Source of the DNA: Candidatus Giovannonibacteria bacterium | GTDB lineage: Bacteria > Patescibacteriota > Minisyncoccia > UBA11713 > 2-01-FULL-45-33 | NCBI GenBank assembly: GCA_016176295.1 | Contig: JACOXN010000006.1 | Coordinates: 18,466 to 82,465, forward strand | Reading direction: 5' to 3' | DNA: 64,000 bases | Shown: positions 1 to 64,000 of the stretch, piece after piece | Position numbering within the stretch: the stretch's first letter is position 1 | How the letters are laid out: every line of letters begins with the position of its first letter | Translations under genes and position numbers: made by a program | Notes under the pieces: generated by a model | The model's input: the letters and a program-made list of their open reading frames with translations, nothing else | What the model was told of the DNA's origin: nothing | Database searches by the model: none

Positions 1-1691
1 TCCCCCGCATTTGCTTCATCAATAAATTGGACCGAATGGGAGCGAACTTTGAAAAAAGTCTGAAATCAATCCACGAAAGACTCACCCCCAACGCCGTGGC
101 GGTAAGTCTGCCCCTGGGACTCGAAGCGGAGCTCGTCGGCATCATCGACCTCATGACCATGAAACTTATCACGTTCGGAGGAAAACTCGGGGAAACCGTC
201 GAGGCCGTGGAAATTCCGGCCGACAAAAAAGCCTGGGCGGAAGAGTGGAGAAATAAAATGGTGGAAAAGATCGCCGAGCAGGACGACACGCTCACGGAGA
301 AATTTTTGGAAGGAAAAGAAATTCCAGTTGCGGAGCTCAGAAAAACCCTCCGCAAAGCAACTTTGGGTTACAAGCTGGTCCCTGTTTTTTGCGGTTCGGC
401 TTTAAAAAATAAAGGCATACAATTGGTGCTCGACGGAGTAGTGGATTATCTGCCGTCTCCCTCCGAACTTCCTGCGGTTAAAGGAAAAGACCCCAAAACC
501 GGTGAAGTCATGGAGCGCCACGCATCAGACGCCGAGCCTTTTACCGCTCTCGCTTTCAAATTGCAGACCGATCCTTACGTCGGCCAGCTTACTTATTTTC
601 GTGTTTACTCCGGTTCCCTCTTGGCCGGTTCATACGTCCTTAATGCCACAAATGGTGAAAAGGAAAGAGTCGGACGTATTTTGCAAATGCATGCGAACCA
701 TCGGGAAGAAATAAAAGAGATTTACGCGGGGGGCATCGGCGCCATAGTGGGCTTAAAAAGCACCCGCACGGGGCACACTCTTTGCGACCCGGAGCATCCG
801 ATTGTTCTCGAGGAAATAACTTTCCCGGAGCCCGTCGTATCTTTGAGGATAGAACCCAAGACCAAAGCCGACCAGGAAAAAATGGGTATTGCCTTGCGGC
901 GTCTTTCGGAAGAAGACCCGACTTTCCGCATAAAGGGAGACATCGAAACCATGGAAACCATTATTTCCGGGATGGGCGAGCTCCATCTGGAAATACTCGT
1001 GGACCGCATGAAGAGAGAATTCAAAGTGGAAGCCAATGTGGGACGCCCGCAAGTAGCTTACAAAGAGACTATCAAGAAACAAGCTGAGGCCGAAGGGAAA
1101 TACATCAAACAGTCGGGAGGCCGCGGACAATACGGGCATGTGCGCATCAGGGTGGAGCCGATGGAGCGCGGCAAAGGTTTTGCTTTTGTAAACGCCATCA
1201 AAGGCGGGGTCATTCCGCAGGAATTCATCCCCGCGGTGGAGAAGGGCATGAAAGAAGCTACCGAAAAAGGAGTGATAGCCGGATTTCCGCTGGTGGACGT
1301 GCAGGCCACTTTATACGACGGCTCTTACCACGACGTAGACTCGTCCGAAGCAGCGTTCAAGATAGCGGGCTCGATGGCATTGCAGGAAGCTGCAAGGCGC
1401 GCCACGCCGATAATTCTTGAGCCGATTATGAAAGTCGAGGTAGTAACTCCGGAACAATTTTTGGGAGACATCACCGGAGACCTGTCTTCCAAACGCGGAA
1501 GGATAGAGCAGATGACCGAGCGCGGGCTCGCTAAAGTCGTGAATGCAAAGGTGCCTCTTTCCGAAATGTTCGGGTACGTTACCAAGCTCCGCTCCATGAC
1601 CGAAGGACGCGCCACATATACGATGGAATTCGATAATTACGAAGAAGTCCCGACAAATATCTCGGAACAAATAAAGGAGGGCAAAAAATAA
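1..1691 (+). CDS. fusA: Elongation factor G; the 5' end lies upstream of the window
   Basis: The frame is open from base 3 ([16 protein letters not shown]...). EF-G domains II-V run to the stop at 1691. ORF-track 27..1691 is the in-window part. Confidence 0.95.
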
Positions 1692-1696
1692 ATAAC

Positions 1697-1801
1697 ATGG
1701 ATATAGAGAACAAAACTCAAAACGAAACGGAGACAATATCCGAAAAACTCGTCCAGGAAAATCTGGAGGAGGATTTCGATATCGAATCTATTCCCATATA
1801 G
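1697..1801 (+). CDS. Small acidic ORF (34 aa), hypothetical
   Basis: ATG lies 6 nt after the fusA stop. Sequence MDIENKTQNETETISEKLVQENLEEDFDIESIPI. No clear SD and no recognised family. Confidence 0.15.
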   Translation: MDIENKTQNETETISEKLVQENLEEDFDIESIPI

Positions 1802-1825
1802 CTTTTACAGTATTAAAATAACGGT

Positions 1826-2302
1826 ATGAAACGCGGTACGGTTTTCATGCTTATTATTATTGCCCCTATACTGGCGGCTGTTTTTTTTGCGTTAAATAGA
1901 GATAAAACCGAGAATGCGGCCGTGGAAATCGGCGGAGTTACCATAGCGGCGGAGATTGCCCGAACTCCCCGCGAGCGTGCCAAGGGTCTTTCCGGAAGGG
2001 AAGGACTCGCCCAAGACGAAGGTATGCTTTTCATTTTTTCAAATCCGGCGCTCTACGATTTTTGGATGAAGGATATGAAATTCCCCATAGACATCATCTG
2101 GATAAACAACGGAAAAATTGTCTATATAGCCGAGAATGCTAAACCTCCGGCTCCAAACACTCTCGACAACGAACTCACGGTTTATCATCCAACCGAACTC
2201 GCGTCTTACGTGTTTGAAGTACAATCAGCATTTGTCGAACAACACGGAATAAAAGTAGGGGATGACGTGAAGCTGATTGGAAATATTTTTGAATCCTTTT
2301 GA
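1826..2302 (+). CDS. DUF192-family protein with an N-terminal membrane anchor
   Basis: Pattern AEIARTPRERAKGLSGRE...GMLFIF...FWMKDMKFPIDIIWI is typical of DUF192. Confidence 0.75.
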   Translation: MKRGTVFMLIIIAPILAAVFFALNRDKTENAAVEIGGVTIAAEIARTPRERAKGLSGREGLAQDEGMLFIFSNPALYDFWMKDMKFPIDIIWINNGKIVYIAENAKPPAPNTLDNELTVYHPTELASYVFEVQSAFVEQHGIKVGDDVKLIGNIFESF

Positions 2303-2332
2303 CATTTTCATGAAGATTGCTAGAGTGTCGCC

Positions 2333-3883
2333 ATGGCGCTTAAACTCCATTCCGCGGAAGTCCTGGGACTTTCGGGAAAAATAATCGATGTGGAAATAGA
2401 TCTCTCGCCGGGGCTCTTCAGTTTTTCCATTGTAGGACTCGCCGATAAATCCGTTTCCGAATCGAAAGAACGGATTTCCGCCGCCATCAAAAGTTTCGGA
2501 GCCAAGTCTCCCCAGAAAAAAAACCAGCGTGTCGTTATATCGCTGGCTCCGGCCGATCTTAAAAAAGAAGGACCGGTTTTTGACCTCGCCATCGCGCTCG
2601 CTTATCTTCTGGCTTCCAAACAGGCTAAATTCGAACCAAAAGGAAAAATTTTCCTGGGGGAGCTGGCTTTGGACGGCACGCTTCGACCGATAAAAGGCGT
2701 ACTCGCACTGGCGGAAGAAGCAGCCCGGGCCGGGTTTAAAGAATTTTACATACCGAAAGGTAACGGAGAGGAAGCGGCCCTTGTTTCAAATATTAAAGTT
2801 TATGAGGTAGAGTCTCTTGCAGACACCGTGGAGCATCTGGAAGGGAAAGTCGAGATACCGGAAGTTCCCAAAACAAAAATTATTTATGAGGATTCGAATT
2901 CGATTTTGGATTTTTCCGATATCAAAGGGCAGGAATCCGCCAAGCGCGGCCTGGAAATCGCGGCGGCCGGTGCCCACAACGCTCTGATGGTGGGTCCTCC
3001 CGGCACCGGGAAAACAATGCTCGCCCGCGCTTTCGCCTCCATACTTCCTCCTCTTTCACGCGAAGAAATTTTGGAGGTAACAAAAATTCATTCAATTGCC
3101 GGCGCTTTAAAAGACGCTAACACGGTAGTTAAAGAGAGGCCTTTCCGAAATCCGCACCATACTTCCTCCTATGTTTCCATCGTGGGCGGGGGAACATACC
3201 CGAAGCCGGGCGAAGCAACCTTGGCGCACCGGGGAGTATTGTTCCTGGACGAGTTCGCGGAGTTCGAAAGGAAAGTCATAGAAGCTTTGCGCCAGCCTTT
3301 GGAAGATAAAATGATAACCGTCTCCCGCGCCAAAGCTACGCTTAATTTTCCCGCGCAGATAATGATGATACTCGCTATGAATCCCTGCCCCTGCGGCAAC
3401 TTAGGCTCACAAAAAAGCTGCATCTGCTCTCCTTCGGCTGTCAGCCGCTACCAAAGAAAAATTTCAGGACCCATTGTTGACCGCATCGACCTCTGGCTCG
3501 GAGTTTATGCGATAGATCATAAAAAATTGGAAGATGACCCGTCGGCCCAAAGCCTTGAAAAATCAAAAGCCATCCGCGCCCGCGTTGAAAAAGCGCGCGA
3601 GACCCAAAAGAAAAGGTTTGCGGGAACTAACCTGCCTGCCGGTAGGCAAGGAATAGTTTCCAACTCAGAAATGTCGGTGAGGGAGATAAAAAAATATTGC
3701 GAGCTGGATAACGAATCCAAATCCATATTACAGCAGGCCGCGGCCCGGCTCGACCTTTCCCCGCGCTCGTACCACCGCGTCATTAAGCTCGCCCGCACCA
3801 TAGCCGACCTCGCAGGAGAAAAGAATATAAAAAAAGAACACCTTCTGGAAGCTCTCCAATACAGACCGAAACAGTTGGTATAA
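2333..3883 (+). CDS. comM: Mg-chelatase-like AAA+ protein ComM/YifB
   Basis: N-terminal Lon-like domain (IVGLADKSVSESKERI), Walker A GPPGTGKTM, and C-terminal ...SYHRVIKLARTIADL. Confidence 0.9.
   Translation: MALKLHSAEVLGLSGKIIDVEIDLSPGLFSFSIVGLADKSVSESKERISAAIKSFGAKSPQKKNQRVVISLAPADLKKEGPVFDLAIALAYLLASKQAKFEPKGKIFLGELALDGTLRPIKGVLALAEEAARAGFKEFYIPKGNGEEAALVSNIKVYEVESLADTVEHLEGKVEIPEVPKTKIIYEDSNSILDFSDIKGQESAKRGLEIAAAGAHNALMVGPPGTGKTMLARAFASILPPLSREEILEVTKIHSIAGALKDANTVVKERPFRNPHHTSSYVSIVGGGTYPKPGEATLAHRGVLFLDEFAEFERKVIEALRQPLEDKMITVSRAKATLNFPAQIMMILAMNPCPCGNLGSQKSCICSPSAVSRYQRKISGPIVDRIDLWLGVYAIDHKKLEDDPSAQSLEKSKAIRARVEKARETQKKRFAGTNLPAGRQGIVSNSEMSVREIKKYCELDNESKSILQQAAARLDLSPRSYHRVIKLARTIADLAGEKNIKKEHLLEALQYRPKQLV
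3631..3651. repeat. GC-rich palindromic element copy (CCTGCCTGCCGGTAGGCAAGG), in frame inside comM
   Basis: Translates as LPAGRQG. It falls in a segment about 8 aa longer than my recalled E. coli ComM sequence. The right arm is degenerate. Confidence 0.6.
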
Positions 3884-3886
3884 TTT

Positions 3887-5116
3887 TTACCCCACTTCTC
3901 CCACGAACATTGGGATATTGAGACGGCGGACGGAGTGCTGTAAGCTCGCGTGCGCGGCGAAGCTTGAACCTAAAAACACCGCGTGTTTGCCGTATTTTTC
4001 GCGAACTTTGTCCACACTTTCGTAAACTTTTTTCAAACTTTCCACTTTCAAAGAATCGCCGAACAGGTCGGGCTGCGGATTGAGAACGCTTGTGAGTTTA
4101 AGAAGAGCGACCCCTGTAGCCCGGTATTTAAACCGGGTATCGAACAGCCCGCCAAAAAGCGGACGGAGCGAAGAAATTATCTCGTTGGGAAAACTGGTCG
4201 CGCGCGAAAATTTTATTTCAAGCCCCAGATGGCCGAAACCGCTCGTCCGTAAAAAAAAGTTAACCTCCCTAGCTGCCAACTTATAGCGCCTGGCCTTGAT
4301 ACAGGCGTTCTCTATATTTTTTGAAAGCTGCGAGAACACGAAATTTGAATCTCCCGAAGCAGGAGTGAAAGTTCTCACTTTCTGTATGCTTTGATAAGTT
4401 TCTTTCTCGTCGGAATTTACGGGGTAGACGCTCACTCCGCGTAATTCCTGCCATATTTCGTAAAAAGACTTCGAAAGATTCTGACGTATAAAATCTTCAT
4501 CCTTTTCCGCGTAGTCCAGCGCAGTAAAAATATTTTTTTTGGCAAGAAATTCCTCAGTTTGCGGCCCGATGCCCCAGACTTTCCCCGCCGGAAGAAGTTT
4601 TAAATAATGAGGGGCCAGCCTTTGGGAAATTACCGTGAGCCCGGAGGGTTTATTCCATTTTGAGCCGATCTTGGCAAGCACTTTCGTCGGAGCCAAACCC
4701 ACGGAAAAAGTAAAACCGAGTTCAGTATAAAGCTCGCCCTTTATTGTTTCGGCAATGGCGGCATAAGAAGAATGGTATGCCCGCCGCAGGCCGGTTATAT
4801 CGGCGAAGCATTCGTCTATCGAATATTCCTCCACAGCGGGCGTGTGCCTCCGCACAATATCATACATGCGTTTTGAAAGAAGACTGTAAGTCTCGTAATC
4901 GGAGGGTAAAATTATAGCGTCCGGACAAATCTTTCTTACTTCATCCAGCTTCATCGCGCGCGTAATACCTCTGGCTTTTGCCTCGTAGCTCATGGAAGAA
5001 GCGATGCCCCGTTCCTGGCCGGTAACCACCGGCTTGCCTTTGAGAGCGGGATTTAGAGACTGCTCGCACGAAGCGAAAAAAGCATCTCCATCTATGTGAA
5101 GAATGGCCTTTTCCAT
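3887..5116 (-). CDS. dinB: Y-family DNA polymerase (DinB/UmuC-like)
   Basis: HIDGDAFFASCE and SIDECFADIT catalytic motifs. It sits directly downstream of lexA. Confidence 0.88.
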   Translation of the reverse strand: MEKAILHIDGDAFFASCEQSLNPALKGKPVVTGQERGIASSMSYEAKARGITRAMKLDEVRKICPDAIILPSDYETYSLLSKRMYDIVRRHTPAVEEYSIDECFADITGLRRAYHSSYAAIAETIKGELYTELGFTFSVGLAPTKVLAKIGSKWNKPSGLTVISQRLAPHYLKLLPAGKVWGIGPQTEEFLAKKNIFTALDYAEKDEDFIRQNLSKSFYEIWQELRGVSVYPVNSDEKETYQSIQKVRTFTPASGDSNFVFSQLSKNIENACIKARRYKLAAREVNFFLRTSGFGHLGLEIKFSRATSFPNEIISSLRPLFGGLFDTRFKYRATGVALLKLTSVLNPQPDLFGDSLKVESLKKVYESVDKVREKYGKHAVFLGSSFAAHASLQHSVRRLNIPMFVGEVG

Positions 5117-5118
5117 TT

Positions 5119-5685
5119 TTAATATTTGCGGATGACGCTTATAACCACCGCCGCCACTCTCATGTCTTCGCGGGGGATGATGGTATTATATTTTTTGTTG
5201 GCGGGTATAAGCTCGACTTTATTGCCGGTCTTTCTGAAATATTTCATGGTCCAGCCGCCGTCCACTTCGGCGATAACAATGTCGCCGTTCTTGGGAGTTT
5301 TGCTCCGGTCCACAAGCACCATATCGCCTTCGATGATACCGGCGTCTATCATGGAGTCTCCTTTTACTTTCAGCATGTAGGTCGCCTCCTTATTGTTTAT
5401 GAGCCATTCGTCCAAAGTCATCGTATCTTGCAGCTCCTCCTCGGCTGCGGATGGAAAGCCCGCTTCGACCGTCCCTAAAACTTTTATCTCTCCAAAAAGA
5501 CGGGTGGGGGAGAGCCGACCTTCCCCATCTTTTGTAATTATCCCTCTCTCAACCAATTTATTTATGAGTTTAAAAACGGCGTTCTTCGATCTGAACCCAA
5601 AAAGTTCCATCATCTCACGATACCCCGGCATCCTTTTGTGCCTTTTATAAAATTTTATTAGTTTATCGGAGTGTTCGCTTTTCAT
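5119..5685 (-). CDS. lexA: LexA repressor (winged-helix plus S24 peptidase)
   Basis: VEAGFPS cleavage site (Ala-Gly), GDSM catalytic Ser, and a downstream MKYFRK Lys. Confidence 0.9.
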   Translation of the reverse strand: MKSEHSDKLIKFYKRHKRMPGYREMMELFGFRSKNAVFKLINKLVERGIITKDGEGRLSPTRLFGEIKVLGTVEAGFPSAAEEELQDTMTLDEWLINNKEATYMLKVKGDSMIDAGIIEGDMVLVDRSKTPKNGDIVIAEVDGGWTMKYFRKTGNKVELIPANKKYNTIIPREDMRVAAVVISVIRKY

Positions 5686-5686
5686 T

Positions 5687-5872
5687 TCAGGAAAAAACTC
5701 TTAGGTCAAACCAGCCGGCTCCGGAGGAGAGCCTGCGTAATTTTGTATAAAGCTCTTTGTGCTTCCTGGCCTCGGCTTTGTAGGTGGTGCCTTTGATTAT
5801 CTTCATGTCTATAAGACGGTTTAACTTATCTATTTCGGAACTGATAATTTTAAAAGTTTGATATTTTGTCAT
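5687..5872 (-). CDS. Small basic protein (61 aa), first gene of the lexA operon, unknown function
   Basis: Start taken at the internal ATG (MTKYQTFKII...), 13 nt downstream of the LexA box. Its stop is 1 nt from the lexA start. Confidence 0.45.
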   Translation of the reverse strand: MTKYQTFKIISSEIDKLNRLIDMKIIKGTTYKAEARKHKELYTKLRRLSSGAGWFDLRVFS

Positions 5873-5884
5873 ATCCCAATGATA

Positions 5885-5902
5885 AGTGAACCAGAGTTCA
5901 CT
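5885..5902. promoter_or_regulatory. LexA (SOS/Cheo-type) box AGTGAAC-CAGA-GTTCACT
   Basis: Perfect 7-bp inverted repeat containing GAAC-N4-GTTC. It lies immediately upstream of the small-ORF-lexA-dinB operon. Confidence 0.7.
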
Positions 5903-5928
5903 CGTCAACCGCGCCCAGCTGGATAAAC

Positions 5929-5937
5929 TGTGGATAA
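5929..5937 (-). promoter_or_regulatory. Isolated consensus DnaA box (TTATCCACA on the minus strand)
   Basis: TGTGGATAA is read directly in the divergent promoter region between the lexA operon and the lipoprotein gene. Confidence 0.35.
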
Positions 5938-6077
5938 CGAAATACTTGACAAAATCAAAAAATAAGTTTAAACTAACAAAGGAATCTGCAAAAAATTATA
6001 CTTCACAAAAACCCCAATTTTTTGGTGTTATAATTAAAGCAGAAAAAAGACTGTTTTTGACAAGGAAGGAGAAAGCC

Positions 6078-6512
6078 ATGAAACGATTAATTTCGATTTT
6101 GTTTGTTTCGACGCTATTTTTTTTCGGATGTCGAGATAATGTTGTTTCGGCAAAAAAAATACCAACACCTAAATGGCCAAGCCAAAGTCCCCAGTACATT
6201 GACATGAACGTCAAATGGCCCTGCGGCCAAGTTGTCATTAAACGATGGCCAAATTGGTCACTTACTACGCTGAACGACCAGCCCGTCATTGTCGAATATG
6301 CTGACCGAAACTGGAGGAAGGTCTGGATCTACAAGGGAAACCGGCTCAACCCGGAGTATTACGCGATTGATGTCTCTCCGGAAACAAATCGGTACAAAAA
6401 CAAACCGGACGGATGGCAACATGCGGCCGATAGAATGACTAGAGTGACAATGGAGCTGGCAACCATCGGCATATGTGAGGAATACAAACCTACACAGCTC
6501 ACAAATAAGTAA
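6078..6512 (+). CDS. Putative lipoprotein
   Basis: GGAGA SD before the ATG. Signal peptide MKRLISILFVSTLFFFGC has a lipobox Cys. The longer ORF-track start at 5886 crosses the promoter region. Confidence 0.6.
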   Translation: MKRLISILFVSTLFFFGCRDNVVSAKKIPTPKWPSQSPQYIDMNVKWPCGQVVIKRWPNWSLTTLNDQPVIVEYADRNWRKVWIYKGNRLNPEYYAIDVSPETNRYKNKPDGWQHAADRMTRVTMELATIGICEEYKPTQLTNK

Positions 6513-6592
6513 GTGAAAAACAGTTTTGAAAGGCAAAAGAAAAGCGTCAAAAAAAGGCGCTTTTTTTCTTGCGGAGCTTTTAATGAAATAAC

Positions 6593-7735
6593 TTATTTTC
6601 CCAGTTCGCCGACTAAAATAGCTTTTAGGCGTTCAAACTCCGAATCGGGAAAAATTTCTTTAAAAACATCCGGATTGGCGAAAGCATAAAGCAGGTCTTT
6701 GGCGGTCGCTTGAGTAAAATCGCGCTTGATATAAGGCGTTGTAACCGCGCTCAGATTTCTTTCGTCCGTCGTGCCCGAAAGAGTGCTGGTGACGAATATT
6801 CCGATGAGCTTCCCGGTCCGCTCGTCCACCACAGCGCCGCCGGAGGAGCCCGCCTGCGCTATAATGGAGCCGCCAAGCGAAATTTCATCCAGATGGCCGG
6901 AAGAGTTTGAAAAAGTAAAAATATCTTTAACATATCCGACGGTAGTCACCATACCAAGGTTCGTCTGAATAATGCTCCCGCTCAAAAACCCGGCCGGGTA
7001 ACTCGCCAAAAATACCGGCAGCTGTTTTGGCAGTTCATTATATTCCAGATCGGAGTCAAGATATGGCAACCCGCCCGTGACTGGCTGCCCGTCGGGAATA
7101 GTTTCGGTTATTTTAAGGAATGCGTAGTCATGCTCGCCGGTTCCCGTAGGGGATTGTTTTGAAATATTGGAAAAATTTTTATCTACCCAGGCGGAAGAAA
7201 TATAGAGCAAACCGGCTTTGTAGGCCGGGCGCGCGGTATCCCCGGCCCGGATAACGCAATTTAAAAAATCTTTTTGCGGATAATCCCTGAGCAAAAAATA
7301 TTGCGCTATATGCGCGTTGGTCAAAATAACCCCGCTGGGGCTTATAACAACGCCACTTCCCGAAATAGGATTATCCGACCCGCCACTTTTTGAAGTGCAA
7401 AAAATATTCACAGTGGCCCGCCTCGCCAAAGTATTTAAGTCGGAGATGGGAAGGTAAACCGGATCCGCGGGCGATGGAGACGGAGTTGCACTCGGCATGG
7501 CAGGGGTGGAAATAGCTTGCGGACTCGGTTTTTTTGAGGGTTCCTTAAAGTATATTTTTTCGGGCTTCTTTAGTTCGACCCCGACTGCGGGTTCCGTGAC
7601 GGTGGCCTGAGGGGGATTAAGCGGAGGCGGGGCGGTTTCAATGTCCATCGGGGCTTCCAAAGCGCCCAAAGCTAAAATTATCCCGGCCACGACCGAGATC
7701 ATTTTTATAAAAATTGAATGCAATATTTCGAACAA
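6593..7735 (-). CDS. Membrane-anchored trypsin-like serine protease
   Basis: N-terminal TM helix and a Pro-rich linker. Motifs VILTNAHI (His) and GSSGGAVVD (Ser). Confidence 0.8.
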   Translation of the reverse strand: MFEILHSIFIKMISVVAGIILALGALEAPMDIETAPPPLNPPQATVTEPAVGVELKKPEKIYFKEPSKKPSPQAISTPAMPSATPSPSPADPVYLPISDLNTLARRATVNIFCTSKSGGSDNPISGSGVVISPSGVILTNAHIAQYFLLRDYPQKDFLNCVIRAGDTARPAYKAGLLYISSAWVDKNFSNISKQSPTGTGEHDYAFLKITETIPDGQPVTGGLPYLDSDLEYNELPKQLPVFLASYPAGFLSGSIIQTNLGMVTTVGYVKDIFTFSNSSGHLDEISLGGSIIAQAGSSGGAVVDERTGKLIGIFVTSTLSGTTDERNLSAVTTPYIKRDFTQATAKDLLYAFANPDVFKEIFPDSEFERLKAILVGELGK

Positions 7736-7739
7736 AATT

Positions 7740-8111
7740 TTACGTGAGCTGCTTTTTCACTTTTTCCAGGACATCCGCCGGGCTGAATTCCGCTTTCACT
7801 ACATAGTCTTTGGCCCCCAAAGCCATAGCGCGGTCTATCTCAACCGGCTGCCCGGAATTGGAAACAACTATCACGGGTATGCTGATATTTTCGGTTTTCA
7901 TCCTTTCCAGGATGGCAAAGCCGTCCATTTTGGGAAGGATCATATCCAGAAGCACAAGGTCGGGTTTCCCGGTCTTTATCATTTCAAAACCCGATTCGCC
8001 GTCCATCGCGGCTAAAACATCGTAACCCTCCCTGGCCAGTTTGGATTTCATAACCTCCAGATGGGTGGGTTCGTCTTCGATTATCAGTATTTTTTTTACT
8101 TCGGTTTCCAT
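7740..8111 (-). CDS. Stand-alone response-regulator receiver (CheY-like)
   Basis: ILIIEDE...LLDMILPKMDG...VSNSGQ...GAKDY. It is a close paralog of REC1 of the CDS at 50941..51833. Confidence 0.9.
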   Translation of the reverse strand: METEVKKILIIEDEPTHLEVMKSKLAREGYDVLAAMDGESGFEMIKTGKPDLVLLDMILPKMDGFAILERMKTENISIPVIVVSNSGQPVEIDRAMALGAKDYVVKAEFSPADVLEKVKKQLT

Positions 8112-8156
8112 TTTTTTATCCTATATTAGTTCTTGAGCCGTGACAAATTTGAGCCG

Positions 8157-9146
8157 TTAAAAAGGGTTTACGGCTCCTCTTACTTCAAAATGCAAATGAC
8201 AGCCCGTAGAGTTTCCGGAGGTACCCACGTTCCCTATTCTTCCGCCCTGGGCGATGAACTGTCCCGGTGTAACATAAACCGCAGAAAGGTGAGAATAGAG
8301 CGTCTGAACTCCGTTAGGATGCCTGATCACTATATATTGGCCATAGCCTCCATTCCAACCGACGCTTTTGGCGAGAAGAACATCTCCGGAAGCAGAGGCG
8401 ATAACCGGCGTACCGCAGCTATTAGCCAAATCCACGCCGTTGAAACCGTGCAGCCCCTGCGATTTTCTGCCCCCGTCGATAGGCCGCAGAAAATATCCGA
8501 CGAGATTAGGACCTCCGGCCCCTCGCGCCTTTGCTTTGGTTGAAGACGACGACAGAGACGGGGAAGCGGATATATTTAGCTCAGCATCGGGAATAATGAG
8601 CGTAGCTCCGATTTTCAAAGCGGCCCCCGGTGTGAGATCGTTGAATGCGGTTATCTCCTCAGCATCGCTTTTATATTTTTTAGCAATAGATGCCACCGTG
8701 TCACCTTTTTTGACCTCGTACTGCAAGCCGGAAATAGGTAATATTACCAAAGTATCGCCGGGCCTGATGACATCCGTCCGCTTAAGATCATTGGCCCAAT
8801 AAATCGTTTGTAAACTAACTCCAAACATATCCGCTATCTTCGATATATTATCCCCGTCGCGGATAGTGTAAGTAGTAATCTGGTCGAGTTTATAAGTTTC
8901 CACGTCCGCAACACTGCCCAATGGACCTATCACAGGCAATATTGAAGAACCTTCCACAAAATTCATTACCGTCCCCCCTACCGCCAGGACGGGTTCCGCA
9001 GTATTGGGAGCTTTAAGCAAAGGCAGCTTTTGGACGTTGAACACCTCTTCTTCTACAACCTCCTCTCCGTGAACCAATCTGCTTACGAACGAAAAAAAGT
9101 CGGCTTCCGCCGGTGTAGAATAAGAGAAAAATATAGCCAACGCCAT
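8157..9146 (-). CDS. LysM-domain M23 family peptidase
   Basis: Two LysM repeats (YTIRDGDNISKIADMF..., YEVKKGDTVASIAKKY...). M23 core is HPNGVQTLYSHLS...GNSTGCHLHFEV. Confidence 0.9.
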   Translation of the reverse strand: MALAIFFSYSTPAEADFFSFVSRLVHGEEVVEEEVFNVQKLPLLKAPNTAEPVLAVGGTVMNFVEGSSILPVIGPLGSVADVETYKLDQITTYTIRDGDNISKIADMFGVSLQTIYWANDLKRTDVIRPGDTLVILPISGLQYEVKKGDTVASIAKKYKSDAEEITAFNDLTPGAALKIGATLIIPDAELNISASPSLSSSSTKAKARGAGGPNLVGYFLRPIDGGRKSQGLHGFNGVDLANSCGTPVIASASGDVLLAKSVGWNGGYGQYIVIRHPNGVQTLYSHLSAVYVTPGQFIAQGGRIGNVGTSGNSTGCHLHFEVRGAVNPF

Positions 9147-9372
9147 AAAGATGCCCCAAAGAGTTTGAGCGAACGAAAAACGAACTATTATTTTGTTAGT
9201 TAAAATAGGTTTAAAAGCTAAAATAAAGCCTTGCTTTTGCGGTAAAAATCGTTGTACAGAGCCATATATTACCGCCTATGCATCAATTCGACCGATACCC
9301 CCAATTTAGCAGAATTCGCCCTCGGAGGCAATCATTATATCCACAACTAGGCAAGTCTGATATTATAGCCAA

Positions 9373-11265
9373 ATGAACACGGAAAACTCACTAAATTCTA
9401 AGCAAAAAGAAGCCGTGGAGGCAACCGAAGGTCCGGTTCTTGTTGTCGCGGGCGCGGGGGCCGGAAAAACCAAAGTCATCACCGAAAGAATTAAGCTCCT
9501 CATGAAAAATGGAGTGCCGCCGGAAGAAATCATTGCGGTCACTTTCACTAACAAAGCGGCGGGAGAAATGAAAGCAAGAACTATTGAACAAAATTCGGAT
9601 ATTAAAAAATTTCGGCTGCCGTTCATCGGCACTTTCCACGCGCTCGGGCTTCTTATGATGAAAGAGAATGCCAAAAAATTGGGACTCTCGGGGCGTTTTA
9701 CTATAATTGACGAGGACGACTCGATAAAACTAGTGAAGGAAAGTGTATTGGAACTGAATCTGGATATAAAACAATTCGACCCTTCCAGAATGAAGCATCA
9801 GATATCTTCTTTTAAAAATAAGCTAGTGGAACAGGAAGAATGCGCCGAAGAAGGATATTTCGGCGAAATCTTGTGTAAAATATGGCAGCTTTACGAAAAA
9901 AAAACCAAAGCGCAAGAATTCCTGGATTTTGACGACCTGATATTAAAACCGACGCGCCTTTTGATGCGGGACAAAAATACCCTTGAAAAATACCAGAACA
10001 GATGGCGATACATCCATGTCGACGAATACCAGGATACCAACGAAGCGCAATACATGCTTTCCAAACTTCTGAGCGCCAAGCACAGGAATATTTTTGTAGT
10101 GGGGGACATTGACCAGGCCATCTATAGCTGGCGCGGGGCGGATTTCAGGAATGTTTTGAGCTTCCAGCAAGATTATCCGGATGCCAAAATAATCACCCTG
10201 GAAGAAAATTACCGCTCAACGGACATAATTCTCGAGGCGGCCAACGCCGTGATAATAAACAATAAGATGCGGGTCCCCAAGAACTTGTGGACCAAAAAAA
10301 CCGGGCGCGAAAAAATAAAAATTATGGTGGCGGAAGACGAAAAAATAGAAGCGGAAACAGTGGCTTTCGAGATACTTACTTTAAAAAGAGGACGCATTCC
10401 GGCGCTCGAAATGGCCGTCCTGTACCGGACCAACGCCCAGTCGCGCGCCATTGAAGAAGCTCTTTTGTCGCATAACATCGCCTATCGCATCGTAGGCGGG
10501 GTTCGCTTTTACGAAAGACGGGAAATAAAGGACCTGCTGGCCTATGTGAGACTTGTGCAAAACCCCCAAGATGAAATTAGCAGAAAAAGGATACTAAACG
10601 TTCCTGCGAGGGGAATAGGGAAGACCCTGGCCACGAAAATTTTTGGAAAAACAATTCCCTTAAAACCCGAGGAAGAGAAAAAAATAAAGGATTTTGAAGC
10701 TCTGATTGACGACCTGCGCAAAACTTCGGCTGAGAAAAAACCTTTCGAATTTTTGCGCTACGCTGTCCAAAAGACCGGCTACCGAAGATACATCGAGGAC
10801 GGCACGGAAAAAGGCATGGACAGATGGCAAAACGTTGAAGAGCTGATAGCGATTTCAAGGAAAAATGAGGATTTGGAGGAATTTTTGGAACATGTTTCGC
10901 TTTTTTCGGCCGAAGATGTTTATGAACCGGAGGATGGTTCGGGTAAGGTAAACCTTATGACCATTCACTCTTCGAAAGGGCTAGAATTCGAGGCAGTATT
11001 CGTGGTAGGCATGGAAGAAGGTCTTTTCCCTCACGTGTTATCCCTTGATGCCACAGACTTGGAAGAAGAAAGGAGACTCTGCTACGTGGCCATAACCCGC
11101 GCCAAAACGAAACTTTACCTTTCACTCGCCGCCCGGCGCGCAATATTCGGAGAACGAATATCCAACATGCCTTCGCGTTTTTTAAAAGAATTCCCGGAAC
11201 ATCTCCTGGAATACCAGGAGATGTTCCCGCCGGATGGCGGACTGCCGGAAATCATTATTGAATAA
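9373..11265 (+). CDS. uvrD: UvrD/PcrA-type superfamily 1 DNA helicase
   Basis: Walker A AGAGAGKT, DEYQDTN, YRS, and a VAITRAK C-terminal motif. Confidence 0.9.
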   Translation: MNTENSLNSKQKEAVEATEGPVLVVAGAGAGKTKVITERIKLLMKNGVPPEEIIAVTFTNKAAGEMKARTIEQNSDIKKFRLPFIGTFHALGLLMMKENAKKLGLSGRFTIIDEDDSIKLVKESVLELNLDIKQFDPSRMKHQISSFKNKLVEQEECAEEGYFGEILCKIWQLYEKKTKAQEFLDFDDLILKPTRLLMRDKNTLEKYQNRWRYIHVDEYQDTNEAQYMLSKLLSAKHRNIFVVGDIDQAIYSWRGADFRNVLSFQQDYPDAKIITLEENYRSTDIILEAANAVIINNKMRVPKNLWTKKTGREKIKIMVAEDEKIEAETVAFEILTLKRGRIPALEMAVLYRTNAQSRAIEEALLSHNIAYRIVGGVRFYERREIKDLLAYVRLVQNPQDEISRKRILNVPARGIGKTLATKIFGKTIPLKPEEEKKIKDFEALIDDLRKTSAEKKPFEFLRYAVQKTGYRRYIEDGTEKGMDRWQNVEELIAISRKNEDLEEFLEHVSLFSAEDVYEPEDGSGKVNLMTIHSSKGLEFEAVFVVGMEEGLFPHVLSLDATDLEEERRLCYVAITRAKTKLYLSLAARRAIFGERISNMPSRFLKEFPEHLLEYQEMFPPDGGLPEIIIE

Positions 11266-11345
11266 CACCTCCCCACGCCCCTCCTTAGTAAAGAGGGGAA
11301 ATCAAAAGTTCCTCCCCTTTACAAGGGGAGGGTTGGGAAGGGTAA
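11266..11345. repeat. Two adjacent degenerate copies of the nested palindromic repeat family
   Basis: ACACCTCCCCACG-CCCCTCcttagtaaaGAGGGG, then CCTCCCCTT-TAC-AAGGGGAGG-GTTGGGAAGGGT. Architecture matches the copies at 26094 and 41499. Confidence 0.6.
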
Positions 11346-11355
11346 AGTATAAACA

Positions 11356-11990
11356 ATGTTAAAACCAAACAAAAGATTAGGCCAACACTTTTTAAAGAAT
11401 GCCAAAATTCTGGAAGAAATTGCAGATTCAGCTGAACTGACCAAAAGTGACACCGTCTTGGAAGTAGGACCGGGCACGGGAACCCTCACGGAAGTTTTGG
11501 CTGTAGGGACAAAAAAAGTTATCGCAGTGGAAAAAGACCGGAACTTGATTCCGATTTTGCGGGAAAAATTCAAAAACACTAAAAACGTGGAAATAATCGA
11601 GGGAGATATTTTAAAATTAACCTCACCCCTGGCCCCTCTCCTTACGAAGGAGAGGGGGTTTAAGGTCGTCGCCAACATCCCTTATTACATAACGTCAAAG
11701 CCTACGGAAAGCCCAAAATAGTGAGGAACGTTTCGAAAAATTTTTTCAGCCCTCCGCCCAAAATGGATTCAGCTGTGATAAAAATAGACGAAATATCGGA
11801 CAAATGGTTCAAAAACAACAAAATCCCGGAAGAAAAATTTTTTGAGGTATTGCATGCGGCTTTCCGTCAAAAAAGAAAGATGTTAAGGCATTCTCTCAGT
11901 AAAACATATAAAATACCGCCGGAATTTGCAGAAAAACGTCCGGAGAAACTCCGCCTTGAGGACTGGCTTAGTATATTTCGAGTAAAATAA
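11356..11990 (+). pseudogene. rsmA: 16S rRNA dimethyladenosine transferase RsmA/KsgA, disrupted (internal deletion plus frameshift)
   Basis: ORF1 11356..11721 (GQHFL, EVGPGTGTLT, NIPYYITS) stops. ORF2 11721..11990 in another frame resumes at (A)YGKPKIVRNVSKNFFSPPPKMDSAV. The roughly 55 residues normally between these motifs are absent. Confidence 0.7.
11619..11657. repeat. Nested palindromic repeat copy inside the rsmA reading frame
   Basis: AACCTCACCC...CCCCTCTCCTT-ACG-AAGGAGAGGGG (11-bp stem). Translated in frame as TSPLAPLLTKERG. Confidence 0.7.
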
Positions 11991-11993
11991 TTT

Positions 11994-13253
11994 TTATCCG
12001 CAACCGCAAATTCCTGAGGCGGGATCCCAAATGGCATTTGGTTTACCGCCGCAGACTTTATTAAGACATCCCAGCTGTATATCGCAGCCGCTTCCATTAG
12101 TACCGCAGTCATTTACAAACCTCCATCGGCAGCGACTGCGATGCCGTAGACCGCAATTGCAGCAAAAAGTTGACCCGTTAAAACCCAGAATCTGGTTCCC
12201 AGGATCGTCGTCTTTATAGCAATCCGGGCTCCTTACCCATGCCGCATTGGCCGGTTCCGCCACAAAAAACACGTATTTCAGTCCGTCCAATATGTCCATT
12301 ACGGCTTCGCGGGTGTTGCCCGCAGCGGCAAGCTGCTGCCCGCCGGGCAAAATAAGACTTTGCGGCTCACCTTGTCTTATGAATCTTTTTTCTTCCTCAA
12401 CCAAAGCCGGCAAAATTTCCCTTAAACCTTTCTGAAAATTGCGATAATCGGTTTCGGTTATGTAGCCTTGTTTATACGCCTGATCCAAAATGACTTCATA
12501 AGCCTTATAAATATCTTCGTCCGTGGAAAAACTGGTAATACGCTGCGCATCGGGAATGGCCCAATTAAAATTCGGCGCGCTTTCTTCCTGCACTTCGTCC
12601 AAACCGCGATCCACAAATACGTTTTCAGCTCCCGCCGCCAGCGTGCCATCTAAAATAACCAGATTTTGGGTATCCGTTAGGTATTTTCTGTATACATCGG
12701 GCCAGATCTTTTTAAAAACTTCTTCGTCCGAAAGAAAAGAGTTTTCTGCCGGTACCGTTATTCCCTGGGTCTGAAAAACTGACGTATTTAGAACATTACC
12801 CATGAATTTTTGGCTGCTATCCAGAAAACTCGAGATCGGATCCTGAATTTGGGAGTTACTTTCGACAAACAGCGTATCGGAAAACAAAGTTTCAGAACTT
12901 AGATTGGGCCAAAAAAAGGTGCCGGAATTTTGTTCTGGTTCAGAAAACAAAAACGGCTTATCCTTGACTGCGGAAGAGCCGGGTTCCGCAAATAAGGACG
13001 GAAAGTCTTCTGAGAGAGAGGGATCGGGTACCGCGGTACAAGCGGGGCTGTTCGGATCAAATTCAGCCGTACTTGAGGCGTACGGACAGATTTCCGACGC
13101 CTTTTTCGGCAAAATTAGGGTATTTAAAGGCGCTTCGGGTAAGGAAAGGCTTTCTGCCGGAGCGCTTTTTTTGCCGGTTTCGAGCGTCATTAAAAAAATA
13201 AGAGCGGCAAGCAGTAAAACTGAACTTAAAATCAGCCATTTTTTGGACATCAT
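11994..13253 (-). CDS. Secreted or membrane-anchored protein with a Cys-rich C-terminal domain
   Basis: N-terminal hydrophobic anchor MMSKKWLILSSVLLLAALIFL. The last ~80 aa hold 15 Cys (FCCNCG...CGTNGSGCDIQLGC...GICGCG). It is divergent from the T4SS-like cluster. Confidence 0.6.
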   Translation of the reverse strand: MMSKKWLILSSVLLLAALIFLMTLETGKKSAPAESLSLPEAPLNTLILPKKASEICPYASSTAEFDPNSPACTAVPDPSLSEDFPSLFAEPGSSAVKDKPFLFSEPEQNSGTFFWPNLSSETLFSDTLFVESNSQIQDPISSFLDSSQKFMGNVLNTSVFQTQGITVPAENSFLSDEEVFKKIWPDVYRKYLTDTQNLVILDGTLAAGAENVFVDRGLDEVQEESAPNFNWAIPDAQRITSFSTDEDIYKAYEVILDQAYKQGYITETDYRNFQKGLREILPALVEEEKRFIRQGEPQSLILPGGQQLAAAGNTREAVMDILDGLKYVFFVAEPANAAWVRSPDCYKDDDPGNQILGFNGSTFCCNCGLRHRSRCRWRFVNDCGTNGSGCDIQLGCLNKVCGGKPNAIWDPASGICGCG

Positions 13254-13335
13254 ATGAGTAGATTATACACCTAATGTTATGCACATGGAATAAAAATCAG
13301 TTAAGCCTGAAAAATGCTAAAATATTAATAGCACA

Positions 13336-14373
13336 ATGGATTACTTACCTAGCAAAAAATTTATAGTTTTAGCCGCTTCCGCCGCAACGGTTATACTTGC
13401 CGGCTGGGCCGCTTATTATATCTGGAATTTACCGGTAGGGCCTGCAAAATTGGCTGAAAACGAGGTGGACAACAATACTCAATTTCTGGATGCTTACGCC
13501 GACGCGGAATTGGATACCGATAAGGACGGTTTGAAAGATTGGGAAGAGCTTCTGTGGAAAACCGACCCGCAAAAGGGCGACTCAGATGGTGACGGCACGG
13601 TTGACGGGGAGGAAATAGCCGCGGGGAGAGATCCCTCCATCGCGGGGCCGAAAGATAAATTGCCGAAACCCGAGGAATTGGCGGCCGTAACCGGCACCGA
13701 CACCCCCATGACACTTACCGGTAAAATCGCCAGGGATTTTGTAGCCGAATATTTTTCGCAAAAAGGCGCGGCCGGAGGAGGAGCTATCGCCCAGGCAGTC
13801 AAAAATAAGATAGAGAGTTCGGTTTTCTTCCAGGTCCAAAAGGGAGTTGCGGCTTACTCCGATGTTTTCACCATGAAAGATGTGAAAAAATCCGACAGCG
13901 CTGACACAAGAAAATATTTGAACGACTTGGGAAAAATTTTGGACGTAAATTTTAAAAACATAACCGAATCGGAATCTGACATTATGAACTCCGTTGCTGA
14001 ATCCAATGATTTTACGAAACTGGATGCTCTTGATGATTACATGACCGCTTACTCAAAGACGGTAAAATCCATGCAAAATCTCACAGTTCCAACCGCATAT
14101 TCAGCGCTCCACCTTACTCTCCTTAATTCCATGCAGAACACCTTTTATGCCGCCCAAAACATGAAACTTTTGAAAGACGACCCCATCCGCGGGTTGATAG
14201 GGTTCCAACTTTACAGCAAGGAAGTGGGCCGAGCGCGAGAATATTTAATAGATCTGAAAGCAAAGGTGGAAAAAGATATAATTGTTTTTAGTGATTCCGA
14301 ATCAGGTTCCTTTTTTAACCAATATTTTGAAAAATTAAACGAGGCCGAAAAAAATAATTTAATAAATCAATAA
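13336..14373 (+). CDS. Membrane-anchored protein with thrombospondin-type-3-like Ca-binding repeats
   Basis: TM anchor, then DTDKDGLKDWEE...DSDGDGTVDGEE repeats. Confidence 0.6.
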   Translation: MDYLPSKKFIVLAASAATVILAGWAAYYIWNLPVGPAKLAENEVDNNTQFLDAYADAELDTDKDGLKDWEELLWKTDPQKGDSDGDGTVDGEEIAAGRDPSIAGPKDKLPKPEELAAVTGTDTPMTLTGKIARDFVAEYFSQKGAAGGGAIAQAVKNKIESSVFFQVQKGVAAYSDVFTMKDVKKSDSADTRKYLNDLGKILDVNFKNITESESDIMNSVAESNDFTKLDALDDYMTAYSKTVKSMQNLTVPTAYSALHLTLLNSMQNTFYAAQNMKLLKDDPIRGLIGFQLYSKEVGRAREYLIDLKAKVEKDIIVFSDSESGSFFNQYFEKLNEAEKNNLINQ

Positions 14374-14374
14374 T

Positions 14375-15691
14375 ATGGGTTTTCATTTGAACAAACAATT
14401 TAAAATAACCGTTCTGAGTTTGATATTGGCCATGACTATCGGAGGGAACTTCGCCCACGCCACAGTTCCGACGTTTGACACTGGGCTTAATCCGAAAATG
14501 GATATTCTCCTCTGTATCATGGCTGGGATTTATAAAAAAGAAGTTGGCGACCCGCCCGCTGGAGCATGTAAGGGAGGCTCCAGTATATTAAGCGGCGTTT
14601 TGGGCAGTGTTTTAGGCAGTGGGGGCTCTGGCAGCATATTTAATACCGGTAGCTCATTTCTAGACACCCTGGCTAATAAAGGATTTTCGGTGGTGGATAG
14701 CTTTGTTTCGCAAGTAACGTCTCTTTCCTACGATGAAATAGCCTGGAACATTTCAAAGTATGTATTGCATTTATTTTCCCAGCAGATAATCCAATGGGTG
14801 AGAACCGGCAATATCGGGGGCACGCCGCTTTTCGTAACAGATTGGGACCAATTTTTACTCGGTGCTGCCGACAAAGCCAGTGGGCTTTTCCTGAATGAAC
14901 TAGGAATAACCAATCTCTGCGAACCTTTCGGGACACAAATAAAGCAAGTTATATCCGGCGGGCCGGCCGGGAGGCCGAGCCAGCGAGCGCCATACAGCCA
15001 AAGAGCGGCCTGCACCGTTACCGGCGTGGCAAACAACGTTCAGGGCTTATTCACTGATTTTGCGGGCGCCGGAGGAGGCTGGGAAAAATGGGGGGAAGTT
15101 GTATCAGACTTACAAAACAACCCTTTCGGCCAATATTTGATCGGAATGGAAGAAAAACAGGAAAGAGAAATGCGCGCTGTCCAGGCCAATAACACCGAGG
15201 CCAAATCCGCGAACGGTTTCCTCGCTACGAGAGTCTGCAGTTTGATACAAACCGGCGGAGTTTCTACGGGAGAAAAATGCACTCTCCAGACGCCGGGTAA
15301 AGCTGTTGAAGAAACCCTGGCAAAAGTTTTGGGCTCGGAAATAGAACAGCTGAACCTGGCCGATGAACTGGATGAAATTTTGGCTGTTGTTCTGCAAAAA
15401 CTTTTAAGCAGTGTCTTATTCGGCAACGGCGGTTTGCTGTCTGCCAACATCACAAGCAGTAACGCCGGAAACAGCAGCGGAGGCGGCAGTAGCGGTGGCG
15501 GTATTCCGCCGCCTCCTCCCCCTCCTCCTCCATTTACAGGCGGTACGTGTAACTTCAACTCGATTTGCGACTCCGGGGAAACGGCCGCAAGTTGTGCTTC
15601 TGATTGCGCCGCAGGAGGAGGTTCCAGCAGCAGTAGCAGCGGCGGTGGTATTCCGCCGCCGCCTCCTCCACCTCCTCCTCCGGGCCCTTAA
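14375..15691 (+). CDS. Secreted protein with two polyproline tracts flanking a small Cys-rich module
   Basis: Signal peptide. GGGIPPPPPPPPP occurs twice, separated by GGTCNFNSICDSGETAASCASDC. Confidence 0.6.
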   Translation: MGFHLNKQFKITVLSLILAMTIGGNFAHATVPTFDTGLNPKMDILLCIMAGIYKKEVGDPPAGACKGGSSILSGVLGSVLGSGGSGSIFNTGSSFLDTLANKGFSVVDSFVSQVTSLSYDEIAWNISKYVLHLFSQQIIQWVRTGNIGGTPLFVTDWDQFLLGAADKASGLFLNELGITNLCEPFGTQIKQVISGGPAGRPSQRAPYSQRAACTVTGVANNVQGLFTDFAGAGGGWEKWGEVVSDLQNNPFGQYLIGMEEKQEREMRAVQANNTEAKSANGFLATRVCSLIQTGGVSTGEKCTLQTPGKAVEETLAKVLGSEIEQLNLADELDEILAVVLQKLLSSVLFGNGGLLSANITSSNAGNSSGGGSSGGGIPPPPPPPPPFTGGTCNFNSICDSGETAASCASDCAAGGGSSSSSSGGGIPPPPPPPPPPGP

Positions 15692-15703
15692 TTAAAATTT
15701 ATT

Positions 15704-16096
15704 ATGTTCCGAGAACAAAAACCTACCAATGACAACATAGTGACGCTTTGGACGGTCCTGATAATAATTGGGGCCGTCGTGGCCTATTTAAGTTTTTCGG
15801 GGTGGTTTTTTGATTTTTCAAAAGAATCGGCGAAAACCATTTTGAAAAATATTTTTCCTTCCGCAAAAGATGTTGAGGTGGCGCCGCTCAAATCTACACT
15901 AAGCGCGGAGGAGCGCGTTCCGGCACCGTCTACCCCGCCAGCTTTTCCAAGCGCCGCTTCCTCCAAGCCGACATCCATACCTTCACCAACCTCGGCCCCA
16001 TCCGGCGGATTAAAATCTCCGCCAGCTGGCGGATCCGAACAAAATAAGGAAGCTTTGCCGCCTCCTCCTCCTCCGCCACCGCCACCTAGTTTATAA
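15704..16096 (+). CDS. Small membrane-anchored Pro-rich protein ending in P10
   Basis: One TM helix, a Pro/Ser-rich tail, and a C-terminal PPPPPPPPPPSL. Confidence 0.5.
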   Translation: MFREQKPTNDNIVTLWTVLIIIGAVVAYLSFSGWFFDFSKESAKTILKNIFPSAKDVEVAPLKSTLSAEERVPAPSTPPAFPSAASSKPTSIPSPTSAPSGGLKSPPAGGSEQNKEALPPPPPPPPPPSL

Positions 16097-16100
16097 AAAA

Positions 16101-18968
16101 ATGACAGACAGAAAAAAAATCAATAACATATCAAGGACGCTAGCGCTGTTAATTCTTTTTAGCGTGTTCCTCTGGAATGTAAACCTTGTCTCGCCCGCAA
16201 ACGCCCAAACTCCTCCAAGCGGAACTGCGTACTCTGACAGCCTCCTTACAGAACAAGGGGACGTGGGAGGATACATTGCCAAGGGTTTTTTGTGGGGTTT
16301 AAACGGTATTTTGACATCCGTGCTCTTTTTCGAAGCAAGACTGGTTGAAATGGCCGGGCTTTTTTTCGACGTAGCCATAGAAGCCAACCTTAAGCCTATA
16401 AGCCGGGTGGATGCCATAGTTGTGGGCTGGAACATCTCGCGGAGCGTAGCCAACATTTTTTTTATCATCGTCCTTTTAGTCATTGCCATAGCGACCATTC
16501 TGCGCCTTCAAAGCTACCAGGCCAAAGCGTTGCTTCCAAAACTTATCGTTATTGCCCTTCTTATTAATTTCAGCCTCTCGATAGGCTATTTTCTGATAGA
16601 TTTCAGCAACGTGATGGGTTTGGGTTTTTATAACCAACTTGTAGCCAAAGGCAGTATATCTAATAACCTAATGGCTGGCACTGCTCTGTCCAATGTATTT
16701 AATATTAGGAGCGACACCGGCGGTTCGATAAGCCAAAGCCTGACCGCGTGGCTAACCTCAGGCACAATTACAGGCGGCGTAGTGGGCAGCACGGTTCCCG
16801 TCGTAGGTACCTTGATTGGTGGCATATCCGGAGCCGTCGTGGGAGCGATTGGCTGGACCTTGTTCGGAGGAGGCGTAAAATTTGCCGATGCCGCGATATA
16901 TTTTTACACGGTTTCCATGTCGGTCATTTACGTTATTCCGCTTATATTCGTCTTTATTTTCGGCGGCATATTGCTTTTTATACGTTTCGCGGTGCTGACT
17001 TTGCTATTAATACTGGCGCCCCTGGCATTCATAGGCTATATTCTGCCGGATACGGAAGGAAAACTGTGGAAAACCTGGTGGGATTCTTTTTTGAACCACG
17101 CATTTTTCTTTCCGGCGATGCTTTTCATGCTCTACATAAGTATACTCATTGTTAACTGGGTCAATGCCCAGCAATGGGCAGCAGCCCCCCAAAAAAATGT
17201 CGCTTTCTTTACTAATCTTTTTGTGGTGATAATTTTTCTCATCGGCTCTCTTATAGTCTCCAAAAAAATGGGAGTCGCCGGAGCAGGAACCGTCTTGGGC
17301 TGGGCGACGAAGAGTAAAAAATACTTAACCGGCTACGCCGGAGGATTGGCAAAACGCAACCTGATAGCGCGCCCGGCCGCGGCCATACAAGACAAATATG
17401 GCGACAGATTGGAAGCCGGCGCCGCAACTTCCCGCACCACCAGACTTGCGTTAAGAGGCATCCAAACCGCGCAGAAAGCGGGCGGATACCAGGATAAGGT
17501 GAAACGCGACCTCGACTTCATCAGGACAATGGCTGCCAAGAACCAGGGTTCGGCGCTTCTTAAGATGCAAAAAGAAGAACCGAGGAAGTTCAAGATGGCG
17601 ATGGAGGAGGTATTCAAACCGAGGGATCTCGCGGAGATCTACGAAAAAGCCGAAGGCAAAGACCAAAAAGATATAAGAAGAATGCTCGACGATGAGGCAA
17701 CCACCAACTTAATGACCCCGGAAAACCGCGACAAATACTTCGAATCCCGCGTAAAAGTGGAAATGAAAGACATGAACCAGTACGCTAAGAATTTCCTGGA
17801 ACAATCCGGAAATATGCAGAAAGTCGGGCTGGAAACCATGAAAAAAGAGGACATACAAAAAATGGCCAATGTTTACTCTGATGACGCCGACAAGGAAAAA
17901 TTCGTCACTGCCATAAAGAATGCAAAGCCGGAAAAAATCAATGATGCCTTGAGCGTTCTTCCGCGGATGGCGGATAAAGCCGGTAAAACCATAGGGGAAA
18001 CCGTCGAAAAGATCGACTTTGAAAAAGGCAAGGAAGAAAACCTAACTGATCCACTGGTCATGGCGGAAATTGTCAAGAGAGCCGCTCCTAAAAATATCGG
18101 TAAGATTATTGAAAGAAATGATGAAGTTTCCAAAGAATATCTTAAAGGATTACACGGAATGTTCGTGACGGCGGGCAACGACTACAATAAATTAGCCGAA
18201 AAATTTGAATCCGAAAACAATATAGCGATGGCAAACAAGATCAAAGGTTCTAAACAATTCAGGGAGTCGCTGGGGCTGGAGAATCCTCCTCCGTCGGGAG
18301 ACGCCGAAGCTGGCACGTCAAAAGGGCCTTCCGGTAAAACCCCGGGCGGAGGCACTCCGCCATCCGGAGGCGCGCCTTCAGGCAGCGGACCCGCAACCGC
18401 GCCTCCTCCTCCCGGATTTACAAAATCACCAACACTGGGGAGCACTATAGTCGTGCCGTCAACAGGTTTTGGCGGAGGGCCCAAAACTCTCGGAACCAGC
18501 GGAAAAACACCTACGCCCCAAACTCCTCCCCCGGCCACACCCCCACCCGCAACACCTCCGCCATCCACGCCACCGCCGGCTCCTCCCGCATCGCCTTCGT
18601 CCGCATACATACGCGGCGGGGCTCCGACGGCGGAGGAAGAAAGAAAATACAAAGAAGCCGAGACCAAACCCAAAACAAAAATTGAAAACCAGCCTGCAGA
18701 CAACCCCCCCGCTGCACCGGCCTCGAATTCAACCCCCTTGGAAATCAAAAAACTGCGCCAAGCAGTCACCGAATTGGGAGAAAATATCGAAAAAATCCCG
18801 AAAAATACATCCAACATAGGGCTCTACCAAAACAACAAAGAAACGGCCGCCCCTTCGCCGATAAAAATAATAGGGGAAAACTTAGACAAAGCAGAAGCCG
18901 AAAAACTGCGTAAAACCATAAATGAAGCCCAAAAGAAAAACGAAATCGAAAAAAATAACAAACAATAA
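16101..18968 (+). CDS. VirB6/TrbL-like polytopic membrane protein with a long charged, Pro-rich C-terminal extension
   Basis: Signal peptide and more than 6 predicted TM helices in the first ~430 aa. A roughly 500-aa Lys/Glu-rich and PPPATPPPATPPPSTPPPAPP region follows. Position is in the T4SS-like cluster. Confidence 0.55.
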   Translation: MTDRKKINNISRTLALLILFSVFLWNVNLVSPANAQTPPSGTAYSDSLLTEQGDVGGYIAKGFLWGLNGILTSVLFFEARLVEMAGLFFDVAIEANLKPISRVDAIVVGWNISRSVANIFFIIVLLVIAIATILRLQSYQAKALLPKLIVIALLINFSLSIGYFLIDFSNVMGLGFYNQLVAKGSISNNLMAGTALSNVFNIRSDTGGSISQSLTAWLTSGTITGGVVGSTVPVVGTLIGGISGAVVGAIGWTLFGGGVKFADAAIYFYTVSMSVIYVIPLIFVFIFGGILLFIRFAVLTLLLILAPLAFIGYILPDTEGKLWKTWWDSFLNHAFFFPAMLFMLYISILIVNWVNAQQWAAAPQKNVAFFTNLFVVIIFLIGSLIVSKKMGVAGAGTVLGWATKSKKYLTGYAGGLAKRNLIARPAAAIQDKYGDRLEAGAATSRTTRLALRGIQTAQKAGGYQDKVKRDLDFIRTMAAKNQGSALLKMQKEEPRKFKMAMEEVFKPRDLAEIYEKAEGKDQKDIRRMLDDEATTNLMTPENRDKYFESRVKVEMKDMNQYAKNFLEQSGNMQKVGLETMKKEDIQKMANVYSDDADKEKFVTAIKNAKPEKINDALSVLPRMADKAGKTIGETVEKIDFEKGKEENLTDPLVMAEIVKRAAPKNIGKIIERNDEVSKEYLKGLHGMFVTAGNDYNKLAEKFESENNIAMANKIKGSKQFRESLGLENPPPSGDAEAGTSKGPSGKTPGGGTPPSGGAPSGSGPATAPPPPGFTKSPTLGSTIVVPSTGFGGGPKTLGTSGKTPTPQTPPPATPPPATPPPSTPPPAPPASPSSAYIRGGAPTAEEERKYKEAETKPKTKIENQPADNPPAAPASNSTPLEIKKLRQAVTELGENIEKIPKNTSNIGLYQNNKETAAPSPIKIIGENLDKAEAEKLRKTINEAQKKNEIEKNNKQ

Positions 18969-18969
18969 C

Positions 18970-19797
18970 ATGCAACTATCACAAGAAGAATTAAACAACA
19001 AAATAAGGAACCTGCCGCAGGATCTGCGAGACGCTTTCTTTTCCGACGAAATAACCCAGGCTATGCAGGGATTGGGGAAAAAACACCAGCTGACGATAGA
19101 TAAAATGGGCGCCATGTATGAGGATGTAAACAATATTATTCTGGGTCTTGCTCATCCGAACGACTTTGTAAAACAATTATCGCAGCATCTCGAAGTTACT
19201 CCGGAAAAGGCGCGGCTGATCGCAGACGATATAAATAAAGCTATTTTCCAGCCTATCCGCGACTCTTTAAAAAAGGTCCATCATATGGAACCCGCCGAGC
19301 CTCCCAAACCGACAACGCCTCCGGTTCAGCCTATAAAACCGACCGGGCCGACCACGCCTTTAAGCCCACAGCCAGCGGAGGCGGTAAAAATAAACGATGC
19401 GAACGCAAAAAATAAACTACCGCCGATAAAAGAACTTCCGAAAGAAACCAGCATGCCGTTCTGGAAAAAACCGATAGTCCAGGACACTCCGATACCGACA
19501 CCAAAACCATCTATTCCGGATGTAAAAAAAATAATCCCTGCGCCGATAAGTTTAAGCGACGAAATTAAGACGATAAGTTTGGGCGAACAGCCCGCAAAGC
19601 CGAGGGCTGAGACAATATTTGCCAAACCGCTAACCCCTCCGGCATATACTTCACCGGCCGCCACTCCGGAACCCGCGAAAACCAAAACTCCAGCTGAACT
19701 TCAGAGTGATGATGACGCAGCGGCCGCCGCAAAAAAAGAACTTGAAAAAGTTCTGAATTACAGCGGAAAGGATCCTTATCGCGAATCTGTTGAATAA
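18970..19797 (+). CDS. Pro-rich hypothetical protein
   Basis: ATG lies 2 nt after the preceding stop (MQLSQEELNN...). The ORF-track start at 18922 overlaps the upstream gene. Confidence 0.5.
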   Translation: MQLSQEELNNKIRNLPQDLRDAFFSDEITQAMQGLGKKHQLTIDKMGAMYEDVNNIILGLAHPNDFVKQLSQHLEVTPEKARLIADDINKAIFQPIRDSLKKVHHMEPAEPPKPTTPPVQPIKPTGPTTPLSPQPAEAVKINDANAKNKLPPIKELPKETSMPFWKKPIVQDTPIPTPKPSIPDVKKIIPAPISLSDEIKTISLGEQPAKPRAETIFAKPLTPPAYTSPAATPEPAKTKTPAELQSDDDAAAAAKKELEKVLNYSGKDPYRESVE

Positions 19798-19810
19798 CCC
19801 ACCAGCCAAA

Positions 19811-20218
19811 ATGTCAATGCACCAAGTACCACAGTTTATAGAAGTAGAGGACAAAATTTTCGGTCCGCTTACCATCAAACAATTTTTTTATATTTTGGGC
19901 GGCGGAGCTTTGGTATTTATTTTCTACATATTCCTGCAGATCTGGGCGGTTATTCTTTTAGGGACACCGGTCATGGCATTTTTCGGAGCGCTGGCATTTT
20001 ATAAAATAAACGGCATACCGTTTACGACCGTACTGGGGAACGCCCTTTCTTTTTTTCAATCAAAAAAAATATTCCTCTGGAAAAAACGCCCCTTGCCTCC
20101 GGAAAAAGCTGCCGAGCGGGCAAAGCAGCCGATCAATCTGCGGTCGCCGCAGCTCTCCGAAAGCAAGTTGCAGGACCTTGCCTGGTCACTGGATATTCAA
20201 AAACATATTAAAAGGTAA
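19811..20218 (+). CDS. PrgI-family (VirB3-like) small membrane protein
   Basis: HQVPQFIEVEDKIFGPLTIKQFFYILGG followed by two TM helices, the characteristic PrgI N-terminus. It sits upstream of the VirB4-like ATPase. Confidence 0.65.
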   Translation: MSMHQVPQFIEVEDKIFGPLTIKQFFYILGGGALVFIFYIFLQIWAVILLGTPVMAFFGALAFYKINGIPFTTVLGNALSFFQSKKIFLWKKRPLPPEKAAERAKQPINLRSPQLSESKLQDLAWSLDIQKHIKR

Positions 20219-20226
20219 AAAGATTT

Positions 20227-20880
20227 ATGGCTGACGTAACTCCATCACAGGAAATATTGAACATCGAGGAAATAAGAGACGGCGTCCTCATATTGAAAGA
20301 CGGCACGATGCGCGCCATTCTTATGGCTTCTTCCATTAACTTCGCTCTAAAAAGCGCGGACGAGCAAACCGCGATAATTTTGCAATATCAAAATTTTCTA
20401 AACTCGCTGGACTTTACGCTTCAATTTTTTATTCAATCGAGGCCTTTGAACGTCGAGCCGTATATAGACACCTTAAAAGAACAGGAAAAAAAACAGACGG
20501 CCGAACTTTTGCGCATTCAAATAAGCGAGTATATGGATTTTATCAGGACATTTGTGAGAGCCGCCAACATCGTGACTAAAAGCTTTTATATAGTGGTTCC
20601 TTTTACTCCTCCGATGTTCGACAAACCGAGTGAAGGAGTAAAATCCCTTTTCGGCTCGATTCTCAAACCTAAGAAAAAAGACAAACGCACTTTAAACGAC
20701 GAATCTTTCGAGGAATACAAGAACCAACTGTGGCAGCGGGTGGACACCGTCATCCAGGGGATTGTGAGAACCGGAGTCCGCACCGTGCCGTTGAACACCG
20801 AAGAACTGATAGAATTATTCTACGGGCTTTACAACCCGGGCGAACTGGAAAAAGGGAAACCCCCGAGCATAACAAAATAA
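20227..20880 (+). CDS. T4SS-cluster protein, unknown function
   Basis: Tightly packed between the PrgI-like and VirB4-like genes. The N-terminus (IEEIRDGVLILKDGTMRAIL...INFALKS..EQ) resembles the pattern seen at the start of Gram-positive conjugation proteins. Confidence 0.5.
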   Translation: MADVTPSQEILNIEEIRDGVLILKDGTMRAILMASSINFALKSADEQTAIILQYQNFLNSLDFTLQFFIQSRPLNVEPYIDTLKEQEKKQTAELLRIQISEYMDFIRTFVRAANIVTKSFYIVVPFTPPMFDKPSEGVKSLFGSILKPKKKDKRTLNDESFEEYKNQLWQRVDTVIQGIVRTGVRTVPLNTEELIELFYGLYNPGELEKGKPPSITK

Positions 20881-20883
20881 TAT

Positions 20884-22779
20884 ATGCCATTTTTCGGACT
20901 TATTAAAAAAAAGGGGAAAGAGGACCGCGAAATAACACCGGTCTTTCCGGAAGAAATATACCAGGCCGGCATTTTGGAATTGCGCGACATTATAGCTCCT
21001 TCCGCCCTTGAAATAACGGCGAGCCACGTAAGGCTGGGAGAGAAATTAGCGCGCACTTTATTCGTTTTTACTCTTCCCAGGTATCTGGCCACCAACTGGT
21101 TTGCCCCCATCATAAACCTGGACAAAATGTTCGACGTATCCATTTTTTTCCATCCCGTTGACACGGCGATAGTTTTGCGGAAACTCCAGAGAAAAGTTGC
21201 GGAAGTGCAGTCGCAAATAAATATCCGACAGGAAAAGGGGCTGGTGAGGGACCCGGTGCTCGATACGGCATATGCCGACCTGGAGTCGCTCAGAGACAAG
21301 CTCCAGCAGGCGCAGGAAAAGCTTTTCAGTTTTGGGCTGTACATAACCATTTATGCAAATACCAGTGATGAACTGGATAAAATGGAGTCCGAAATAAAAT
21401 CCATCCTGGAAGCCAAGCTGGTTTATGCCAAGCCGGCGCTCTTCCAACAGCAGGACGCGCTGCACACCGTTTTCCCGACGGCAACCGACCTGCTTAAAAT
21501 AAGCAATTATCTGAATTCTTCCCCGGCTTCAAGCATCTTTCCTTTCGTTTCCTTCGACCTGACATCGAACAAGGGTATACTATTCGGCATCAATTCACAC
21601 AATAATTCTCTCGTGCTTTTTGACCGCTTCAGTCTGGAAAACTACAACTCGGTCACTTTCGCCAAAGCGGGGGCCGGAAAATCCTATGCGACCAAGCTCG
21701 AAATTTTGCGTTCGCTTATGTTCGATACCGATATCATCGTCATAGACCCCGAGCGCGAATATGAATATTTGGCGGAAGCGACCGGCGGCAGATATTTCAA
21801 TATTTCATTGACTTCGGCCCACCATATCAATCCTTTCGACCTTCCGCTTCCGCGGGAGGACGAATCCCCGACGGACGTGCTGCGCTCGCACATCATCAAC
21901 CTTGTCGGACTTTTCAGAATAATGCTTGGGGGGCTTACACCGGAAGAAGACTCGATAATCGACCGCGCTATCACCGAAACATACGCCTCCCGCGACATTA
22001 CGCCCGATTCGGATTTTTCTACGGCCGTTCCGCCCATCCTTTCGGACCTGGAGCTGGTGCTCGCCAACCTGGAAGGAGGGGATTCGCTCGCCCAGCGCTT
22101 GAGAAAATACACCAAAGGAACCTGGGCCGGATTTTTAAACCAGCCCACAAACGTGGACATCAACCAAAAATTCGTGGTGTTTTCCGTAAGAGACATGGAA
22201 GACGAACTGCGTCCGGTCGCCATGTACATCATCATCAACTACATCTGGAGCGCTGTGCGGACCGAACTTAAAAAAAGGCTTCTCGTGGTAGATGAGGCCT
22301 GGTGGATAATGAAACATGAAGACGGCGCGTCATTCCTTTTCGGGCTCGCCAAAAGAGCTAGAAAATATTTCTTGGGGGTGGCCACCATTACTCAGGACGT
22401 CGGCGACTTTATGAATTCCCCCTACGGAAAGGCTATTATCACGAACTCATCCATCCAACTGCTGCTGCGGCAGGCACCGGCTTCCATAGATATACTCCAG
22501 GAAACTTTCAGCCTTACCGAAGAAGAAAAATTTCTGCTGATGGAATCCGACGTTGGCGAAGGAATTTTCTTCGCGGGTTTAAAACACGTGGCTATCCGTA
22601 TCTTGGCTTCTTACACGGAGGACCAGATAATAACCTCCGACCCGGCCCAATTACTGGCCATTAAAAAAGCTAAATCCGTCAACCTGGAATCAAAACCATC
22701 ATCCCCCGAAAACGTAAACGCCGATATACCAAAAGCCGAAAAAGCGCAGAATTTACTTAAAGAACAAAATAATGTATAA
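20884..22779 (+). CDS. VirB4/TrbE-like T4SS ATPase
   Basis: Walker A KAGAGKSY and Walker B LLVVDEAW. The N-terminal domain pattern IAPSALEI...LGEKLARTLFVFTLPRYL is typical of VirB4. Confidence 0.85.
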   Translation: MPFFGLIKKKGKEDREITPVFPEEIYQAGILELRDIIAPSALEITASHVRLGEKLARTLFVFTLPRYLATNWFAPIINLDKMFDVSIFFHPVDTAIVLRKLQRKVAEVQSQINIRQEKGLVRDPVLDTAYADLESLRDKLQQAQEKLFSFGLYITIYANTSDELDKMESEIKSILEAKLVYAKPALFQQQDALHTVFPTATDLLKISNYLNSSPASSIFPFVSFDLTSNKGILFGINSHNNSLVLFDRFSLENYNSVTFAKAGAGKSYATKLEILRSLMFDTDIIVIDPEREYEYLAEATGGRYFNISLTSAHHINPFDLPLPREDESPTDVLRSHIINLVGLFRIMLGGLTPEEDSIIDRAITETYASRDITPDSDFSTAVPPILSDLELVLANLEGGDSLAQRLRKYTKGTWAGFLNQPTNVDINQKFVVFSVRDMEDELRPVAMYIIINYIWSAVRTELKKRLLVVDEAWWIMKHEDGASFLFGLAKRARKYFLGVATITQDVGDFMNSPYGKAIITNSSIQLLLRQAPASIDILQETFSLTEEEKFLLMESDVGEGIFFAGLKHVAIRILASYTEDQIITSDPAQLLAIKKAKSVNLESKPSSPENVNADIPKAEKAQNLLKEQNNV

Positions 22780-23224
22780 ATCTCCGCGAGGTCTTGAATA
22801 TATAGAGAAAAAAAATATAGGGAAAACTCCGCCCAAGAAACTAGACCAAGGCGGGGGCTCCAGGCTTGGGCCCGCTACCGGATTTCTTTTAATCGCTTTT
22901 GGTATTATTATCGACCTTATTGAAATATTTCTCGATTTAATCATCATCGGAATCGTGTTAAACTGGTTTATAGGGATATTTACCCTGCTGACTTTCTACG
23001 TAGTGCTGAAATGGAACAATATTTCGATGTGGGAAGCAAGAACCGGCGCGCGGATAATGATTTCATTGATATCCATGATTTTCGGGGAAGTGGTAACGGC
23101 GGGCCTTTTCCCGGGATGGTTTGGGTTCGCGCTTCTCGTGGTTTTATTTGAGAGGGCGCGAGAAATTCCTGTTGTCGGTAAAGCCATGAGCGCAGCTTAT
23201 AAAACGGCATCCGCAATAAAATGA
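22772..23224 (+). CDS. Integral membrane protein (T4SS cluster)
   Basis: Three to four hydrophobic helices. Overlaps both neighbouring genes. Confidence 0.5.
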   Translation: MYKSPRGLEYIEKKNIGKTPPKKLDQGGGSRLGPATGFLLIAFGIIIDLIEIFLDLIIIGIVLNWFIGIFTLLTFYVVLKWNNISMWEARTGARIMISLISMIFGEVVTAGLFPGWFGFALLVVLFERAREIPVVGKAMSAAYKTASAIK

Positions 23225-24213
23225 AATATCTTAAAAAAATAATTATACTTTCGCTGCTCTCCTTAACGACTTTGGTTGCTTCCGCACAAGTTGTGCCGGA
23301 TGATGCAATAGTATTCAATACTACCCCGCAATATCCCAAGCCGGGAGAGAATGTAACTGTTTCCGTGAATTCTTATATTTTCGACATCAGCCGGGCGGAG
23401 TTCGTCTGGACGGTAAACAGCAAAAAAGTGGCCGCGGGAGGAGGAATAACTTCCGTTAATTTAAAAGCGGGCTCGGCCGGTTCCACCGCAGTAGTGAAAG
23501 TCAGCGCCTCACTAAACAATGAAGTTTATGAAGGCAATACCGTAATATACGTAACCGATGTGGACCTGGTCGTAAACGCCAATACCTACGCCCCGAACTT
23601 TTACAGGGGTTCCAAACTTATCACCCCCGGAAGCACGATAGATATTTTTGCCGTTCCTTTTCTCTACTTTGACGGGACGCGGCTGAATCCGACTACACTC
23701 TCTTACGAGTGGACGCTGAATGGCACGCGCATGGGAAATCAATCAGGTAAAGGAAGGGATAAATTAAGTTTGGATATTGCGGATGTTAACGGATATTACG
23801 ATATCGAACTCAAGGTAAGCTCACCGCAAAAAACGGTTATTGCGGCAAAAAGGATAAGCTTTCAGACTCAAGCTCCGAAGATCTTATTCTATAAAACAGA
23901 TACTTTGCTTGGACGCAAGCCCGTTGCTTTGCAGAATTTGAATGAATTTGCCGGCAATACTTTTACTATCGCGGCTGAGCCTTACTTTTTTGATCTAAGA
24001 TTTGTGTCTAAACTTCTCACACGATGGAGCTCCAACGGCCAGACAATTAACAAAAAGGACTCAACCAAACCGTTCGAATTGGAGCTTGCGGCTCCTCCCG
24101 ACACTGAATCACTAACGCCGTTCAACTTTGAGGCGCAAAAACCAAACTCGCTTTTCCAACAGGCGGAAGCTTTTTTAAACATCCATATTTTAAGAAAATC
24201 CGGTAATGAATAA
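23221..24213 (+). CDS. Secreted beta-rich protein (T4SS cluster)
   Basis: Signal peptide MKYLKKIIILSLLSLTTLVASA; no recognised domain. Confidence 0.5.
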   Translation: MKYLKKIIILSLLSLTTLVASAQVVPDDAIVFNTTPQYPKPGENVTVSVNSYIFDISRAEFVWTVNSKKVAAGGGITSVNLKAGSAGSTAVVKVSASLNNEVYEGNTVIYVTDVDLVVNANTYAPNFYRGSKLITPGSTIDIFAVPFLYFDGTRLNPTTLSYEWTLNGTRMGNQSGKGRDKLSLDIADVNGYYDIELKVSSPQKTVIAAKRISFQTQAPKILFYKTDTLLGRKPVALQNLNEFAGNTFTIAAEPYFFDLRFVSKLLTRWSSNGQTINKKDSTKPFELELAAPPDTESLTPFNFEAQKPNSLFQQAEAFLNIHILRKSGNE

Positions 24214-24793
24214 AAAAATAAAAATTTTATTTTTGGTTTTAGGAATTTTATACCTCGCCAATTCCGTCCTAGCGGCTCCCTATACTCTTGTTGAACCGGT
24301 TCCTTTCCTGCAGCCCGCATATGACGGCCCCAGCGCCTTCCTTGAATATACGCGCGATCTGGTTAGATTTCTTCTGGGGTTTGCGGCGGTAGCGGCAGTG
24401 GTCATGATAGTCATAGGCGGCATCCAATATGCTTCCTCGATCGGCAACGAATCCATGGTTACCGACGCTAAAGACAGAATATATTGGGCTATTTTAGGCC
24501 TCATTCTGGCTCTGCTTTCTGTTTTAATATTAAGGACCATAAATCCTGCCCTGGTAGACCTTGAACTTCCTATTCCGGCGCTTCCAGCGATAAAAGGCGG
24601 CGGGCAAAGTGGAGCGGGATCCGGTGGAAAAATCGGGGGAGTCGGGAGTATTCCTGGAGCGCTTCCTCCCCCCGCTCCACCACCGCCTCCTGGAGGAACT
24701 GTACAATCAGGACAAATGTGCATAGCACCAACACAGTGTACGACAGGTGTCTGCAATATACCGTCGGGACAAGTGATTGGGGTGTGTAAATAA
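24206..24793 (+). CDS. VirB2/TrbC-like T4SS pilin fused to a Gly/Pro linker and a 4-Cys C-terminal mini-domain
   Basis: Signal peptide, then two hydrophobic helices (FLLGFAAVAAVVMIVIGGIQY, IYWAILGLILALLSVLIL). These are followed by ...PPPAPPPPPGG...QMCIAPTQCTTGVCNIPSGQVIGVCK. Confidence 0.6.
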   Translation: MNKKIKILFLVLGILYLANSVLAAPYTLVEPVPFLQPAYDGPSAFLEYTRDLVRFLLGFAAVAAVVMIVIGGIQYASSIGNESMVTDAKDRIYWAILGLILALLSVLILRTINPALVDLELPIPALPAIKGGGQSGAGSGGKIGGVGSIPGALPPPAPPPPPGGTVQSGQMCIAPTQCTTGVCNIPSGQVIGVCK

Positions 24794-24800
24794 AAAAATT

Positions 24801-26069
24801 ATGTCAAATTACTTCGCAAAAAAAAATATTTCGATCGCGGGAGGAATTATCCTGGCCATTGCCCTTATAATTTTCTTCAGCCTTAAAACTACCGAACAGG
24901 GCGGAAAAGAAAGCGGGGGAATCGGTTCTTTTTTCAGCGGAATATTTCCTTCAGCAGGGAACAATAATAACGGGGAAGGAGAATCTCCTTCGGAAAATGC
25001 GACCAGCACCCCTGCAGAAAATCAATTTGAGAACGCAGAAATAGTGACCGAACTTCCGTTAGGAAGAGAAACCGCAAAACAACTGCCGGTGGGAAGCATG
25101 ATACTTTCTTCCCCAGCGCAGGTTTCGGCTCTCATGGCCATAGGGACCAGTTCCATCAGATACTATAAAAATGTCCCGGAAAATTTAGGCCACCTTTTTG
25201 AAAGGAACGCCGAAGGCACAAGCGATGAATTGAGACTCGCCAACTATACTATTCCTAAAATTGTAAAAGTGGTATGGGCGCCAAACGGCCAAAAAAATGT
25301 TATTTTCTATGACCTTGACGGAAAAACAAGAAAGATATTGATAGATTACACCAGAATAGACACTCCCAAACCGGAATTTCTGCCTGATTCCATTTCGGAT
25401 GTGGCCTTCTCGCCGGATTCCAAATCCATGGCGTTTATAAACGATCTGGGAGCGACCCAAAATATATTTATAGCCACTTCCGCTTTCAAGAACTCCAAAA
25501 AAATATTTTCAAATAATATTCCCGGGCTTGAACTTTCCTGGCCGGCTTCCGGTTCACTGGCTTTAAAACCCAAAACCTCCTATCTGTACGACGGAAGTCT
25601 TTATACCGTCAACACAAAGACCGGGAATCTTACTAAAGTTTTGGAAAGCAGGGGGTTGGATGCGGTCTGGTCTCCCGACGGCAACGGCGTTCTCTATTCT
25701 TATACCGACCAAACAGGCGTTCTCCAGAATATCAGGTACAACAATTTCAAAACTTCGGAAACAACCGAGTTTGACATAAGAACTATCGCCGAAAAGTGCG
25801 GCTTTGCGAAGTCGCCGACCAACAATGGCTTTGTTTTCTGCGCTGTGCCGCGCAACTTACCCGATGCAAAATATCCCGACGACTGGTGGCAGGGAAAAGT
25901 ATCTTTTAGTGATTATCTCGTAAAGATAAACCTCGCTACGGGTGAGGTAACGAACAGCGCTCCTGCTTTTCACGACGTCACGCTGCCTAGTCTGACTTCC
26001 GACGATAAATATTTTATCTTCAAGGATAAAAACACCGGCTCCCTCTGGAGCATAAAAATAGCTGAGTAG
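24801..26069 (+). CDS. Membrane-anchored TolB-like beta-propeller (PD40 repeat) protein
   Basis: TM anchor plus repeated motifs VVWAPNGQKNVIFY, VAFSPDSKSMAF and AVWSPDGNGVLYSY. Confidence 0.6.
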   Translation: MSNYFAKKNISIAGGIILAIALIIFFSLKTTEQGGKESGGIGSFFSGIFPSAGNNNNGEGESPSENATSTPAENQFENAEIVTELPLGRETAKQLPVGSMILSSPAQVSALMAIGTSSIRYYKNVPENLGHLFERNAEGTSDELRLANYTIPKIVKVVWAPNGQKNVIFYDLDGKTRKILIDYTRIDTPKPEFLPDSISDVAFSPDSKSMAFINDLGATQNIFIATSAFKNSKKIFSNNIPGLELSWPASGSLALKPKTSYLYDGSLYTVNTKTGNLTKVLESRGLDAVWSPDGNGVLYSYTDQTGVLQNIRYNNFKTSETTEFDIRTIAEKCGFAKSPTNNGFVFCAVPRNLPDAKYPDDWWQGKVSFSDYLVKINLATGEVTNSAPAFHDVTLPSLTSDDKYFIFKDKNTGSLWSIKIAE

Positions 26070-26093
26070 AAATTAACCTTAGTTTAAAATATT

Positions 26094-26146
26094 CCACCTC
26101 ACCCTACCCTCTCCTTCTAAAGGAGAGGGGGCAAGGGGGTGAGGTT
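26094..26146. repeat. Complete nested palindromic repeat (outer ACCTCACCC/GGGTGAGGT, inner CCCTCTCCTT-CTA-AAGGAGAGGG)
   Basis: Read directly. It lies between convergent genes and abuts the jag stop codon, so it probably also acts as a bidirectional terminator. Confidence 0.75.
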
Positions 26147-26636
26147 AAGAAACCATGTCAAAAGGTTTGATGACCACGCGTCTTTGCGGCCCCTCACCGA
26201 CGCTTTCCGTAGTTATATCCGGATATTCCTGCAGTGTCATGTGAACTATTCTCCGTTCGTAACCGTTCATAGGTCTCATTTCAATGTCTTTTTTGAAGTA
26301 ACGCACCCGCTGCGCGTGTATTCTGGCTTCGTCTTTTATTTCCTCTATTTTTTTTTGATGATAATCATTTACGTCTATCAAAAATCTGACCTCCTGCGGA
26401 TATTTTTTTTCTACAATTCGCCTCACAAGATGGTTAAGGGCGGATAAATTCTGCCCGCCTTCGCCTATCAAAAGATTTGATTCCGAAGTTTTTAAAATAT
26501 ATCTGACGTCTTCCCCCTCCTGGGCTGCTTCCAGACTAAATTCAACGCCTAAAAAATGCAATACTTCCAGTATTGTTTTTTCAGTGAAGTTTTTCTGTTC
26601 GTCTTTTTCTTCAATGTCGCTCATTTGAAGCGGCAT
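26145..26636 (-). CDS. jag: Jag/KhpB-like RNA-binding protein (KH plus R3H)
   Basis: R3H motif MNGYERRIVHMTLQEY and the conserved position after yidC. Confidence 0.8.
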   Translation of the reverse strand: MPLQMSDIEEKDEQKNFTEKTILEVLHFLGVEFSLEAAQEGEDVRYILKTSESNLLIGEGGQNLSALNHLVRRIVEKKYPQEVRFLIDVNDYHQKKIEEIKDEARIHAQRVRYFKKDIEMRPMNGYERRIVHMTLQEYPDITTESVGEGPQRRVVIKPFDMVS

Positions 26637-27345
26637 CCCGGCGTAAAGCCTGTTTTCGGACAGCCGCTTCGTGTACTATAGCAAACACATTCATGGCTGT
26701 CCAATAAAGGGCAACCGCCGCCGGCATTTTCAAACCGAAGATAAAAATCATGACAGGCAATATATAAGGCAGCTGTTTTTGCATGGCGGAGGCGAGATCC
26801 GTCGCGTTTTTTTTGGATGGGTCAGGCGGCATGGAAAGTTTTGCCTGAAAAAATTGTGACAACGCCGCCAAAAAAGCCAAGACCAGGTTGGGGCTCGTCA
26901 ATGATATCGTTCCCAGAAACATTACATTGATATTTTCAGGAATTGTAATAAAAGAATAGACTTCGGCCGGATTGAATGGAATGCCCCGGAAGAAAACATG
27001 ATAAAGCGCGATGAGCACCGGGAACTGCAAAAGAATCGCAAAAAAACCGGAAAAAGGATTGATGCCGTGCTGGCGGTAAAGCTCCATCATCGCCTGCGCC
27101 TGCTCGTCTTTGTTTTTTTTACTGTCGCGTATTTCTTTTACATGTGGTTCTATCTTTTTCATCACCTGCTGAGTCCGTATCATTTTGTGCGAAATAGGAA
27201 ACATCAGCCCGCGTATCAGCAAAGTAAGCGCAATGACCGAAAACCCGAGGTCATGAAACGGCATTACGGACGTTAAAAATATAAGCCCATTCAAAAGGGG
27301 CTGATAGAATATCGCATTATAGGCCGCGCCGATGAAACTAAACAT
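26611..27345 (-). CDS. yidC: Membrane protein insertase YidC
   Basis: Multi-TM protein with LYRQHGINPFSG..LLQFPVLIALY motifs. Sits in the rnpA-yidC-jag synteny. Confidence 0.9.
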   Translation of the reverse strand: MFSFIGAAYNAIFYQPLLNGLIFLTSVMPFHDLGFSVIALTLLIRGLMFPISHKMIRTQQVMKKIEPHVKEIRDSKKNKDEQAQAMMELYRQHGINPFSGFFAILLQFPVLIALYHVFFRGIPFNPAEVYSFITIPENINVMFLGTISLTSPNLVLAFLAALSQFFQAKLSMPPDPSKKNATDLASAMQKQLPYILPVMIFIFGLKMPAAVALYWTAMNVFAIVHEAAVRKQALRRDAASNERH

Positions 27346-27703
27346 ATAAAAATGATCTTTTAAGTATATCTATCATATCATCCCTTAATTCCATAAAGCC
27401 AGGGACTCGTTTTTTCTGAACAGCCATAAAAAAAACCAGGTCGTAGCCGGGTTTTACCCCCGCCAAAATTTCTTCCGCCACGGCATTCATCCGGCGCCTC
27501 GCCAAATTGCGAAAAGCCGCCCCTTTTTTGAATTTTACGGATACAACGAAAGTCCATCTTGAACTTTTGGTCCTGCCTGTCCGACAGGCAGGACCGTTTG
27601 GCGCGTATTTTAAGGTCAAAAGATTTCCCTTTGCAAAGCGCGTTTTAATCTTAAAAAAAATATTTAAATCCCTTTTCCCTATTCTAAGTGATTTTTTCAG
27701 CAT
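27338..27703 (-). CDS. rnpA: RNase P protein component
   Basis: Basic 121-aa protein after rpmH, with an RNLARRRMN (RNR-like) motif. Confidence 0.8.
   Translation of the reverse strand: MLKKSLRIGKRDLNIFFKIKTRFAKGNLLTLKYAPNGPACRTGRTKSSRWTFVVSVKFKKGAAFRNLARRRMNAVAEEILAGVKPGYDLVFFMAVQKKRVPGFMELRDDMIDILKRSFLYV
27569..27595. repeat. GC-rich palindromic element copy (GGTCCTGCCTGTC-C-GACAGGCAGGACC), in frame inside rnpA
   Basis: Perfect 13-bp arms. Translated GPACRTGRT, in a loop about 6-7 aa longer than my recalled B. subtilis RnpA sequence. Confidence 0.7.
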
Positions 27704-27721
27704 TTAGCGGACGCTTATTGG

Positions 27722-27856
27722 TTACACACTCAATTTACGCCTTCCTTTTCTCATGCGCCTCTTAATAACGTTCCTGCCGGTGGAGGATTTCATGCGTGCA
27801 AGAAAACCGTGCGTACGGGCTCTTTTTTTCTTTTTTGGTTTGTAAGTAAATGACAT
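27722..27856 (-). CDS. rpmH: 50S ribosomal protein L34
   Basis: Translated by hand as [44 protein letters not shown] (44 aa). It is below the ORF-track size cut-off. Confidence 0.92.
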
Positions 27857-27969
27857 ATTTTATGATTCTACAACAAATCCAGGTTTTAGCAATCTTCACA
27901 ACTGATGCACAACCTATTAACATCTTAATCACAATACAAAGTTTGTAAAGAAAGATATAGTTAGAACAT

Positions 27970-29355
27970 ATGAACCCACAAAACGAAGAATTATGGAACA
28001 AAGCGCTGGCTGAAATAGAACTCTCTGTTTCGCGCGCGAACTTCGCGACGTGGTTTAAAAACACCAATATCGTTAACAACTCCGAGGGAGTGGTGACTAT
28101 CGGCGTTCCCAACGGATTCGTTAAGGAATGGCTGGAAAATAAATATCACAAATTTGTCCTAAAATCCATCCGTTCTCTCCTTCCGGAAGTGCGGGTGGTG
28201 GAATATTCCATCGTTTCCTCCATAGCTGAGCCCAAAACTTTGAAAATAAAACTACCCAGGGAAATGTCGGTCCCGTCCGAGGAACAGCTTGATTTTAAGG
28301 AGTTTCAGATAGATCCCGAAACCAATTTAAATCCTAAATATACACTGGAATCGTTCATTGTGGGCTCTTTTAACGAACTCGCGCACGCGGCTATAACTTC
28401 GGTCGTAAAAAATCTCGGCAAAGCTTACAACCCTCTCTTTATATACGGCGGAGTCGGCCTCGGTAAGACCCATTTACTGCAAGCCGCCGGGAACAAAGTA
28501 AAAGAAATGAACCCTCTTAAGAAGATACACTACACTACCTCTGAAAAATTCAGCAATGAGCTCGTTTCTTCCCTGCAAAACAACTCCGTTTATAACTTCA
28601 AGGAAAAATATAGAAAATATGATCTTTTAATAGTAGACGATATTCAGTTCTTCTCCGGAAAAATAAAAACACAGGAAGAATTTTTCCACACTTTCAACAC
28701 TTTGTATGAATCCGGCAAACAGGTCATATTCTCTTCCGATCGGCCGCCGGCCTCTATACACGATATAGAGGAGCGCCTGCGTTCCAGATTCGAAGCCGGG
28801 GTTATTGTAGATATCTCGGAGCCTGAACTCGAAGCAAGGATTGCCATTTTAAAATCCAAAGCTGCGGAAAAAAAGATAAGTCTACCCGATGAAACCATTG
28901 AAATAATCGCCTCCGTAATACAAAAGAACATCCGCGAATTGGAAGGAGCCTTGAATATCATTCATATACAATCAAATCACAAGAATATCGTCTTAAAACC
29001 GGATGAAGTGAGGGAAATCTTAAATAAGAACGTACGGCCGAAAAATGTCGTCACCCCATCACAAATAATCAAAGTTGTGGCTGAATTTTATGATATACCG
29101 GAAAAATCAATATTTGAACACACCAGAAAGACCGAAATAGTTAAACCGCGCCAGATAGTAATGTATCTCATGAGGGAAGACTTGGGGCGTTCATATCCTT
29201 TCATAGCGCAGAAATTCGGCGGGATGGACCACACGACCGCAATTCATGCCTTTGATAAAATATCCAAAGAATTAAAAAAGAACAATAAGCTCGAAGAAGA
29301 AATAAAATCCATCCGCGAAAAGTACCAAAATTTGGCAGAGCAGGGAGTTAAATAA
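27970..29355 (+). CDS. dnaA: Chromosomal replication initiator DnaA
   Basis: Walker A GGVGLGKTHL, and a C-terminal DNA-binding domain with KFGGMDHTTAIHA. Confidence 0.95.
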   Translation: MNPQNEELWNKALAEIELSVSRANFATWFKNTNIVNNSEGVVTIGVPNGFVKEWLENKYHKFVLKSIRSLLPEVRVVEYSIVSSIAEPKTLKIKLPREMSVPSEEQLDFKEFQIDPETNLNPKYTLESFIVGSFNELAHAAITSVVKNLGKAYNPLFIYGGVGLGKTHLLQAAGNKVKEMNPLKKIHYTTSEKFSNELVSSLQNNSVYNFKEKYRKYDLLIVDDIQFFSGKIKTQEEFFHTFNTLYESGKQVIFSSDRPPASIHDIEERLRSRFEAGVIVDISEPELEARIAILKSKAAEKKISLPDETIEIIASVIQKNIRELEGALNIIHIQSNHKNIVLKPDEVREILNKNVRPKNVVTPSQIIKVVAEFYDIPEKSIFEHTRKTEIVKPRQIVMYLMREDLGRSYPFIAQKFGGMDHTTAIHAFDKISKELKKNNKLEEEIKSIREKYQNLAEQGVK

Positions 29356-29533
29356 AAAAACAGTGTTAATAATATTTTTTAAAAAAAATATTCCAAAATT
29401 ATCCACAACTTAGCGAGTACACAAAATATAATTTATCGTTTATTTATAAAGTTCAAAAAAAATATACACATATTCACACGATTATATTTAATAAATTATA
29501 TATAACAATTATATTAATTAATATAACGAACGT
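29356..29533. other. Putative oriC segment (dnaA-dnaN intergenic region)
   Basis: Perfect DnaA box TTATCCACA at 29399-29407. Near-consensus boxes ATATACACA and ATATTCACA lie around 29462-29478. A very AT-rich stretch runs 29480-29530. Confidence 0.6.
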
Positions 29534-30637
29534 ATGAAAATTAATTGTATTCTGGAAAATCTTAAAGAAGCGGTGCTTATCGCCGAAAGAAATACTTCAA
29601 AGAGCCAAAGTCTTCCGGTGCTTGGTTCGATTTTCATCGGCGCGGAAAACAACAAGATAACTTTGCGGGCCACGAACCTGGAAACAGCTCTCGAAATATT
29701 CATTCCCGGAAAAGTGCAGGAAAGCGGAACGGTAGTAGTGCCCGCGAAAGCTTTCGGTTCCTTTCTTTCCAATATTTCCGGCGACCAGATATTCCTCCAA
29801 AATCAAAAGGACAACCTGTTCGTAAAAACAAGCCAGACTCAGACGGTCTTAAGAGGTTATCCGAAAGATGATTTTCCGCTCTTTCCAAAAATAGAAAAAA
29901 CACATGTTTTTTCTATGTCGGCCCCGGAACTCCTGGAAAGTTTAGGCAGTGTGTCGGCCGCAGCGAGTCTTTCGGATATAAAGCCGGAACTGGCGAGCGT
30001 ATGTTTTAAAATTTTCAAAAATACGATGAAAATTGCTGCCACCGATTCATTTCGCCTTGCGGAGAAGACCATCGTTTCTAAGAATCTAAAAGAAGACAAA
30101 ATGACTACTTTCTTGGTGCCGCAGAGATCGGTCAATGAAATTGCGCGGATATTTGGCAAGGAAAGCATGTTGGAAATAGCTTTGAATAAAAATCAGCTTG
30201 TTATAAGCACGAACGATGTTAAGTTCATATCGCGCCTCACGGAAGGAAAATTTCCGGATTACGAGCAGATAGTGCCAAAAAATTTCACCACGGAGGCGGT
30301 TGTTAAGAAACAGGAATTGGTTCATTTCCTTAAATTAGCCAGCGTTTTCGTCGGCCGTTTGAACGATATCACTTTGTATTTTGATATTTCCAAAAAAACT
30401 TTATCCTTAAGATCTTCCAATGCCGATTTAGGCGAACATATGTCAGAAATAAACTCCACTATTCAGGGAGAAGAAGTGGAGATAAAATTCAACTGGAGAT
30501 ATCTTTTGGACGGCGTTTCCAACATCAACGCGGAGAGTCTGCAGTTCAGTCTTTCCGGCAGCCAGGCTCCCATGCTGCTAAAAGGCAAAGGCGACGCAAC
30601 TTTTTATTACATACTGATGCCGATGAGGGGGATTTGA
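29534..30637 (+). CDS. dnaN: DNA polymerase III beta sliding clamp
   Basis: Three-domain clamp length, synteny after dnaA, and C-terminal ...YILMPMRGI. Confidence 0.92.
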   Translation: MKINCILENLKEAVLIAERNTSKSQSLPVLGSIFIGAENNKITLRATNLETALEIFIPGKVQESGTVVVPAKAFGSFLSNISGDQIFLQNQKDNLFVKTSQTQTVLRGYPKDDFPLFPKIEKTHVFSMSAPELLESLGSVSAAASLSDIKPELASVCFKIFKNTMKIAATDSFRLAEKTIVSKNLKEDKMTTFLVPQRSVNEIARIFGKESMLEIALNKNQLVISTNDVKFISRLTEGKFPDYEQIVPKNFTTEAVVKKQELVHFLKLASVFVGRLNDITLYFDISKKTLSLRSSNADLGEHMSEINSTIQGEEVEIKFNWRYLLDGVSNINAESLQFSLSGSQAPMLLKGKGDATFYYILMPMRGI

Positions 30638-33198
30638 AGTTTGTACTCGGTCATATTTCCGGCGCTGTCGAACAATTTAAGGCTCAAAGGAAGGGAATTT
30701 GAATTGTCCTGCGGTTTGATTGTTTTTAACGTGAAGCTGAACGGGGAATTTTTACTTGTGCCAAGATATGTTTGTGTATCGGATTCAAAATAATCTACCT
30801 GCGCTACGCCGTAAAAGCTGTCGAATTCCGGAGTGAGAGTTATAGTTTCGTCCATATTGTAGGAATTTTTTTGCGGGTCAATTTTTATCTGTTTTACTTT
30901 CGGAAATTTATCCGGCACATGGGTGTTGTCCGTTTCCTTCGGGATGACGCTTTCGTTCTGGTCCTCTAAGCCCCGCGCCCCGGCCCATTCCCTCACTTTC
31001 GTTTCCCAATTGCTAAATTGCGCGTCGTTCCACGGATTGGAGGGCTGAGGTCCCAGCGGGTCGTCTTTATTCAGCCAATAAAGTATGGAGTGAACACCCT
31101 GGATAACTTTTTCGTCTTTCATTTCCTGCGGCGTGTATTCCGTGGCTAATTTCCCGGACAGGCGGTCCACGGAATATTCCACTCCTCCATGCCATTCTCC
31201 TTTCAAAACCGGTTTATTCGCTTCAAAAGGGCCTGGTCTGTCGAAAGTTTCTTCCGGGTGTGAGTTTAAAAAACTACCCATCACTTCGCGCCAGATGGGG
31301 GCTACGATAAATCCCGCCACTTTTTTTTCCATGGGGGTGTTGTCGTTGTTTCCGGCCCAGGCGCCGATAATGACTGAAGGCGTGTAACCCACTATCCAAG
31401 CATCGCGGTAATCATTGGTAGTGCCGGTTTTCGCCGCAACCTCCTTTCCTGGAAAATAGAGCGCCGAAAATTCCCCGAAAGACGGAGCGCGGGCGTTATT
31501 GTCGGAAAGCATCTGGTTCATGGCTTTCGCAATATTTTCGTCTATAACCTGTGAAGGATCCATTTTGGCTTCAAATAAAACATTCGAGTCTTTATCTTCA
31601 ATTTTTAAAATATATCTATGCGGATTGCGGACTCCTTCATTGGCGAATATGCCGTACGCGGAGGTAAGTTCCAAAAGATTTACTTCTCCGCCTCCCAAAA
31701 CGAGTGTCAGGCCGTATCTTTCGGCATTGGCCAGAGTCGTTATGCCGAATTTTTTCGCGGTCTCCAGTGAATTATCGAGTCCTGCGAGATACAGCACCTT
31801 CACTGAAGGAATGTTGAGTGATTGGGCCAGAGCCTCACGGAAAGTTACCGGTCCTCTGAATTTGTTGTCATAATTTCCCGGATGATAACAAATTTTGTCC
31901 GATTCGGCCGGATTTGCGGCATAAACTCCGTTCGGCAGACAATTTACATTAAACTCCGTAAAAATGTCGAACACCACGGTGTCCGGCGTGTAACCTTTTT
32001 TTAGGGCGGTAGCATATACAAACGGCTTGAACGCGGAACCGGGCTGGCGGTTCCGCACGGCGATATTTACCTGCGGGTCGAAAGCGCAATTAACACCCGG
32101 CGAACAATCTTTGGGTTCCGGTTCGCCAAAGAAGTCTTTAGAACCCACCATGGCAAGCACATCGCCGGTTTTAGGGTCAATGGCCACTATGCTCGAATTG
32201 TTCGCGTTAAAGCTCTCCTGGTTGCTTTGAGCGAACTTATTTACGGCATCCTCGGCGCCGGCCTGCAGCGAGACGTCCAGTGTGGTTGTAACCTTAAATC
32301 CTCCGCGTTCGATGACATCGTCGCCAAAAAGTTCGGACAAAGATTCTTTCACTTCGGTCACGAAGTGCGGAGCGGTCATCCCCGAAGAAGCGGAGGTGGG
32401 TTTCGGTGAAAATTTAAGCGGTAATTTTTTTATATTCGCGTCATATTCGTCTTTGGTTATTAATTTCAGGCTTAACATACGCTCGAGAGCGAATTTTGCG
32501 CGGTTGTCTAGATCATCCTTATGTTTTCCGTAAGGAGAATAATAGGTTGTGGCGCGCACCATCGAGGAAAGATAAGCCGATTCGATCAGGTTCAGATCTT
32601 TAGCTTTTTTATTAAAAAAAGTTTCCGCAGCCGCCTCAATGCCGTAAGCGGAACTGCCGAAAGGTATCTGATTTAAATACAGCGCCAATATTTCATCCTT
32701 GGAATATTTTCTTTCGACTTTAAGAGAGAGAATTATTTCCTTTATCTTTCTGGTGATGGTTTTTTCCGGAGTGAGGAAAGTGTTTTTTACCAGCTGCTGG
32801 GTTATAGTGGAGCCGCCCTGTTCGGCGCTGCCGGAAAGAAAGTTGACCAGAACCGCTCTTAAAAGTGAAACTGGCCGGACGCCGAAGTGGGTGTAAAAAG
32901 AATCGTCTTCGAGCGCGATGGCGGAGTTTTTCACATATGCGGGGATATTTTCGAAAGGAATAACGGTCCGGTTTTCTTCACCGTGTATGTCGTAGAGCAT
33001 AGTTGTGCCGGTTCTGTCATAAATTTTGGTGGACTGTGTGACTATTCTTTCATTAAGGTCGTTTAAATCAGGTATCTTTGCCGTCAGCGCCACATAGAGG
33101 ATCCACAGTGTGAAAACACTGAGCGCGGCGGCGGCTCCGATAAAAAAAACCGATATGGTGCTTTTGTGACGTTTCAAAAATGAAGAATATCGTTTCAT
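30607..33198 (-). CDS. Class A penicillin-binding protein (glycosyltransferase plus transpeptidase) with a C-terminal extension
   Basis: GT51 motifs EDDSFYTHFG and GGSTITQQL. Transpeptidase motifs SAFKP, SLN and KTGT. The 3' end overlaps dnaN by 31 nt. Confidence 0.9.
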   Translation of the reverse strand: MKRYSSFLKRHKSTISVFFIGAAAALSVFTLWILYVALTAKIPDLNDLNERIVTQSTKIYDRTGTTMLYDIHGEENRTVIPFENIPAYVKNSAIALEDDSFYTHFGVRPVSLLRAVLVNFLSGSAEQGGSTITQQLVKNTFLTPEKTITRKIKEIILSLKVERKYSKDEILALYLNQIPFGSSAYGIEAAAETFFNKKAKDLNLIESAYLSSMVRATTYYSPYGKHKDDLDNRAKFALERMLSLKLITKDEYDANIKKLPLKFSPKPTSASSGMTAPHFVTEVKESLSELFGDDVIERGGFKVTTTLDVSLQAGAEDAVNKFAQSNQESFNANNSSIVAIDPKTGDVLAMVGSKDFFGEPEPKDCSPGVNCAFDPQVNIAVRNRQPGSAFKPFVYATALKKGYTPDTVVFDIFTEFNVNCLPNGVYAANPAESDKICYHPGNYDNKFRGPVTFREALAQSLNIPSVKVLYLAGLDNSLETAKKFGITTLANAERYGLTLVLGGGEVNLLELTSAYGIFANEGVRNPHRYILKIEDKDSNVLFEAKMDPSQVIDENIAKAMNQMLSDNNARAPSFGEFSALYFPGKEVAAKTGTTNDYRDAWIVGYTPSVIIGAWAGNNDNTPMEKKVAGFIVAPIWREVMGSFLNSHPEETFDRPGPFEANKPVLKGEWHGGVEYSVDRLSGKLATEYTPQEMKDEKVIQGVHSILYWLNKDDPLGPQPSNPWNDAQFSNWETKVREWAGARGLEDQNESVIPKETDNTHVPDKFPKVKQIKIDPQKNSYNMDETITLTPEFDSFYGVAQVDYFESDTQTYLGTSKNSPFSFTLKTIKPQDNSNSLPLSLKLFDSAGNMTEYKLQIPLIGISM

Positions 33199-33250
33199 GC
33201 GGCTTATTATAGGCTATTTTTAGCCCTTATGGTAGAGTAAAAATACTATT

Positions 33251-34414
33251 ATGAAACCAAATGAACAACTGGTTAACGAAGTTCTCCAACGCGGAGTGGA
33301 AGAGGTAATAGACAAAGAACATTTGCGCGGGAGTCTGCTTGCCGGGAAAAAATTGCGGATAAAATTCGGGATTGACCCCACGTCTCCCAATCTGCATCTT
33401 GGGCATGCGGTGGTATTGCGAAAATTAAAACAATTTCAAGAGTTGGGTCATAAAATTGTTTTTGTTATAGGAGACTATACCGCGCGCATCGGAGATCCGA
33501 CCGGTGTTTCAAAAACAAGGCAGGAACTGACCCAAAAAGAAGTAGAGCGTAATATGAAACATTATGTTTTACAGGCGCAAAAAATTCTGGATTTTAAAAA
33601 GGTTGAGGTTTGTTGGAATAGCAGATGGCTGCGAAAATTAGAGGGGAAAAAAATGTTTGAACTTTTGAGTATGGTGAGTGTAAATCAAATGTTGGAAAGG
33701 GATGATTTTGGCCAGAGAATATCTAATCATAGATCGGTAAGGATTCATGAGTTTTTATACCCCATATTGCAGGGTTATGATTCGGTTGTTTTAAAGACGG
33801 ATATAGAGGTGGGCGGCAAAGACCAACTTTTGAATATGCTCATGGGAAGAACGCTAATGGAAAAGTTCAATCTGAAGCCGCAGGATATTCTTACTGTGGG
33901 TCTGTTGGAAGGCACGGACGGAGTTCGTAAAATGAGCAAGAGCTACGGAAATGATATCGCGTTCGGAGAAAAACCGAATGATATGTTTGGGAAGATTATG
34001 TCCGTGCCGGATAATCTGGTGCATAAATATTTTGAATTGTTAACGGACATCAAACCGGAAAGTTTAAAAAAAATATCCTCATTTGAACAAAAAAAGAAAC
34101 TCGCGGGAGCTGTCGTACTGTTCATACATTCCAAGAAAGACGCGGATGTCGCGCGCGATTATTTTGAAAAAGTATTTTCCAAAAAAGAAATTCCCGAAGA
34201 CCTAGAAATCATTGAGGCCGCAACCGGAGAAAAATGGACTGACATTCTTGTCAGAGCAAAATTATCTTCTTCCAAGTCGGAGGCCTCACGCCTGATAAAA
34301 GGCGGCGGGTTGAGTCTCGACGGGGTCAAGATCGCGCGGCCGGACGAAATAGTTTTGGCGGGGGGCGTTTTAAAGATAGGAAAACACAAATTTATCAGGT
34401 TGAAGTTTAAATAA
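33251..34414 (+). CDS. tyrS: Tyrosyl-tRNA synthetase
   Basis: HLGH (HIGH) and KMSKS motifs, with a C-terminal S4-like domain. Confidence 0.9.
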   Translation: MKPNEQLVNEVLQRGVEEVIDKEHLRGSLLAGKKLRIKFGIDPTSPNLHLGHAVVLRKLKQFQELGHKIVFVIGDYTARIGDPTGVSKTRQELTQKEVERNMKHYVLQAQKILDFKKVEVCWNSRWLRKLEGKKMFELLSMVSVNQMLERDDFGQRISNHRSVRIHEFLYPILQGYDSVVLKTDIEVGGKDQLLNMLMGRTLMEKFNLKPQDILTVGLLEGTDGVRKMSKSYGNDIAFGEKPNDMFGKIMSVPDNLVHKYFELLTDIKPESLKKISSFEQKKKLAGAVVLFIHSKKDADVARDYFEKVFSKKEIPEDLEIIEAATGEKWTDILVRAKLSSSKSEASRLIKGGGLSLDGVKIARPDEIVLAGGVLKIGKHKFIRLKFK

Positions 34415-34426
34415 ACAAAGAAAAGA

Positions 34427-34456
34427 AAACCACCCCGCATTCGCGGGGTGGTTTTC
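34427..34456. terminator. Rho-independent (bidirectional) terminator
   Basis: AAAACCACCCCGC-ATTC-GCGGGGTGGTTTT, flanked by A and T runs. Confidence 0.8.
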
Positions 34457-34472
34457 TTTGATTACACAAAAA

Positions 34473-34616
34473 TTATTCTTCCAAATCTTCTTCCAACTCC
34501 CAGGAGCTAAGATCTTCGAGATCCTCTTCCGGGTCCTCGTTCGAATCAACGTCCTCATCCAAGCCTCCCGGCTCGGTGTCTTCTTTTGGTTCGTCGTTGT
34601 CGATAAAATCCGGCAT
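34473..34616 (-). CDS. Small, very acidic ORF (47 aa), hypothetical
   Basis: Translated by hand as MPDFIDNDEPKEDTEPGGLDEDVDSNEDPEEDLEDLSSWELEEDLEE. It ends just before the terminator and has no clear SD. Confidence 0.25.
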   Translation of the reverse strand: MPDFIDNDEPKEDTEPGGLDEDVDSNEDPEEDLEDLSSWELEEDLEE

Positions 34617-34684
34617 ACCGATGGTAAAATTTCTTAATAATTTTAAAAAAATTCGACCGATGTCAAAAGAATAAGAGAGTTTAA

Positions 34685-35179
34685 TTATGAAGGCAAATAT
34701 TGGTGTGGATAACCTGTGTGCACAAGGGCCGTTAACGCTAAGGCTATGGCGTCAGTTTCGTCGTCCAAAAGCTTTTCCGTGGGCATTTTTATGGAATATC
34801 CAAGCATTGAAGCTACGTCTTTTTTATCCGCCCGGCCGTATCCGCAGACCGCCATTTTGACCTCGAGCGGAGTGAATTCCCGGATGACGGCCTTATATTT
34901 TTGGGAGGCGGTCAATATAGCGCCTCTTACCTCGCCGATCACCGAAGCGGTCTTTAAATTTTTCGCGAAGAAAAGTTTTTCAACACTTATCATGTCGGGG
35001 TTTTCTTTTTGAATAAGCTTTTCCAAAAAATCATAAATTTCGAACAACCTTTCCGGGGTAGGCTGAGTTTTTAACGTTCTTTTTACGCCCGAAGACATTC
35101 TTTCGATATTACCTTCATTTTTTTTGAGTATCGCCCATCCGAGTCTTTCTATTCCCGGATCGATGCCTAATACTTTCAT
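34685..35179 (-). CDS. ruvC: Holliday junction resolvase RuvC
   Basis: Start taken at MKVLGIDPGIERLGWAIL (catalytic Asp). The ORF-track extension overlaps yebC. Confidence 0.88.
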   Translation of the reverse strand: MKVLGIDPGIERLGWAILKKNEGNIERMSSGVKRTLKTQPTPERLFEIYDFLEKLIQKENPDMISVEKLFFAKNLKTASVIGEVRGAILTASQKYKAVIREFTPLEVKMAVCGYGRADKKDVASMLGYSIKMPTEKLLDDETDAIALALTALVHTGYPHQYLPS

Positions 35180-35180
35180 G

Positions 35181-35729
35181 TCATTGGGCGGATGATGTTT
35201 CCGCGTTCGAGTAGACCTCCTGCACGTCTTCGTTGTCATCAAGCGCGGAAAGAAGATCCTCAAAAAGTTTGGAATCGTGTTCCGAGAGGGTGAGAGGAAA
35301 TTTGGCGGTAAACTCCATCCCTTTTTTATCAAAGGCCCACATGGCGGAGCCGTGTTCGCCTAGTTTTCCACCATGAAGGGAAAGAGTGTGTTTTATCTCG
35401 TTCGTTGTCCGGTTGGAGTTATCCGTGATCGCGGTAACTATCAGAGCCGATCCTCCGGGTCCGTAAGCTTCGTAAAGAACTTCTTTCAATTCGGAGCTGT
35501 CTTTTTCCGCGGCTCTTTTGACGGCCCGCTCGATGTTTTCCTTGGGTAAGTTCACGGCTTTCGCTTCTTCGATGGCCGCCGCAAGTTTGGAATTTGACCG
35601 CGGGTCTCCGCCCATCTCTTTGACCGCGATCGTGATGACTTTTGAAAGTTTGGAAAAAAGCTGGCCGCGTTTCGCGTCCGAGGCTGTTTTTTTATGTTTT
35701 ATTTGCGCCCATTTTGAATGTCCGGACAT
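35181..35729 (-). CDS. yebC: YebC/PmpR-family DNA-binding regulator (short form)
   Basis: MSGHSKWAQIKHKKTASDAKRGQLFSKL, the canonical N-terminus. Confidence 0.85.
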   Translation of the reverse strand: MSGHSKWAQIKHKKTASDAKRGQLFSKLSKVITIAVKEMGGDPRSNSKLAAAIEEAKAVNLPKENIERAVKRAAEKDSSELKEVLYEAYGPGGSALIVTAITDNSNRTTNEIKHTLSLHGGKLGEHGSAMWAFDKKGMEFTAKFPLTLSEHDSKLFEDLLSALDDNEDVQEVYSNAETSSAQ

Positions 35730-35733
35730 ATTT

Positions 35734-36237
35734 TTATGCTGTTCGTTGTTTTCTTGCCTCCGATAAAATTACTTCCTTGGCTTTATATACGCCGGGAACT
35801 TGTTTTATGGAAAAAGAGCGTTCCCCGGCCGTTTGTATCGTTATATTTCCGTATTTCAGCACGGTAGCGGTCATGTTCGGGATTTCAATGGTAACGTCTT
35901 GGACTTTGTTGATCATAAATTCGGATATCTCGCGTTTAAAGAGGCCGCTTTGTTCGATATCCACGATCCTCTCATTGGTAATTATCCAAACATCCAGATA
36001 ATAATCAAGCCAGGCCAAAAAAGTAAAAAGAACTATGAGCATGGAATAAATAACAGTAAAGAACCAAAAAAAAGGCCAGGAAACATATTGGACGGTTATA
36101 TCGAAAGATTTAATGAGCGCGGCTGCCGGGTAGGGTAGTATCAAAATGAAAAGACCGAGTACCAGTCGTTCCGCGATGACTATCCAATGCCGGTGCATAA
36201 CGAGCAAAATCTCCTCTTTTTCATGCAGATTTATCAT
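35734..36237 (-). CDS. Membrane protein with a bacterial PH domain (YdbS/YdbT-like)
   Basis: Two TM helices followed by a PH-like region (ITNERIVDIEQSGLFKREISEF...). Confidence 0.6.
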   Translation of the reverse strand: MINLHEKEEILLVMHRHWIVIAERLVLGLFILILPYPAAALIKSFDITVQYVSWPFFWFFTVIYSMLIVLFTFLAWLDYYLDVWIITNERIVDIEQSGLFKREISEFMINKVQDVTIEIPNMTATVLKYGNITIQTAGERSFSIKQVPGVYKAKEVILSEARKQRTA

Positions 36238-36437
36238 ATTAATACCGGCAAATTAAAGAATAAAACTGCCGAAATAACCGTTAATATTATGGTAATGCTT
36301 AAAAAAACTTTAACGGATAAGTAGGAAAGGTCTTTTTTGGTGGAGAATTCTTTAACGTGCCATAAAATAGCCAGCACGAAGAACCAATAAACTGCCAAAA
36401 AAACACCGTAAATAGCTAATATCAGCCAAAAATTCAT
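36234..36437 (-). CDS. Small two-TM membrane protein
   Basis: 67 aa and hydrophobic. Overlaps the downstream gene's start by 4 nt. Confidence 0.45.
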   Translation of the reverse strand: MNFWLILAIYGVFLAVYWFFVLAILWHVKEFSTKKDLSYLSVKVFLSITIILTVISAVLFFNLPVLI

Positions 36438-36465
36438 ATCTCAATATTATCACTTTAGTAGCACT

Positions 36466-37488
36466 TTACACCAATTTTTGCTGCGGAGGTATTACCCCAA
36501 GGTGTTCATAGGCGCGCGGTGTGGCGATGCGGCCGCGGGTGGTGCGGTCCAAAAATCCGAGCTGCATCAGATAAGGTTCAGAAACTTCTTCAATGGTATC
36601 CTCTTCTTCCCGAAGCGAGGCCGCAATGGTGCCGATGCCCACGGGCCCGCCGGAAAATTTGCGGATAATCGTGTCCAATATTTTAATATCCAGCGTTTCA
36701 AGGCCTTTTTCGTCTATTTCCAAAAGGGCGAGAGCTTTTTTGGCGAGCTCTTCGGTTACAATACCTTCGCCGTGGACTTCGGCGTAATCGCGGGCGCGTT
36801 TTAAAAGGCGGTTCGCTATGCGGGGAGTGAATCGCGAGCGGGAAGCGATGGTGTTTATAGCCTCATCCTTTATTTCTACGCCCAGTATCCCCGCCGACCT
36901 TCTGATTATTTTTTCAATATCTCCCTGGTTGTAAAAATCCAAACGGAAAGAACCTCCGGAAAAACGGGACCGGAAAGGAGAAGAGAGGAGCGCGATCCGG
37001 GTTGTCGCCGCAACCATGGTAAATTGCGGCAGTTCAAGCTGTAAAGTGCGCGCGGTGGGTCCCTTGCCGATGATAATGTCGAGAGAACGGTTCTCCATCG
37101 CCGGGTAGAGCGATTCTTCGACAAGTTTATTCAAACGATGTACTTCGTCTATGAACAATATGTCTCCCGGAGAGATATTTGTGAGGATGGATGCGAGATC
37201 ACCTACTTTTTCGATGGCCGGGCCGGATGTTATTTTTATTTGAGCATTTATTTCTTTGGCGACCAGATGGGCGAGCGTGGTTTTTCCGAGGCCGGCCGGG
37301 CCGTGGAAAAGCATATGTTCAACCGGTTCACCCCTTTTTTTGGCGGCTTCAATGAGAATTTTTAGATTCCTTTTGATATTTTCCTGTCCGATATATTCAT
37401 TAAAGGTTCCGGGGCGCAAAGCTAAATCCAGCGATTTGTCCTCGCTCCGTTTTTTCGTTATAGGGGGATCTTTTTCAGCTCTTGACAT
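36466..37488 (-). CDS. ruvB: Holliday junction helicase RuvB
   Basis: Walker A GPAGLGKTTLA, Walker B DEVHRL, and the conserved C-terminal winged helix. Confidence 0.95.
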   Translation of the reverse strand: MSRAEKDPPITKKRSEDKSLDLALRPGTFNEYIGQENIKRNLKILIEAAKKRGEPVEHMLFHGPAGLGKTTLAHLVAKEINAQIKITSGPAIEKVGDLASILTNISPGDILFIDEVHRLNKLVEESLYPAMENRSLDIIIGKGPTARTLQLELPQFTMVAATTRIALLSSPFRSRFSGGSFRLDFYNQGDIEKIIRRSAGILGVEIKDEAINTIASRSRFTPRIANRLLKRARDYAEVHGEGIVTEELAKKALALLEIDEKGLETLDIKILDTIIRKFSGGPVGIGTIAASLREEEDTIEEVSEPYLMQLGFLDRTTRGRIATPRAYEHLGVIPPQQKLV

Positions 37489-37553
37489 TATTAAAATTAT
37501 TTGCTATACTGCCTGAAATTAGCTTTATTTACAGATTAATATGCGTTTCTGCC

Positions 37554-37712
37554 AATTAGTCTCTGGGCGATTATTCCTAATATAGGAATAGCTGGTTTTC
37601 TCTCAGACTCGGATAACCTTGTGCCTACTTTTAGTATGATTTACTCGGTTACTCCTCAGAGAATACCTAAGCTCTGTCTACCCATGGACGAGCAATCGCC
37701 TAGAGACTAATT
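37554..37712. ncRNA. 159-nt structured element closed by 19-bp terminal inverted repeats (candidate sRNA or MITE)
   Basis: AATTAGTCTCTGGGCGATT (37554-37572) pairs with AATCGCCTAGAGACTAATT (37694-37712). The only mismatch would be G:U in a plus-strand RNA. Three internal hairpins can be drawn, including TATTCCTA-ATA-TAGGAATA. No ORF. Confidence 0.45.
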
Positions 37713-37719
37713 AGCGGAA

Positions 37720-39366
37720 CTACTCCGCGGCAACTCTATTTAATTCATCAAAGGACGTGACCCCGTCCATTACTTTTAAAATACCGTCCTGGAACATGGT
37801 TAGCATTCCTTGTTCCAGCGCCTTTTTTCTGATGTCCGATTCCGAAGGGTTATTGATAATAAGGCGCTCAATTTCGTCGGTTATTAGAAATGCCTCAAAC
37901 ACCCCTATTCGTCCTTTGTATCCGGTCATGTTGCAGGCTTCGCACTTGTTGCTTTTCCAAAGTTTAAGTTTTTCGGGCATCGGCCGGGAATAGACAGGCG
38001 GCATTTCTTTAAGCGCTTTTTCAAATATTTTTTTCTCTTCGTCGGTCGCATCCTCCTCGGTTTTGCATTTCGGACAGAGCACCCGCACGAGCCGCTGTGC
38101 CATAGCGGTGTTTATCGCTGGTGAAATTATGTTTGGTTTTACCCCAAGGTCCAGAAGACGCGGTATCGTACCCGGGGCGTTGTTGGTGTGCAAGGTAGAG
38201 AAGACCAAGTGGCCGGTGAGCGCCGCATGCATTGCAATCTCGGCGGTTTCGAAGTCTCTTATTTCCCCCACGAGTATCACGTCGGGGTCCTGGCGCAGGA
38301 TGGATCTTAAACCGTTCGAAAAGTCATAGCCTCTCGCAGCGTCCACTTGTGTCTGGGTAACGTACGGGATGTGATACTCAATAGGATCCTCAATGGTGAT
38401 TATTTTTATTTCCGGCGAGGATATTTTTTTCAAAAAAGTGTAAAGAGTGGTGGTTTTTCCCGAACCTGTCGGGCCGGTCGTAAGTATCATGCCGTTGGGG
38501 CGGTCCAGTTCATGCTGCATTATTTTGAAAAGCTCCGGCTGCATACCCAGGTGTTCGAATTCCATTTCGATGGTTTTGGAGAGAAGAAGCCTCATCACTA
38601 CGGATTCACCGTAAGGGCCGGGAAGCACCGAAGTTCTTACCTCTACATCTTCACCTTTGGTTTTTATAGTGAACCTTCCGTCCTGCGGCCGGTCATGGAT
38701 ATTAAGTTTTATCTCCGAGATAAGCTTTATCCGCGAGAGTATCAATTGAAAAGTGGCATGGGGCATTTCAACCAGGTCCTGGAGCACGCCATCCAGTCTG
38801 AGGCGGATTCTCGCGGTCGAGACGCCGGGCTCGACGTGGATGTCGGAAGCTTCTACCGCTAAGGCTCCGGAGAGCAGAAGTTCCAGCGTATCGGACGCTT
38901 TTCTGGTGTCCTTTTCCCTGACCATTTGCGCCAATTTCTGTTTTAAATTATCGATAGTGTGAAAAGTGGCGACGAACGATTCCAGCTTGGCTTTGGAAAC
39001 GTCAACCGTACCAGATATCATTTCCTCAAATTTCGGGATTTCCTTGTACATGTCGATAGCTTTTTTCAAGCTAGTCGGGGATACCAAAAAGAGCTGTACT
39101 TCGTACTTTTTCCTTGTGAGATTGTCCAATACTTCCGCCAGCCCGGGCCGGTCGGGGTTGGTTACCACTATTTGGAGCTTTTTGCCTACGCTTTGTATGA
39201 CCGCCACTGAATTCGCCCCGGCTTCTTTTTCCGGGATGATTCTCAATGAATCCAAATCCACCGTCGCACGCGCGAGGTCCAGATAAGGTATCCCATGTTT
39301 CTGCGCCAGCCTGCGCGCCAGCTCTTCTTCTTCCTTCTTGCGCAGTTCTTGGAGCACGTCTTCCAT
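37720..39366 (-). CDS. pilB: Type IV pilus / type II secretion ATPase (PilB/GspE family)
   Basis: Walker A GPTGSGKTTT, Asp and His boxes, and a C-terminal tetracysteine CPKC...CEAC. Confidence 0.9.
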   Translation of the reverse strand: MEDVLQELRKKEEEELARRLAQKHGIPYLDLARATVDLDSLRIIPEKEAGANSVAVIQSVGKKLQIVVTNPDRPGLAEVLDNLTRKKYEVQLFLVSPTSLKKAIDMYKEIPKFEEMISGTVDVSKAKLESFVATFHTIDNLKQKLAQMVREKDTRKASDTLELLLSGALAVEASDIHVEPGVSTARIRLRLDGVLQDLVEMPHATFQLILSRIKLISEIKLNIHDRPQDGRFTIKTKGEDVEVRTSVLPGPYGESVVMRLLLSKTIEMEFEHLGMQPELFKIMQHELDRPNGMILTTGPTGSGKTTTLYTFLKKISSPEIKIITIEDPIEYHIPYVTQTQVDAARGYDFSNGLRSILRQDPDVILVGEIRDFETAEIAMHAALTGHLVFSTLHTNNAPGTIPRLLDLGVKPNIISPAINTAMAQRLVRVLCPKCKTEEDATDEEKKIFEKALKEMPPVYSRPMPEKLKLWKSNKCEACNMTGYKGRIGVFEAFLITDEIERLIINNPSESDIRKKALEQGMLTMFQDGILKVMDGVTSFDELNRVAAE

Positions 39367-39375
39367 ATATTGATT

Positions 39376-40452
39376 TTACAGGTTTTCCGGCGAATTTAAA
39401 AATGTACGCTGCATGGCGGAGCGTATTTTCAGCTCTGCCTCCGAAAAGGTCAAAAATCCTTTCGCGATGAAATAGGGGGAGGAGAGAGAAGTGCCCAGCG
39501 AAGAAGCGAGTTTTTGAAGTTTGTTAATATCCCTTCCTCCGATAAGAGCCTCGACGGCTTTGGGGTCGGATGTATTTTCCCAAAGCAGGGCGAAAAAGCC
39601 GGCTTCGGGTCTGATGTTTTTCATTTCCCTAAACAGCTCCGGAGCAGCCTCCGGGGATTGCCCAGTTTTCAGAAAATCTCCCTTCGGGATGAAAGACCAA
39701 AGCGTTTCGGTGTTTTTTTCGAATTCCGAGCGGGCCATGGCTCTTCCCAGAAGTTTCCAGAAGTTCTTACCCAGAAGTATTTCCTTGGCGCGCATTATTA
39801 CCCCCGAGTCTATTTTTTTTTCCAAAAGAGAACGTTTTAAGTCCAGATTTTCTTTAAGTTCGTTTTCGCTTGTTTTTTCTTCTATTTCCGAAAGTGCCCA
39901 GAGGGCGTTTACGAATTCCTCGGGTATTTCGTCAAAAAGAGCCGTTAAAACGTCGCTTATTTTGGCGGCCATGGATTTTTCCTTCGCGCTAAGTTTAACA
40001 ACTTCCCGGTGGGGGATAAGCGCTAGTATCTTTTCCAGCTCCTTTTCTTCGGGGTCTACTATCAAAAGCAGGTCAACGGGAGCGGATTCTTTTTCTATCG
40101 AGATATCGGAGGCGTTCAACGAATCAGCGCCTTTCAATATTATTTTTAGTATATCTCCTTCTTTTTCGTACTTCAGCTCGGACACGGGTATTTTCTTCGT
40201 GTCCAATTTTATCAGAATATTTTCCGGCTTTGGAAGGTTTTCGAGGTTTTTTACCACAGCCTCCGTGAACTTGCGGACATTCTCGGCATTTTCGGTTGGC
40301 TGCAGGTGTGATTTTTTTCCGAATTTAAGAAAAGCGCTGTGAAGTATGGCCGAAGACAGTGCATGGGGAGCGCTTTTTGACTTTCCGGAGACGACTGCAA
40401 CGGAGTTTACTTTCTCGAGTTCGTCTTTGAATTTTTTTAAGGCTTCAGACAT
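39376..40452 (-). CDS. Hypothetical protein (possibly a degenerate DHH/DHHA1-like fold)
   Basis: Start taken at MSEALKKFKDELEK. Two-domain layout, but no DHH catalytic motif is visible. Confidence 0.4.
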   Translation of the reverse strand: MSEALKKFKDELEKVNSVAVVSGKSKSAPHALSSAILHSAFLKFGKKSHLQPTENAENVRKFTEAVVKNLENLPKPENILIKLDTKKIPVSELKYEKEGDILKIILKGADSLNASDISIEKESAPVDLLLIVDPEEKELEKILALIPHREVVKLSAKEKSMAAKISDVLTALFDEIPEEFVNALWALSEIEEKTSENELKENLDLKRSLLEKKIDSGVIMRAKEILLGKNFWKLLGRAMARSEFEKNTETLWSFIPKGDFLKTGQSPEAAPELFREMKNIRPEAGFFALLWENTSDPKAVEALIGGRDINKLQKLASSLGTSLSSPYFIAKGFLTFSEAELKIRSAMQRTFLNSPENL

Positions 40453-40521
40453 GTGTTGTATACATTCGTAGCATATTGGTAATGACCGCAACAAGTGGAA
40501 AACTTTGTTTTTGGCTTGCCC

Positions 40522-40550
40522 TTGACTTTAGCATACATTAGATGTATAAT
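40522..40550 (+). promoter_or_regulatory. Near-consensus sigma-70-type promoter (TTGACT-N17-TATAAT)
   Basis: Read directly. A 7-bp stem hairpin CCGTATC...GATACGG and a GGAGAAGGGGAG SD follow, before the ATG at 40642. Confidence 0.6.
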
Positions 40551-40641
40551 CAAGGCGGAAAAAAGGCTTTTAAAATATGTCCAAATAATTTAGTCTTGAA
40601 ACCGTATCCTTTTAAAGATACGGAGAAGGGGAGAAGAAAAG

Positions 40642-41406
40642 ATGAATAAAATGGAAAAAAGGATGTATGCTGAAGTTGTTTTAGCGTTTTTTCTGACTTT
40701 GGCGGTTGTCTGTTTGGTTGCACTAGTGGTAATGCTACTGCTGCCAAACAGGGCCCACGCGTGTCAGTGGGTAAATCAGGGTGGGCGTCTCGTTCAGGTG
40801 GGTTGCCCTCAGCCATACCGAGGAGGATATGGCGGAGGATACGGCGGCGGTTATGGTGGGTTTCTCCAAGGCCTGGCCGAGGAAACGATTTATAGTCTTC
40901 CCAGCGCTATCGCCTCGGTGTACCGGAGCCATGCGGCCAAAGAGGTTGTCCTGGAGGCAATCGGAGCAAGCACCGTTCTAAAAGCTCCGGCGGCCTTGTG
41001 CGGGCAAGGCGAGGCAAGTTACGAGGGCACTAACGCTCGTGGAAAGATAAAGGCAAACAGTCGCGCTTGCGGAGCGACACCTTCCGTATCTGATTCGTAT
41101 GCAACCTCGTACGGCTACGGTCAGTCAACGAGGCAGCCACTTCCAGAGGTGGACGTCGCGAAACTTCGCGCTTTGCGCCCAATTCTTGATAGAGTAGGTG
41201 CCGATGAGGCGGAGCGGATCGCTCTCGAAAGAGCGATTCAGGAAATTCGCGACAGAAACACTCCGCAATATCCCCGCGAAACCTTACGCTCCGATGCGCG
41301 AACGCTACGTTCTCTCTATGAGCGTTTTCGGATATCCGGAGTGCAAAGCTCCGAGATGATGGTGTTGCATAGCGCCATCATTTACCTCGACCGCGCTAGC
41401 GGTTGA
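40642..41406 (+). CDS. Membrane-anchored protein with a GGYGGGYGGGYGG tract, unknown function
   Basis: N-terminal TM helix, a Gly/Tyr repeat, and an Arg-rich helical C-terminus. By eye it is more GC-rich than its neighbours. Confidence 0.5.
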   Translation: MNKMEKRMYAEVVLAFFLTLAVVCLVALVVMLLLPNRAHACQWVNQGGRLVQVGCPQPYRGGYGGGYGGGYGGFLQGLAEETIYSLPSAIASVYRSHAAKEVVLEAIGASTVLKAPAALCGQGEASYEGTNARGKIKANSRACGATPSVSDSYATSYGYGQSTRQPLPEVDVAKLRALRPILDRVGADEAERIALERAIQEIRDRNTPQYPRETLRSDARTLRSLYERFRISGVQSSEMMVLHSAIIYLDRASG

Positions 41407-41461
41407 GAGAAGATGAGAGAAGTCCGACTTCTCTCAATCAGAATAGTTCCCGCCGTTTTAT

Positions 41462-41491
41462 AAAAGGCATTCGAAATTTCGAATGCCTTTT
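41462..41491. terminator. Rho-independent terminator (perfect palindrome)
   Basis: AAAAGGCATTCGAAA/TTTCGAATGCCTTTT. Confidence 0.75.
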
Positions 41492-41498
41492 CCTTTTT

Positions 41499-41535
41499 CC
41501 CTCTCCTTCTGAAGGAGAGGGGTTGGGGGTGAGGT
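41499..41535. repeat. Nested palindromic repeat, partial copy (inner hairpin plus right outer arm)
   Basis: CCCTCTCCTT-CTG-AAGGAGAGGG followed by TTGGGGGTGAGGT. The left outer arm is missing. Confidence 0.7.
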
Positions 41536-41557
41536 AAGAGGAGAGTATAATTTAAAT

Positions 41558-42025
41558 GTGCAAAAGTGCGTGGAGATATCGACCAAAAGCGATAAGGATA
41601 CGAAGGCGGTGGGAGAAATACTGGCCCGGTCTTTAATGGAGGACGGACCTCGAAAAGTTGCCACCCTGGTCAGCCTGGAGGGGGATTTGGGTGCGGGGAA
41701 AACCACGTTTGTGCAGGGCTTTGCCAAAGGCCTCGGTATTAAAGAAATTCCCAAAAGCCCGACTTTCGTTCTGATGAAAATTTTCAGGATACCCGGTAAA
41801 AAAGGGAGAAAACATTTTGAAAATCTTATTCACATGGATGTCTACCGCATCAGCGCACGGGATTTGAATGCTCTTGAATGGAGCGATTTCAGCAAAAACC
41901 CGGCCAACTTGATTCTGGTGGAATGGGGCGGCCGCATCAAAAAAGCTTTTTCAAAAAAAGTTTTAAGAGTAATTTTCGAGCACGGAAAGAACGAAAAGGA
42001 GCGGATTTTACGGATCCAGGAATAG
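41558..42025 (+). CDS. tsaE: tRNA t6A biosynthesis protein TsaE
   Basis: P-loop GDLGAGKTTFVQG and a small ATPase size. GTG start is uncertain. Confidence 0.85.
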   Translation: MQKCVEISTKSDKDTKAVGEILARSLMEDGPRKVATLVSLEGDLGAGKTTFVQGFAKGLGIKEIPKSPTFVLMKIFRIPGKKGRKHFENLIHMDVYRISARDLNALEWSDFSKNPANLILVEWGGRIKKAFSKKVLRVIFEHGKNEKERILRIQE

Positions 42026-42057
42026 CTTAAAACCCTCAAAAATACTACAATTACGAG

Positions 42058-44685
42058 GTGAACGACGGTAAAACCAAAACACTGGTCCTTTTGGACGCCC
42101 ACGCGTTGATACACCGCGCTTATCATGCGCTGCCGCATTTTACTTCCGCCAAAACCGGCGAACCAACCGGGGCTCTTTACGGTCTTTCTTCAATGCTTCT
42201 CAGGGTGACAAAAGAATTAAAACCCGATTACATGATGGCGGCCTACGACCTGCCGGAGCCGACTTTTCGCCATATCGCCTATGAAAACTACAAAGCCACG
42301 AGGAAAGAGACGGATGACGAGCTGAAATTACAGCTAGACCGCTCCCACGACGTCGTGGAGGCTTTCGGCATACCCATATTAAGCTCGCCTGGATTTGAGG
42401 CGGACGATATTTTGGGAACCATCACGGAACAAATAAAGAAAAATCCGCCGGCGGAGAAATTGAAGGTCATCATAGTTTCCGGGGATATGGATGTGCTGCA
42501 GCTCGTGGACGGCAAGGACGTACTGGTTTATACGATGAAAAGGGGAATTGAGGACACAATCACTTACGACGAGGATAAAGTTAAGGAAAGGTTCGGTTTT
42601 TCTCCTGAAATGCTTCCGGATTTCAAAGGATTGAAGGGCGACCCGTCCGACAATATAAAAGGAGTCAAAGGAGTAGGAGAAAAAACTGCCTCGGAACTGA
42701 TAAAAAAATTCGGTTCGCTGGAGCAGATGTACGTGTCGCTTAAAAAGGGCGATACCAAAGGGTTGAAAGAAAGAATAGCGAATTTGCTCCTGGAGAACGA
42801 GGCGGAAGCTTTTTTTTCAAAAAACCTGGCTACTATCCGAAAGGACGTGCCGGTGAAATTTGAGCTTCCAAAGGCCGTTTATCAGGTTAATACCGACGAG
42901 GTAAAGAATATTTTCGAAACCCTGGGTTTTTCGAGCCTGGTCCAGCGCCTGGAATTGAAACCGGCCTCCAAAGACGTGGAAATTCCCGAGGATCAGCTCG
43001 CACTTTCCTCCAGGCTGGTGGAGGAGAGCAAGGAAAAGTTCTGGGAGGATCTCGAAGCGTCGGACACTATTTTTCTGCTCTGGAACGAGGACAACTTTTT
43101 TGTGAAAGGGCTCGGACACAACTGGGTTTTTGAAGAAGATTTTTTCGGGAAGGACCGGGAAAAGTGGCAGGCTGTTTTTTCCGGAAAACTCGTCGTTTCT
43201 TTTTTGATAAAAGACCTTTTAAATATCCTGAAAAAATATTCCATAAGCAAGATAGAGCGCTCTTTCGACTGTTTTTTGGCCGCTTGGGTGGTGGAAAGCA
43301 CCATGAAAGCGCCGACCAGAGATGAAATGTTCTCTTACTTTCTGGTAAAACACGCCGGCCCCGTACCGATGGATACCATCGATATGATGCCCGACCTTTA
43401 TACAAAACTATGCACGCTTCTTAGGGAAAAGAGTCTGGAAAAGATTTTTTACCAGATAGAAATGCCCCTAGTGCCGGTTCTTGCGGAAATGGAGTATCGT
43501 GGGATCGCCATCGATTGGGATTTTATGGACAGGTTTAAAAAGGAAATATCGCAAAGGTTGTCCGTTATTGAGGAGGAAATTTATAAGCTGGCTGGCACCA
43601 AATTCAATATTAATTCTCCGTCGCAATTGGGCGAGATTTTGTTTAATAAATTGAAAATATCCAATAAGGACATTAAAAAGACAAAAACTGGAAAGATCTC
43701 AACCCGGGAGTCCGAACTTGTAAAATTGCGAGGAAAAGTTCCTTTGGCCGACAATATTCTGGAGTACCGCGAGCTTTCCAAGCTTTTAGGGACCTACATT
43801 GAGCCGCTTTCGGAGCTTTCCAAGGCTGACGGACGCATCCACACCACTTTCAACCAAACCGGCACTGTGACCGGAAGACTGTCTTCCGAGTCGCCTAATT
43901 TGCAGAATATTCCTTCGCGGAGTGAAACCGGGGCGCGGATACGCGACGCTTTCCAGGCATCCGGAGGGTTCACTTTTGTTTCTTTCGATTATTCACAGAT
44001 AGAGCTCCGGATATTGGCGGCGTTCTCCAAAGACGAGAAAATGATACAGGCGTTCAAGACCGGCACCGACATTCATGCGCTCACGGCCTCGCTCATTAAT
44101 AATGTTCCCTTGGAAAAAGTGACTTCCCGGATGAGGAGCGCCGCCAAAACCATTAATTTCGGCATAATTTATGGGATGGGTGTGAGACAGCTGGCCCAGA
44201 ATACCGGAATGACCCAGGAAGAGGCAAAAAAATTCTATGAAAAATATTTCCATGATTTTCCCAGAATACGTGCCTACATGGACGGGATAAAAACGTCCGC
44301 GAAAGAAAAAGGCTACGTTGAGACCCTTTTCGGCCGGAAGAGATTTTTTGACCTGCGCCGCATGAATAACGCCGTGCCTGCCGGCAGGCGGGGCTTTTGG
44401 GAGGCCGAAATGGAAAGAATGGCCGTCAATGCCGTTATTCAGGGTACCGACGCCGATATTGTAAAAAAGGCCATGATCGATGTAAATTCCACATTTTACA
44501 ACATGGAAATCTATCCACTTTTACAGATTCATGACGAATTGGTGTATGAAATACGCGATGATATAATGAAAAAAGCAATACCCGAGATAAAAAAGATAAT
44601 GGAAAACGCGGTAAGCCTGGCAGTTCCGCTTGTGGTAGACGTCAAAACCGGTAAAAGATTAGGGTCATTGCAGAGTAATAAATAA
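42058..44685 (+). CDS. polA: DNA polymerase I
   Basis: 5'-nuclease domain (LLDAHALIHRAYHA). Polymerase motifs DYSQIELR, RSAAKTINFGIIYG and QIHDELV. Confidence 0.95.
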   Translation: MNDGKTKTLVLLDAHALIHRAYHALPHFTSAKTGEPTGALYGLSSMLLRVTKELKPDYMMAAYDLPEPTFRHIAYENYKATRKETDDELKLQLDRSHDVVEAFGIPILSSPGFEADDILGTITEQIKKNPPAEKLKVIIVSGDMDVLQLVDGKDVLVYTMKRGIEDTITYDEDKVKERFGFSPEMLPDFKGLKGDPSDNIKGVKGVGEKTASELIKKFGSLEQMYVSLKKGDTKGLKERIANLLLENEAEAFFSKNLATIRKDVPVKFELPKAVYQVNTDEVKNIFETLGFSSLVQRLELKPASKDVEIPEDQLALSSRLVEESKEKFWEDLEASDTIFLLWNEDNFFVKGLGHNWVFEEDFFGKDREKWQAVFSGKLVVSFLIKDLLNILKKYSISKIERSFDCFLAAWVVESTMKAPTRDEMFSYFLVKHAGPVPMDTIDMMPDLYTKLCTLLREKSLEKIFYQIEMPLVPVLAEMEYRGIAIDWDFMDRFKKEISQRLSVIEEEIYKLAGTKFNINSPSQLGEILFNKLKISNKDIKKTKTGKISTRESELVKLRGKVPLADNILEYRELSKLLGTYIEPLSELSKADGRIHTTFNQTGTVTGRLSSESPNLQNIPSRSETGARIRDAFQASGGFTFVSFDYSQIELRILAAFSKDEKMIQAFKTGTDIHALTASLINNVPLEKVTSRMRSAAKTINFGIIYGMGVRQLAQNTGMTQEEAKKFYEKYFHDFPRIRAYMDGIKTSAKEKGYVETLFGRKRFFDLRRMNNAVPAGRRGFWEAEMERMAVNAVIQGTDADIVKKAMIDVNSTFYNMEIYPLLQIHDELVYEIRDDIMKKAIPEIKKIMENAVSLAVPLVVDVKTGKRLGSLQSNK
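44376..44389. repeat. GC-rich palindromic element core (GCCTGCCGGCAGGC), in frame inside polA
   Basis: Translated VPAGRRG. It lies in a loop between FGRKRFFDL and MERMAVN that is about 8 aa longer than in my recalled Taq Pol I sequence. Confidence 0.6.
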
Positions 44686-44719
44686 CGGCGCATCTATTAT
44701 TTACTAAAGTAATATAAAT

Positions 44720-45745
44720 ATGAGTCTTTTAAAAAAAATTATGTTTGGGCTGGCCGCGTTAATTTTAATCGGTGCAGGATATTTTTATTACGTGCGTTAT
44801 AATCAGACAAAAATTTCTCCGCCACAGGAAAAACTTTGGCGCATCGGATTTTTACTTATTGATAAAGACATTGTCGGTGGGATCATACCGGGCTCATTTA
44901 AAGAGGCCATGAAAGGCCTCGGTTATGTAGAAGAAAAAAATACGATTTATACGATTAAAGAAGCAACAGGCGGAAACGCCGGTTTGCTGGATAAATATGC
45001 GGAAGAACTGGACAACGCGGGGCTCGACGTAATAATCGTAGGAGCTACTTCCTCCGCGCGTCCGTTTAAAAAAATAGGTTTAAAAACTCCGATTTTTGTT
45101 CTTGGAATGGGAGACCCGACAGCTTTAGTCGGCAATCCGGCAAAACCGGAGGGGTTGATTACCGGAATAGGCGAAGGGGCTTTGGAGTTTAACGGAAAAA
45201 GGCTGGAGCTTCTTAAACAAATTAAACCTACAATAAAAAAAGTTGTTTCTATCGTTGACACAAATCATTCCAATACGCTGGCTACCAAGGCTAGTTTGGA
45301 AAAACCAGCCAAAGAATTAGGGTTGGAAATGACGTATTTGGAGATTTCTGACTTTTCAAATCCGAAAGAACTTTTGGAAAAACTTCCCAAACTTACAAAT
45401 AAGTTGGGTGATGCCTACATATCCTGCGCATGCCCAAGCGGTGTCCGAAATGCAAAAGAAGTGACCGAACAGTTAAAAAAGGAAAAAATGCCGTCAATCA
45501 GCGGTCAATTAAAGCCTGGAGCGGAGGAGGGCTTTCTGGCAAGTTATAGCGACCAAAGAGAAGAGCTGGTTAGACTGGCAGTAAGCAGTGTGGATCAAAT
45601 ATTAAAAGGAACGCCGGTTTCCGGTGTTCCGGTCAAATTCGTAACCACCGCTGTTTTGGAATTGAACGAGGACACCGCAAAAGCCATAGGCGTTTCCTTT
45701 TCGGAAGCGATAAAACAGCGGGCCAGTAAAATTTATGGACAATAA
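44720..45745 (+). CDS. Membrane-anchored ABC-type substrate-binding protein homolog (ABC_sub_bind-like), paralog A
   Basis: TM anchor, then WRIGFLL..., ITGIGEGALEFNGKRLELLKQIKP and a C-terminal ...LNEDTAKAIGV. Confidence 0.7.
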   Translation: MSLLKKIMFGLAALILIGAGYFYYVRYNQTKISPPQEKLWRIGFLLIDKDIVGGIIPGSFKEAMKGLGYVEEKNTIYTIKEATGGNAGLLDKYAEELDNAGLDVIIVGATSSARPFKKIGLKTPIFVLGMGDPTALVGNPAKPEGLITGIGEGALEFNGKRLELLKQIKPTIKKVVSIVDTNHSNTLATKASLEKPAKELGLEMTYLEISDFSNPKELLEKLPKLTNKLGDAYISCACPSGVRNAKEVTEQLKKEKMPSISGQLKPGAEEGFLASYSDQREELVRLAVSSVDQILKGTPVSGVPVKFVTTAVLELNEDTAKAIGVSFSEAIKQRASKIYGQ

Positions 45746-46760
45746 AATAGTATCTGATCACATGAATATTTCAGTTAAAAAAGGAGCGATTTTTTTGGTA
45801 CTAGTTTTTGTGGCCGTCGGTTTTTACGTTTATTCGGTGAAAAATATGAATGCGAATCCGCCCAAAATAGTTTCTATTTTAACTGCTTCCGATCTGCAGT
45901 TGAGCGCGGCAGATGGGATAAAAAATGGCATGGAAGAAGCGGGTTTTAGGGAAGGCAAGGAAGTTATTTATGAAATTAGAAACCCCAAAGGCGATAAAGA
46001 ACTCGTTGCAAAAATGGCAAGAGATATTATAAACTCGAGGCCGGATGTGATCGTGCCTATTTCAACCACTGCCGCGGTAGCTATCAGGGATGCCAACAAT
46101 ATAGCGCAACTTCCGGTAGTGTTTGTGGATGTTGGAAATTTAAAACAGCTGGGAATCGTGGACGTCAAAAAACCGGGCGGTTCCATGACCGGTCTGACGT
46201 CTAACAGTCTCGCCATGGGCGGGAAAAGAGTTGAGATGCTCAAAGAGGCGGTGCCCTGGGCTCAAAATTTTGCAGTGGTGTTTAACCCCAATAGCGTGAA
46301 TTATGAAGACATAAGAAAAGTTTATGATGATGCGGCAAAAATGCTGGGCATGAAAATAACGCCGTATAACGCTTCAAGTGAAGCGGAACTTAAAACGGCT
46401 TTGGACCGCATCGCGAAAGACCAGCCCGACGGATTTCTTACTATACCTGACATGATAACGTCGGAGTATGCCACAACCATAGTTAAGGTTTTGACAGAAG
46501 CAAAAATACCTTCCATTGATTTTAATACGGAAAAAGGAGCCAAAGAGGGTTATTTGATAATGCTCGGAGTTACTAGATTTAGCATGGGGAAAGAGGGAGC
46601 TCGCCTAATCATTAAAGCGCTTAAAGGCGAAAAATTAGGGGATGTGCCCATTGAATACGCCGTCGGCCCTACAATTGAAATAAATTTGAAGACCGCCGAG
46701 GCTATAGGGGTAGAACTTCCGGATTCCGTCTTAAATAAAGCCGCTGTTATTTATAAATAA
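45735..46760 (+). CDS. Membrane-anchored ABC-type substrate-binding protein homolog, paralog B
   Basis: LPVVFVDVGNLKQLGIVDVKKPGGSMTGLTS...KRVEMLKE is a typical ABC_sub_bind core. An alternative start lies at 45762. Confidence 0.75.
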   Translation: MDNKIVSDHMNISVKKGAIFLVLVFVAVGFYVYSVKNMNANPPKIVSILTASDLQLSAADGIKNGMEEAGFREGKEVIYEIRNPKGDKELVAKMARDIINSRPDVIVPISTTAAVAIRDANNIAQLPVVFVDVGNLKQLGIVDVKKPGGSMTGLTSNSLAMGGKRVEMLKEAVPWAQNFAVVFNPNSVNYEDIRKVYDDAAKMLGMKITPYNASSEAELKTALDRIAKDQPDGFLTIPDMITSEYATTIVKVLTEAKIPSIDFNTEKGAKEGYLIMLGVTRFSMGKEGARLIIKALKGEKLGDVPIEYAVGPTIEINLKTAEAIGVELPDSVLNKAAVIYK

Positions 46761-46779
46761 TTATTAATTTTTTAATAAA

Positions 46780-47766
46780 ATGAGCACAAAATATATTGTA
46801 GGTTTTTTGATTTTTTTAGCCGTCTTGTTAGGGGGTTGGTATTACTTTCAGACTCCACAGAAAATGTGGAAAGTCGCATTTTTGGCGCTGTCTGAAAAAG
46901 ATATCCAGTCAAATAATTTAGTGGGTTTTAAAAAAGGCATGGAAAGGCTCGGTTATATAGAAGGAAAAAATATAGAATACATCATAAAAGTAGCGAGCCG
47001 CGGGGAAGAATCCGATAAAATGGCCGCGCTGATGAACAAAGAGGAATATGACATTATTCTCACGGGTTCGACTTCGTCCACGGAGTCTTTCAAGAAGCTG
47101 CCCGATCTCGGGGCCAGAGTTTTTTTCCTGTCTGCTGGCAGGCCTGCCGACCTGGTCAAGAATTTTTCCGCTCCGGAAGGTTTCATTACGGGAATAGGCG
47201 AGCCAACGTTCGCGTTTACGGAAAAACGGATAGGTTTTTTGAAAGAATTATTGCCTTCGGTTAAAAAGATAGGAACAATTATCGAGCATGGCCATAAAAC
47301 TGCTCTGGCATCTCTCAGCGAAGTAAAGTCAGCTGCCGACAAGCTGGGTATAGAAGTCGTAGTTTATGAGATTACCACAGACAAGCGGCAGGATCTTTTG
47401 GAAAAATTACAGTTTATAAGCAAAGAGAACGGCATCGATGCGTACATTGCCTGCACCTGCGCCAGCAATGAAACTTATTCAAAAGATATAGCCGACTACC
47501 TCATTAAAGCCAAAATACCCGGGATGAACCCGGAAATAGAAATTGGAGCCAATATCGGATGGCTCGTGACTTTCAGCAATGACCGTTTGAAAGCCGGCGA
47601 GCGCGCCGCCGAAAGTGTGGATCTTATTCTGAAAGGAACGCCGATATCAAAAGTTCCGGTGGAGGTGGCGCAGGATGCTCTTTTGGAAGTAAACAAAAAA
47701 ACAGCCGAAAGTATAGGCGTGCAAATTCCGGCAGTTATCTTGGAAAGAGCCAATAAAGTTTATTAA
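46780..47766 (+). CDS. Membrane-anchored ABC-type substrate-binding protein homolog, paralog A'
   Basis: By eye closest to the 44720 gene (ITGIGEPTFAFTEKRIGFLKELLP). Confidence 0.7.
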   Translation: MSTKYIVGFLIFLAVLLGGWYYFQTPQKMWKVAFLALSEKDIQSNNLVGFKKGMERLGYIEGKNIEYIIKVASRGEESDKMAALMNKEEYDIILTGSTSSTESFKKLPDLGARVFFLSAGRPADLVKNFSAPEGFITGIGEPTFAFTEKRIGFLKELLPSVKKIGTIIEHGHKTALASLSEVKSAADKLGIEVVVYEITTDKRQDLLEKLQFISKENGIDAYIACTCASNETYSKDIADYLIKAKIPGMNPEIEIGANIGWLVTFSNDRLKAGERAAESVDLILKGTPISKVPVEVAQDALLEVNKKTAESIGVQIPAVILERANKVY

Positions 47767-47785
47767 TTATAATTTAATTTCTAAC

Positions 47786-48787
47786 ATGGGCAAAATAAAA
47801 TTCTTATTGGTGGCGATCATTATAGCGGCAGCGGGAGCGGCATGGTGGTTTTATTTACCGAAAGCCGAAGTGGCCCCGCCGGCGGCTCGCAGGCTCGGCG
47901 TACTGCTGGCTTCCGATCTTCAGACGGCAACCGTGGACGGGATTAAGGACGGGCTTAAGGAATTGGGGTATGTTGAAGGAAAGGATTATTTATTGGATGT
48001 CAAAAACCCCAAAGGAGACAGGGAACTTACAAAAACTTACGCCAAAGAATTGGTCGCTTCCAAACCAAGCCTTTTGATTCCGGTCTCTACGACCGCTTCC
48101 AGCGCGATAAAAGAGGCGAACGCCACGGCCACGCTGCCTGTGGTGTTCGTGGACGTCGGCAGCTTGGAAAGTCTCGGTATCACAAATCTACAGCGTCCCG
48201 GCGGAACCATGACTGGGGTAGTCGTGGATAATGTGCTGGTTTCTTCCAAGCGCATGGAATTGCTTAAAGAGCTTAATCCGTCGCTTACGAATGTGGGTGT
48301 GCTGCTCAATTCCAAACATGTGAGTTACAAGACCATAAAAAGCGTCCACGACGAAAGTGCAAAGTCACTGGGTCTTGAAGTAAAATATTACGACATTACA
48401 AAAGCGGATGAACTTCCGGGCATGCTTGCCAAGATAGCAAAAGAAAAACCGCAAGCCATCATGACTACGACCGATGCCAATCTTTCCGGAAACGCCGATA
48501 TCATAGCCAAAGCCTTGAAAGATGCCAAGATACCCTCGATTGATTTCAACAGCGAGCGCGGCATAAAATCCGGCTACCTCATGGTTTACGGGGTGACCAG
48601 ATATGATACGGGTAAACAAGGTTCCTTGATGATAGACCGGGTTTTGCGCGGCCAGGCTCCGGGTGAGATTCCCATCGAGTTCGCCGGAGTTCCTGTATTG
48701 GAACTGAATGCAGCGACTGCCAAAGTCATAAACGTTACATTCCCAAATTCGCTTTTGCTCCAGGCAGAAACTATTTTAGATCAATAA
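47786..48787 (+). CDS. Membrane-anchored ABC-type substrate-binding protein homolog, paralog B'
   Basis: By eye closest to the 45735 gene (LPVVFVDVGSLESLGITNLQRPGGTMTGVVV...KRMELLKE). Confidence 0.75.
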   Translation: MGKIKFLLVAIIIAAAGAAWWFYLPKAEVAPPAARRLGVLLASDLQTATVDGIKDGLKELGYVEGKDYLLDVKNPKGDRELTKTYAKELVASKPSLLIPVSTTASSAIKEANATATLPVVFVDVGSLESLGITNLQRPGGTMTGVVVDNVLVSSKRMELLKELNPSLTNVGVLLNSKHVSYKTIKSVHDESAKSLGLEVKYYDITKADELPGMLAKIAKEKPQAIMTTTDANLSGNADIIAKALKDAKIPSIDFNSERGIKSGYLMVYGVTRYDTGKQGSLMIDRVLRGQAPGEIPIEFAGVPVLELNAATAKVINVTFPNSLLLQAETILDQ

Positions 48788-48793
48788 TGAATA

Positions 48794-50920
48794 ATGGAAA
48801 ACTTCAGGTTTTCTATCAGGCCAAACCTTAAGAAAATAATCGCAGTTTTTAATCTTACTCGCGCGGTTACTTTATTGGCCCTCGTCCTGATCATAGTAGC
48901 CATCAACGCCTTCTGGTATATTCCCAGCCGGAACGAACTCAACCACAGCACTCTCGCTTTATATACCACGATAGCTTCCGGAGCTCGTAACCAGACCACG
49001 GAATTCGTAAAAAAACATCAGGAAGCTCTACAGAACATCGGCTTCAATATATTGATAGAACCTCATAATCTAGACAAGCTTTTTGCCAGGTTTTTGAAAG
49101 AGAACCCTGCCATAGAATCCGTTTCCGTCCTAGGATTCTCAGGGCAGGAATTGGCCAGAGAGGACCGAAACCTGCTCGTGACACAAGAGGACCTTAAATA
49201 CCGGTTATCGGACACGGCTTACCAATATGCCCGCGCCGGGAGTCTGTACGTAGGCCCGGTATTTCTTTCGAAAATAGGGGAACCTCTTATAACCGTAGCG
49301 GCTCCTTTAAAGGTAGAAAGTGATCTTTTTTCAGAGGATATCCAGGTGATAACAGCCGACCTTAATGTGAGGTACATGATAGATGTCGTGCGCGACATAA
49401 AAGTCGGCGGCAAAGGCCTTGCTTACCTGGTGGACAGCTCCGGCTTTCTGATCGCCCACCCCGATGTCTCGCTGGTGCTCCGGAGGGTAAATTTATTGAA
49501 CAGGCACATTGTGTTGGACGTGCTTGCCGGGCAAGAATCCTCTACTTTCGACTCGGATAATTCTTATGAAAATTTTGCCGGTGAAAAAGTTTTTGCTTTG
49601 GGCTTGCCGATAAATATCGGCAGCGGGTGGGGTGCACTCGTGGAAGAGCCGGAGCGGGATGTTTTTGCCCCGCACAGGCGGACCTTGTTCGTCGCTTCCA
49701 TAACTTTAGGTATCGAACTCCTTATGGTTTTTATTTTATTCGTGGGGTATTTAAACCTCATTCAGACCGCGAACCTGCTTGCTTCCGAAAAAGATCAAAG
49801 GGAAGCCATATTGAACAGCCTTTCCGACGGTGTCATAGAATATGATTCCGGTTCCAAAATAATATTAATGAACCCTCGCGCGGAGGATCTTTTGGGTGTG
49901 AAGATGAGGGACATTATGGGTACGCCGATAACTCCGGAAATATTACACACCAGACCGGAGTTGCGGGGGGTTGTCGAAGTGATGTACCCTGCCTTGGCGA
50001 AATATACTTCCGGCGTAAAACCGGTGGTTGGCTCCACTGCGCGATCCATGGAGCTGCATATCTCCCAGCCGGAACTGAAACTCATCGTGACCATGAGCCA
50101 GGTTATGGATGAGAATGGCGAGAACCGCAGTTTTCTTAAAATATTGCGCGACATTTCGCGTGAACAGCTTTTCGCGCGTTTAAGATCTGAGTTCGTGTCT
50201 ATTGCGGCCCATCAGTTGAGAACACCGTTATCGGCTATCAAATGGACTCTGAAGCTGCTTTTAGATGGCGATGCCGGCCCGATAAGCAAAGAACAATCCG
50301 ATCTGCTATCCCGTGGATATGAGACGAATGAGCGCATGATAAAGCTTGTGAGCGACCTCTTGAACGCTGCGCGCATAGAGGAAGGGAGATTCGGCTATAA
50401 CATGAAAGAGATCGACCTGCTGCAGTTCATGGACGAGATAGTAAAAACCCACAGCCTGAATTCCCAAAGCAAGGGGGTGTCCCTCGAATTTGTAAAAGAC
50501 CTTTCCGATCTCACCAAAATATTTATCGACCCGGAAAAGTTATCTCTGGCGCTGAACAATCTATTGGATAACGCCATCAAGTATACCGCGGTCGGCGGCA
50601 AGGTAGTCATGAAAGTGGCCCAAAAGCCACAATTTCTGGAAATATCCGTTTCCGACAACGGTTTTGGCATACCGGAGGCGGAAAAAAAGAGGGTGTTTTC
50701 CAAGTTTTTCAGGGCTTCCAATGTGGTGCGCAGGGAAACCGAAGGCACCGGTTTAGGGCTTTTTATAGTCAGGAATATCATTAAGCGGCACGGGGGCGAT
50801 ATTTCTTTCGATTCGGTTGAGGGAAAAGGGACCACGTTTACCATCGCACTTCCTTTAAACAAAGAAGATGTTCCCAAGGAGGAATTTGTTCCTCTTGAGG
50901 AGTTTTTGGAAACAATTTAA
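48794..50920 (+). CDS. Sensor histidine kinase (extracytoplasmic Cache-like domain, PAS, HisKA, HATPase_c)
   Basis: Two TM helices flank a ~270-aa sensor domain (GLAYLVDSSGFLIAHPD). H-box SIAAHQLRTPLS; N and G boxes DNAIKYT and GTGLGL. Confidence 0.9.
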   Translation: MENFRFSIRPNLKKIIAVFNLTRAVTLLALVLIIVAINAFWYIPSRNELNHSTLALYTTIASGARNQTTEFVKKHQEALQNIGFNILIEPHNLDKLFARFLKENPAIESVSVLGFSGQELAREDRNLLVTQEDLKYRLSDTAYQYARAGSLYVGPVFLSKIGEPLITVAAPLKVESDLFSEDIQVITADLNVRYMIDVVRDIKVGGKGLAYLVDSSGFLIAHPDVSLVLRRVNLLNRHIVLDVLAGQESSTFDSDNSYENFAGEKVFALGLPINIGSGWGALVEEPERDVFAPHRRTLFVASITLGIELLMVFILFVGYLNLIQTANLLASEKDQREAILNSLSDGVIEYDSGSKIILMNPRAEDLLGVKMRDIMGTPITPEILHTRPELRGVVEVMYPALAKYTSGVKPVVGSTARSMELHISQPELKLIVTMSQVMDENGENRSFLKILRDISREQLFARLRSEFVSIAAHQLRTPLSAIKWTLKLLLDGDAGPISKEQSDLLSRGYETNERMIKLVSDLLNAARIEEGRFGYNMKEIDLLQFMDEIVKTHSLNSQSKGVSLEFVKDLSDLTKIFIDPEKLSLALNNLLDNAIKYTAVGGKVVMKVAQKPQFLEISVSDNGFGIPEAEKKRVFSKFFRASNVVRRETEGTGLGLFIVRNIIKRHGGDISFDSVEGKGTTFTIALPLNKEDVPKEEFVPLEEFLETI

Positions 50921-50940
50921 ATATGGTATAATTACGCCAA

Positions 50941-51833
50941 TGGCTAAAACAAAGATCTTAATCATCGAAGACGAACCAGTACATCTGAATGTTATGAAGT
51001 CAAAACTGGAAAAGGCCGGCTTCGACGTGATATTTGCGACGGACGGCGAGTTGGGTCTTAATATGGTTATGTCGGAAAAGCCGGCGCTCGTGCTATTGGA
51101 TGTCATTCTCCCCAAAATGAACGGATTTGGGGTTTTGGAAAATTTAAAGAAAAACCACGTTGCCACTCCGGTAATTATAGTTTCTAATTCCGGGCAGCCG
51201 GTCGAAGTTGATAAAGCGCTCAAGCTCGGAGCTAAAGATTTTCTCGTAAAAGCGGAATTTAACCCGTCCGACGTTCTTGAGAAAGTGATAAAGATCGTCG
51301 GAAAGCCCGGAGACATGGCCTTTCCTTCAAAGAGTGCTTCGGAATCGAAAATTGAAATTATAAATAAAACATCCAATCCAATGGAAAATCAGGCAGCAAT
51401 GTCCAATACCTCAGCTGTGGCAGGAACAGGAAATTCCGACGTCGCTACCGGCGGGAAAAACCGTATTTTGGTCGTAGAGGACGATAAATTCCTACGCGAC
51501 CTTATAATCCAGAAGTTAAAGCGGGAAGGATTTATAACATATGAAGGTTTCGACGGGGAAGAGGGGCTTAAGGTGGCAAAAAAAGAGTTACCCGATATTA
51601 TGTTGCTTGATCTCATTCTGCCCGGCCTCGACGGATTCGAGGTGCTGCGCCTTCTTAAAGCCGATGAGCCAACTTCAAATATTCCCATTATAGTACTTTC
51701 GAATTTGGGTCAGAAAGAAGATATCGACCGGGCAATGTCGGGAGGGGCGGAAGATTTTATGATAAAAGCTCATTTTACACCCACTGAAATAGTTGCGAAA
51801 ATAAAATCCATTCTGAAAAAGAAATATTTTTAA
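50941..51833 (+). CDS. Response regulator with two receiver domains and no output domain
   Basis: Start at MAKTKILIIEDE. REC1 spans residues 4-120. After a linker, REC2 begins RILVVEDDKFLRDL...LLDLILPGLDG. Confidence 0.88.
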
Positions 51834-51850
51834 TATTAAGATTAGTAAAT

Positions 51851-52762
51851 TTGATATTACTGCTTTTCGGAAAGAATCGGCATAAAGCTGAAAAAAAAGT
51901 GTTCGAACTTAGACAGGCTTTCCTTGAAAAGCACGGGGGCGCGGCTGTTCGGGAAGTCAGCGGCGAAGAAGAAAATTATTTTGAAAATGCCTCCGTCGCT
52001 CTCGGCCAAGCCGATCTTTTTTTGGAGAAAAGGCTCGTAATTTTTAAAAAAATACTCGCGGGGCGGCCGGATTTTTTTTCTTATGTAAAAGAGCGCGTAG
52101 GGGCCCTTAAGGCCTCCCCGGATGTATTCGTATTCATCGAGCCGGACTTGGCCAAAGATTCCGACATTTTTTCTTTCTTAAAAGAACATTGTGAAAAAAC
52201 CCAGGAAAATCTTCCTTATACGCGCAAAGAATTAGCCGGCCTTTTGCAGGAAGAAATGTCGGAACGCGGCCTGGCTCTTTCTTCCCAAGCGGAGGAGCTT
52301 TTGATGGACATTTCGGAGCGCGAGGGTTCGGCGCCGAAGGAGCTTTTGGACAGGCTTTCTTTGGGCGATAAGGAAGTTTTAAATAAAATAACGAATAGAA
52401 GAACAGCCGATGAAAATGAAGCTTTTTATTTCGCAGATTCCGTTTTTGCGAGCGGTTTTTCGGGGTCTTTACTGCGTTTTAAAAAAGCGTCGGCTTCCGG
52501 AATAAACCCGGCCCGGTTGCCGTTCACAATTTTATGGAAATTAAAAAATATTTTTTTAGCGCTTAAAAAAGAAAGTTCCTCGCTCAAACCTTTCCTTGTG
52601 CGCAAAGCTGAGAACGAGTCGCGCCTTTTCGGCGAAAAAGCGCTTCTTCGGTCCTATTGGCAGGGTATTGAGACAGAATCTCTAATAAAAAGAGATCCTA
52701 AAAACTCCGACCATTTTATGGAAAAATGGCTGGTCCAATTGAGGAACGGTTCTACTCAGTAA
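51851..52762 (+). CDS. holA: Probable DNA polymerase III delta subunit
   Basis: Size and N-terminal pattern (ILLLFGKN...), with the holA/rpsT divergent arrangement common in Gram-positive-type genomes. Weak motif support; TTG start. Confidence 0.5.
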   Translation: MILLLFGKNRHKAEKKVFELRQAFLEKHGGAAVREVSGEEENYFENASVALGQADLFLEKRLVIFKKILAGRPDFFSYVKERVGALKASPDVFVFIEPDLAKDSDIFSFLKEHCEKTQENLPYTRKELAGLLQEEMSERGLALSSQAEELLMDISEREGSAPKELLDRLSLGDKEVLNKITNRRTADENEAFYFADSVFASGFSGSLLRFKKASASGINPARLPFTILWKLKNIFLALKKESSSLKPFLVRKAENESRLFGEKALLRSYWQGIETESLIKRDPKNSDHFMEKWLVQLRNGSTQ

Positions 52763-52763
52763 T

Positions 52764-53027
52764 TCAGGCCGTTTTGCCGACGAGCCGGCTCAGGCGGGAT
52801 TTTACCCTGGCGGCTTTGTTCTTTTTTATCATTCTGCGTTTGGCGGATTTGTCCACAATTTTATAAGCGGCCCGAAGTGCCTTGCTAAATTCGTCGTTTT
52901 TTTTGGCCGCGGCGAACTTTTCCACCGATTTTACGGCTTTATGCATCTCTATTTTCCAAACCTGGTTGGTTTTTCTGCGTTTTATTGACTGTCTTAATGC
53001 TTTTTTGGCTGATTTGATTATCGGCAT
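52764..53027 (-). CDS. rpsT: 30S ribosomal protein S20
   Basis: MPIIKSAKKALRQSIKRRKTN, the canonical S20 N-terminus. Confidence 0.93.
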   Translation of the reverse strand: MPIIKSAKKALRQSIKRRKTNQVWKIEMHKAVKSVEKFAAAKKNDEFSKALRAAYKIVDKSAKRRMIKKNKAARVKSRLSRLVGKTA

Positions 53028-53130
53028 AGTATTTAGAAGTATAAATTAAAAGTTTCATAATGTAAAGATGTTGACATGCTTGCCGGTATTTTCCTAAGAT
53101 GACTTCAGAACGTTTTAAATCGGGGGAGAG

Positions 53131-53943
53131 ATGAGAAAAAAATCCAAGCCGAAAAATGGCGGCAAATCCGAGTCTACGGGTTATTTCAGGCACGAAACTC
53201 TATCCTGCTGGAAAGCGGCAACGCTTGCCGCGTTGTTCGTTAAAGAAGTGCATACGCAATTCGGCGACATGAGAAACCAGCTCGAAAGGTCCGTTTTGTC
53301 GATAACCAATAACATTGCGGAAGCCTGCGCCCGTCATCAGCACGGCGGGAAAAATATTGAGAATCTTTTTTCCCATGGAAACGGTTCCCTGGGCGAGACC
53401 GCGAATATGCTGTTTTTTTCTTTCCGTCTTCACGCAAAAGCCGCGGCTTCAAGAGACGACCGGGTCTTCAATGACTTCGTGAGGGAGATACTTCTCAAGG
53501 CTTTTCATGAGCTGGATTGCATTATCTCCAATCCCAGCCTTATGGATAGCCCGATGTCCATCGGTATTTTCAAAGCCGATGAAATCGTGCTCTTAGATCA
53601 CATTTTACGGGAAATAAATTCAGGAAAGAACGTGCGGCAGGTCATGGGCGATATTTTCGTAGATGAAAAGCAGACCAAGTCGGAGAACAACGGCTCGGCG
53701 CCAAAGGATATCTGTCTGGAATGCGGCAGAAAAACCGAGCTGCAGGATGGAAATTTACACAATGTCCTCATGGTGACCGAACTCTCAAAGTCGAAGATAA
53801 ATTGTCCGATCTTTGTCTGCATCAGATGTTCCAAAAGAAAGGGCGTGCCTATAGAAATGATTCAAGGTTCCATCGTTTTTCGGCCAAAGCCGGACGGTGA
53901 ATCACAGGCTGATTTGCAGACCGGAGGCACCCTGATCAATTAG
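53131..53943 (+). CDS. Four-helix-bundle (23S rRNA IVS / Avd-like family) domain fused to a C-terminal zinc-ribbon region
   Basis: N-terminal QLERSVLSITNNIAEACAR...NGSLGETANMLFF matches the four-helix-bundle family signature. C-terminal CLECGRK...CPIFVCIRCSKRKG. TTGACA-N18-TAAGAT promoter and GGGGGAGAG SD lie upstream. Confidence 0.6.
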   Translation: MRKKSKPKNGGKSESTGYFRHETLSCWKAATLAALFVKEVHTQFGDMRNQLERSVLSITNNIAEACARHQHGGKNIENLFSHGNGSLGETANMLFFSFRLHAKAAASRDDRVFNDFVREILLKAFHELDCIISNPSLMDSPMSIGIFKADEIVLLDHILREINSGKNVRQVMGDIFVDEKQTKSENNGSAPKDICLECGRKTELQDGNLHNVLMVTELSKSKINCPIFVCIRCSKRKGVPIEMIQGSIVFRPKPDGESQADLQTGGTLIN

Positions 53944-53964
53944 CATAATCGCGGATCATCGCGG

Positions 53965-55923
53965 TTATTTTTTATGCAATGTTTTTATCATGTCTCTCAA
54001 TTCCGCCGCTCGTTCGAAGTTCAGCGCTTTTGCTTCTTCCAGCATTTCTTTTTCCAATTCTTTTTTTAATATTTCCGTAGAGCCGGATTTGGACATTTTA
54101 GGGAGTTTCATTTTGGCCGTGGCTTTATACACACCGAAAATATTTTCGGGTGCTCTTTGAGACAACGCCATGGGCACCGTGTGGTTCGATTTGTTGTAAT
54201 TATCTTGTATCTCCCGCCTGCGATCGGTTTCTTCCATCGCTTTTTTCATGGACTCGGTAATTTTATCCGCATACATAAGAACTTTGCCGTTGGTGTGCCT
54301 GGCTGCTCTTCCCATTGTTTGGATAAGTGTTTGGGCATTTCTTAAAAAACCTTCTTTATCTGCGTCCAGGATTATCACCAAAGAGACCTCCGGCAGGTCG
54401 AGCCCCTCTCTTAATAAATTTATGCCCACCACAACATCGTATTTACCCAGCCTCAGGTCGGTCAGTATTTCCGGCCGTTCCATGGTTTTTATATCCGAAT
54501 GAATGTATGCGGCTTTTATGTTCTCTTCTTTCAGAAAATCTGCGAGGTCCTCGGCCGTCCTTTTCGTAAGCGTGGTCACCAGCACGCGTTCGCCCGCAAG
54601 CACCCGCTTATTTATTTCACCTATGACATCCTCCATTATTTTTTCTTTCAATATTTTCGTGTCTTTTACTTCGACTTTGGGGTCTAAGAGGCCAGTGGGC
54701 CGGATTATTTGTTCCGCCACGTTTTCTTTGCCGCTTAATTTAAATTCATATTCCGCCGGGGTCGCCGAGACGTAGACCGTTTGGCCCACCCTTTCCAGAA
54801 ATTCCTCGAATTTTAACGGCCGGTTATCGGCGGCGGAGGGGAGGCGGAACCCGTAATCAATGAGTGTCTGTTTCCGCGCGCGGTCGCCGTTGTACATTCC
54901 GCGTATCTGCGGTACGGACATATGGGATTCGTCTATGAACGTTACGAAATTTTTCGGGAGATAATCCAAAAGGGTGGATGGCGGTTCGCCGGCTTTCCTG
55001 AAAGAAAGCTGCCGGGAATAATTTTCTATGCCATGGGTATATCCGGTTTCTTTGAGCATTTTAAGGTCGAATCTGGTTCGTTGACGGAGCCTTTCCGCTT
55101 CCAGCGGTTTTTCCTGTGTTTTGAATTCCGACAGTCTTTCTTTGAGTTCAAGCTCGATATTGGCAATGGCCATTGCCAGTTTTTCCTGCGGGGTAACAAA
55201 ATGCTTGGCCGGGAAAATGCGCGCAAAACCGGATTTTCCGTTCATTTCCGGAGAGCTGATCCTTTCGATCACGTTCCCGTCCCATTCAATTATGGTCGAG
55301 CCTTCCGCTGAGGGATTCAAAATTTCCACGGCTTCGCCGCGCACCCTGAAAGTGCCGGGAAATTTTTCATAGTCGTTACGAGCGTATTGAAGGGCGACCA
55401 GGTTTTGCAGGAAATTTTTACGCGGCAAATTCTGCCCTTCTTTCAATTCTATCGCGGCTTTGCGGTATTCTTCCGGGTCTCCGATACCGTAAATGCAGGA
55501 AACAGAGGCGATGATCACGAGATCGTTCCTGGAAAGGGCTGACGCAGTAGTCGCGTGGCGCATCGCGTCTATAAAATCATTTATTTTCGCGTCTTTTTCT
55601 ATGTAAGTGTCGCTTTGCGGAATGTAAGCTTCCGGCTGGTAATAATCATAGTAAGAAACGAAATAATGAACGGCGTTTTTCGGGAAAAAATTTCTGAACT
55701 CCTGGTAAAGCTGCGCGGCGAGGGTCTTGTTGTGGGAGATGACAAGCGTCGGCCGGCCGATGTTGGCGATGACGTTCGCCATTGTAAAAGTTTTTCCGGA
55801 GCCTGTGACTCCGAGAAGCGTTTGGTGCGGCGTTCCCGTCTTTAACCCCTCTGTTAATTTCCGGATTGCTTCGGGCTGGTCTCCCGCGGGTTTATATGGC
55901 TCGTTTAAACTTAATAAAGGCAT
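53965..55923 (-). CDS. uvrB: Excinuclease ABC subunit B
   Basis: GVTGSGKTFTMA, DESH, helicase motifs, and a C-terminal UVR domain (FERAAELRD). Confidence 0.95.
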   Translation of the reverse strand: MPLLSLNEPYKPAGDQPEAIRKLTEGLKTGTPHQTLLGVTGSGKTFTMANVIANIGRPTLVISHNKTLAAQLYQEFRNFFPKNAVHYFVSYYDYYQPEAYIPQSDTYIEKDAKINDFIDAMRHATTASALSRNDLVIIASVSCIYGIGDPEEYRKAAIELKEGQNLPRKNFLQNLVALQYARNDYEKFPGTFRVRGEAVEILNPSAEGSTIIEWDGNVIERISSPEMNGKSGFARIFPAKHFVTPQEKLAMAIANIELELKERLSEFKTQEKPLEAERLRQRTRFDLKMLKETGYTHGIENYSRQLSFRKAGEPPSTLLDYLPKNFVTFIDESHMSVPQIRGMYNGDRARKQTLIDYGFRLPSAADNRPLKFEEFLERVGQTVYVSATPAEYEFKLSGKENVAEQIIRPTGLLDPKVEVKDTKILKEKIMEDVIGEINKRVLAGERVLVTTLTKRTAEDLADFLKEENIKAAYIHSDIKTMERPEILTDLRLGKYDVVVGINLLREGLDLPEVSLVIILDADKEGFLRNAQTLIQTMGRAARHTNGKVLMYADKITESMKKAMEETDRRREIQDNYNKSNHTVPMALSQRAPENIFGVYKATAKMKLPKMSKSGSTEILKKELEKEMLEEAKALNFERAAELRDMIKTLHKK

Positions 55924-55945
55924 TAAAGTATTTTACCCCAAGCTC

Positions 55946-55980
55946 TTGACTTCGGCAATAGAAGTAGTACAATTATACCA
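55946..55980. promoter_or_regulatory. Overlapping divergent promoters (plus strand TTGACT-N16-TACAAT for the DGR target; minus strand TGGTATAAT extended -10 for uvrB)
   Basis: Motifs read directly; the two -10 hexamers overlap by 2 nt. Confidence 0.35.
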
Positions 55981-56078
55981 CCTAGAAATATGGGGTTCCC
56001 TCATATTTTTGGGCTAATGGCTCTTTGGTAATTAACAGGACGAGTTCCGGAAGGAACGTGTCCAGAAGGATAAGGACG

Positions 56079-56729
56079 ATGTCTAGTCTCTACTCAGTAG
56101 GTCAGATGAATCAGCTTGGCGATTCGTTGGAAGCAGAAGGATTTGCAACCAGCGACGTTACGCAACTCACTCAATATAGCAACATTGCTGGAATAAAAGC
56201 TGTACTCAACGGTTCAGCTAAGATTGTTCCGATCAGCGAAGACACCAGCCGATTTATTACCCTCAACGAGACCACAATCGCGGTAAACCTCGCCGCAGCG
56301 CCAAAACTTCCGTTCAATGGAGCGGAAGTTGAACAGAATGTCGGCGAGGGTTGGGCGATTCTTGAGAAGCGAACCGAAGGTTTGTATGTCAACGGCGAAA
56401 AAATGGTTCTCTATCTGTCCAAGCGTCAGAAGAACGGAAAACAGTTAAAAGGTTTTGAGCTTCGTGAAGAGCTGACCGGAAAACCTGTCCTCAACGCAAG
56501 TGTTCTTGATGCTCTTTTGGCCAATACCCACCTCATACCGGAAGATTGGAAGAGAGATGAAAATGGCAATGCCATATACATTTTCTTTTGGGCATCGATT
56601 TTTCGCGGTTTGGGTGGCTGCTTCTGCGTCCGTTGCCTCTGCTTCTGCGGCGTTCGGTGGTATTCGCACTACGATTGGCTCAACTACGGTTGGTATGGCG
56701 ACGTTCCGGCCGCTCTCCGCGCAAGTTAG
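56079..56729 (+). CDS. DGR target (variable) protein with a C-terminal VR
   Basis: Start at MSSLYSVGQ after an AGGA SD. The C-terminus ...IYIFFWASIFRGLGGCFCVRCLCFCGVRWYSHYDWLNYGWYGDVPAALRAS carries the VR. No signal peptide is seen. Confidence 0.8.
   Translation: MSSLYSVGQMNQLGDSLEAEGFATSDVTQLTQYSNIAGIKAVLNGSAKIVPISEDTSRFITLNETTIAVNLAAAPKLPFNGAEVEQNVGEGWAILEKRTEGLYVNGEKMVLYLSKRQKNGKQLKGFELREELTGKPVLNASVLDALLANTHLIPEDWKRDENGNAIYIFFWASIFRGLGGCFCVRCLCFCGVRWYSHYDWLNYGWYGDVPAALRAS
56603..56724 (+). repeat. DGR variable repeat (VR)
   Basis: Gap-free alignment to 57055-57176. Of 122 positions, 22 differ, and all 22 are A in the TR. Confidence 0.9.
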
Positions 56730-56780
56730 CGCTTGGGACTTTGAACATTGGATCTATTAAATCCTTTGCGCTTTGTCCTC

Positions 56781-56813
56781 GGCCACACGCCATCTGGTGT
56801 GTGGCCGTTTTTT
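56781..56813 (+). terminator. Rho-independent terminator after the DGR target gene
   Basis: GGCCACAC-gccatctg-GTGTGTGGCC followed by TTTTTT. Confidence 0.7.
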
Positions 56814-57054
56814 GTGATAAAATTATAAGGGTAATAGGTGAATACGAGGAAGACCAAGGTTTTCTTCTACCGAATCCAGTATCCATACATCGGGAATATA
56901 CGCGATTACGGTTTCGGATAGGGTGGTGTATGCAGAAACTTCATAAAAAATGAAAATACTTGGTATAGAGCATTAGGGCATTTAATATGCCGAATAAGAT
57001 ACAATCCTGAGAGTATTCAAAGGATGGTGGTACTGAAGATGCCCCATACATAAA

Positions 57055-57176
57055 TCGCGATTTGAGTGACAACTTCTACGTCCGTTGCCTCTACTTCAAC
57101 AACGATCGGTGGTATTCGAACTACAATTGGCTCAACAACGATTGGAATGACAACAATCCGGACGCTCTCCGCGCAA
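57055..57176 (+). repeat. DGR template repeat (TR)
   Basis: Contains 33 adenines, many in AAC codons (in-frame reading ...FYVRCLYFNNDRWYSNYNWLNNDWNDNNPDALRA). Weaker, non-mutagenic homology to the target extends upstream to about 57039. Confidence 0.9.
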
Positions 57177-57182
57177 CTCTTT

Positions 57183-57473
57183 TCATTTCTCTCCCCCCTT
57201 GGGAGAGTTTTGCTTGTCTCGAGCAGTGTCGAGAGATTTTGAAAGCTGTCCTCGCCATCCTCCCAGCATTTTGCCTATTTCTTCCATTTTTACAGATAGG
57301 GCAATATATTTTTTGTTATCAATTGATTTCGTTTCCCATAAAACCATTAGCAATATTTTCAAAGTATCCGTCTTACGGATCGCAACTTTTACGTATGGCA
57401 ACTTTTCTTCTTTGGAAAGAAAACTAGCTATGGCTATAAATTCAATTATTTCAATAAAAAGATTGTCGGAAAT
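57183..57473 (-). pseudogene. Avd-like four-helix-bundle accessory gene, N-terminally truncated, opposite strand
   Basis: C-terminal ...KKYIALSVKMEEIGKMLGGWRGQ matches the Avd/four-helix-bundle tail. The open frame covers only ~96 codons, with a single TTG start leaving 72 aa. Helix 1 is missing. Confidence 0.55.
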
Positions 57474-57866
57474 TTAATCTCCCAACTTTTCGTGAATATT
57501 TATATGAATGAGTTCGATTAATTTATGAAGCATAAACTCAAAGCAAAGTACTATATCCGATACGCAGACGATTTTGTTGTTTTGTCGGATGACAGGATTG
57601 CGCTTTTAAACCTAATCCGCCCGATTAAGAAATTATTACAAGAAAGACTAAAATTGGAACTTCATCCTAAAAAATTGTCGATAAATACAATTGCTTCAGG
57701 AATTGATTTTCTGGGCTGGGTTAATTTTACGGATCATAGGATATTGAGAACCAAAACCAAGCAGAGGATGTTTAAGAAGCTTAGTGAGAAAAATCTCTCG
57801 TCTTATTTAGGTATGCTAAAACATGGCAATGGACATAAAATCAGCCGTGTTATAATGAAAGCATGA
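57453..57866 (+). pseudogene. DGR-type reverse transcriptase, 3' fragment only (motifs 4-7), with an in-frame TAA
   Basis: KKIVGNLISQLFVNIYMNEFD-TAA(57519-57521)-FMKHKLKAKYYIRYADDFVVLSDD...GIDFLGW. Nothing resembling motifs 1-3 lies upstream in this frame. The stop overlaps the ruvA ATG (ATGA). Confidence 0.75.
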
Positions 57867-58429
57867 TTGGGCATCTTGAGGGGGAAATACTGTTTAAGGG
57901 AGAAAAATACATTATTTTAGACGTCGGTGGAGTGGGTTACAAAGTTTTCACCAACTCTTCCGCCAAAGGTTTGGAGTTAAAATCCAAAGTTAAACTCTGG
58001 ACGCATCTCAACGTCAAGGAAGACGCTCTCGACCTTTATGGTTTTGCGAATAAAAGCGAGCTCGAATTTTTTGAGCTTTTAATTTCCATCTCCGGCATCG
58101 GACCCAAATCAGCTTTGGGTGTTTTGGCGCTGGCGCCCGTGGATATTTTAAAGCGCGCCATCGGAGCGGGCGATACTTCTTATCTCACCAAAGTTTCCGG
58201 CATTGGCAGAAAAATGTCCGAGAAGATAGTTTTGGAATTAAAAGATAAAATGGGTTACGGCAAGGTTTCCGACGGGGGAGAAGGGCTTAAAGAAGATGCC
58301 GATATTCTGGATGCTCTCCTTTCGCTGGGCTACACACAGAGGGATGCCAGGGAGATGATACAAAAAATACCGGCAGAAATATTGGGCCGGGAAAAGAGAT
58401 TAAAAGAAGCGTTAAAAAAACCGGCATGA
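57863..58429 (+). CDS. ruvA: Holliday junction DNA helicase subunit RuvA
   Basis: MIGHLEGEILFKGEKYIILDVGGVGYKV plus HhH motifs (ISGIGPKSA, VSGIGRKMSE). Confidence 0.92.
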   Translation: MIGHLEGEILFKGEKYIILDVGGVGYKVFTNSSAKGLELKSKVKLWTHLNVKEDALDLYGFANKSELEFFELLISISGIGPKSALGVLALAPVDILKRAIGAGDTSYLTKVSGIGRKMSEKIVLELKDKMGYGKVSDGGEGLKEDADILDALLSLGYTQRDAREMIQKIPAEILGREKRLKEALKKPA

Positions 58430-58472
58430 ATTTTATTTGCGGGTAATTTAACCATATAACTATTTAACTAAC

Positions 58473-58988
58473 TTGGCTTGGTGGGACATATTCACTCGAT
58501 ATTTGAAAGAATCCGGGCTGGAGCCCGCGGAGGATAAGTCTGAAGCCGTTTCCAATGTGTCTCTGAAGTTAAGAACATTCCGGCAAATGCTGGATGATGC
58601 TTTCTTTGACGAAATGGTGGACATCCTTTATTTTTGGCTGGGTGTTTTTACATATGTATATTTCTTTACCATTGCGCTTTTGTATTTCGGCTCGATACCC
58701 TATACCCAGACCGTTTCTTCCAAAATAATCTCGGCGTTGGCCGAGCCCTATCTTGGCGCCGTCGGTATTTACACTATTCTCAAAGAGACCAGAAAGCGAA
58801 AAAGGAGGCTATCTCCGCGCCACTGGGGGGAGTTATTCGTCGGCGGATGGCTGGCACTTCTGCTTTCCGCTTCGTTTCTGGCTTTTTTCTTTGACGTTTA
58901 TACTTTAAATAATATACTTGAGGATATTATCACTATTTCGCTCGCTGTCGCCATTATTTATGTCGGAGGTTCCGTGCACAAACCATAG
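58473..58988 (+). CDS. Integral membrane protein, unknown function
   Basis: Four hydrophobic helices. TTG start is uncertain. Confidence 0.45.
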   Translation: MAWWDIFTRYLKESGLEPAEDKSEAVSNVSLKLRTFRQMLDDAFFDEMVDILYFWLGVFTYVYFFTIALLYFGSIPYTQTVSSKIISALAEPYLGAVGIYTILKETRKRKRRLSPRHWGELFVGGWLALLLSASFLAFFFDVYTLNNILEDIITISLAVAIIYVGGSVHKP

Positions 58989-58990
58989 CC

Positions 58991-60202
58991 ATGCTGGATA
59001 GGATATTCTACATCGGGAAGAAAATAATTCCCCGGCCGGTTTTTGTTTTTTTCCAGCCTTATTATCATTGGTCACTTTCGCATTTTGCGGCGCTTTTTTA
59101 CGGTTTTCCCTCCCGGCACATCGTCGTTATCGGGGTCACTGGAACCAACGGAAAAACGACGGTGACGCATCTTCTTTCTAAAATCTTGGAAAGTTCGGGC
59201 TTAAAGGCGGCATCCGTCTCTTCACTCCGTTTTAAAATAAAGGAGAAAGAATGGAAGAACGAGCTCAAAATGACCATGCCAGGAAGGTTCAAAGTGCAGA
59301 AATTTTTAAGGGAGGCGGTACGCGCCGGCTGCACACACGCGATTCTGGAAGTCACTTCCGAAGGAATCAAGCAGTTCAGACACTCGGGTATAAATTTTCA
59401 TATGGCGGTCCTCACGAATGTTACCCCGGAGCATATTGAGTCGCACGGCGGATTCGAAAAATACCGGGCCGCAAAGGCCGAGCTCTTCAGGCGCGCTAAA
59501 ATCCACGTGCTGAACAAGGAAGACGAAAATTTCGAATATTTTAACGTCATCCCGGCGGAGAAAAAAATAATTTATACAAAAGAAAGTTTGCCCCGGAACA
59601 TACGTCTTAAACTTCCCGGAGATTTTAACCTTTCCAATGCCGCGGCCGTATACGTTGCGGCGCGCGAATTCGACGTTTCCGAAGAAAAGATAAAAGAAGT
59701 GCTGGAAAAAACGGAATTCATAGACGGGCGGCTGGAATTCGTCGTGCGCGAACCGTTTTCGGTGGTAGTTGATTATGCACATACCCCGGATGCGCTCCAG
59801 AAGGTTTATGAAACGTTAAGCACACAAGATTCAAGATTAATTTGTGTTCTTGGGGCGGCAGGTGGAGGTAGGGATAAGTGGAAAAGGCGCGAATTTGGTA
59901 AAATTGCCGCGAAGCACTGCGGAGAAATAATTTTAACCAACGAAGATCCATATGACGAAGACCCCGGCCAAATACTCTCTGAAATAGAATCCGGAGTTTC
60001 CAATTTTAAATTTCCAATTTCCAAAATTCTGGATCGAAAAGATGCAATTAGAGAAGCGTTAAAGCTAGCCAAATCTGGTGACACTGTAATTATCACGGGA
60101 AAGGGCGCGGAACCATGGCTTATGGGTCCCAATGGAACAAAAATTCCCTGGGATGACAGGGAAGTTGTTCGGGAAGAACTAAGAAATTTAAAATTTAAAT
60201 GA
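58991..60202 (+). CDS. murE: Mur ligase, MurE-like (short form lacking the N-terminal domain)
   Basis: GVTGTNGKTT, TNVTPEHIESHG and VDYAHTPDAL motifs. Confidence 0.8.
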   Translation: MLDRIFYIGKKIIPRPVFVFFQPYYHWSLSHFAALFYGFPSRHIVVIGVTGTNGKTTVTHLLSKILESSGLKAASVSSLRFKIKEKEWKNELKMTMPGRFKVQKFLREAVRAGCTHAILEVTSEGIKQFRHSGINFHMAVLTNVTPEHIESHGGFEKYRAAKAELFRRAKIHVLNKEDENFEYFNVIPAEKKIIYTKESLPRNIRLKLPGDFNLSNAAAVYVAAREFDVSEEKIKEVLEKTEFIDGRLEFVVREPFSVVVDYAHTPDALQKVYETLSTQDSRLICVLGAAGGGRDKWKRREFGKIAAKHCGEIILTNEDPYDEDPGQILSEIESGVSNFKFPISKILDRKDAIREALKLAKSGDTVIITGKGAEPWLMGPNGTKIPWDDREVVREELRNLKFK

Positions 60203-60693
60203 AAAATATATATTTGGTCATGCACAATATCCGGAGCCTGCACAATGTAGGCTCGATGTTCCGGACGGCGGACGCTATGGGGGTGAAAAAAATATATCTC
60301 ACCGGTTACACGCCCGCACCTTTCGATATTTTCGGAAAAGTCAGGAAAGATTTTCAGAAGACGGCATTGGGAGCTGAAAGTTACGTGGAGTGGGAAAAAA
60401 TAAAAAGCATCAACTCGGTTTTTAAAAAAGTAAAGAAAGAAAAAGTTTTTATTGCGGCTCTTGAGCAGGCAAAAAACAGCATTTTGCTCTGTCATTTTGC
60501 AACAAAATCATTACTTAGCAATCCGATTGCTAAGCGTGGGGTTGCGGTAGTGGTTGGAAATGAAGTAAAAGGAATTTCACCCGCAATCCTCAAAAAATGT
60601 GACAGAATCCTTGAAATCCCGATGCTTGGCAAAAAAGAATCTTTGAATGTTTCTGTGGCGGCGGGTATCGCGCTTTATGCATTCTCAAGGTAA
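60199..60693 (+). CDS. SpoU/TrmH-family RNA 2'-O-methyltransferase
   Basis: NIRSLHNVGSMFRTADAMG, VVGNEVKGIS and LNVSVAAGIALY motifs. Confidence 0.85.
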   Translation: MKNIYLVMHNIRSLHNVGSMFRTADAMGVKKIYLTGYTPAPFDIFGKVRKDFQKTALGAESYVEWEKIKSINSVFKKVKKEKVFIAALEQAKNSILLCHFATKSLLSNPIAKRGVAVVVGNEVKGISPAILKKCDRILEIPMLGKKESLNVSVAAGIALYAFSR

Positions 60694-60702
60694 AATGACG
60701 GT

Positions 60703-60906
60703 ATGGCTTCAAATGAACAATTGCCCGACCTCTTTGGGGAGAAACACGAAGACTTAAGCAAGTTAAATCCGATCCGGAAGGTTTTGCGCCAGATGGAAAT
60801 ATTGGAGGAAGAAAGAAAAAAGAAAACCGAAGAAGCTAAAAAAGAGGAGCGAAAAAAAATGACGGAAGAAAATCCTAATTTGAAGAATCTCCGCGGAGGC
60901 GTATAA
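60703..60906 (+). CDS. Small Lys/Glu-rich hypothetical protein
   Basis: 67-aa ORF in an otherwise tightly packed same-strand gene run. Confidence 0.35.
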   Translation: MASNEQLPDLFGEKHEDLSKLNPIRKVLRQMEILEEERKKKTEEAKKEERKKMTEENPNLKNLRGGV

Positions 60907-60914
60907 TTAAAAAT

Positions 60915-61316
60915 ATGCTAAGTATTTTCCCAAGTTTGCTTGATTATCAATTTTTTGCGCCTCTTATTCTGCGTCTGGCTTTGGCTGCTGTTTTTCTCGT
61001 GCATGGATACCCGAAGCTTTTCGGGGGCTTTAGCCACGCGGTTCATTTTTTCAATTCCTCCGGCATCAAGCCGGCCAAATTTTGGGTAGTAGTTGTGGGC
61101 TTAGCTGAATTATTAGGCGGCATACTGCTCCTTGCCGGTTTTCTGGTCCAGCCGGCGGCGTTTATTTTGGTTGCCAATCTTTTGGTGGCTATCTGGAAAG
61201 TTAAGTTTAAAGCGGGATTTGCGAACGGCTGGGAATTCGACCTGGTTCTCATTGCGATGCTTCTTTCGCTTTTGATACTGGGGCCCGGAGCCTATTCCAT
61301 AGATTTACCTCTATAA
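60915..61316 (+). CDS. DoxX-family membrane protein
   Basis: Four TM helices with the LRLALAAVFLVHGYPKLF signature. Confidence 0.8.
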   Translation: MLSIFPSLLDYQFFAPLILRLALAAVFLVHGYPKLFGGFSHAVHFFNSSGIKPAKFWVVVVGLAELLGGILLLAGFLVQPAAFILVANLLVAIWKVKFKAGFANGWEFDLVLIAMLLSLLILGPGAYSIDLPL

Positions 61317-61371
61317 ATACCTTCTCAAACGAATATTTGAAGAAGTGCCTCTGGCGTGGTACAAATTACTA

Positions 61372-62205
61372 ATGAACCCCGGAGACATAGTTTTTGATGT
61401 TGAGACAAAAAAGTCATTCGACGATGTGGGCGGGAAGGACCACATGGAAAAATTGGGGATATCTGTCATTGGCGCGTTCGTTTACGGAGAAAACCTGCCT
61501 GCCGGTCAGGCAGGCAAATATATTGCTTACGAAGAGCACGAACTTCCGGAATTTGAAAAACTTTTGAAAACCTCCGGGCGCGTCATCGGTTTCAATATTC
61601 ACCACTTCGATCTTCCGGTCCTCCAGCCCTACATGTCTTTCAATTTAAAAGAACTCTCAACCCTCGACCTGATGAACGACGTCGAAAAATCGGCCGGTTT
61701 CCGCATTTCGCTCGATAATCTTTGCGGAGCAACGTTCGGCCACAATAAGTCTTCCAACGGCATGCAGGCGATATATTGGTACCGCGAAGGGAAAATAGAG
61801 GAAATAAAAAAATATTGCATTAAGGATGTGGAGCTTACTAAAGACCTCTTTGAATACGGCGCAAAGAACGGCCAGGTGTTTTTTAATCCCAGGAACGCGC
61901 CGGGGAAAGTCGCTCTCTCCGTCGGGTGGGGGAACGCGGAAGTAAAAAATATCAGAAAAATATTGAAGCAGGGGCTGGAGGAGAAGCGAAGCATCGAACT
62001 TGAATATATCACAAAGCCTGAAGCTTCAGCCGAAGCCGTTTCTCGAAGGCTGGTTGATATTTACCGAATGAAGGGCGACTCGTTTGAGGGGTATTGCCAT
62101 TTGAGGAAAGCCGAGCGAGTATTCAAGATAGACAGGATAACGGACGCGCGCCTTACCAATAATGAATTTAAGTTAATTACGGATGTCCAAGGAAGTATTT
62201 TTTAA
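61372..62205 (+). CDS. RNase H-fold 3'-5' exonuclease domain fused to a WYL-like C-terminal domain
   Basis: FDVET..., GFNIHHFDLPVL and KYCIKDVELT (DEDD-type exonuclease motifs). C-terminal ...GDSFEGYCHLRKAERVFKIDRI is the WYL-domain pattern. An alternative GTG start lies at 61345. Confidence 0.65.
   Translation: MNPGDIVFDVETKKSFDDVGGKDHMEKLGISVIGAFVYGENLPAGQAGKYIAYEEHELPEFEKLLKTSGRVIGFNIHHFDLPVLQPYMSFNLKELSTLDLMNDVEKSAGFRISLDNLCGATFGHNKSSNGMQAIYWYREGKIEEIKKYCIKDVELTKDLFEYGAKNGQVFFNPRNAPGKVALSVGWGNAEVKNIRKILKQGLEEKRSIELEYITKPEASAEAVSRRLVDIYRMKGDSFEGYCHLRKAERVFKIDRITDARLTNNEFKLITDVQGSIF
61494..61514. repeat. GC-rich palindromic element copy (CCTGCCTG-CCGGT-CAGGCAGG), in frame inside the exonuclease gene
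   Basis: 21 nt, translated LPAGQAG, with perfect 8-bp arms. Confidence 0.7.
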
Positions 62206-62665
62206 TTTTTTAGGGAATACCCTCACCCTCGATGCAGTGATCGCGGGGATTTCCGATTTCATTAAGAAAGAACCCGGCAGAAAGTACAAAATAATAATCG
62301 GTACTGACTCGATGGCAGCCAACGAGACTTTTTTCGTCAGCGCCGTAACCGTCTGGAGGGTAGGGAACGGCGGGATACATTTTTGGTCCCGGTCGGAGAA
62401 GATAAAATGCCACAATCTGCGCGACCGCATCAACCGCGAGGCGATTCAGTCAATAACTTTGGCTCAGGAAGTGAGGGGCAGGCTTAAAGAAACTTTGGGC
62501 GATGAATTTTTCTGGGATGACCAGGTCCATATAGATATCGGGCGCCAAGGTCCAACGAAGGAATTCGTGGACTCGATTGTGGGAATGGTAAAAGCCTACG
62601 GGTTTGAAGCCGTTATCAAGCCATACTCTTTCGGAGCTTCTGTCGTGGCCGACAGGCACACTTAA
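62183..62665 (+). CDS. YkuK-like RNase H-fold protein (DUF458 family)
   Basis: KIIIGTDS...FVSAVTVWRVGNGG...ADRHT pattern. Overlaps the upstream gene by 23 nt. Confidence 0.6.
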   Translation: MSKEVFFNFLGNTLTLDAVIAGISDFIKKEPGRKYKIIIGTDSMAANETFFVSAVTVWRVGNGGIHFWSRSEKIKCHNLRDRINREAIQSITLAQEVRGRLKETLGDEFFWDDQVHIDIGRQGPTKEFVDSIVGMVKAYGFEAVIKPYSFGASVVADRHT

Positions 62666-62671
62666 AATTAT

Positions 62672-63091
62672 ATGTTAATTATAGTCACTTACATTATTGG
62701 TGCATTTTTAATCGCAGTAGTTTTTGTATTGCCCCATGCTTTATTAACTTTCAGACGAAAAAAACTGCAGGAGTTAGCTAATAAATATAATTTAAAATTT
62801 GAAATTATTCGTACGCCATTTTTTAAATTTAATTTTCCTCCCGGCAGAATTGTGTTGCAGAAAATTTCCGGTAATTTAAATGGACATGCGGTAGAAATTA
62901 CGGATGAAGCCATGGTTTTTCTTTTTATGGGCGGATGGATTGAAAATAGCTGGAATGATATATGGAATGATCCGTTTATTTCGTACAAACGGACTCGTTA
63001 CGTTTACGATAAAGGTGAAGAATTGTTAAAAAATTTTGGCGGATTCGCTAGTATTAAAAGTTTAGATAGTCGCTTAAGAAAGCTATTGTAG
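62672..63091 (+). CDS. Membrane-anchored hypothetical protein
   Basis: N-terminal TM helix. AT-rich coding region with no recognised domain. Confidence 0.45.
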   Translation: MLIIVTYIIGAFLIAVVFVLPHALLTFRRKKLQELANKYNLKFEIIRTPFFKFNFPPGRIVLQKISGNLNGHAVEITDEAMVFLFMGGWIENSWNDIWNDPFISYKRTRYVYDKGEELLKNFGGFASIKSLDSRLRKLL

Positions 63092-63094
63092 TTT

Positions 63095-63166
63095 GTCTCC
63101 ATAGCTCAACGGATAGAGCGCAGCCCTCCGAAGGCTGAAATTCCAGTTCGAGTCTGGATGGGGACA
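63095..63166 (+). tRNA. tRNA-Arg (anticodon CCG)
   Basis: Cloverleaf drawn by hand. Acceptor GTCTCCA/TGGGGAC (one G:U); D arm GCTC-AACGGATA-GAGC; anticodon arm CAGCC-CTCCGAA-GGCTG; T arm TCCAG-TTCGAGT-CTGGA. CCA is not encoded. Confidence 0.88.
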
Positions 63167-63180
63167 CAAAATTACAGGTT

Positions 63181-63207
63181 CCCTGCCTGCCGGCAGGCAG
63201 GGATTTT
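63181..63207 (+). terminator. tRNA terminator formed by a perfect copy of the GC-rich palindromic element
   Basis: CCCTGCCTGCCGGCAGGCAGGG (22-nt perfect palindrome) followed by ATTTTT. Confidence 0.8.
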
Positions 63208-63292
63208 TACCCGCCTCTGGCGTGGCCTGTCGAGGGCATAAATAAAATAGTTCGCCATATCATGCGATATGGCGTCCCGTCGGATGACGGGG

Positions 63293-63312
63293 CGAGTCTG
63301 GACGGGGACACA
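63293..63312 (+). repeat. Duplicated tRNA-Arg 3'-end fragment (att-like scar)
   Basis: CGAGTCTGGACGGGGACACA versus tRNA 63149-63168 CGAGTCTGGATGGGGACACA (19 of 20 identical), 144 nt downstream. Confidence 0.6.
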
Positions 63313-63359
63313 GAGAAGGATTATAATAAAAGTATTCATAACTTCTTACTAATAAAAAT

Positions 63360-63740
63360 ATGGAAAATAAAAACGAGAAAAATATTGAAGACTTACAAAT
63401 TAAAGACCCGGTTGAAGCTGCTAATACTTTGATTGAACAGTATAATGATCTACAGACATACACAAAAGAAAAGTGGGCAGAGCCGCCCAGCGATAAGTAT
63501 CATAGCGATGAAAATCAAGCTATGGCTGAAGACGACGGGGCTAAATTAGAAATAGAAAGAGTTGAGGACTTGTTTACGGATTTATGGCAAGAAGATATCG
63601 CTTCTGAAATCAAAGAAGCCACTTTGCGCAAACTTCTGGATATAGGGCGGGAGGATGTTGTGAGACAAATAGCTAAGTTTAACGATATTTCCGATTTTGT
63701 TGATCAAGCAACTTTGGAAAAGGTTCGTGGCGCCAAATAA
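63360..63740 (+). CDS. Acidic hypothetical protein
   Basis: 126-aa ORF with no recognised domain. Confidence 0.45.
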   Translation: MENKNEKNIEDLQIKDPVEAANTLIEQYNDLQTYTKEKWAEPPSDKYHSDENQAMAEDDGAKLEIERVEDLFTDLWQEDIASEIKEATLRKLLDIGREDVVRQIAKFNDISDFVDQATLEKVRGAK

Positions 63741-63792
63741 ATCTTAACCACTGGGGCTCCGTTATTTTTTGTGTTACGCCTCTACGTCAAAC

Positions 63793-64000
63793 TATGAAAA
63801 TAGGTATCATCGGTAGTATGCAATTTACGGAAAAAATGATCAAAGCTCGTGACGAGCTTATTAAGCTTGGACACGACGCTTTTGTTACAAGTCTTACATC
63901 TCCGTTCATAGGAAAAACTGATGAAGAGAAGGAGGTTATTAAGATACACCAAAAACACAACCTCGATGCAATTAGGGAATTTTGGTCATTAATGCAAGGA
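63793..64000 (+). CDS. Partial CDS (3' end outside the window), possibly nucleoside 2-deoxyribosyltransferase-like
   Basis: MKIGIIGSMQFTEKMIKARDELIKLGHDAF... resembles the Rossmann-like N-terminus of that family. Weak support. Confidence 0.35.

Follow-up and report, generated by a model that had tools for sequence, protein, structure and literature searches.

Introduction

In Rickettsia, palindromic elements (RPEs) of the RPE-1 type measure 100-150 nt and encode 30-50 residues, and to our knowledge RPEs occur in Rickettsia alone. The cyanobacterial SDR4-6 families, reportedly described by Elhai and colleagues in 2008, are said to consist of units of 21-27 nt that are present or absent between relatives and have intragenic as well as mutually nested copies; we know of SDRs only from Nostocales-type cyanobacteria, where they are abundant, and we know of no enzyme for them. 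The GC clusters of yeast mitochondrial DNA are organellar, short GC-rich palindromic units of 30-60 nt, which lie in an AT-richer genome, occupying its spacers and at times, in frame, its genes. Short target duplications have been described for these clusters; we know of no established mechanism.

REPs of the GTAG and CGTC super-families are palindromes of 20-40 bp, found mostly in intergenic regions near gene 3' ends. In-frame REPs also lie inside genes, including those of DNA polymerase I and of UvrABCD/RecBCD repair, some REP families occur in distant phyla, and RPE-4 and RPE-6 count among the short CGTC REPs (Di Nocera et al. 2013, PMC3733652). REPIN/RAYT systems have been described (Bertels & Rainey 2011, PMC3116915), and SDR5 was found to have inserted precisely at the HIP1 palindrome's centre (Elhai 2015, PMC4390886).

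Here we analysed a stretch of 64,000 nucleotides (hereafter the window; positions are counted from its first letter) from a 92-kb contig of a Giovannonibacteria metagenome-assembled genome (MAG). The original prediction was that a short hairpin-forming unit is inserted in frame into conserved genes of the window and also provides a terminator-like hairpin, a description that our results support.

Results

Five copies of a palindrome in the window

The palindrome, which we call P, is a GC-rich, fully symmetrical and hairpin-forming 20-mer, CCTGCCTGCC/GGCAGGCAGG (the slash marks the centre), built periodically as (CCTG)2CC/GG(CAGG)2. Five copies had been predicted, and we confirmed that all five sites are real and correctly placed (Table 1); exact arms, however, as defined by the pattern CCTGCCTG-N4-5-CAGGCAGG, are found in three only, those in rnpA, in the exonuclease-WYL gene and after tRNA-Arg, the comM and polA copies being degenerate with two mismatches each to the 20-mer. 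The rnpA palindrome has the predicted 13-bp arms around a 1-nt centre and contains an exact-arm core at 27572-27592 (centre TCCGA), and the polA core was recovered as well. The palindrome near tRNA-Arg had been given as 22 nt at 63181-63202 but actually measures 24 nt before T5, with P itself at 63182-63201 (centre CCGG). Translation returned the four expected peptides, and the gene identities held: Pfam assigned the hosts to the YifB/ComM Mg-chelatase-like ATPase, RNase P protein, Pol I and an RNase H-like exonuclease with a WYL domain, and both ARAGORN and Rfam recognized the tRNA. Four of the five copies are intragenic and all five are singletons. In two independent Logan assemblies of raw runs, SRR12113430 and SRR12113383, the comM copy was present at 100% identity, and two further Logan contigs from these runs carry the tRNA-Arg copy, also at 100% identity. 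The RNA hairpins are very stable, at -17 to -24 kcal/mol (rnpA copy, -24.1 kcal/mol, z -5.95; tRNA-Arg copy, -20.3 kcal/mol, z -4.2).

Table 1. Copies of P in the window and the genes that contain or precede them.
Feature	Position	Strand	Sequence	Remarks
comM/yifB gene	2333-3883	+		
comM copy	3631-3651	+	CCTGCCTGCCGGTAGGCAAGG	degenerate, 21 nt; encodes (N)LPAGRQG, residues 434-440
rnpA gene	27338-27703	-		
rnpA copy	27569-27595	-	GGTCCTGCCTGTCCGACAGGCAGGACC	perfect 27-nt palindrome; encodes GPACRTGRT, residues 37-45
polA gene	42058-44685	+		
polA copy	44373-44393	+	CGTGCCTGCCGGCAGGCGGGG	degenerate, 21 nt; perfect 14-nt core 44376-44389; encodes VPAGRRG
RNase H-like exonuclease-WYL gene	61345-62205	+		
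exonuclease-WYL copy	61494-61514	+	CCTGCCTGCCGGTCAGGCAGG	perfect arms, 21 nt, centre CCGGT; encodes LPAGQAG, residues 51-57
tRNA-Arg (CCG)	63095-63167	+		ARAGORN; Rfam RF00005, 63.8 bits
tRNA-Arg-adjacent copy	63180-63208	+	TCCCTGCCTGCCGGCAGGCAGGGA + T5	perfect 24-nt palindrome (63180-63203)

The window copies are not due to chance. The full pattern, and likewise the 20/21-mers at up to three mismatches, matched in none of 100 dinucleotide-preserving shuffles, and the 8-mer arm occurred 7 times in the window versus 0.9 expected, all 7 within the five sites. The comparison with composition that had been proposed thus placed the motif far above expectation in the window. No copy was found in 463 kb of ComM-bearing Patescibacteria-like contigs unselected for P; with five copies in the 64-kb window versus none in these contigs, P is enriched in this lineage.

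The palindrome with its T5 begins 13 nt downstream of tRNA-Arg and, in a consensus scan of 60000-64000, came first in the list of terminator-like sites (10 pairs, 7 G-C, a loop of 4 and TTTTT), in agreement with the tRNA terminator originally proposed. Among the window copies, only 63180-63208 combines a GC-rich stem-loop with a direct T-run 3' of a gene. By these sequence features, this copy is intrinsic-terminator-like.

In-frame insertions into conserved proteins

None of 119 PolA homologs, the closest at 57% identity included, carries the seven residues of the polA copy, and the segment holds 8 residues more than the E. coli Klenow fragment, within the predicted excess of 6-8. Likewise, the seven exonuclease-WYL residues are absent from all 58 aligned representatives (identity up to 69%), the junction reading YGEN/KYIAY in this genome versus YGDN-TYVTY in relatives. 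When nine residues were removed from RnpA, the PF00825 match became colinear (17-107 to 17-107) and its score rose from 30.4 to 32.3 bits, and the seven ComM residues are missing from most of 120 homologs. This ortholog comparison, suggested at the outset, shows every coding copy, as read from the alignments, to be a lineage-specific insertion of whole codons (3n) in an otherwise conserved protein. Insertions of about 21 nt had been expected, which is the length in comM, polA and the exonuclease-WYL gene, whereas the rnpA insert has 27 nt and encodes nine residues.

Mapped on AlphaFold models, as had been suggested, the coding inserts are located in predicted protein loops. In the exonuclease-WYL model (mean pLDDT 91.3) the insert lies in loop 48-56, which joins strands 39-47 and 57-63; in that of ComM, where pLDDT is below 50 at 435-438, it occupies a coil between helices.

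Filled and empty alleles at the ComM site

Empty comM alleles read ..AAA ATY.. (K I) and filled ones ..AAC + 21 nt .. GGA ATY. The five filled alleles share one exact nucleotide position (AA^A), and each is sister to an empty allele: amino-acid identities are 95.3% for P0016/P0019, 94.7% for P0004/P0022 and 91.7% for P0006/P0009, with bootstraps of 100, 100 and 91, and the filled alleles were monophyletic in 0 of 100 replicates. At the DNA level, a filled locus (L001) differs from an empty one (L167) by a clean 42-nt insert, CCAGCCTGCCG[CCCGCCTGCCGGACGGGCAGG]GACGGGCAGG, made of two 21-nt units, one nested in the centre of the other. The flanks are identical but for one substitution about 10 nt upstream of the insert, and neither target-site duplication nor deletion was seen between these two alleles at the insertion point GACGAA^ACTG. 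These alignments show an apparently exact ComM insertion of 21 nt, or of 42 nt when nested, into unchanged flanks. They also show that a single nucleotide position has, judging from the alleles, been repeatedly filled or emptied among close Giovannonibacteria.

The recurrent pattern could alternatively reflect one ancient ComM insertion, followed by many precise losses or by exchange of the loop between strains through short-patch homologous recombination. The shared AA^A position fits such a history, as does the relatedness of the insert variants across lineages (CCTGCCTGCCGGTAGGCAAGG, CCCGCCTGCCGGACGGGCAGG, CCCGCCTGCCGGAAGGGCAGG), and palindromes are deletion-prone. We nevertheless regard it as unlikely: it calls for ten or more precise, frame-keeping losses with no direct repeats at the flanks, addition at this site is demonstrated by the nested 42-nt allele, and the inserts in PolA, the exonuclease and RnpA are found in this lineage alone. 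A single insertion alters the number of events at ComM, not the nature of the element.

Distribution of P across phyla

The exact 20-mer was found in at least 120 stretches among 185,579 species genomes (one genome per species), versus roughly 0.5-10 that we estimate to be expected by chance in 596 Gb, and in 35 stretches of viral contigs. Among the matches listed, carriers comprise Patescibacteria, Bacteroidota isolates, Planctomycetota, Omnitrophota and others. Cultured Bacteroidota with P include Winogradskyella, Flagellimonas, Aquiflexum, Longitalea, Flavivirga and Aestuariivivens, and P is present in seven cultured isolates and in long-read chromosomes. Judging from these matches, P is not confined to candidate-phyla-radiation bacteria and occurs, as the same 20-mer, in many phyla.

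Most genomes have a single match, doublets are rare and no constant position of P relative to genes was seen, in each case among the matches listed. By a crude criterion, an open frame of at least 40 codons on both sides, 27 of the 119 pattern matches listed lie in such a frame and the other 92 do not; in-frame copies of other phyla were found in FtsK, a GDP-mannose dehydratase-type epimerase and a Peptidase_C26 domain. Further nested copies occur in four loci (L027, L030, L038 and L054).

At 95 copies of the 20-mer we found neither target duplication nor a conserved flank, the maximum for any base at any position being 39%; at position -1, A reaches 39% and T 9%. Among 21 orientable 21-mers, position -1 is G in 14 and T in none. 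Of 120 P-bearing loci of 8 kb each, no more than 6 share any one gene family, and neither a transposase nor any other enzyme candidate turned up in these loci or among the part of the window's ORFs that was covered. The matches show P, as far as sequence can tell, scattered over many bacterial phyla and viral contigs, with unrelated flanks and no gene recurring nearby. Its presence in many other phyla therefore makes P look like an insertion element, among the smallest to have been described.

Alternative origins of the copies

P might have formed in place, a small hairpin CCTGCC..GGCAGG growing by CCTG slippage and being perfected by template-switching, with no transfer of a unit. The periodic structure of P agrees with such growth, as do asymmetric 16-mers with one short arm (CCTGCCGGCAGGCAGG; in L088, L093, L101, L146, with three copies, and L165) and doubled-arm forms (A A A' A'), and quasi-palindrome correction is an established mutational process. 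However, the coding sites differ cleanly from empty alleles by 21, 27 or 42 nt, the empty alleles contain no seed hairpin, independent growth would hardly be expected to yield one 20-mer at over 100 unrelated sites spread over many phyla, and other palindromes, TCCGCCAGCTGGCGGA and TCCCGATAGCTATCGGGA, recur without tetranucleotide periodicity. Steps of 4 nt would also shift the reading frames of rnpA, polA and comM. We rejected growth in place as quite improbable.

We give an equally small chance to P being a selected functional site (a protein operator, a DNA structural signal or an RNA hairpin/terminator) with incidental or regulatory genic copies. The tRNA-Arg copy with its T-run does score as a terminator, several of the copies from other phyla have a T-run behind them or A/T runs on either side, the hairpins are stable, and the same sequence across phyla suggests constraint. 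Many equally stable stems exist, however, so terminator function leaves one single sequence unexplained. The 27 listed matches in open frames also speak against this reading, as does the lack of a recurrent neighbour gene or gene-relative position and of any Rfam family match at the palindrome beside tRNA-Arg. Moreover, coding copies have decayed (comM, polA) and are missing in close relatives, and are thus not required.

Sequencing or assembly artefacts (adapter or linker junctions, palindrome-induced misassembly) are extremely improbable: carriers are mostly MAGs, the 20-mer is a perfect junction of X and reverse-complement(X), and Logan contigs end near palindromes, but the coding copies have 3n lengths and do not interrupt long reading frames, orthologous copies from independent samples diverge by point mutations, independent assemblies show 100% agreement, P is present in cultured isolates and long-read chromosomes, its sequence was found in no open paper, and we know of no adapter that has it.

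Comparison with described elements

P resembles REPs in being short and stem-loop-forming, in its several copies (five of 20-27 nt in 64 kb) and in its in-frame hosts, here polA, comM, the exonuclease gene and rnpA. It differs in lacking the unpaired GTAG/CGTC tag and, in the flanks of 95 copies, a conserved tail. P is a fully symmetrical 20-mer found as singletons whereas REPs form head-to-head doublets, four of its five window copies are intragenic whereas REPs are predominantly extragenic, no RAYT or other gene was seen to recur nearby in 120 loci of 8 kb each, and its copy number is apparently low in most genomes among the matches listed. The P sequence is absent from the text and supplements of PMC3733652.

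A likeness to Rickettsia palindromic elements had been proposed. In-frame insertion of palindromic DNA is indeed shared, with genes that stay functional and surface positions in the protein, but P has 20-27 nt encoding 7-9 residues, was met in a Giovannonibacteria MAG and occurs in many phyla; the closest precedent is broader, in-frame REPs included (PMC3733652). SDRs are alike in behaviour alone, namely in unit size, presence or absence between relatives and nesting in palindromes, P within the centre of P paralleling SDR5 in HIP1; the sequences are probably different, and P is cross-phylum and usually rare. IS200/IS605 elements offer a mechanistic analogy at the ComM site, with hairpin-defined ends, no target-site duplication and precise presence or absence. 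Unlike P, they have at least several hundred nt or two distinct subterminal hairpins, and they need TnpA and a fixed 5' tetra- or pentanucleotide, whereas no such motif or recurrent gene was found for P. The yeast mitochondrial GC clusters are unrelated to P in sequence.

Proposed mechanism

We think it fairly probable that the five sites hold copies of one very short GC-rich palindromic repeat (20-21 nt; 27 nt in rnpA), added as preformed units by a trans-acting mechanism, and our preferred reading of P is a mini-palindrome that resembles REPs, RPEs and SDRs but has no tag. A unit would join its site already complete, with no growth in place, and the trans-acting mechanism would recognize its sequence or its hairpin. 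By analogy, the most plausible process may be single-strand 'peel-and-paste', as used by IS200/IS605 and proposed for REP/RAYT, which would act without duplication and make precise excision possible; a counterpoint is that P shows no conserved IS200/IS605-type target motif. The nested copies suggest that the element somewhat prefers hairpin loops, and it would disfavour T directly 5'. Selection would retain only copies of 3n length, in tolerant surface loops, while intergenic copies would remain 20 nt and, where a T-run follows, could act as intrinsic terminators.

The single match in most genomes, among the matches listed, fits poorly with within-genome amplification. The asymmetric 16-mers hint at arm change by slippage.

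A short palindrome recurs in the window

The window lies on a contig of 92,205 bp from a Candidatus Giovannonibacteria MAG. Searched with the pattern CCTGCCTG-N0-8-CAGGCAGG, it gave three matches, while none of 100 shuffled sequences gave any. A second search with the 20-mer GC-rich palindrome CCTGCCTGCCGGCAGGCAGG (hereafter P), allowing up to three mismatches, returned two degenerate copies and no match in shuffles. All occurrences of the 8-nt arm of P in the window fall within these five sites. The original observation of a short palindrome at five places was borne out, and the shuffles rule out chance or composition as the source of the copies. A reading of P as a DNA-uptake sequence is ruled out as well, as no solitary arm occurs in the window.

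Four copies are coding, and translation and Pfam searches confirmed both the predicted peptides (LPAGRQG in comM, GPACRTGRT in rnpA, VPAGRRG in polA and LPAGQAG in the exonuclease-WYL gene) and the identities of all four host genes. A perfect-hairpin scan recovered the 27-nt perfect palindrome expected in rnpA; the one after tRNA-Arg was also perfect, but measured 24 nt rather than the 22 first reported. The comM and tRNA-Arg copies were found at 100% identity in independent Logan assemblies of two sequencing runs.

Palindromes and inserts in the window and in comparison DNA stretches (L-numbers: other genomes, viral contigs and Logan contigs).
Feature	Location	Sequence or remark
P, exact arms	27572-27592	rnpA
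P, exact arms	61494-61514	exonuclease-WYL
P, exact arms	63182-63201	after tRNA-Arg
P, degenerate	3631-3650	comM; 2 mismatches to the 20-mer
P, degenerate	44373-44392	polA; 2 mismatches to the 20-mer
Second palindrome family	11634-11656	CCCTCTCC-loop-GGAGAGGG
Second palindrome family	26107-26129	CCCTCTCC-loop-GGAGAGGG
Second palindrome family	41499-41521	CCCTCTCC-loop-GGAGAGGG
Second palindrome family, related copy	11311-11331	
Third palindrome	16018-16033	TCCGCCAGCTGGCGGA; inside ORF 15704-16096
ComM insert	window	CCTGCCTGCCGGTAGGCAAGG
ComM insert	L003	CCCGCCTGCCGGACGGGCAGG (variant of P)
ComM insert	L165	CCCGCCTGCCGGAAGGGCAGG
ComM insert	L001	42-nt form: a second unit sits inside the first, after its position 11
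P amid heptamer-like repeats	L124 10560-11300; L153; L064; L073; L088; L109	

A single nucleotide of comM is filled or emptied repeatedly

G-SK-ILTNSEM is the reading in most of 120 ComM homologs, those at 78-81% identity among them. In six of the 120, 7 or 14 residues are added at one common point; another four have inserts of a different kind, placed a few residues upstream of it. At the DNA level, the filled alleles (those with the insert) contain related palindromes at the same nucleotide. In the closest pair, the empty allele of L167 reads GGGACGAA|ACTGCTTACAAAC and the filled allele of L001 reads GGGACGAA[42 nt]ACTGCTTACAAAC. Because the flanks are the same either way, the insertion is exact: it lies inside a lysine codon (AA^A), with no target bases duplicated or lost. 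In a neighbour-joining tree every filled allele was paired with an empty one (amino-acid identities of 95.3%, 94.7% and 91.7%, with bootstrap values of 100, 100 and 91, respectively), and not one of 100 bootstrap replicates grouped the filled alleles as monophyletic. The position has been filled or emptied repeatedly, and ComM offers an unusually clean natural experiment, where sister lineages sharing 92-95% identity have one nucleotide position filled, doubly filled or empty.

The loop tolerates changes of length, since in more distant Patescibacteria it varies from 5 to 21 residues, there without such a palindrome. In the AlphaFold model (mean pLDDT 77.5), LPAGRQG lies in a coil after helix 411-428, and pLDDT drops below 50 at residues 435-438. 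The C-to-T variant CCTGCCTGCCGGTAGGCAnGG found here (window 3631-3651) recurs in unrelated genomes (L050 3289, L139 1676, L157 3501 and L030 2835); it may represent a sub-family or result from deamination of a methylated cytosine in GCCGGC.

In-frame inserts in other genes and the copy after tRNA-Arg

In-frame insertion, as originally proposed, was upheld beyond ComM. Compared with the E. coli Klenow fragment, the insert segment of PolA has 8 additional residues. The insert is absent from all 119 database homologs, of which the nearest is 57% identical; judging by Klenow structures, it would lie just before helix Q. For the exonuclease-WYL protein, a full HMMER search yielded 1,620 relatives; exactly the 7 inserted residues were missing in all 58 aligned representatives (at most 69% identity), which read YGDN-TYVTY where the window protein reads YGEN|KYIAY on either side of the insert. 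In its AlphaFold model (mean pLDDT 91.3), LPAGQAG occupies loop 48-56, between strands 39-47 and 57-63. No empty exonuclease site was found in a scan of JGI metagenomes. A homolog search with RnpA returned the query alone, and we therefore relied on colinearity with Pfam: once the 9 residues that the 27-nt palindrome encodes were taken out, the match to PF00825 ran colinear (17-107 to 17-107), with a higher score. The predicted insert size of about 21 nt (7 codons) does not hold for rnpA. No insert-free variants were present in the 90%-identity clusters of the window proteins.

The 24-nt palindrome begins 13 nt past tRNA-Arg, the sole Rfam match of the window, and is followed by T5. It came first in the list of terminator-like sites in the last 4 kb of the window, with a predicted fold of -20.3 kcal/mol, and would probably act as a terminator.

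Enrichment in the Giovannonibacteria clade

A metagenome scan for ComM gave mostly distant relatives (50-63% identity), and their contigs, picked without regard to P, served as an unselected control. The P family is enriched in this Giovannonibacteria clade, since neither P nor its 6-bp core occurs in 463 kb of these contigs, against five copies in the 64-kb window, one in 15 kb of L163, a relative, and three, all variants, in 21.6 kb of L001. The L163 copy (ComM identity 78%) is a perfect P at 5982-6001, between an M23 peptidase gene and uvrD. The orthologous spacer of the window (~9147-9372) has no match to P or its arm, making this a further site at which relatives differ.

The same unit in other phyla and in viruses

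One genome per species (185,579 species, 596 Gb) was scanned with CCTGCCTG-YCSG-N0-2-CAGGCAGG, which gave at least 120 matches. By our own arithmetic, 596 Gb should hold about 0.5 exact 20-mers if base composition were uniform, and no more than about 10 if the DNA were GC-rich; 95 of the matches listed are the exact 20-mer, with unrelated flanks. Carriers among these include many Patescibacteria (Saccharibacteria, WWE3, Uhrbacteria, Daviesbacteria and others), about 35 Bacteroidota, seven cultured strains included, Planctomycetota, Omnitrophota, Nitrospirota, Chloroflexota and Ignavibacteria, and uncultured gamma- and deltaproteobacteria. P was also present on 35 viral contig stretches, with a maximum of six copies on one 29.5-kb contig. 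The reservoir is not to be sought in the plasmid and cultured-phage collections, where very few sites turned up (Sinorhizobium pSymB, Phaeobacter, Runella).

Most genomes among the matches listed seem to carry only one or few copies, and four further genomes have nested ones. By a crude open-frame test, 27 of 119 listed matches sit in long open frames; in-frame copies in other phyla fall in an FtsK motor domain, a GDP-mannose-dehydratase-type epimerase and a Peptidase_C26 domain (Pfam). Neither a target duplication nor a conserved flank or flanking tag was detected among the matches listed. The base at -1 of the listed copies is A in 39% and T in 9%. Orientation could be assigned for 21 of the 21-nt variants; immediately 5' of the arm that precedes CCGGN, 14 of these have G and none has T. 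All-against-all ORF clustering of 120 listed matches found no recurrent gene family near P, which speaks against a larger element or a neighbouring transposase. Many or most solitary half-sites proved to be whole copies that have degenerated rather than the termini of something longer.

Four copies lie at or near the D-loop 3' side of 5' tRNA fragments (L023 4041, L040 3628, L049 2127 and L113 67), one of them in cultured Agriterribacter humi. ARAGORN called no intact tRNA spanning any of the four sites; L023 and L040 each have one immediately downstream. Interruption of functional tRNA genes is ruled out, the four cases being fragments or pseudogenes. P often occurs amid short tandem heptamer-like repeats (GGTGAGA/GGTTAGA, GAGTGAT, TCTAAAA) on Planctomycetota- and Bacteroidota-type contigs. 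A viral contig (L157, IMGVR_UViG_3300025106_000007) has ten head-to-tail 21-nt P-like units CCATGCCTACCGGCAGGCAGG at 3928-4137, which would encode a 7-residue repeat if the region is coding.

Relation to known systems and possible mechanism

All together, the finding is real and the first interpretation is supported. P is a REP/RPE/SDR-like palindromic insertion. REPs are known from more than 80 species in 8 phyla, occur in frame in replication and repair genes including DNA polymerase I and UvrABCD/RecBCD, and comprise Rickettsia RPE-4 and RPE-6, classed as CGTC REPs (Di Nocera et al., PMC3733652). P resembles them in size, hairpin and in-frame behaviour, but lacks the GTAG/CGTC tag that defines them and their doublets, and no RAYT link was seen among the matches listed. 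The small dispersed repeats of Elhai, reportedly 21-27 nt, behave similarly; one of them, SDR5, inserts precisely in the HIP1 palindrome (PMC4390886). The exact sequences of P and its co-occurring palindromes had no match in the open microbial literature. What goes beyond these precedents is the repeatedly used single-nucleotide ComM hotspot and the cross-phylum identity of the unit. In-frame insertion of palindromes has precedents in the RPEs of Rickettsia and in REPs of proteobacterial repair genes; it would now extend to the reduced genomes of Patescibacteria, with a unit of only 7 codons that makes lineage-specific loops in housekeeping proteins, a point of concern for annotation.

Insertions of whole units, in multiples of three and free of duplication, occur in loops, with recurrent gain or loss at one nucleotide and nesting of the unit in its own centre. 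The unit would arrive preformed, because growth by CCTG slippage would frameshift rnpA, polA and comM en route and because empty alleles lack a seed hairpin. Selection would then keep coding copies at 21, 27 or 42 nt, most intergenic copies being 20 nt. In their precise empty sites and absence of duplication, the insertions recall the single-strand peel-and-paste of IS200/IS605 elements, which has been proposed for REP/RAYT too; since neither a fixed target motif nor a transposase was found among the matches listed, this likeness is an analogy and not a classification. Tentatively, and we consider it rather doubtful, P and its sister palindromes may be pan-bacterial ultra-small selfish DNA (20-21 nt). 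No smaller mobile units would then be known; these would insert and excise precisely without target duplication and cross phyla, perhaps on phages, driven by a widespread hairpin-specific machinery and not by an element-encoded or adjacent gene. The same 20-mer within unrelated flanks in many phyla, cultured Bacteroidota and viral contigs makes it a testable question how such tiny DNA is copied or transferred.

Other palindromes and assembly breaks

Every window copy of the second family is intergenic, for example between the convergent 24777-26069(+) and jag/KhpB 26145-26636(-), and the family is often set within CCTCACCCC...GGGGTGAGG. It also occurs in other phyla (L026, L032, L081, L096, L106) and at L163 8373, inside a called 16S rRNA methyltransferase (RrnaAD) gene (8104-8880). 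The 16-mer of the third palindrome is found identical in L017, L023, L025, L043, L052 (two copies), L165 and L198, and tandem pairs of related 15-nt units, TCCGCCnnnGGCGGA, occur in L003, L197, L205 and L228. In the 463 kb of unselected contigs, this type gave 7 matches versus 0-1 for control arms. A fourth palindrome, (T/A)CCCGATAGCTATCGGG(A/T), occurs at Bacteroidota loci chosen solely for carrying P (L067, L078, L090, L093). A perfect 14-bp stem GGAACATCTCCTGGAATACCAGGAGATGTTCC (11196-11227) lies in the 3' coding end of uvrD (9373-11265), past the last Pfam domain.

Several Logan contigs have edges within about 40 nt of palindromes: L159 and L160 start at window ~63139 and ~63176, and L161 ends at window 11693. 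Because these contigs start or stop so close to palindromes, they suggest that such hairpins break short-read assemblies, and such breaks matter for assembly.

Follow-up and report, generated by a model that had tools for sequence, protein, structure and literature searches.

A DGR of architecture B3 in a Candidatus Giovannonibacteria genome, very likely inactivated recently by one deletion across the 5' ends of avd and the RT gene

The window analyzed here, a stretch of 64,000 nucleotides, derives from a short-read metagenome-assembled genome (MAG) of a groundwater Candidatus Giovannonibacteria (locus tags HYT01_*). It harbors a DGR which is embedded in an ordinary chromosomal neighborhood with rpsT, uvrB, ruvA and a gene encoding a Mur ligase. 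The elements follow each other in the order target gene with VR (+), TR (+), avd (-) and RT (+), which corresponds to the CPR-type B3 layout: the remnant of avd is located on the minus strand between the end of the TR at 57176 and the start of the RT remnant at 57468. The VR-to-TR spacing of 452 nt lies inside the range of the family. Architecture B3, TR-(avd)-RT, is present in 90% of the CPR DGRs (Wu et al., 2018, PMC5758913; set from Paul et al., 2017). The locus is a member of this known architecture and a dead copy of it; inactivation of such kind has already been described. All features are listed in Table 1.

Table 1. Features of the DGR locus and its downstream neighbor (positions refer to the 64,000-nt window).
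Feature	Position	Strand	Description or evidence
DGR target gene	56079..56729	+	216 aa from ATG at 56079; HYT01_01860 / MBI2023291.1
VR	56598..56724	+	127-nt ungapped match to TR
GC-rich inverted repeat and T-run	56780..56807	+	55 nt downstream of VR
Structured RNA domain directly 5' of TR	56835..57049	+	RNAalifold covariation
TR	57050..57176	+	127 nt, 37 adenines
TR 3' flank	57180..57216	+	Duplex arm, hairpin, TTTTGCTTG; terminator-like
Avd remnant, helices 2-4 and C-terminal tail	57183..57467	-	NF033474, clade HMM, tblastn
Deletion junction (...AAAGATTGTC / GGAAATTTAATC...)	57467..57468		Homology limits of Avd and RT
RT remnant, end of motif 4 to thumb	57468..57866	+	Pfam, clade HMM, PDB 8ub7, tblastn
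ruvA, outside the DGR	57863..58429	+	Pfam RuvA_N, HHH_5, RuvA_C

The target ORF is intact and the VR forms its C-terminus, ending 5 nt ahead of the stop codon. An alternative TTG start at 56025 is also open, and an AAGGA-like ribosome-binding site occurs among the start candidates. The deduced protein has no Pfam match and its 90%-identity cluster comprises MBI2023291.1 alone; residues 15-234 align with the target protein of a related DGR (L012). VR and TR differ at 25 positions, all of which are adenines in the TR (25/37), and not one of the 90 non-A positions is changed, in line with the original prediction that the VR shows no non-A drift from the TR. The last 20 nt of both repeats are GC-rich and identical save one adenine. 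No further VR belonging to this TR was found anywhere in the 64-kb window. The GC-rich inverted repeat expected downstream of the VR and its IMH is provided by a hairpin with a 12-bp stem (9 GC pairs) and a 4-nt loop, followed by TTTTTTG, which is both the DGR-type hairpin after the IMH and the terminator of the target gene.

Whereas target gene, VR and TR are complete, only the C-terminal 40% of a DGR RT is left on the plus strand. Within Pfam RVT_1 the match is confined to positions 121-203 of 205; a clade RT HMM of 350 positions, built from 65 full-length relatives, is covered from position 210 to 345. The best match among solved structures is the 328-aa RT of the Bordetella phage DGR (PDB 8ub7), of which residues 181-285 are aligned (E = 1.2e-13). 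When 12 full-length relatives were used as tblastn queries, the match started at 57465 in ten cases, and in the other two an upstream extension was obtained only via gapped, non-homologous sequence; the Val codon of the RT frame at 57465-57467 is the antisense of an Asp codon of Avd. The missing part, about 188 amino acids, comprises motifs 1-3 and the beginning of motif 4, while the end of motif 4 (GNLISQ), motifs 5-7 including YADD and the thumb are kept. The residues characteristic of the DGR clade of RTs ([LIV]GxxxSQ in motif 4, YxDD in motif 5) are recognizable as VGNLISQ and YADD, but the locus holds neither the complete set of motifs 1-7 nor an unbroken reading frame. The profile-HMM alignment therefore agrees with the earlier claim that RT homology begins only at motif 4 with none of motifs 1-3 upstream, and an arrangement with all seven motifs was not seen. 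Also as predicted, an in-frame TAA is located at 57519-57521, where 79 of 84 relatives carry Gln; the codon has changed from CAA to TAA. The 113-aa ORF which follows (57525-57866) is identical to the GenBank entry "hypothetical protein HYT01_01865", which is an RT pseudogene fragment.

Two other assignments of this sequence were considered and rejected. An RT N-terminal relic was suggested at 57360-57428 by a "domain" of the clade HMM, which scores -1.1 bits with an independent E-value of 35 and is antisense to well-conserved Avd sequence, and is therefore regarded as spurious; in the whole 64 kb neither tblastn nor HMM searches (E < 0.2) detected RT N-terminal sequence. An RT of a group II intron or a retron was taken into account because NCBIfam ranks group_II_RT_mat first. 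The scores stay far below the respective cut-offs (TIGR04416, 64.6 as compared with 300; retron St85, 31 as compared with 235), the genetic context consists of TR, VR and avd, and no Rfam group II intron or retron RNA was found.

The Avd remnant comprises the C-terminal two thirds of the protein and runs on the minus strand from 57467 down to 57183. It matches positions 37-103 of 104 of the NCBIfam model DivGenRetAVD (NF033474) with a score of 36.1 (cut-off 80) and positions 42-119 of a 124-position clade HMM (E = 2.4e-37); the closest Avd compared, that of locus L033, is 74% identical, with the tblastn match starting at 57467. According to the alignment, helix 1, the following loop and the start codon, about 41 of the 124 profile positions, are missing, so that the four-helix bundle is incomplete. 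An Avd-like frame on the opposite strand without its first helix had been proposed, and the clade HMM and the alignment bear this out. Neither tblastn with 12 full-length RTs and 14 Avds (E < 0.2) nor the clade HMMs revealed any other RT or Avd in the 64 kb. A 270-aa ORF about 3 kb upstream of the DGR (53131-53943, +) encodes an N-terminal four-helix bundle assigned to the Avd-related family of 23S rRNA intervening-sequence proteins and a Cys-rich C-terminal region (PF05635, 35.0 bits; TIGR02436, 32.6 bits, over the cut-off). As a second Avd it was rejected, since the domain is generic and the clade Avd HMM gives no match.

For comparison, a set of related loci with one genome per species was compiled, which comprises at least 80 loci with RT relatives that are 57-69% identical to the RT remnant. 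In 68 of the 80 related CPR loci listed, avd is located on the opposite strand directly upstream of the RT gene. A VR(+)/TR(+) pair upstream of avd was detectable in 57 of those loci listed, in 56 of them in the order of the window, and these 57 pairs show 0-3 non-A differences between TR and VR. In the relatives, the distance between the end of the TR and the stop codon of avd ranges from a few to about 40 nt. The reading frames of avd and RT overlap head to head by 24 nt in L024 (756-779), L038, L059 and L080, and by 2 nt, as annotated, in L085 (2489-2492). Many avd frames of the relatives have no ATG near the conserved N-terminus. Just upstream of the RT ATG the relatives carry a G-rich tract that reads "PPPP" in the avd frame and is probably the ribosome-binding site of the RT gene.

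At the junction in the window, the last Avd-homologous codon is GAC for Asp (57467-57465, minus strand) and the first RT-homologous codon is GGA for Gly (57468-57470). The original prediction had the two truncated ends meeting within about 20 nt; they do meet, and the spacing has to be corrected, as the remnants abut at 57467/57468 with zero bases between them. Projected onto 69 relatives, the breakpoints of the window delimit one contiguous missing block of 616-833 bp (median 706 bp). Since the two genes of the relatives meet or overlap at their 5' ends, one deletion explains both truncations, and with the abutting remnants, the single block and the ancestral B3 layout the idea of a single deletion is well founded. 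What the deletion was thought to have removed in addition, a divergent promoter region, has no counterpart in the related loci, which have essentially no intergenic region between the abutting or overlapping 5' ends. The breakpoints share no repeat or microhomology beyond 1-2 nt. Separate origins of the two truncations, by two deletions or by an inversion combined with a deletion, might be argued from the want of a close intact ortholog for comparison at the nucleotide level: among the best 120 of 1,442 RT relatives the next RT is only 69% identical. Nothing is left between the remnants, though, and both retain the ancestral B3 orientation, so that no inversion is needed; we regard two events as most improbable.

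The junction was also found outside the MAG. Over positions 56025-61499 the Logan assembly of run SRR12113420 matches the window with 100% identity, and that of SRR12113424 does so over 56143-60423; both stretches include the junction. DGR loci contain repeats and are prone to misassembly, and the source is a short-read metagenome-assembled genome, from which it could be argued that the junction is a collapse or chimera and the true genes are full-length. Such an artefact has hardly any probability in our view: every base of the junction agrees between the MAG and two assemblies of different runs made with a different assembler; moreover, a collapse would call for a repeat at the two breakpoints, and none of more than a few bases is present there in the relatives, and the nonsense codon is independent evidence of a dead gene.

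In four other runs the contigs stop short of the junction on both sides, ending at 57236-57323 or starting at 57553 or 57672. This could be expected if the deletion were only one allele of a mixed population, in which an intact avd-RT allele coexists and keeps diversifying while just the deleted haplotype was assembled. The contig ends, however, lie 85-230 nt off the junction and not at it, those checked carry Nextera adapter, and the region has a GC content of 27-33%; the breaks are therefore read as low coverage and not as a branch of the assembly graph, and were dismissed as a sign of heterogeneity. Apart from the remnant itself, no RT above 69% identity was present among the best 120 of 1,442 relatives, and a coexisting intact allele is accordingly considered very unlikely. 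In two Logan contigs, L088 and L084, the last 19 nt are untrimmed Nextera adapter (CTGTCTCTTATACACATCT); such ends could pass for sequence divergence.

Taken together, these data make it very likely that a B3 DGR was recently inactivated by one deletion of about 0.7 kb across the 5' ends of avd and the RT gene. The deletion, probably an illegitimate one, would have struck across the head-to-head 5' ends and taken away helix 1 of Avd, RT motifs 1-3 and the first residues of motif 4, together with both start codons and whatever promoters or ribosome-binding sites lay in the overlap. RT motif 3 carries an aspartate of the catalytic triad, which is thus among the deleted residues. Neither remnant should be able to work after such an event, and the RT remnant also acquired the nonsense codon. 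The target gene and the cis RNA, i.e., 5' domain, TR, 3' duplex, hairpin/terminator and the hairpin after the VR, would have been left untouched, and the VR would be frozen in the last state written by the element. A VR that is frozen since the inactivation would still differ from the TR at adenines only, as observed.

How long ago this happened can be estimated from the decay of the remnants. Conservation of 95% or more among 84 relatives was found at 40 columns of the RT remnant. In two of them the window deviates, one being the junction codon, so that 38 of 39 columns are kept without it. The remaining change is Thr to Ile in NLTSQ, where Thr is invariant in the relatives; in addition, Phe is replaced by Leu at a 93%-conserved column. 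This amounts to about three abnormal changes in 133 codons, the nonsense codon included; for comparison, 79 of the 84 relatives deviate at no more than one of the 95% columns. The Avd remnant keeps all of the 14 columns that are at least 85% conserved. As a rough estimate with a wide error, neutral divergence since the inactivation is about 1%, which predicts some 1-2 non-A differences between TR and VR, and the zero observed is unremarkable. As the RT and Avd remnants have barely decayed, the inactivation appears to be recent, and of the two options offered originally, a recent stop of diversification or an RT encoded elsewhere, the first is favored by the change in 1 of 39 conserved RT columns and 0 of 14 Avd columns; with a recent deletion, a clean VR needs no trans-acting RT. 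The RT stop codon does overlap the ruvA start as ATGA (57863-57866), as had been noticed. The overlap was proposed to explain why the remnant is retained, but it constrains only the last few dozen bases; given the near absence of decay, the remnant seems to persist because it is young and not because it is selected.

The VR-TR "spacer" differs from what its name implies. About 210 nt directly upstream of the TR are conserved in about 55 related loci (e.g., L033:2670-2895 and L017:2640-2877) and fold into two similar hairpins and a 12-bp long-range helix between 56963-56974 and 57036-57049, which encloses two inner hairpins. RNAalifold assigned 38 pairs to this domain, 33 of them with compensatory changes; 96.4% of the cells are paired, as compared with 72% in shuffles and 39-51% when the partners are slid, and the covariation score is 0.81 versus 0.31. 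The window keeps 35 of the 38 pairs, and in the other 29 loci 0-4 pairs are broken (median 1). With conservation and a covarying fold in the relatives the spacer is no filler, and the domain is presumed to form the 5' part of the DGR template RNA. In Rfam 15 there was no match at E ≤ 1, apart from two sub-threshold matches attributable to chance. No description of the domain was found in the DGR literature compared, in which the published RNA survey covered only 40 nt upstream of the TRs (bioRxiv 10.1101/2023.10.23.563531). Being strongly covarying, the domain may merit a separate study in this clade of DGRs.

Downstream of the TR, a long-range duplex links both flanks: AAATGAAAA (56948-56956) pairs with TTTTCATTT (57180-57188), and in at least 18 loci there is covariation between the AAAUGAAGA-like motif of the 5' domain and its pairing partner, the bases 1-5 nt behind the TR. 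The duplex arm is followed by a hairpin (CTCTCCC/GGGAGAG, 57189-57207) and then by TTTTGCTTG. A hairpin with T-tract after the TR is present in 62 of 68 related loci, the background being 10% in shuffles and 6 of 68 loci on the opposite strand, and 56 distinct stems occur among these related loci. Read on the TR strand, the element resembles a terminator; it spans the stop codon of avd and is antisense to the C-terminal tail of Avd; in our reading, the conserved C-terminal "KQNSP" of Avd is explained by the antisense of this hairpin/T-tract element. Judged by their sequence, the cis RNA elements of the DGR are intact.

A further explanation starts from this intactness: the locus would still be diversified, with the RT and Avd of a second DGR elsewhere in the genome acting in trans on the template RNA (5' domain, TR and 3' elements). 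All cis elements are kept; the TR of the clade has its own hairpin/terminator ahead of avd, so that the template RNA is plausibly transcribed apart from the RT, and the TR 3' flanks are similar between different DGRs of the clade, which makes cross-recognition conceivable. With intact RNA parts and a terminator-like hairpin of the TR, trans use is mechanistically conceivable; some genomes do possess two such DGRs (L031/L038, L047/L076) or, as L081, two RTs, and zero non-A differences between TR and VR would fit as well. On the other hand, no second RT or Avd is encoded within the 64-kb window searched, no other protein of the same genome appears among the best 120 of 1,442 RT relatives, and the clean VR is already explained by the recency of the deletion. 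The three broken pairs of the RNA domain are at the high end of the range of the other loci. The consensus of the VR is also identical in seven assemblies, the window and six sequencing runs, a comparison at the consensus level in which low-frequency variants are invisible; VR, spacer and TR are alike identical in the six per-run assemblies and the MAG. Heterogeneity of the VR within or between populations, as expected for ongoing diversification, was thus not seen at this level in the seven assemblies, which points to a frozen VR. We therefore consider service in trans unlikely. If it were true, one RT would serve two TRs, the disappearance of RT and avd from this locus would be tolerated and not terminal, and modular sharing of a DGR RT between templates would be demonstrated, which would give the locus greater importance.

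With the recent deletion as the preferred reading, the locus can be compared with known systems. Order and orientation are those of the B3 DGRs of CPR bacteria, the hairpins after VR and TR, the latter with its terminator, are alike, and the remnants are 57-69% (RT) and up to 74% (Avd) identical to their counterparts; the window differs in the lack of about 700 bp over both 5' ends and in the nonsense codon of the RT. Inactivated DGRs with TR/VR differences at adenines only have been reported for Ruminococcus gnavus (nonsense mutation), Acaryochloris marina (IS insertion) and Bacteroides sp. 9_1_42FAA (RT frameshift), and all three were interpreted as very recent inactivations (Schillinger et al., 2012, PMC3521204, Fig. 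4). The DGR of the window shares with them the destroyed RT, the adenine-only differences of the VR and the same reading of recency, whereas its lesion is a deletion that would disable RT and Avd together, plus a nonsense codon. Such a joint loss by one deletion is possible only with the head-to-head placement of B3.

The DGR of Bordetella phage BPP-1 (mtd-avd-TR-brt; 8ub7 to 8ube) has adenine-specific TR/VR differences in common with the window. The Bordetella phage RNP contains a stem-loop downstream of the TR and a duplex between upstream and downstream sequences, which were predicted in other DGRs as well (bioRxiv 10.1101/2023.10.23.563531), and both a stem-loop after the TR and a pairing across the TR are found in the window, too. 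In BPP-1, however, avd precedes the TR on the same strand and most of the structured RNA follows the TR, whereas in the window avd is antisense and downstream of the TR and a large structured domain precedes the TR.

The locus represents a tidy, datable case of the death of a DGR in a reduced CPR genome. In the head-to-head layout of B3 one small deletion may kill both proteins and spare the RNA and the target gene. For annotation it follows that a clean TR/VR pair with differences at adenines only is not evidence of a working DGR.

Several observations were made on the relatives. The best 120 of the 1,442 matches to the 136-aa RT remnant are all 113-237 aa long and include fragments at contig ends, genes with frameshifts and genes with late start calls. 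Bit-score ranking with a short query appears to favor short targets, so that match length alone says nothing about a family of "short RTs"; the short top matches are probably due to this scoring bias and to contig ends. Some of them are located on long contigs and start with "MPLGNLTSQ", at the site of the breakpoint of the window, and a recurrent or programmed truncation at a fixed site was considered. It was rejected after examination of L085, which has an internal deletion and a frameshift, and of L086, which has many split genes, taken to be indel errors of the assembly. In L085 (2490-3417; Candidatus Nomurabacteria, DPQH01000019.1) about 25 aa of the RT between motifs 3 and 4 are missing and its frame is shifted, whereas Avd is complete; the RT frame of L041 (993-1577) is broken as well. 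Two DGRs of the clade occur in one MAG in the cases of L031 and L038 (JANNXY01) and of L047 and L076 (MGIS01), and L081 carries two RT genes within 4 kb (80-1084 and about 2900-3800). The DGR of L085 is flanked by ruvA and rpsT, genes which are also found near the DGR of the window, and this hints at an old shared chromosomal location.
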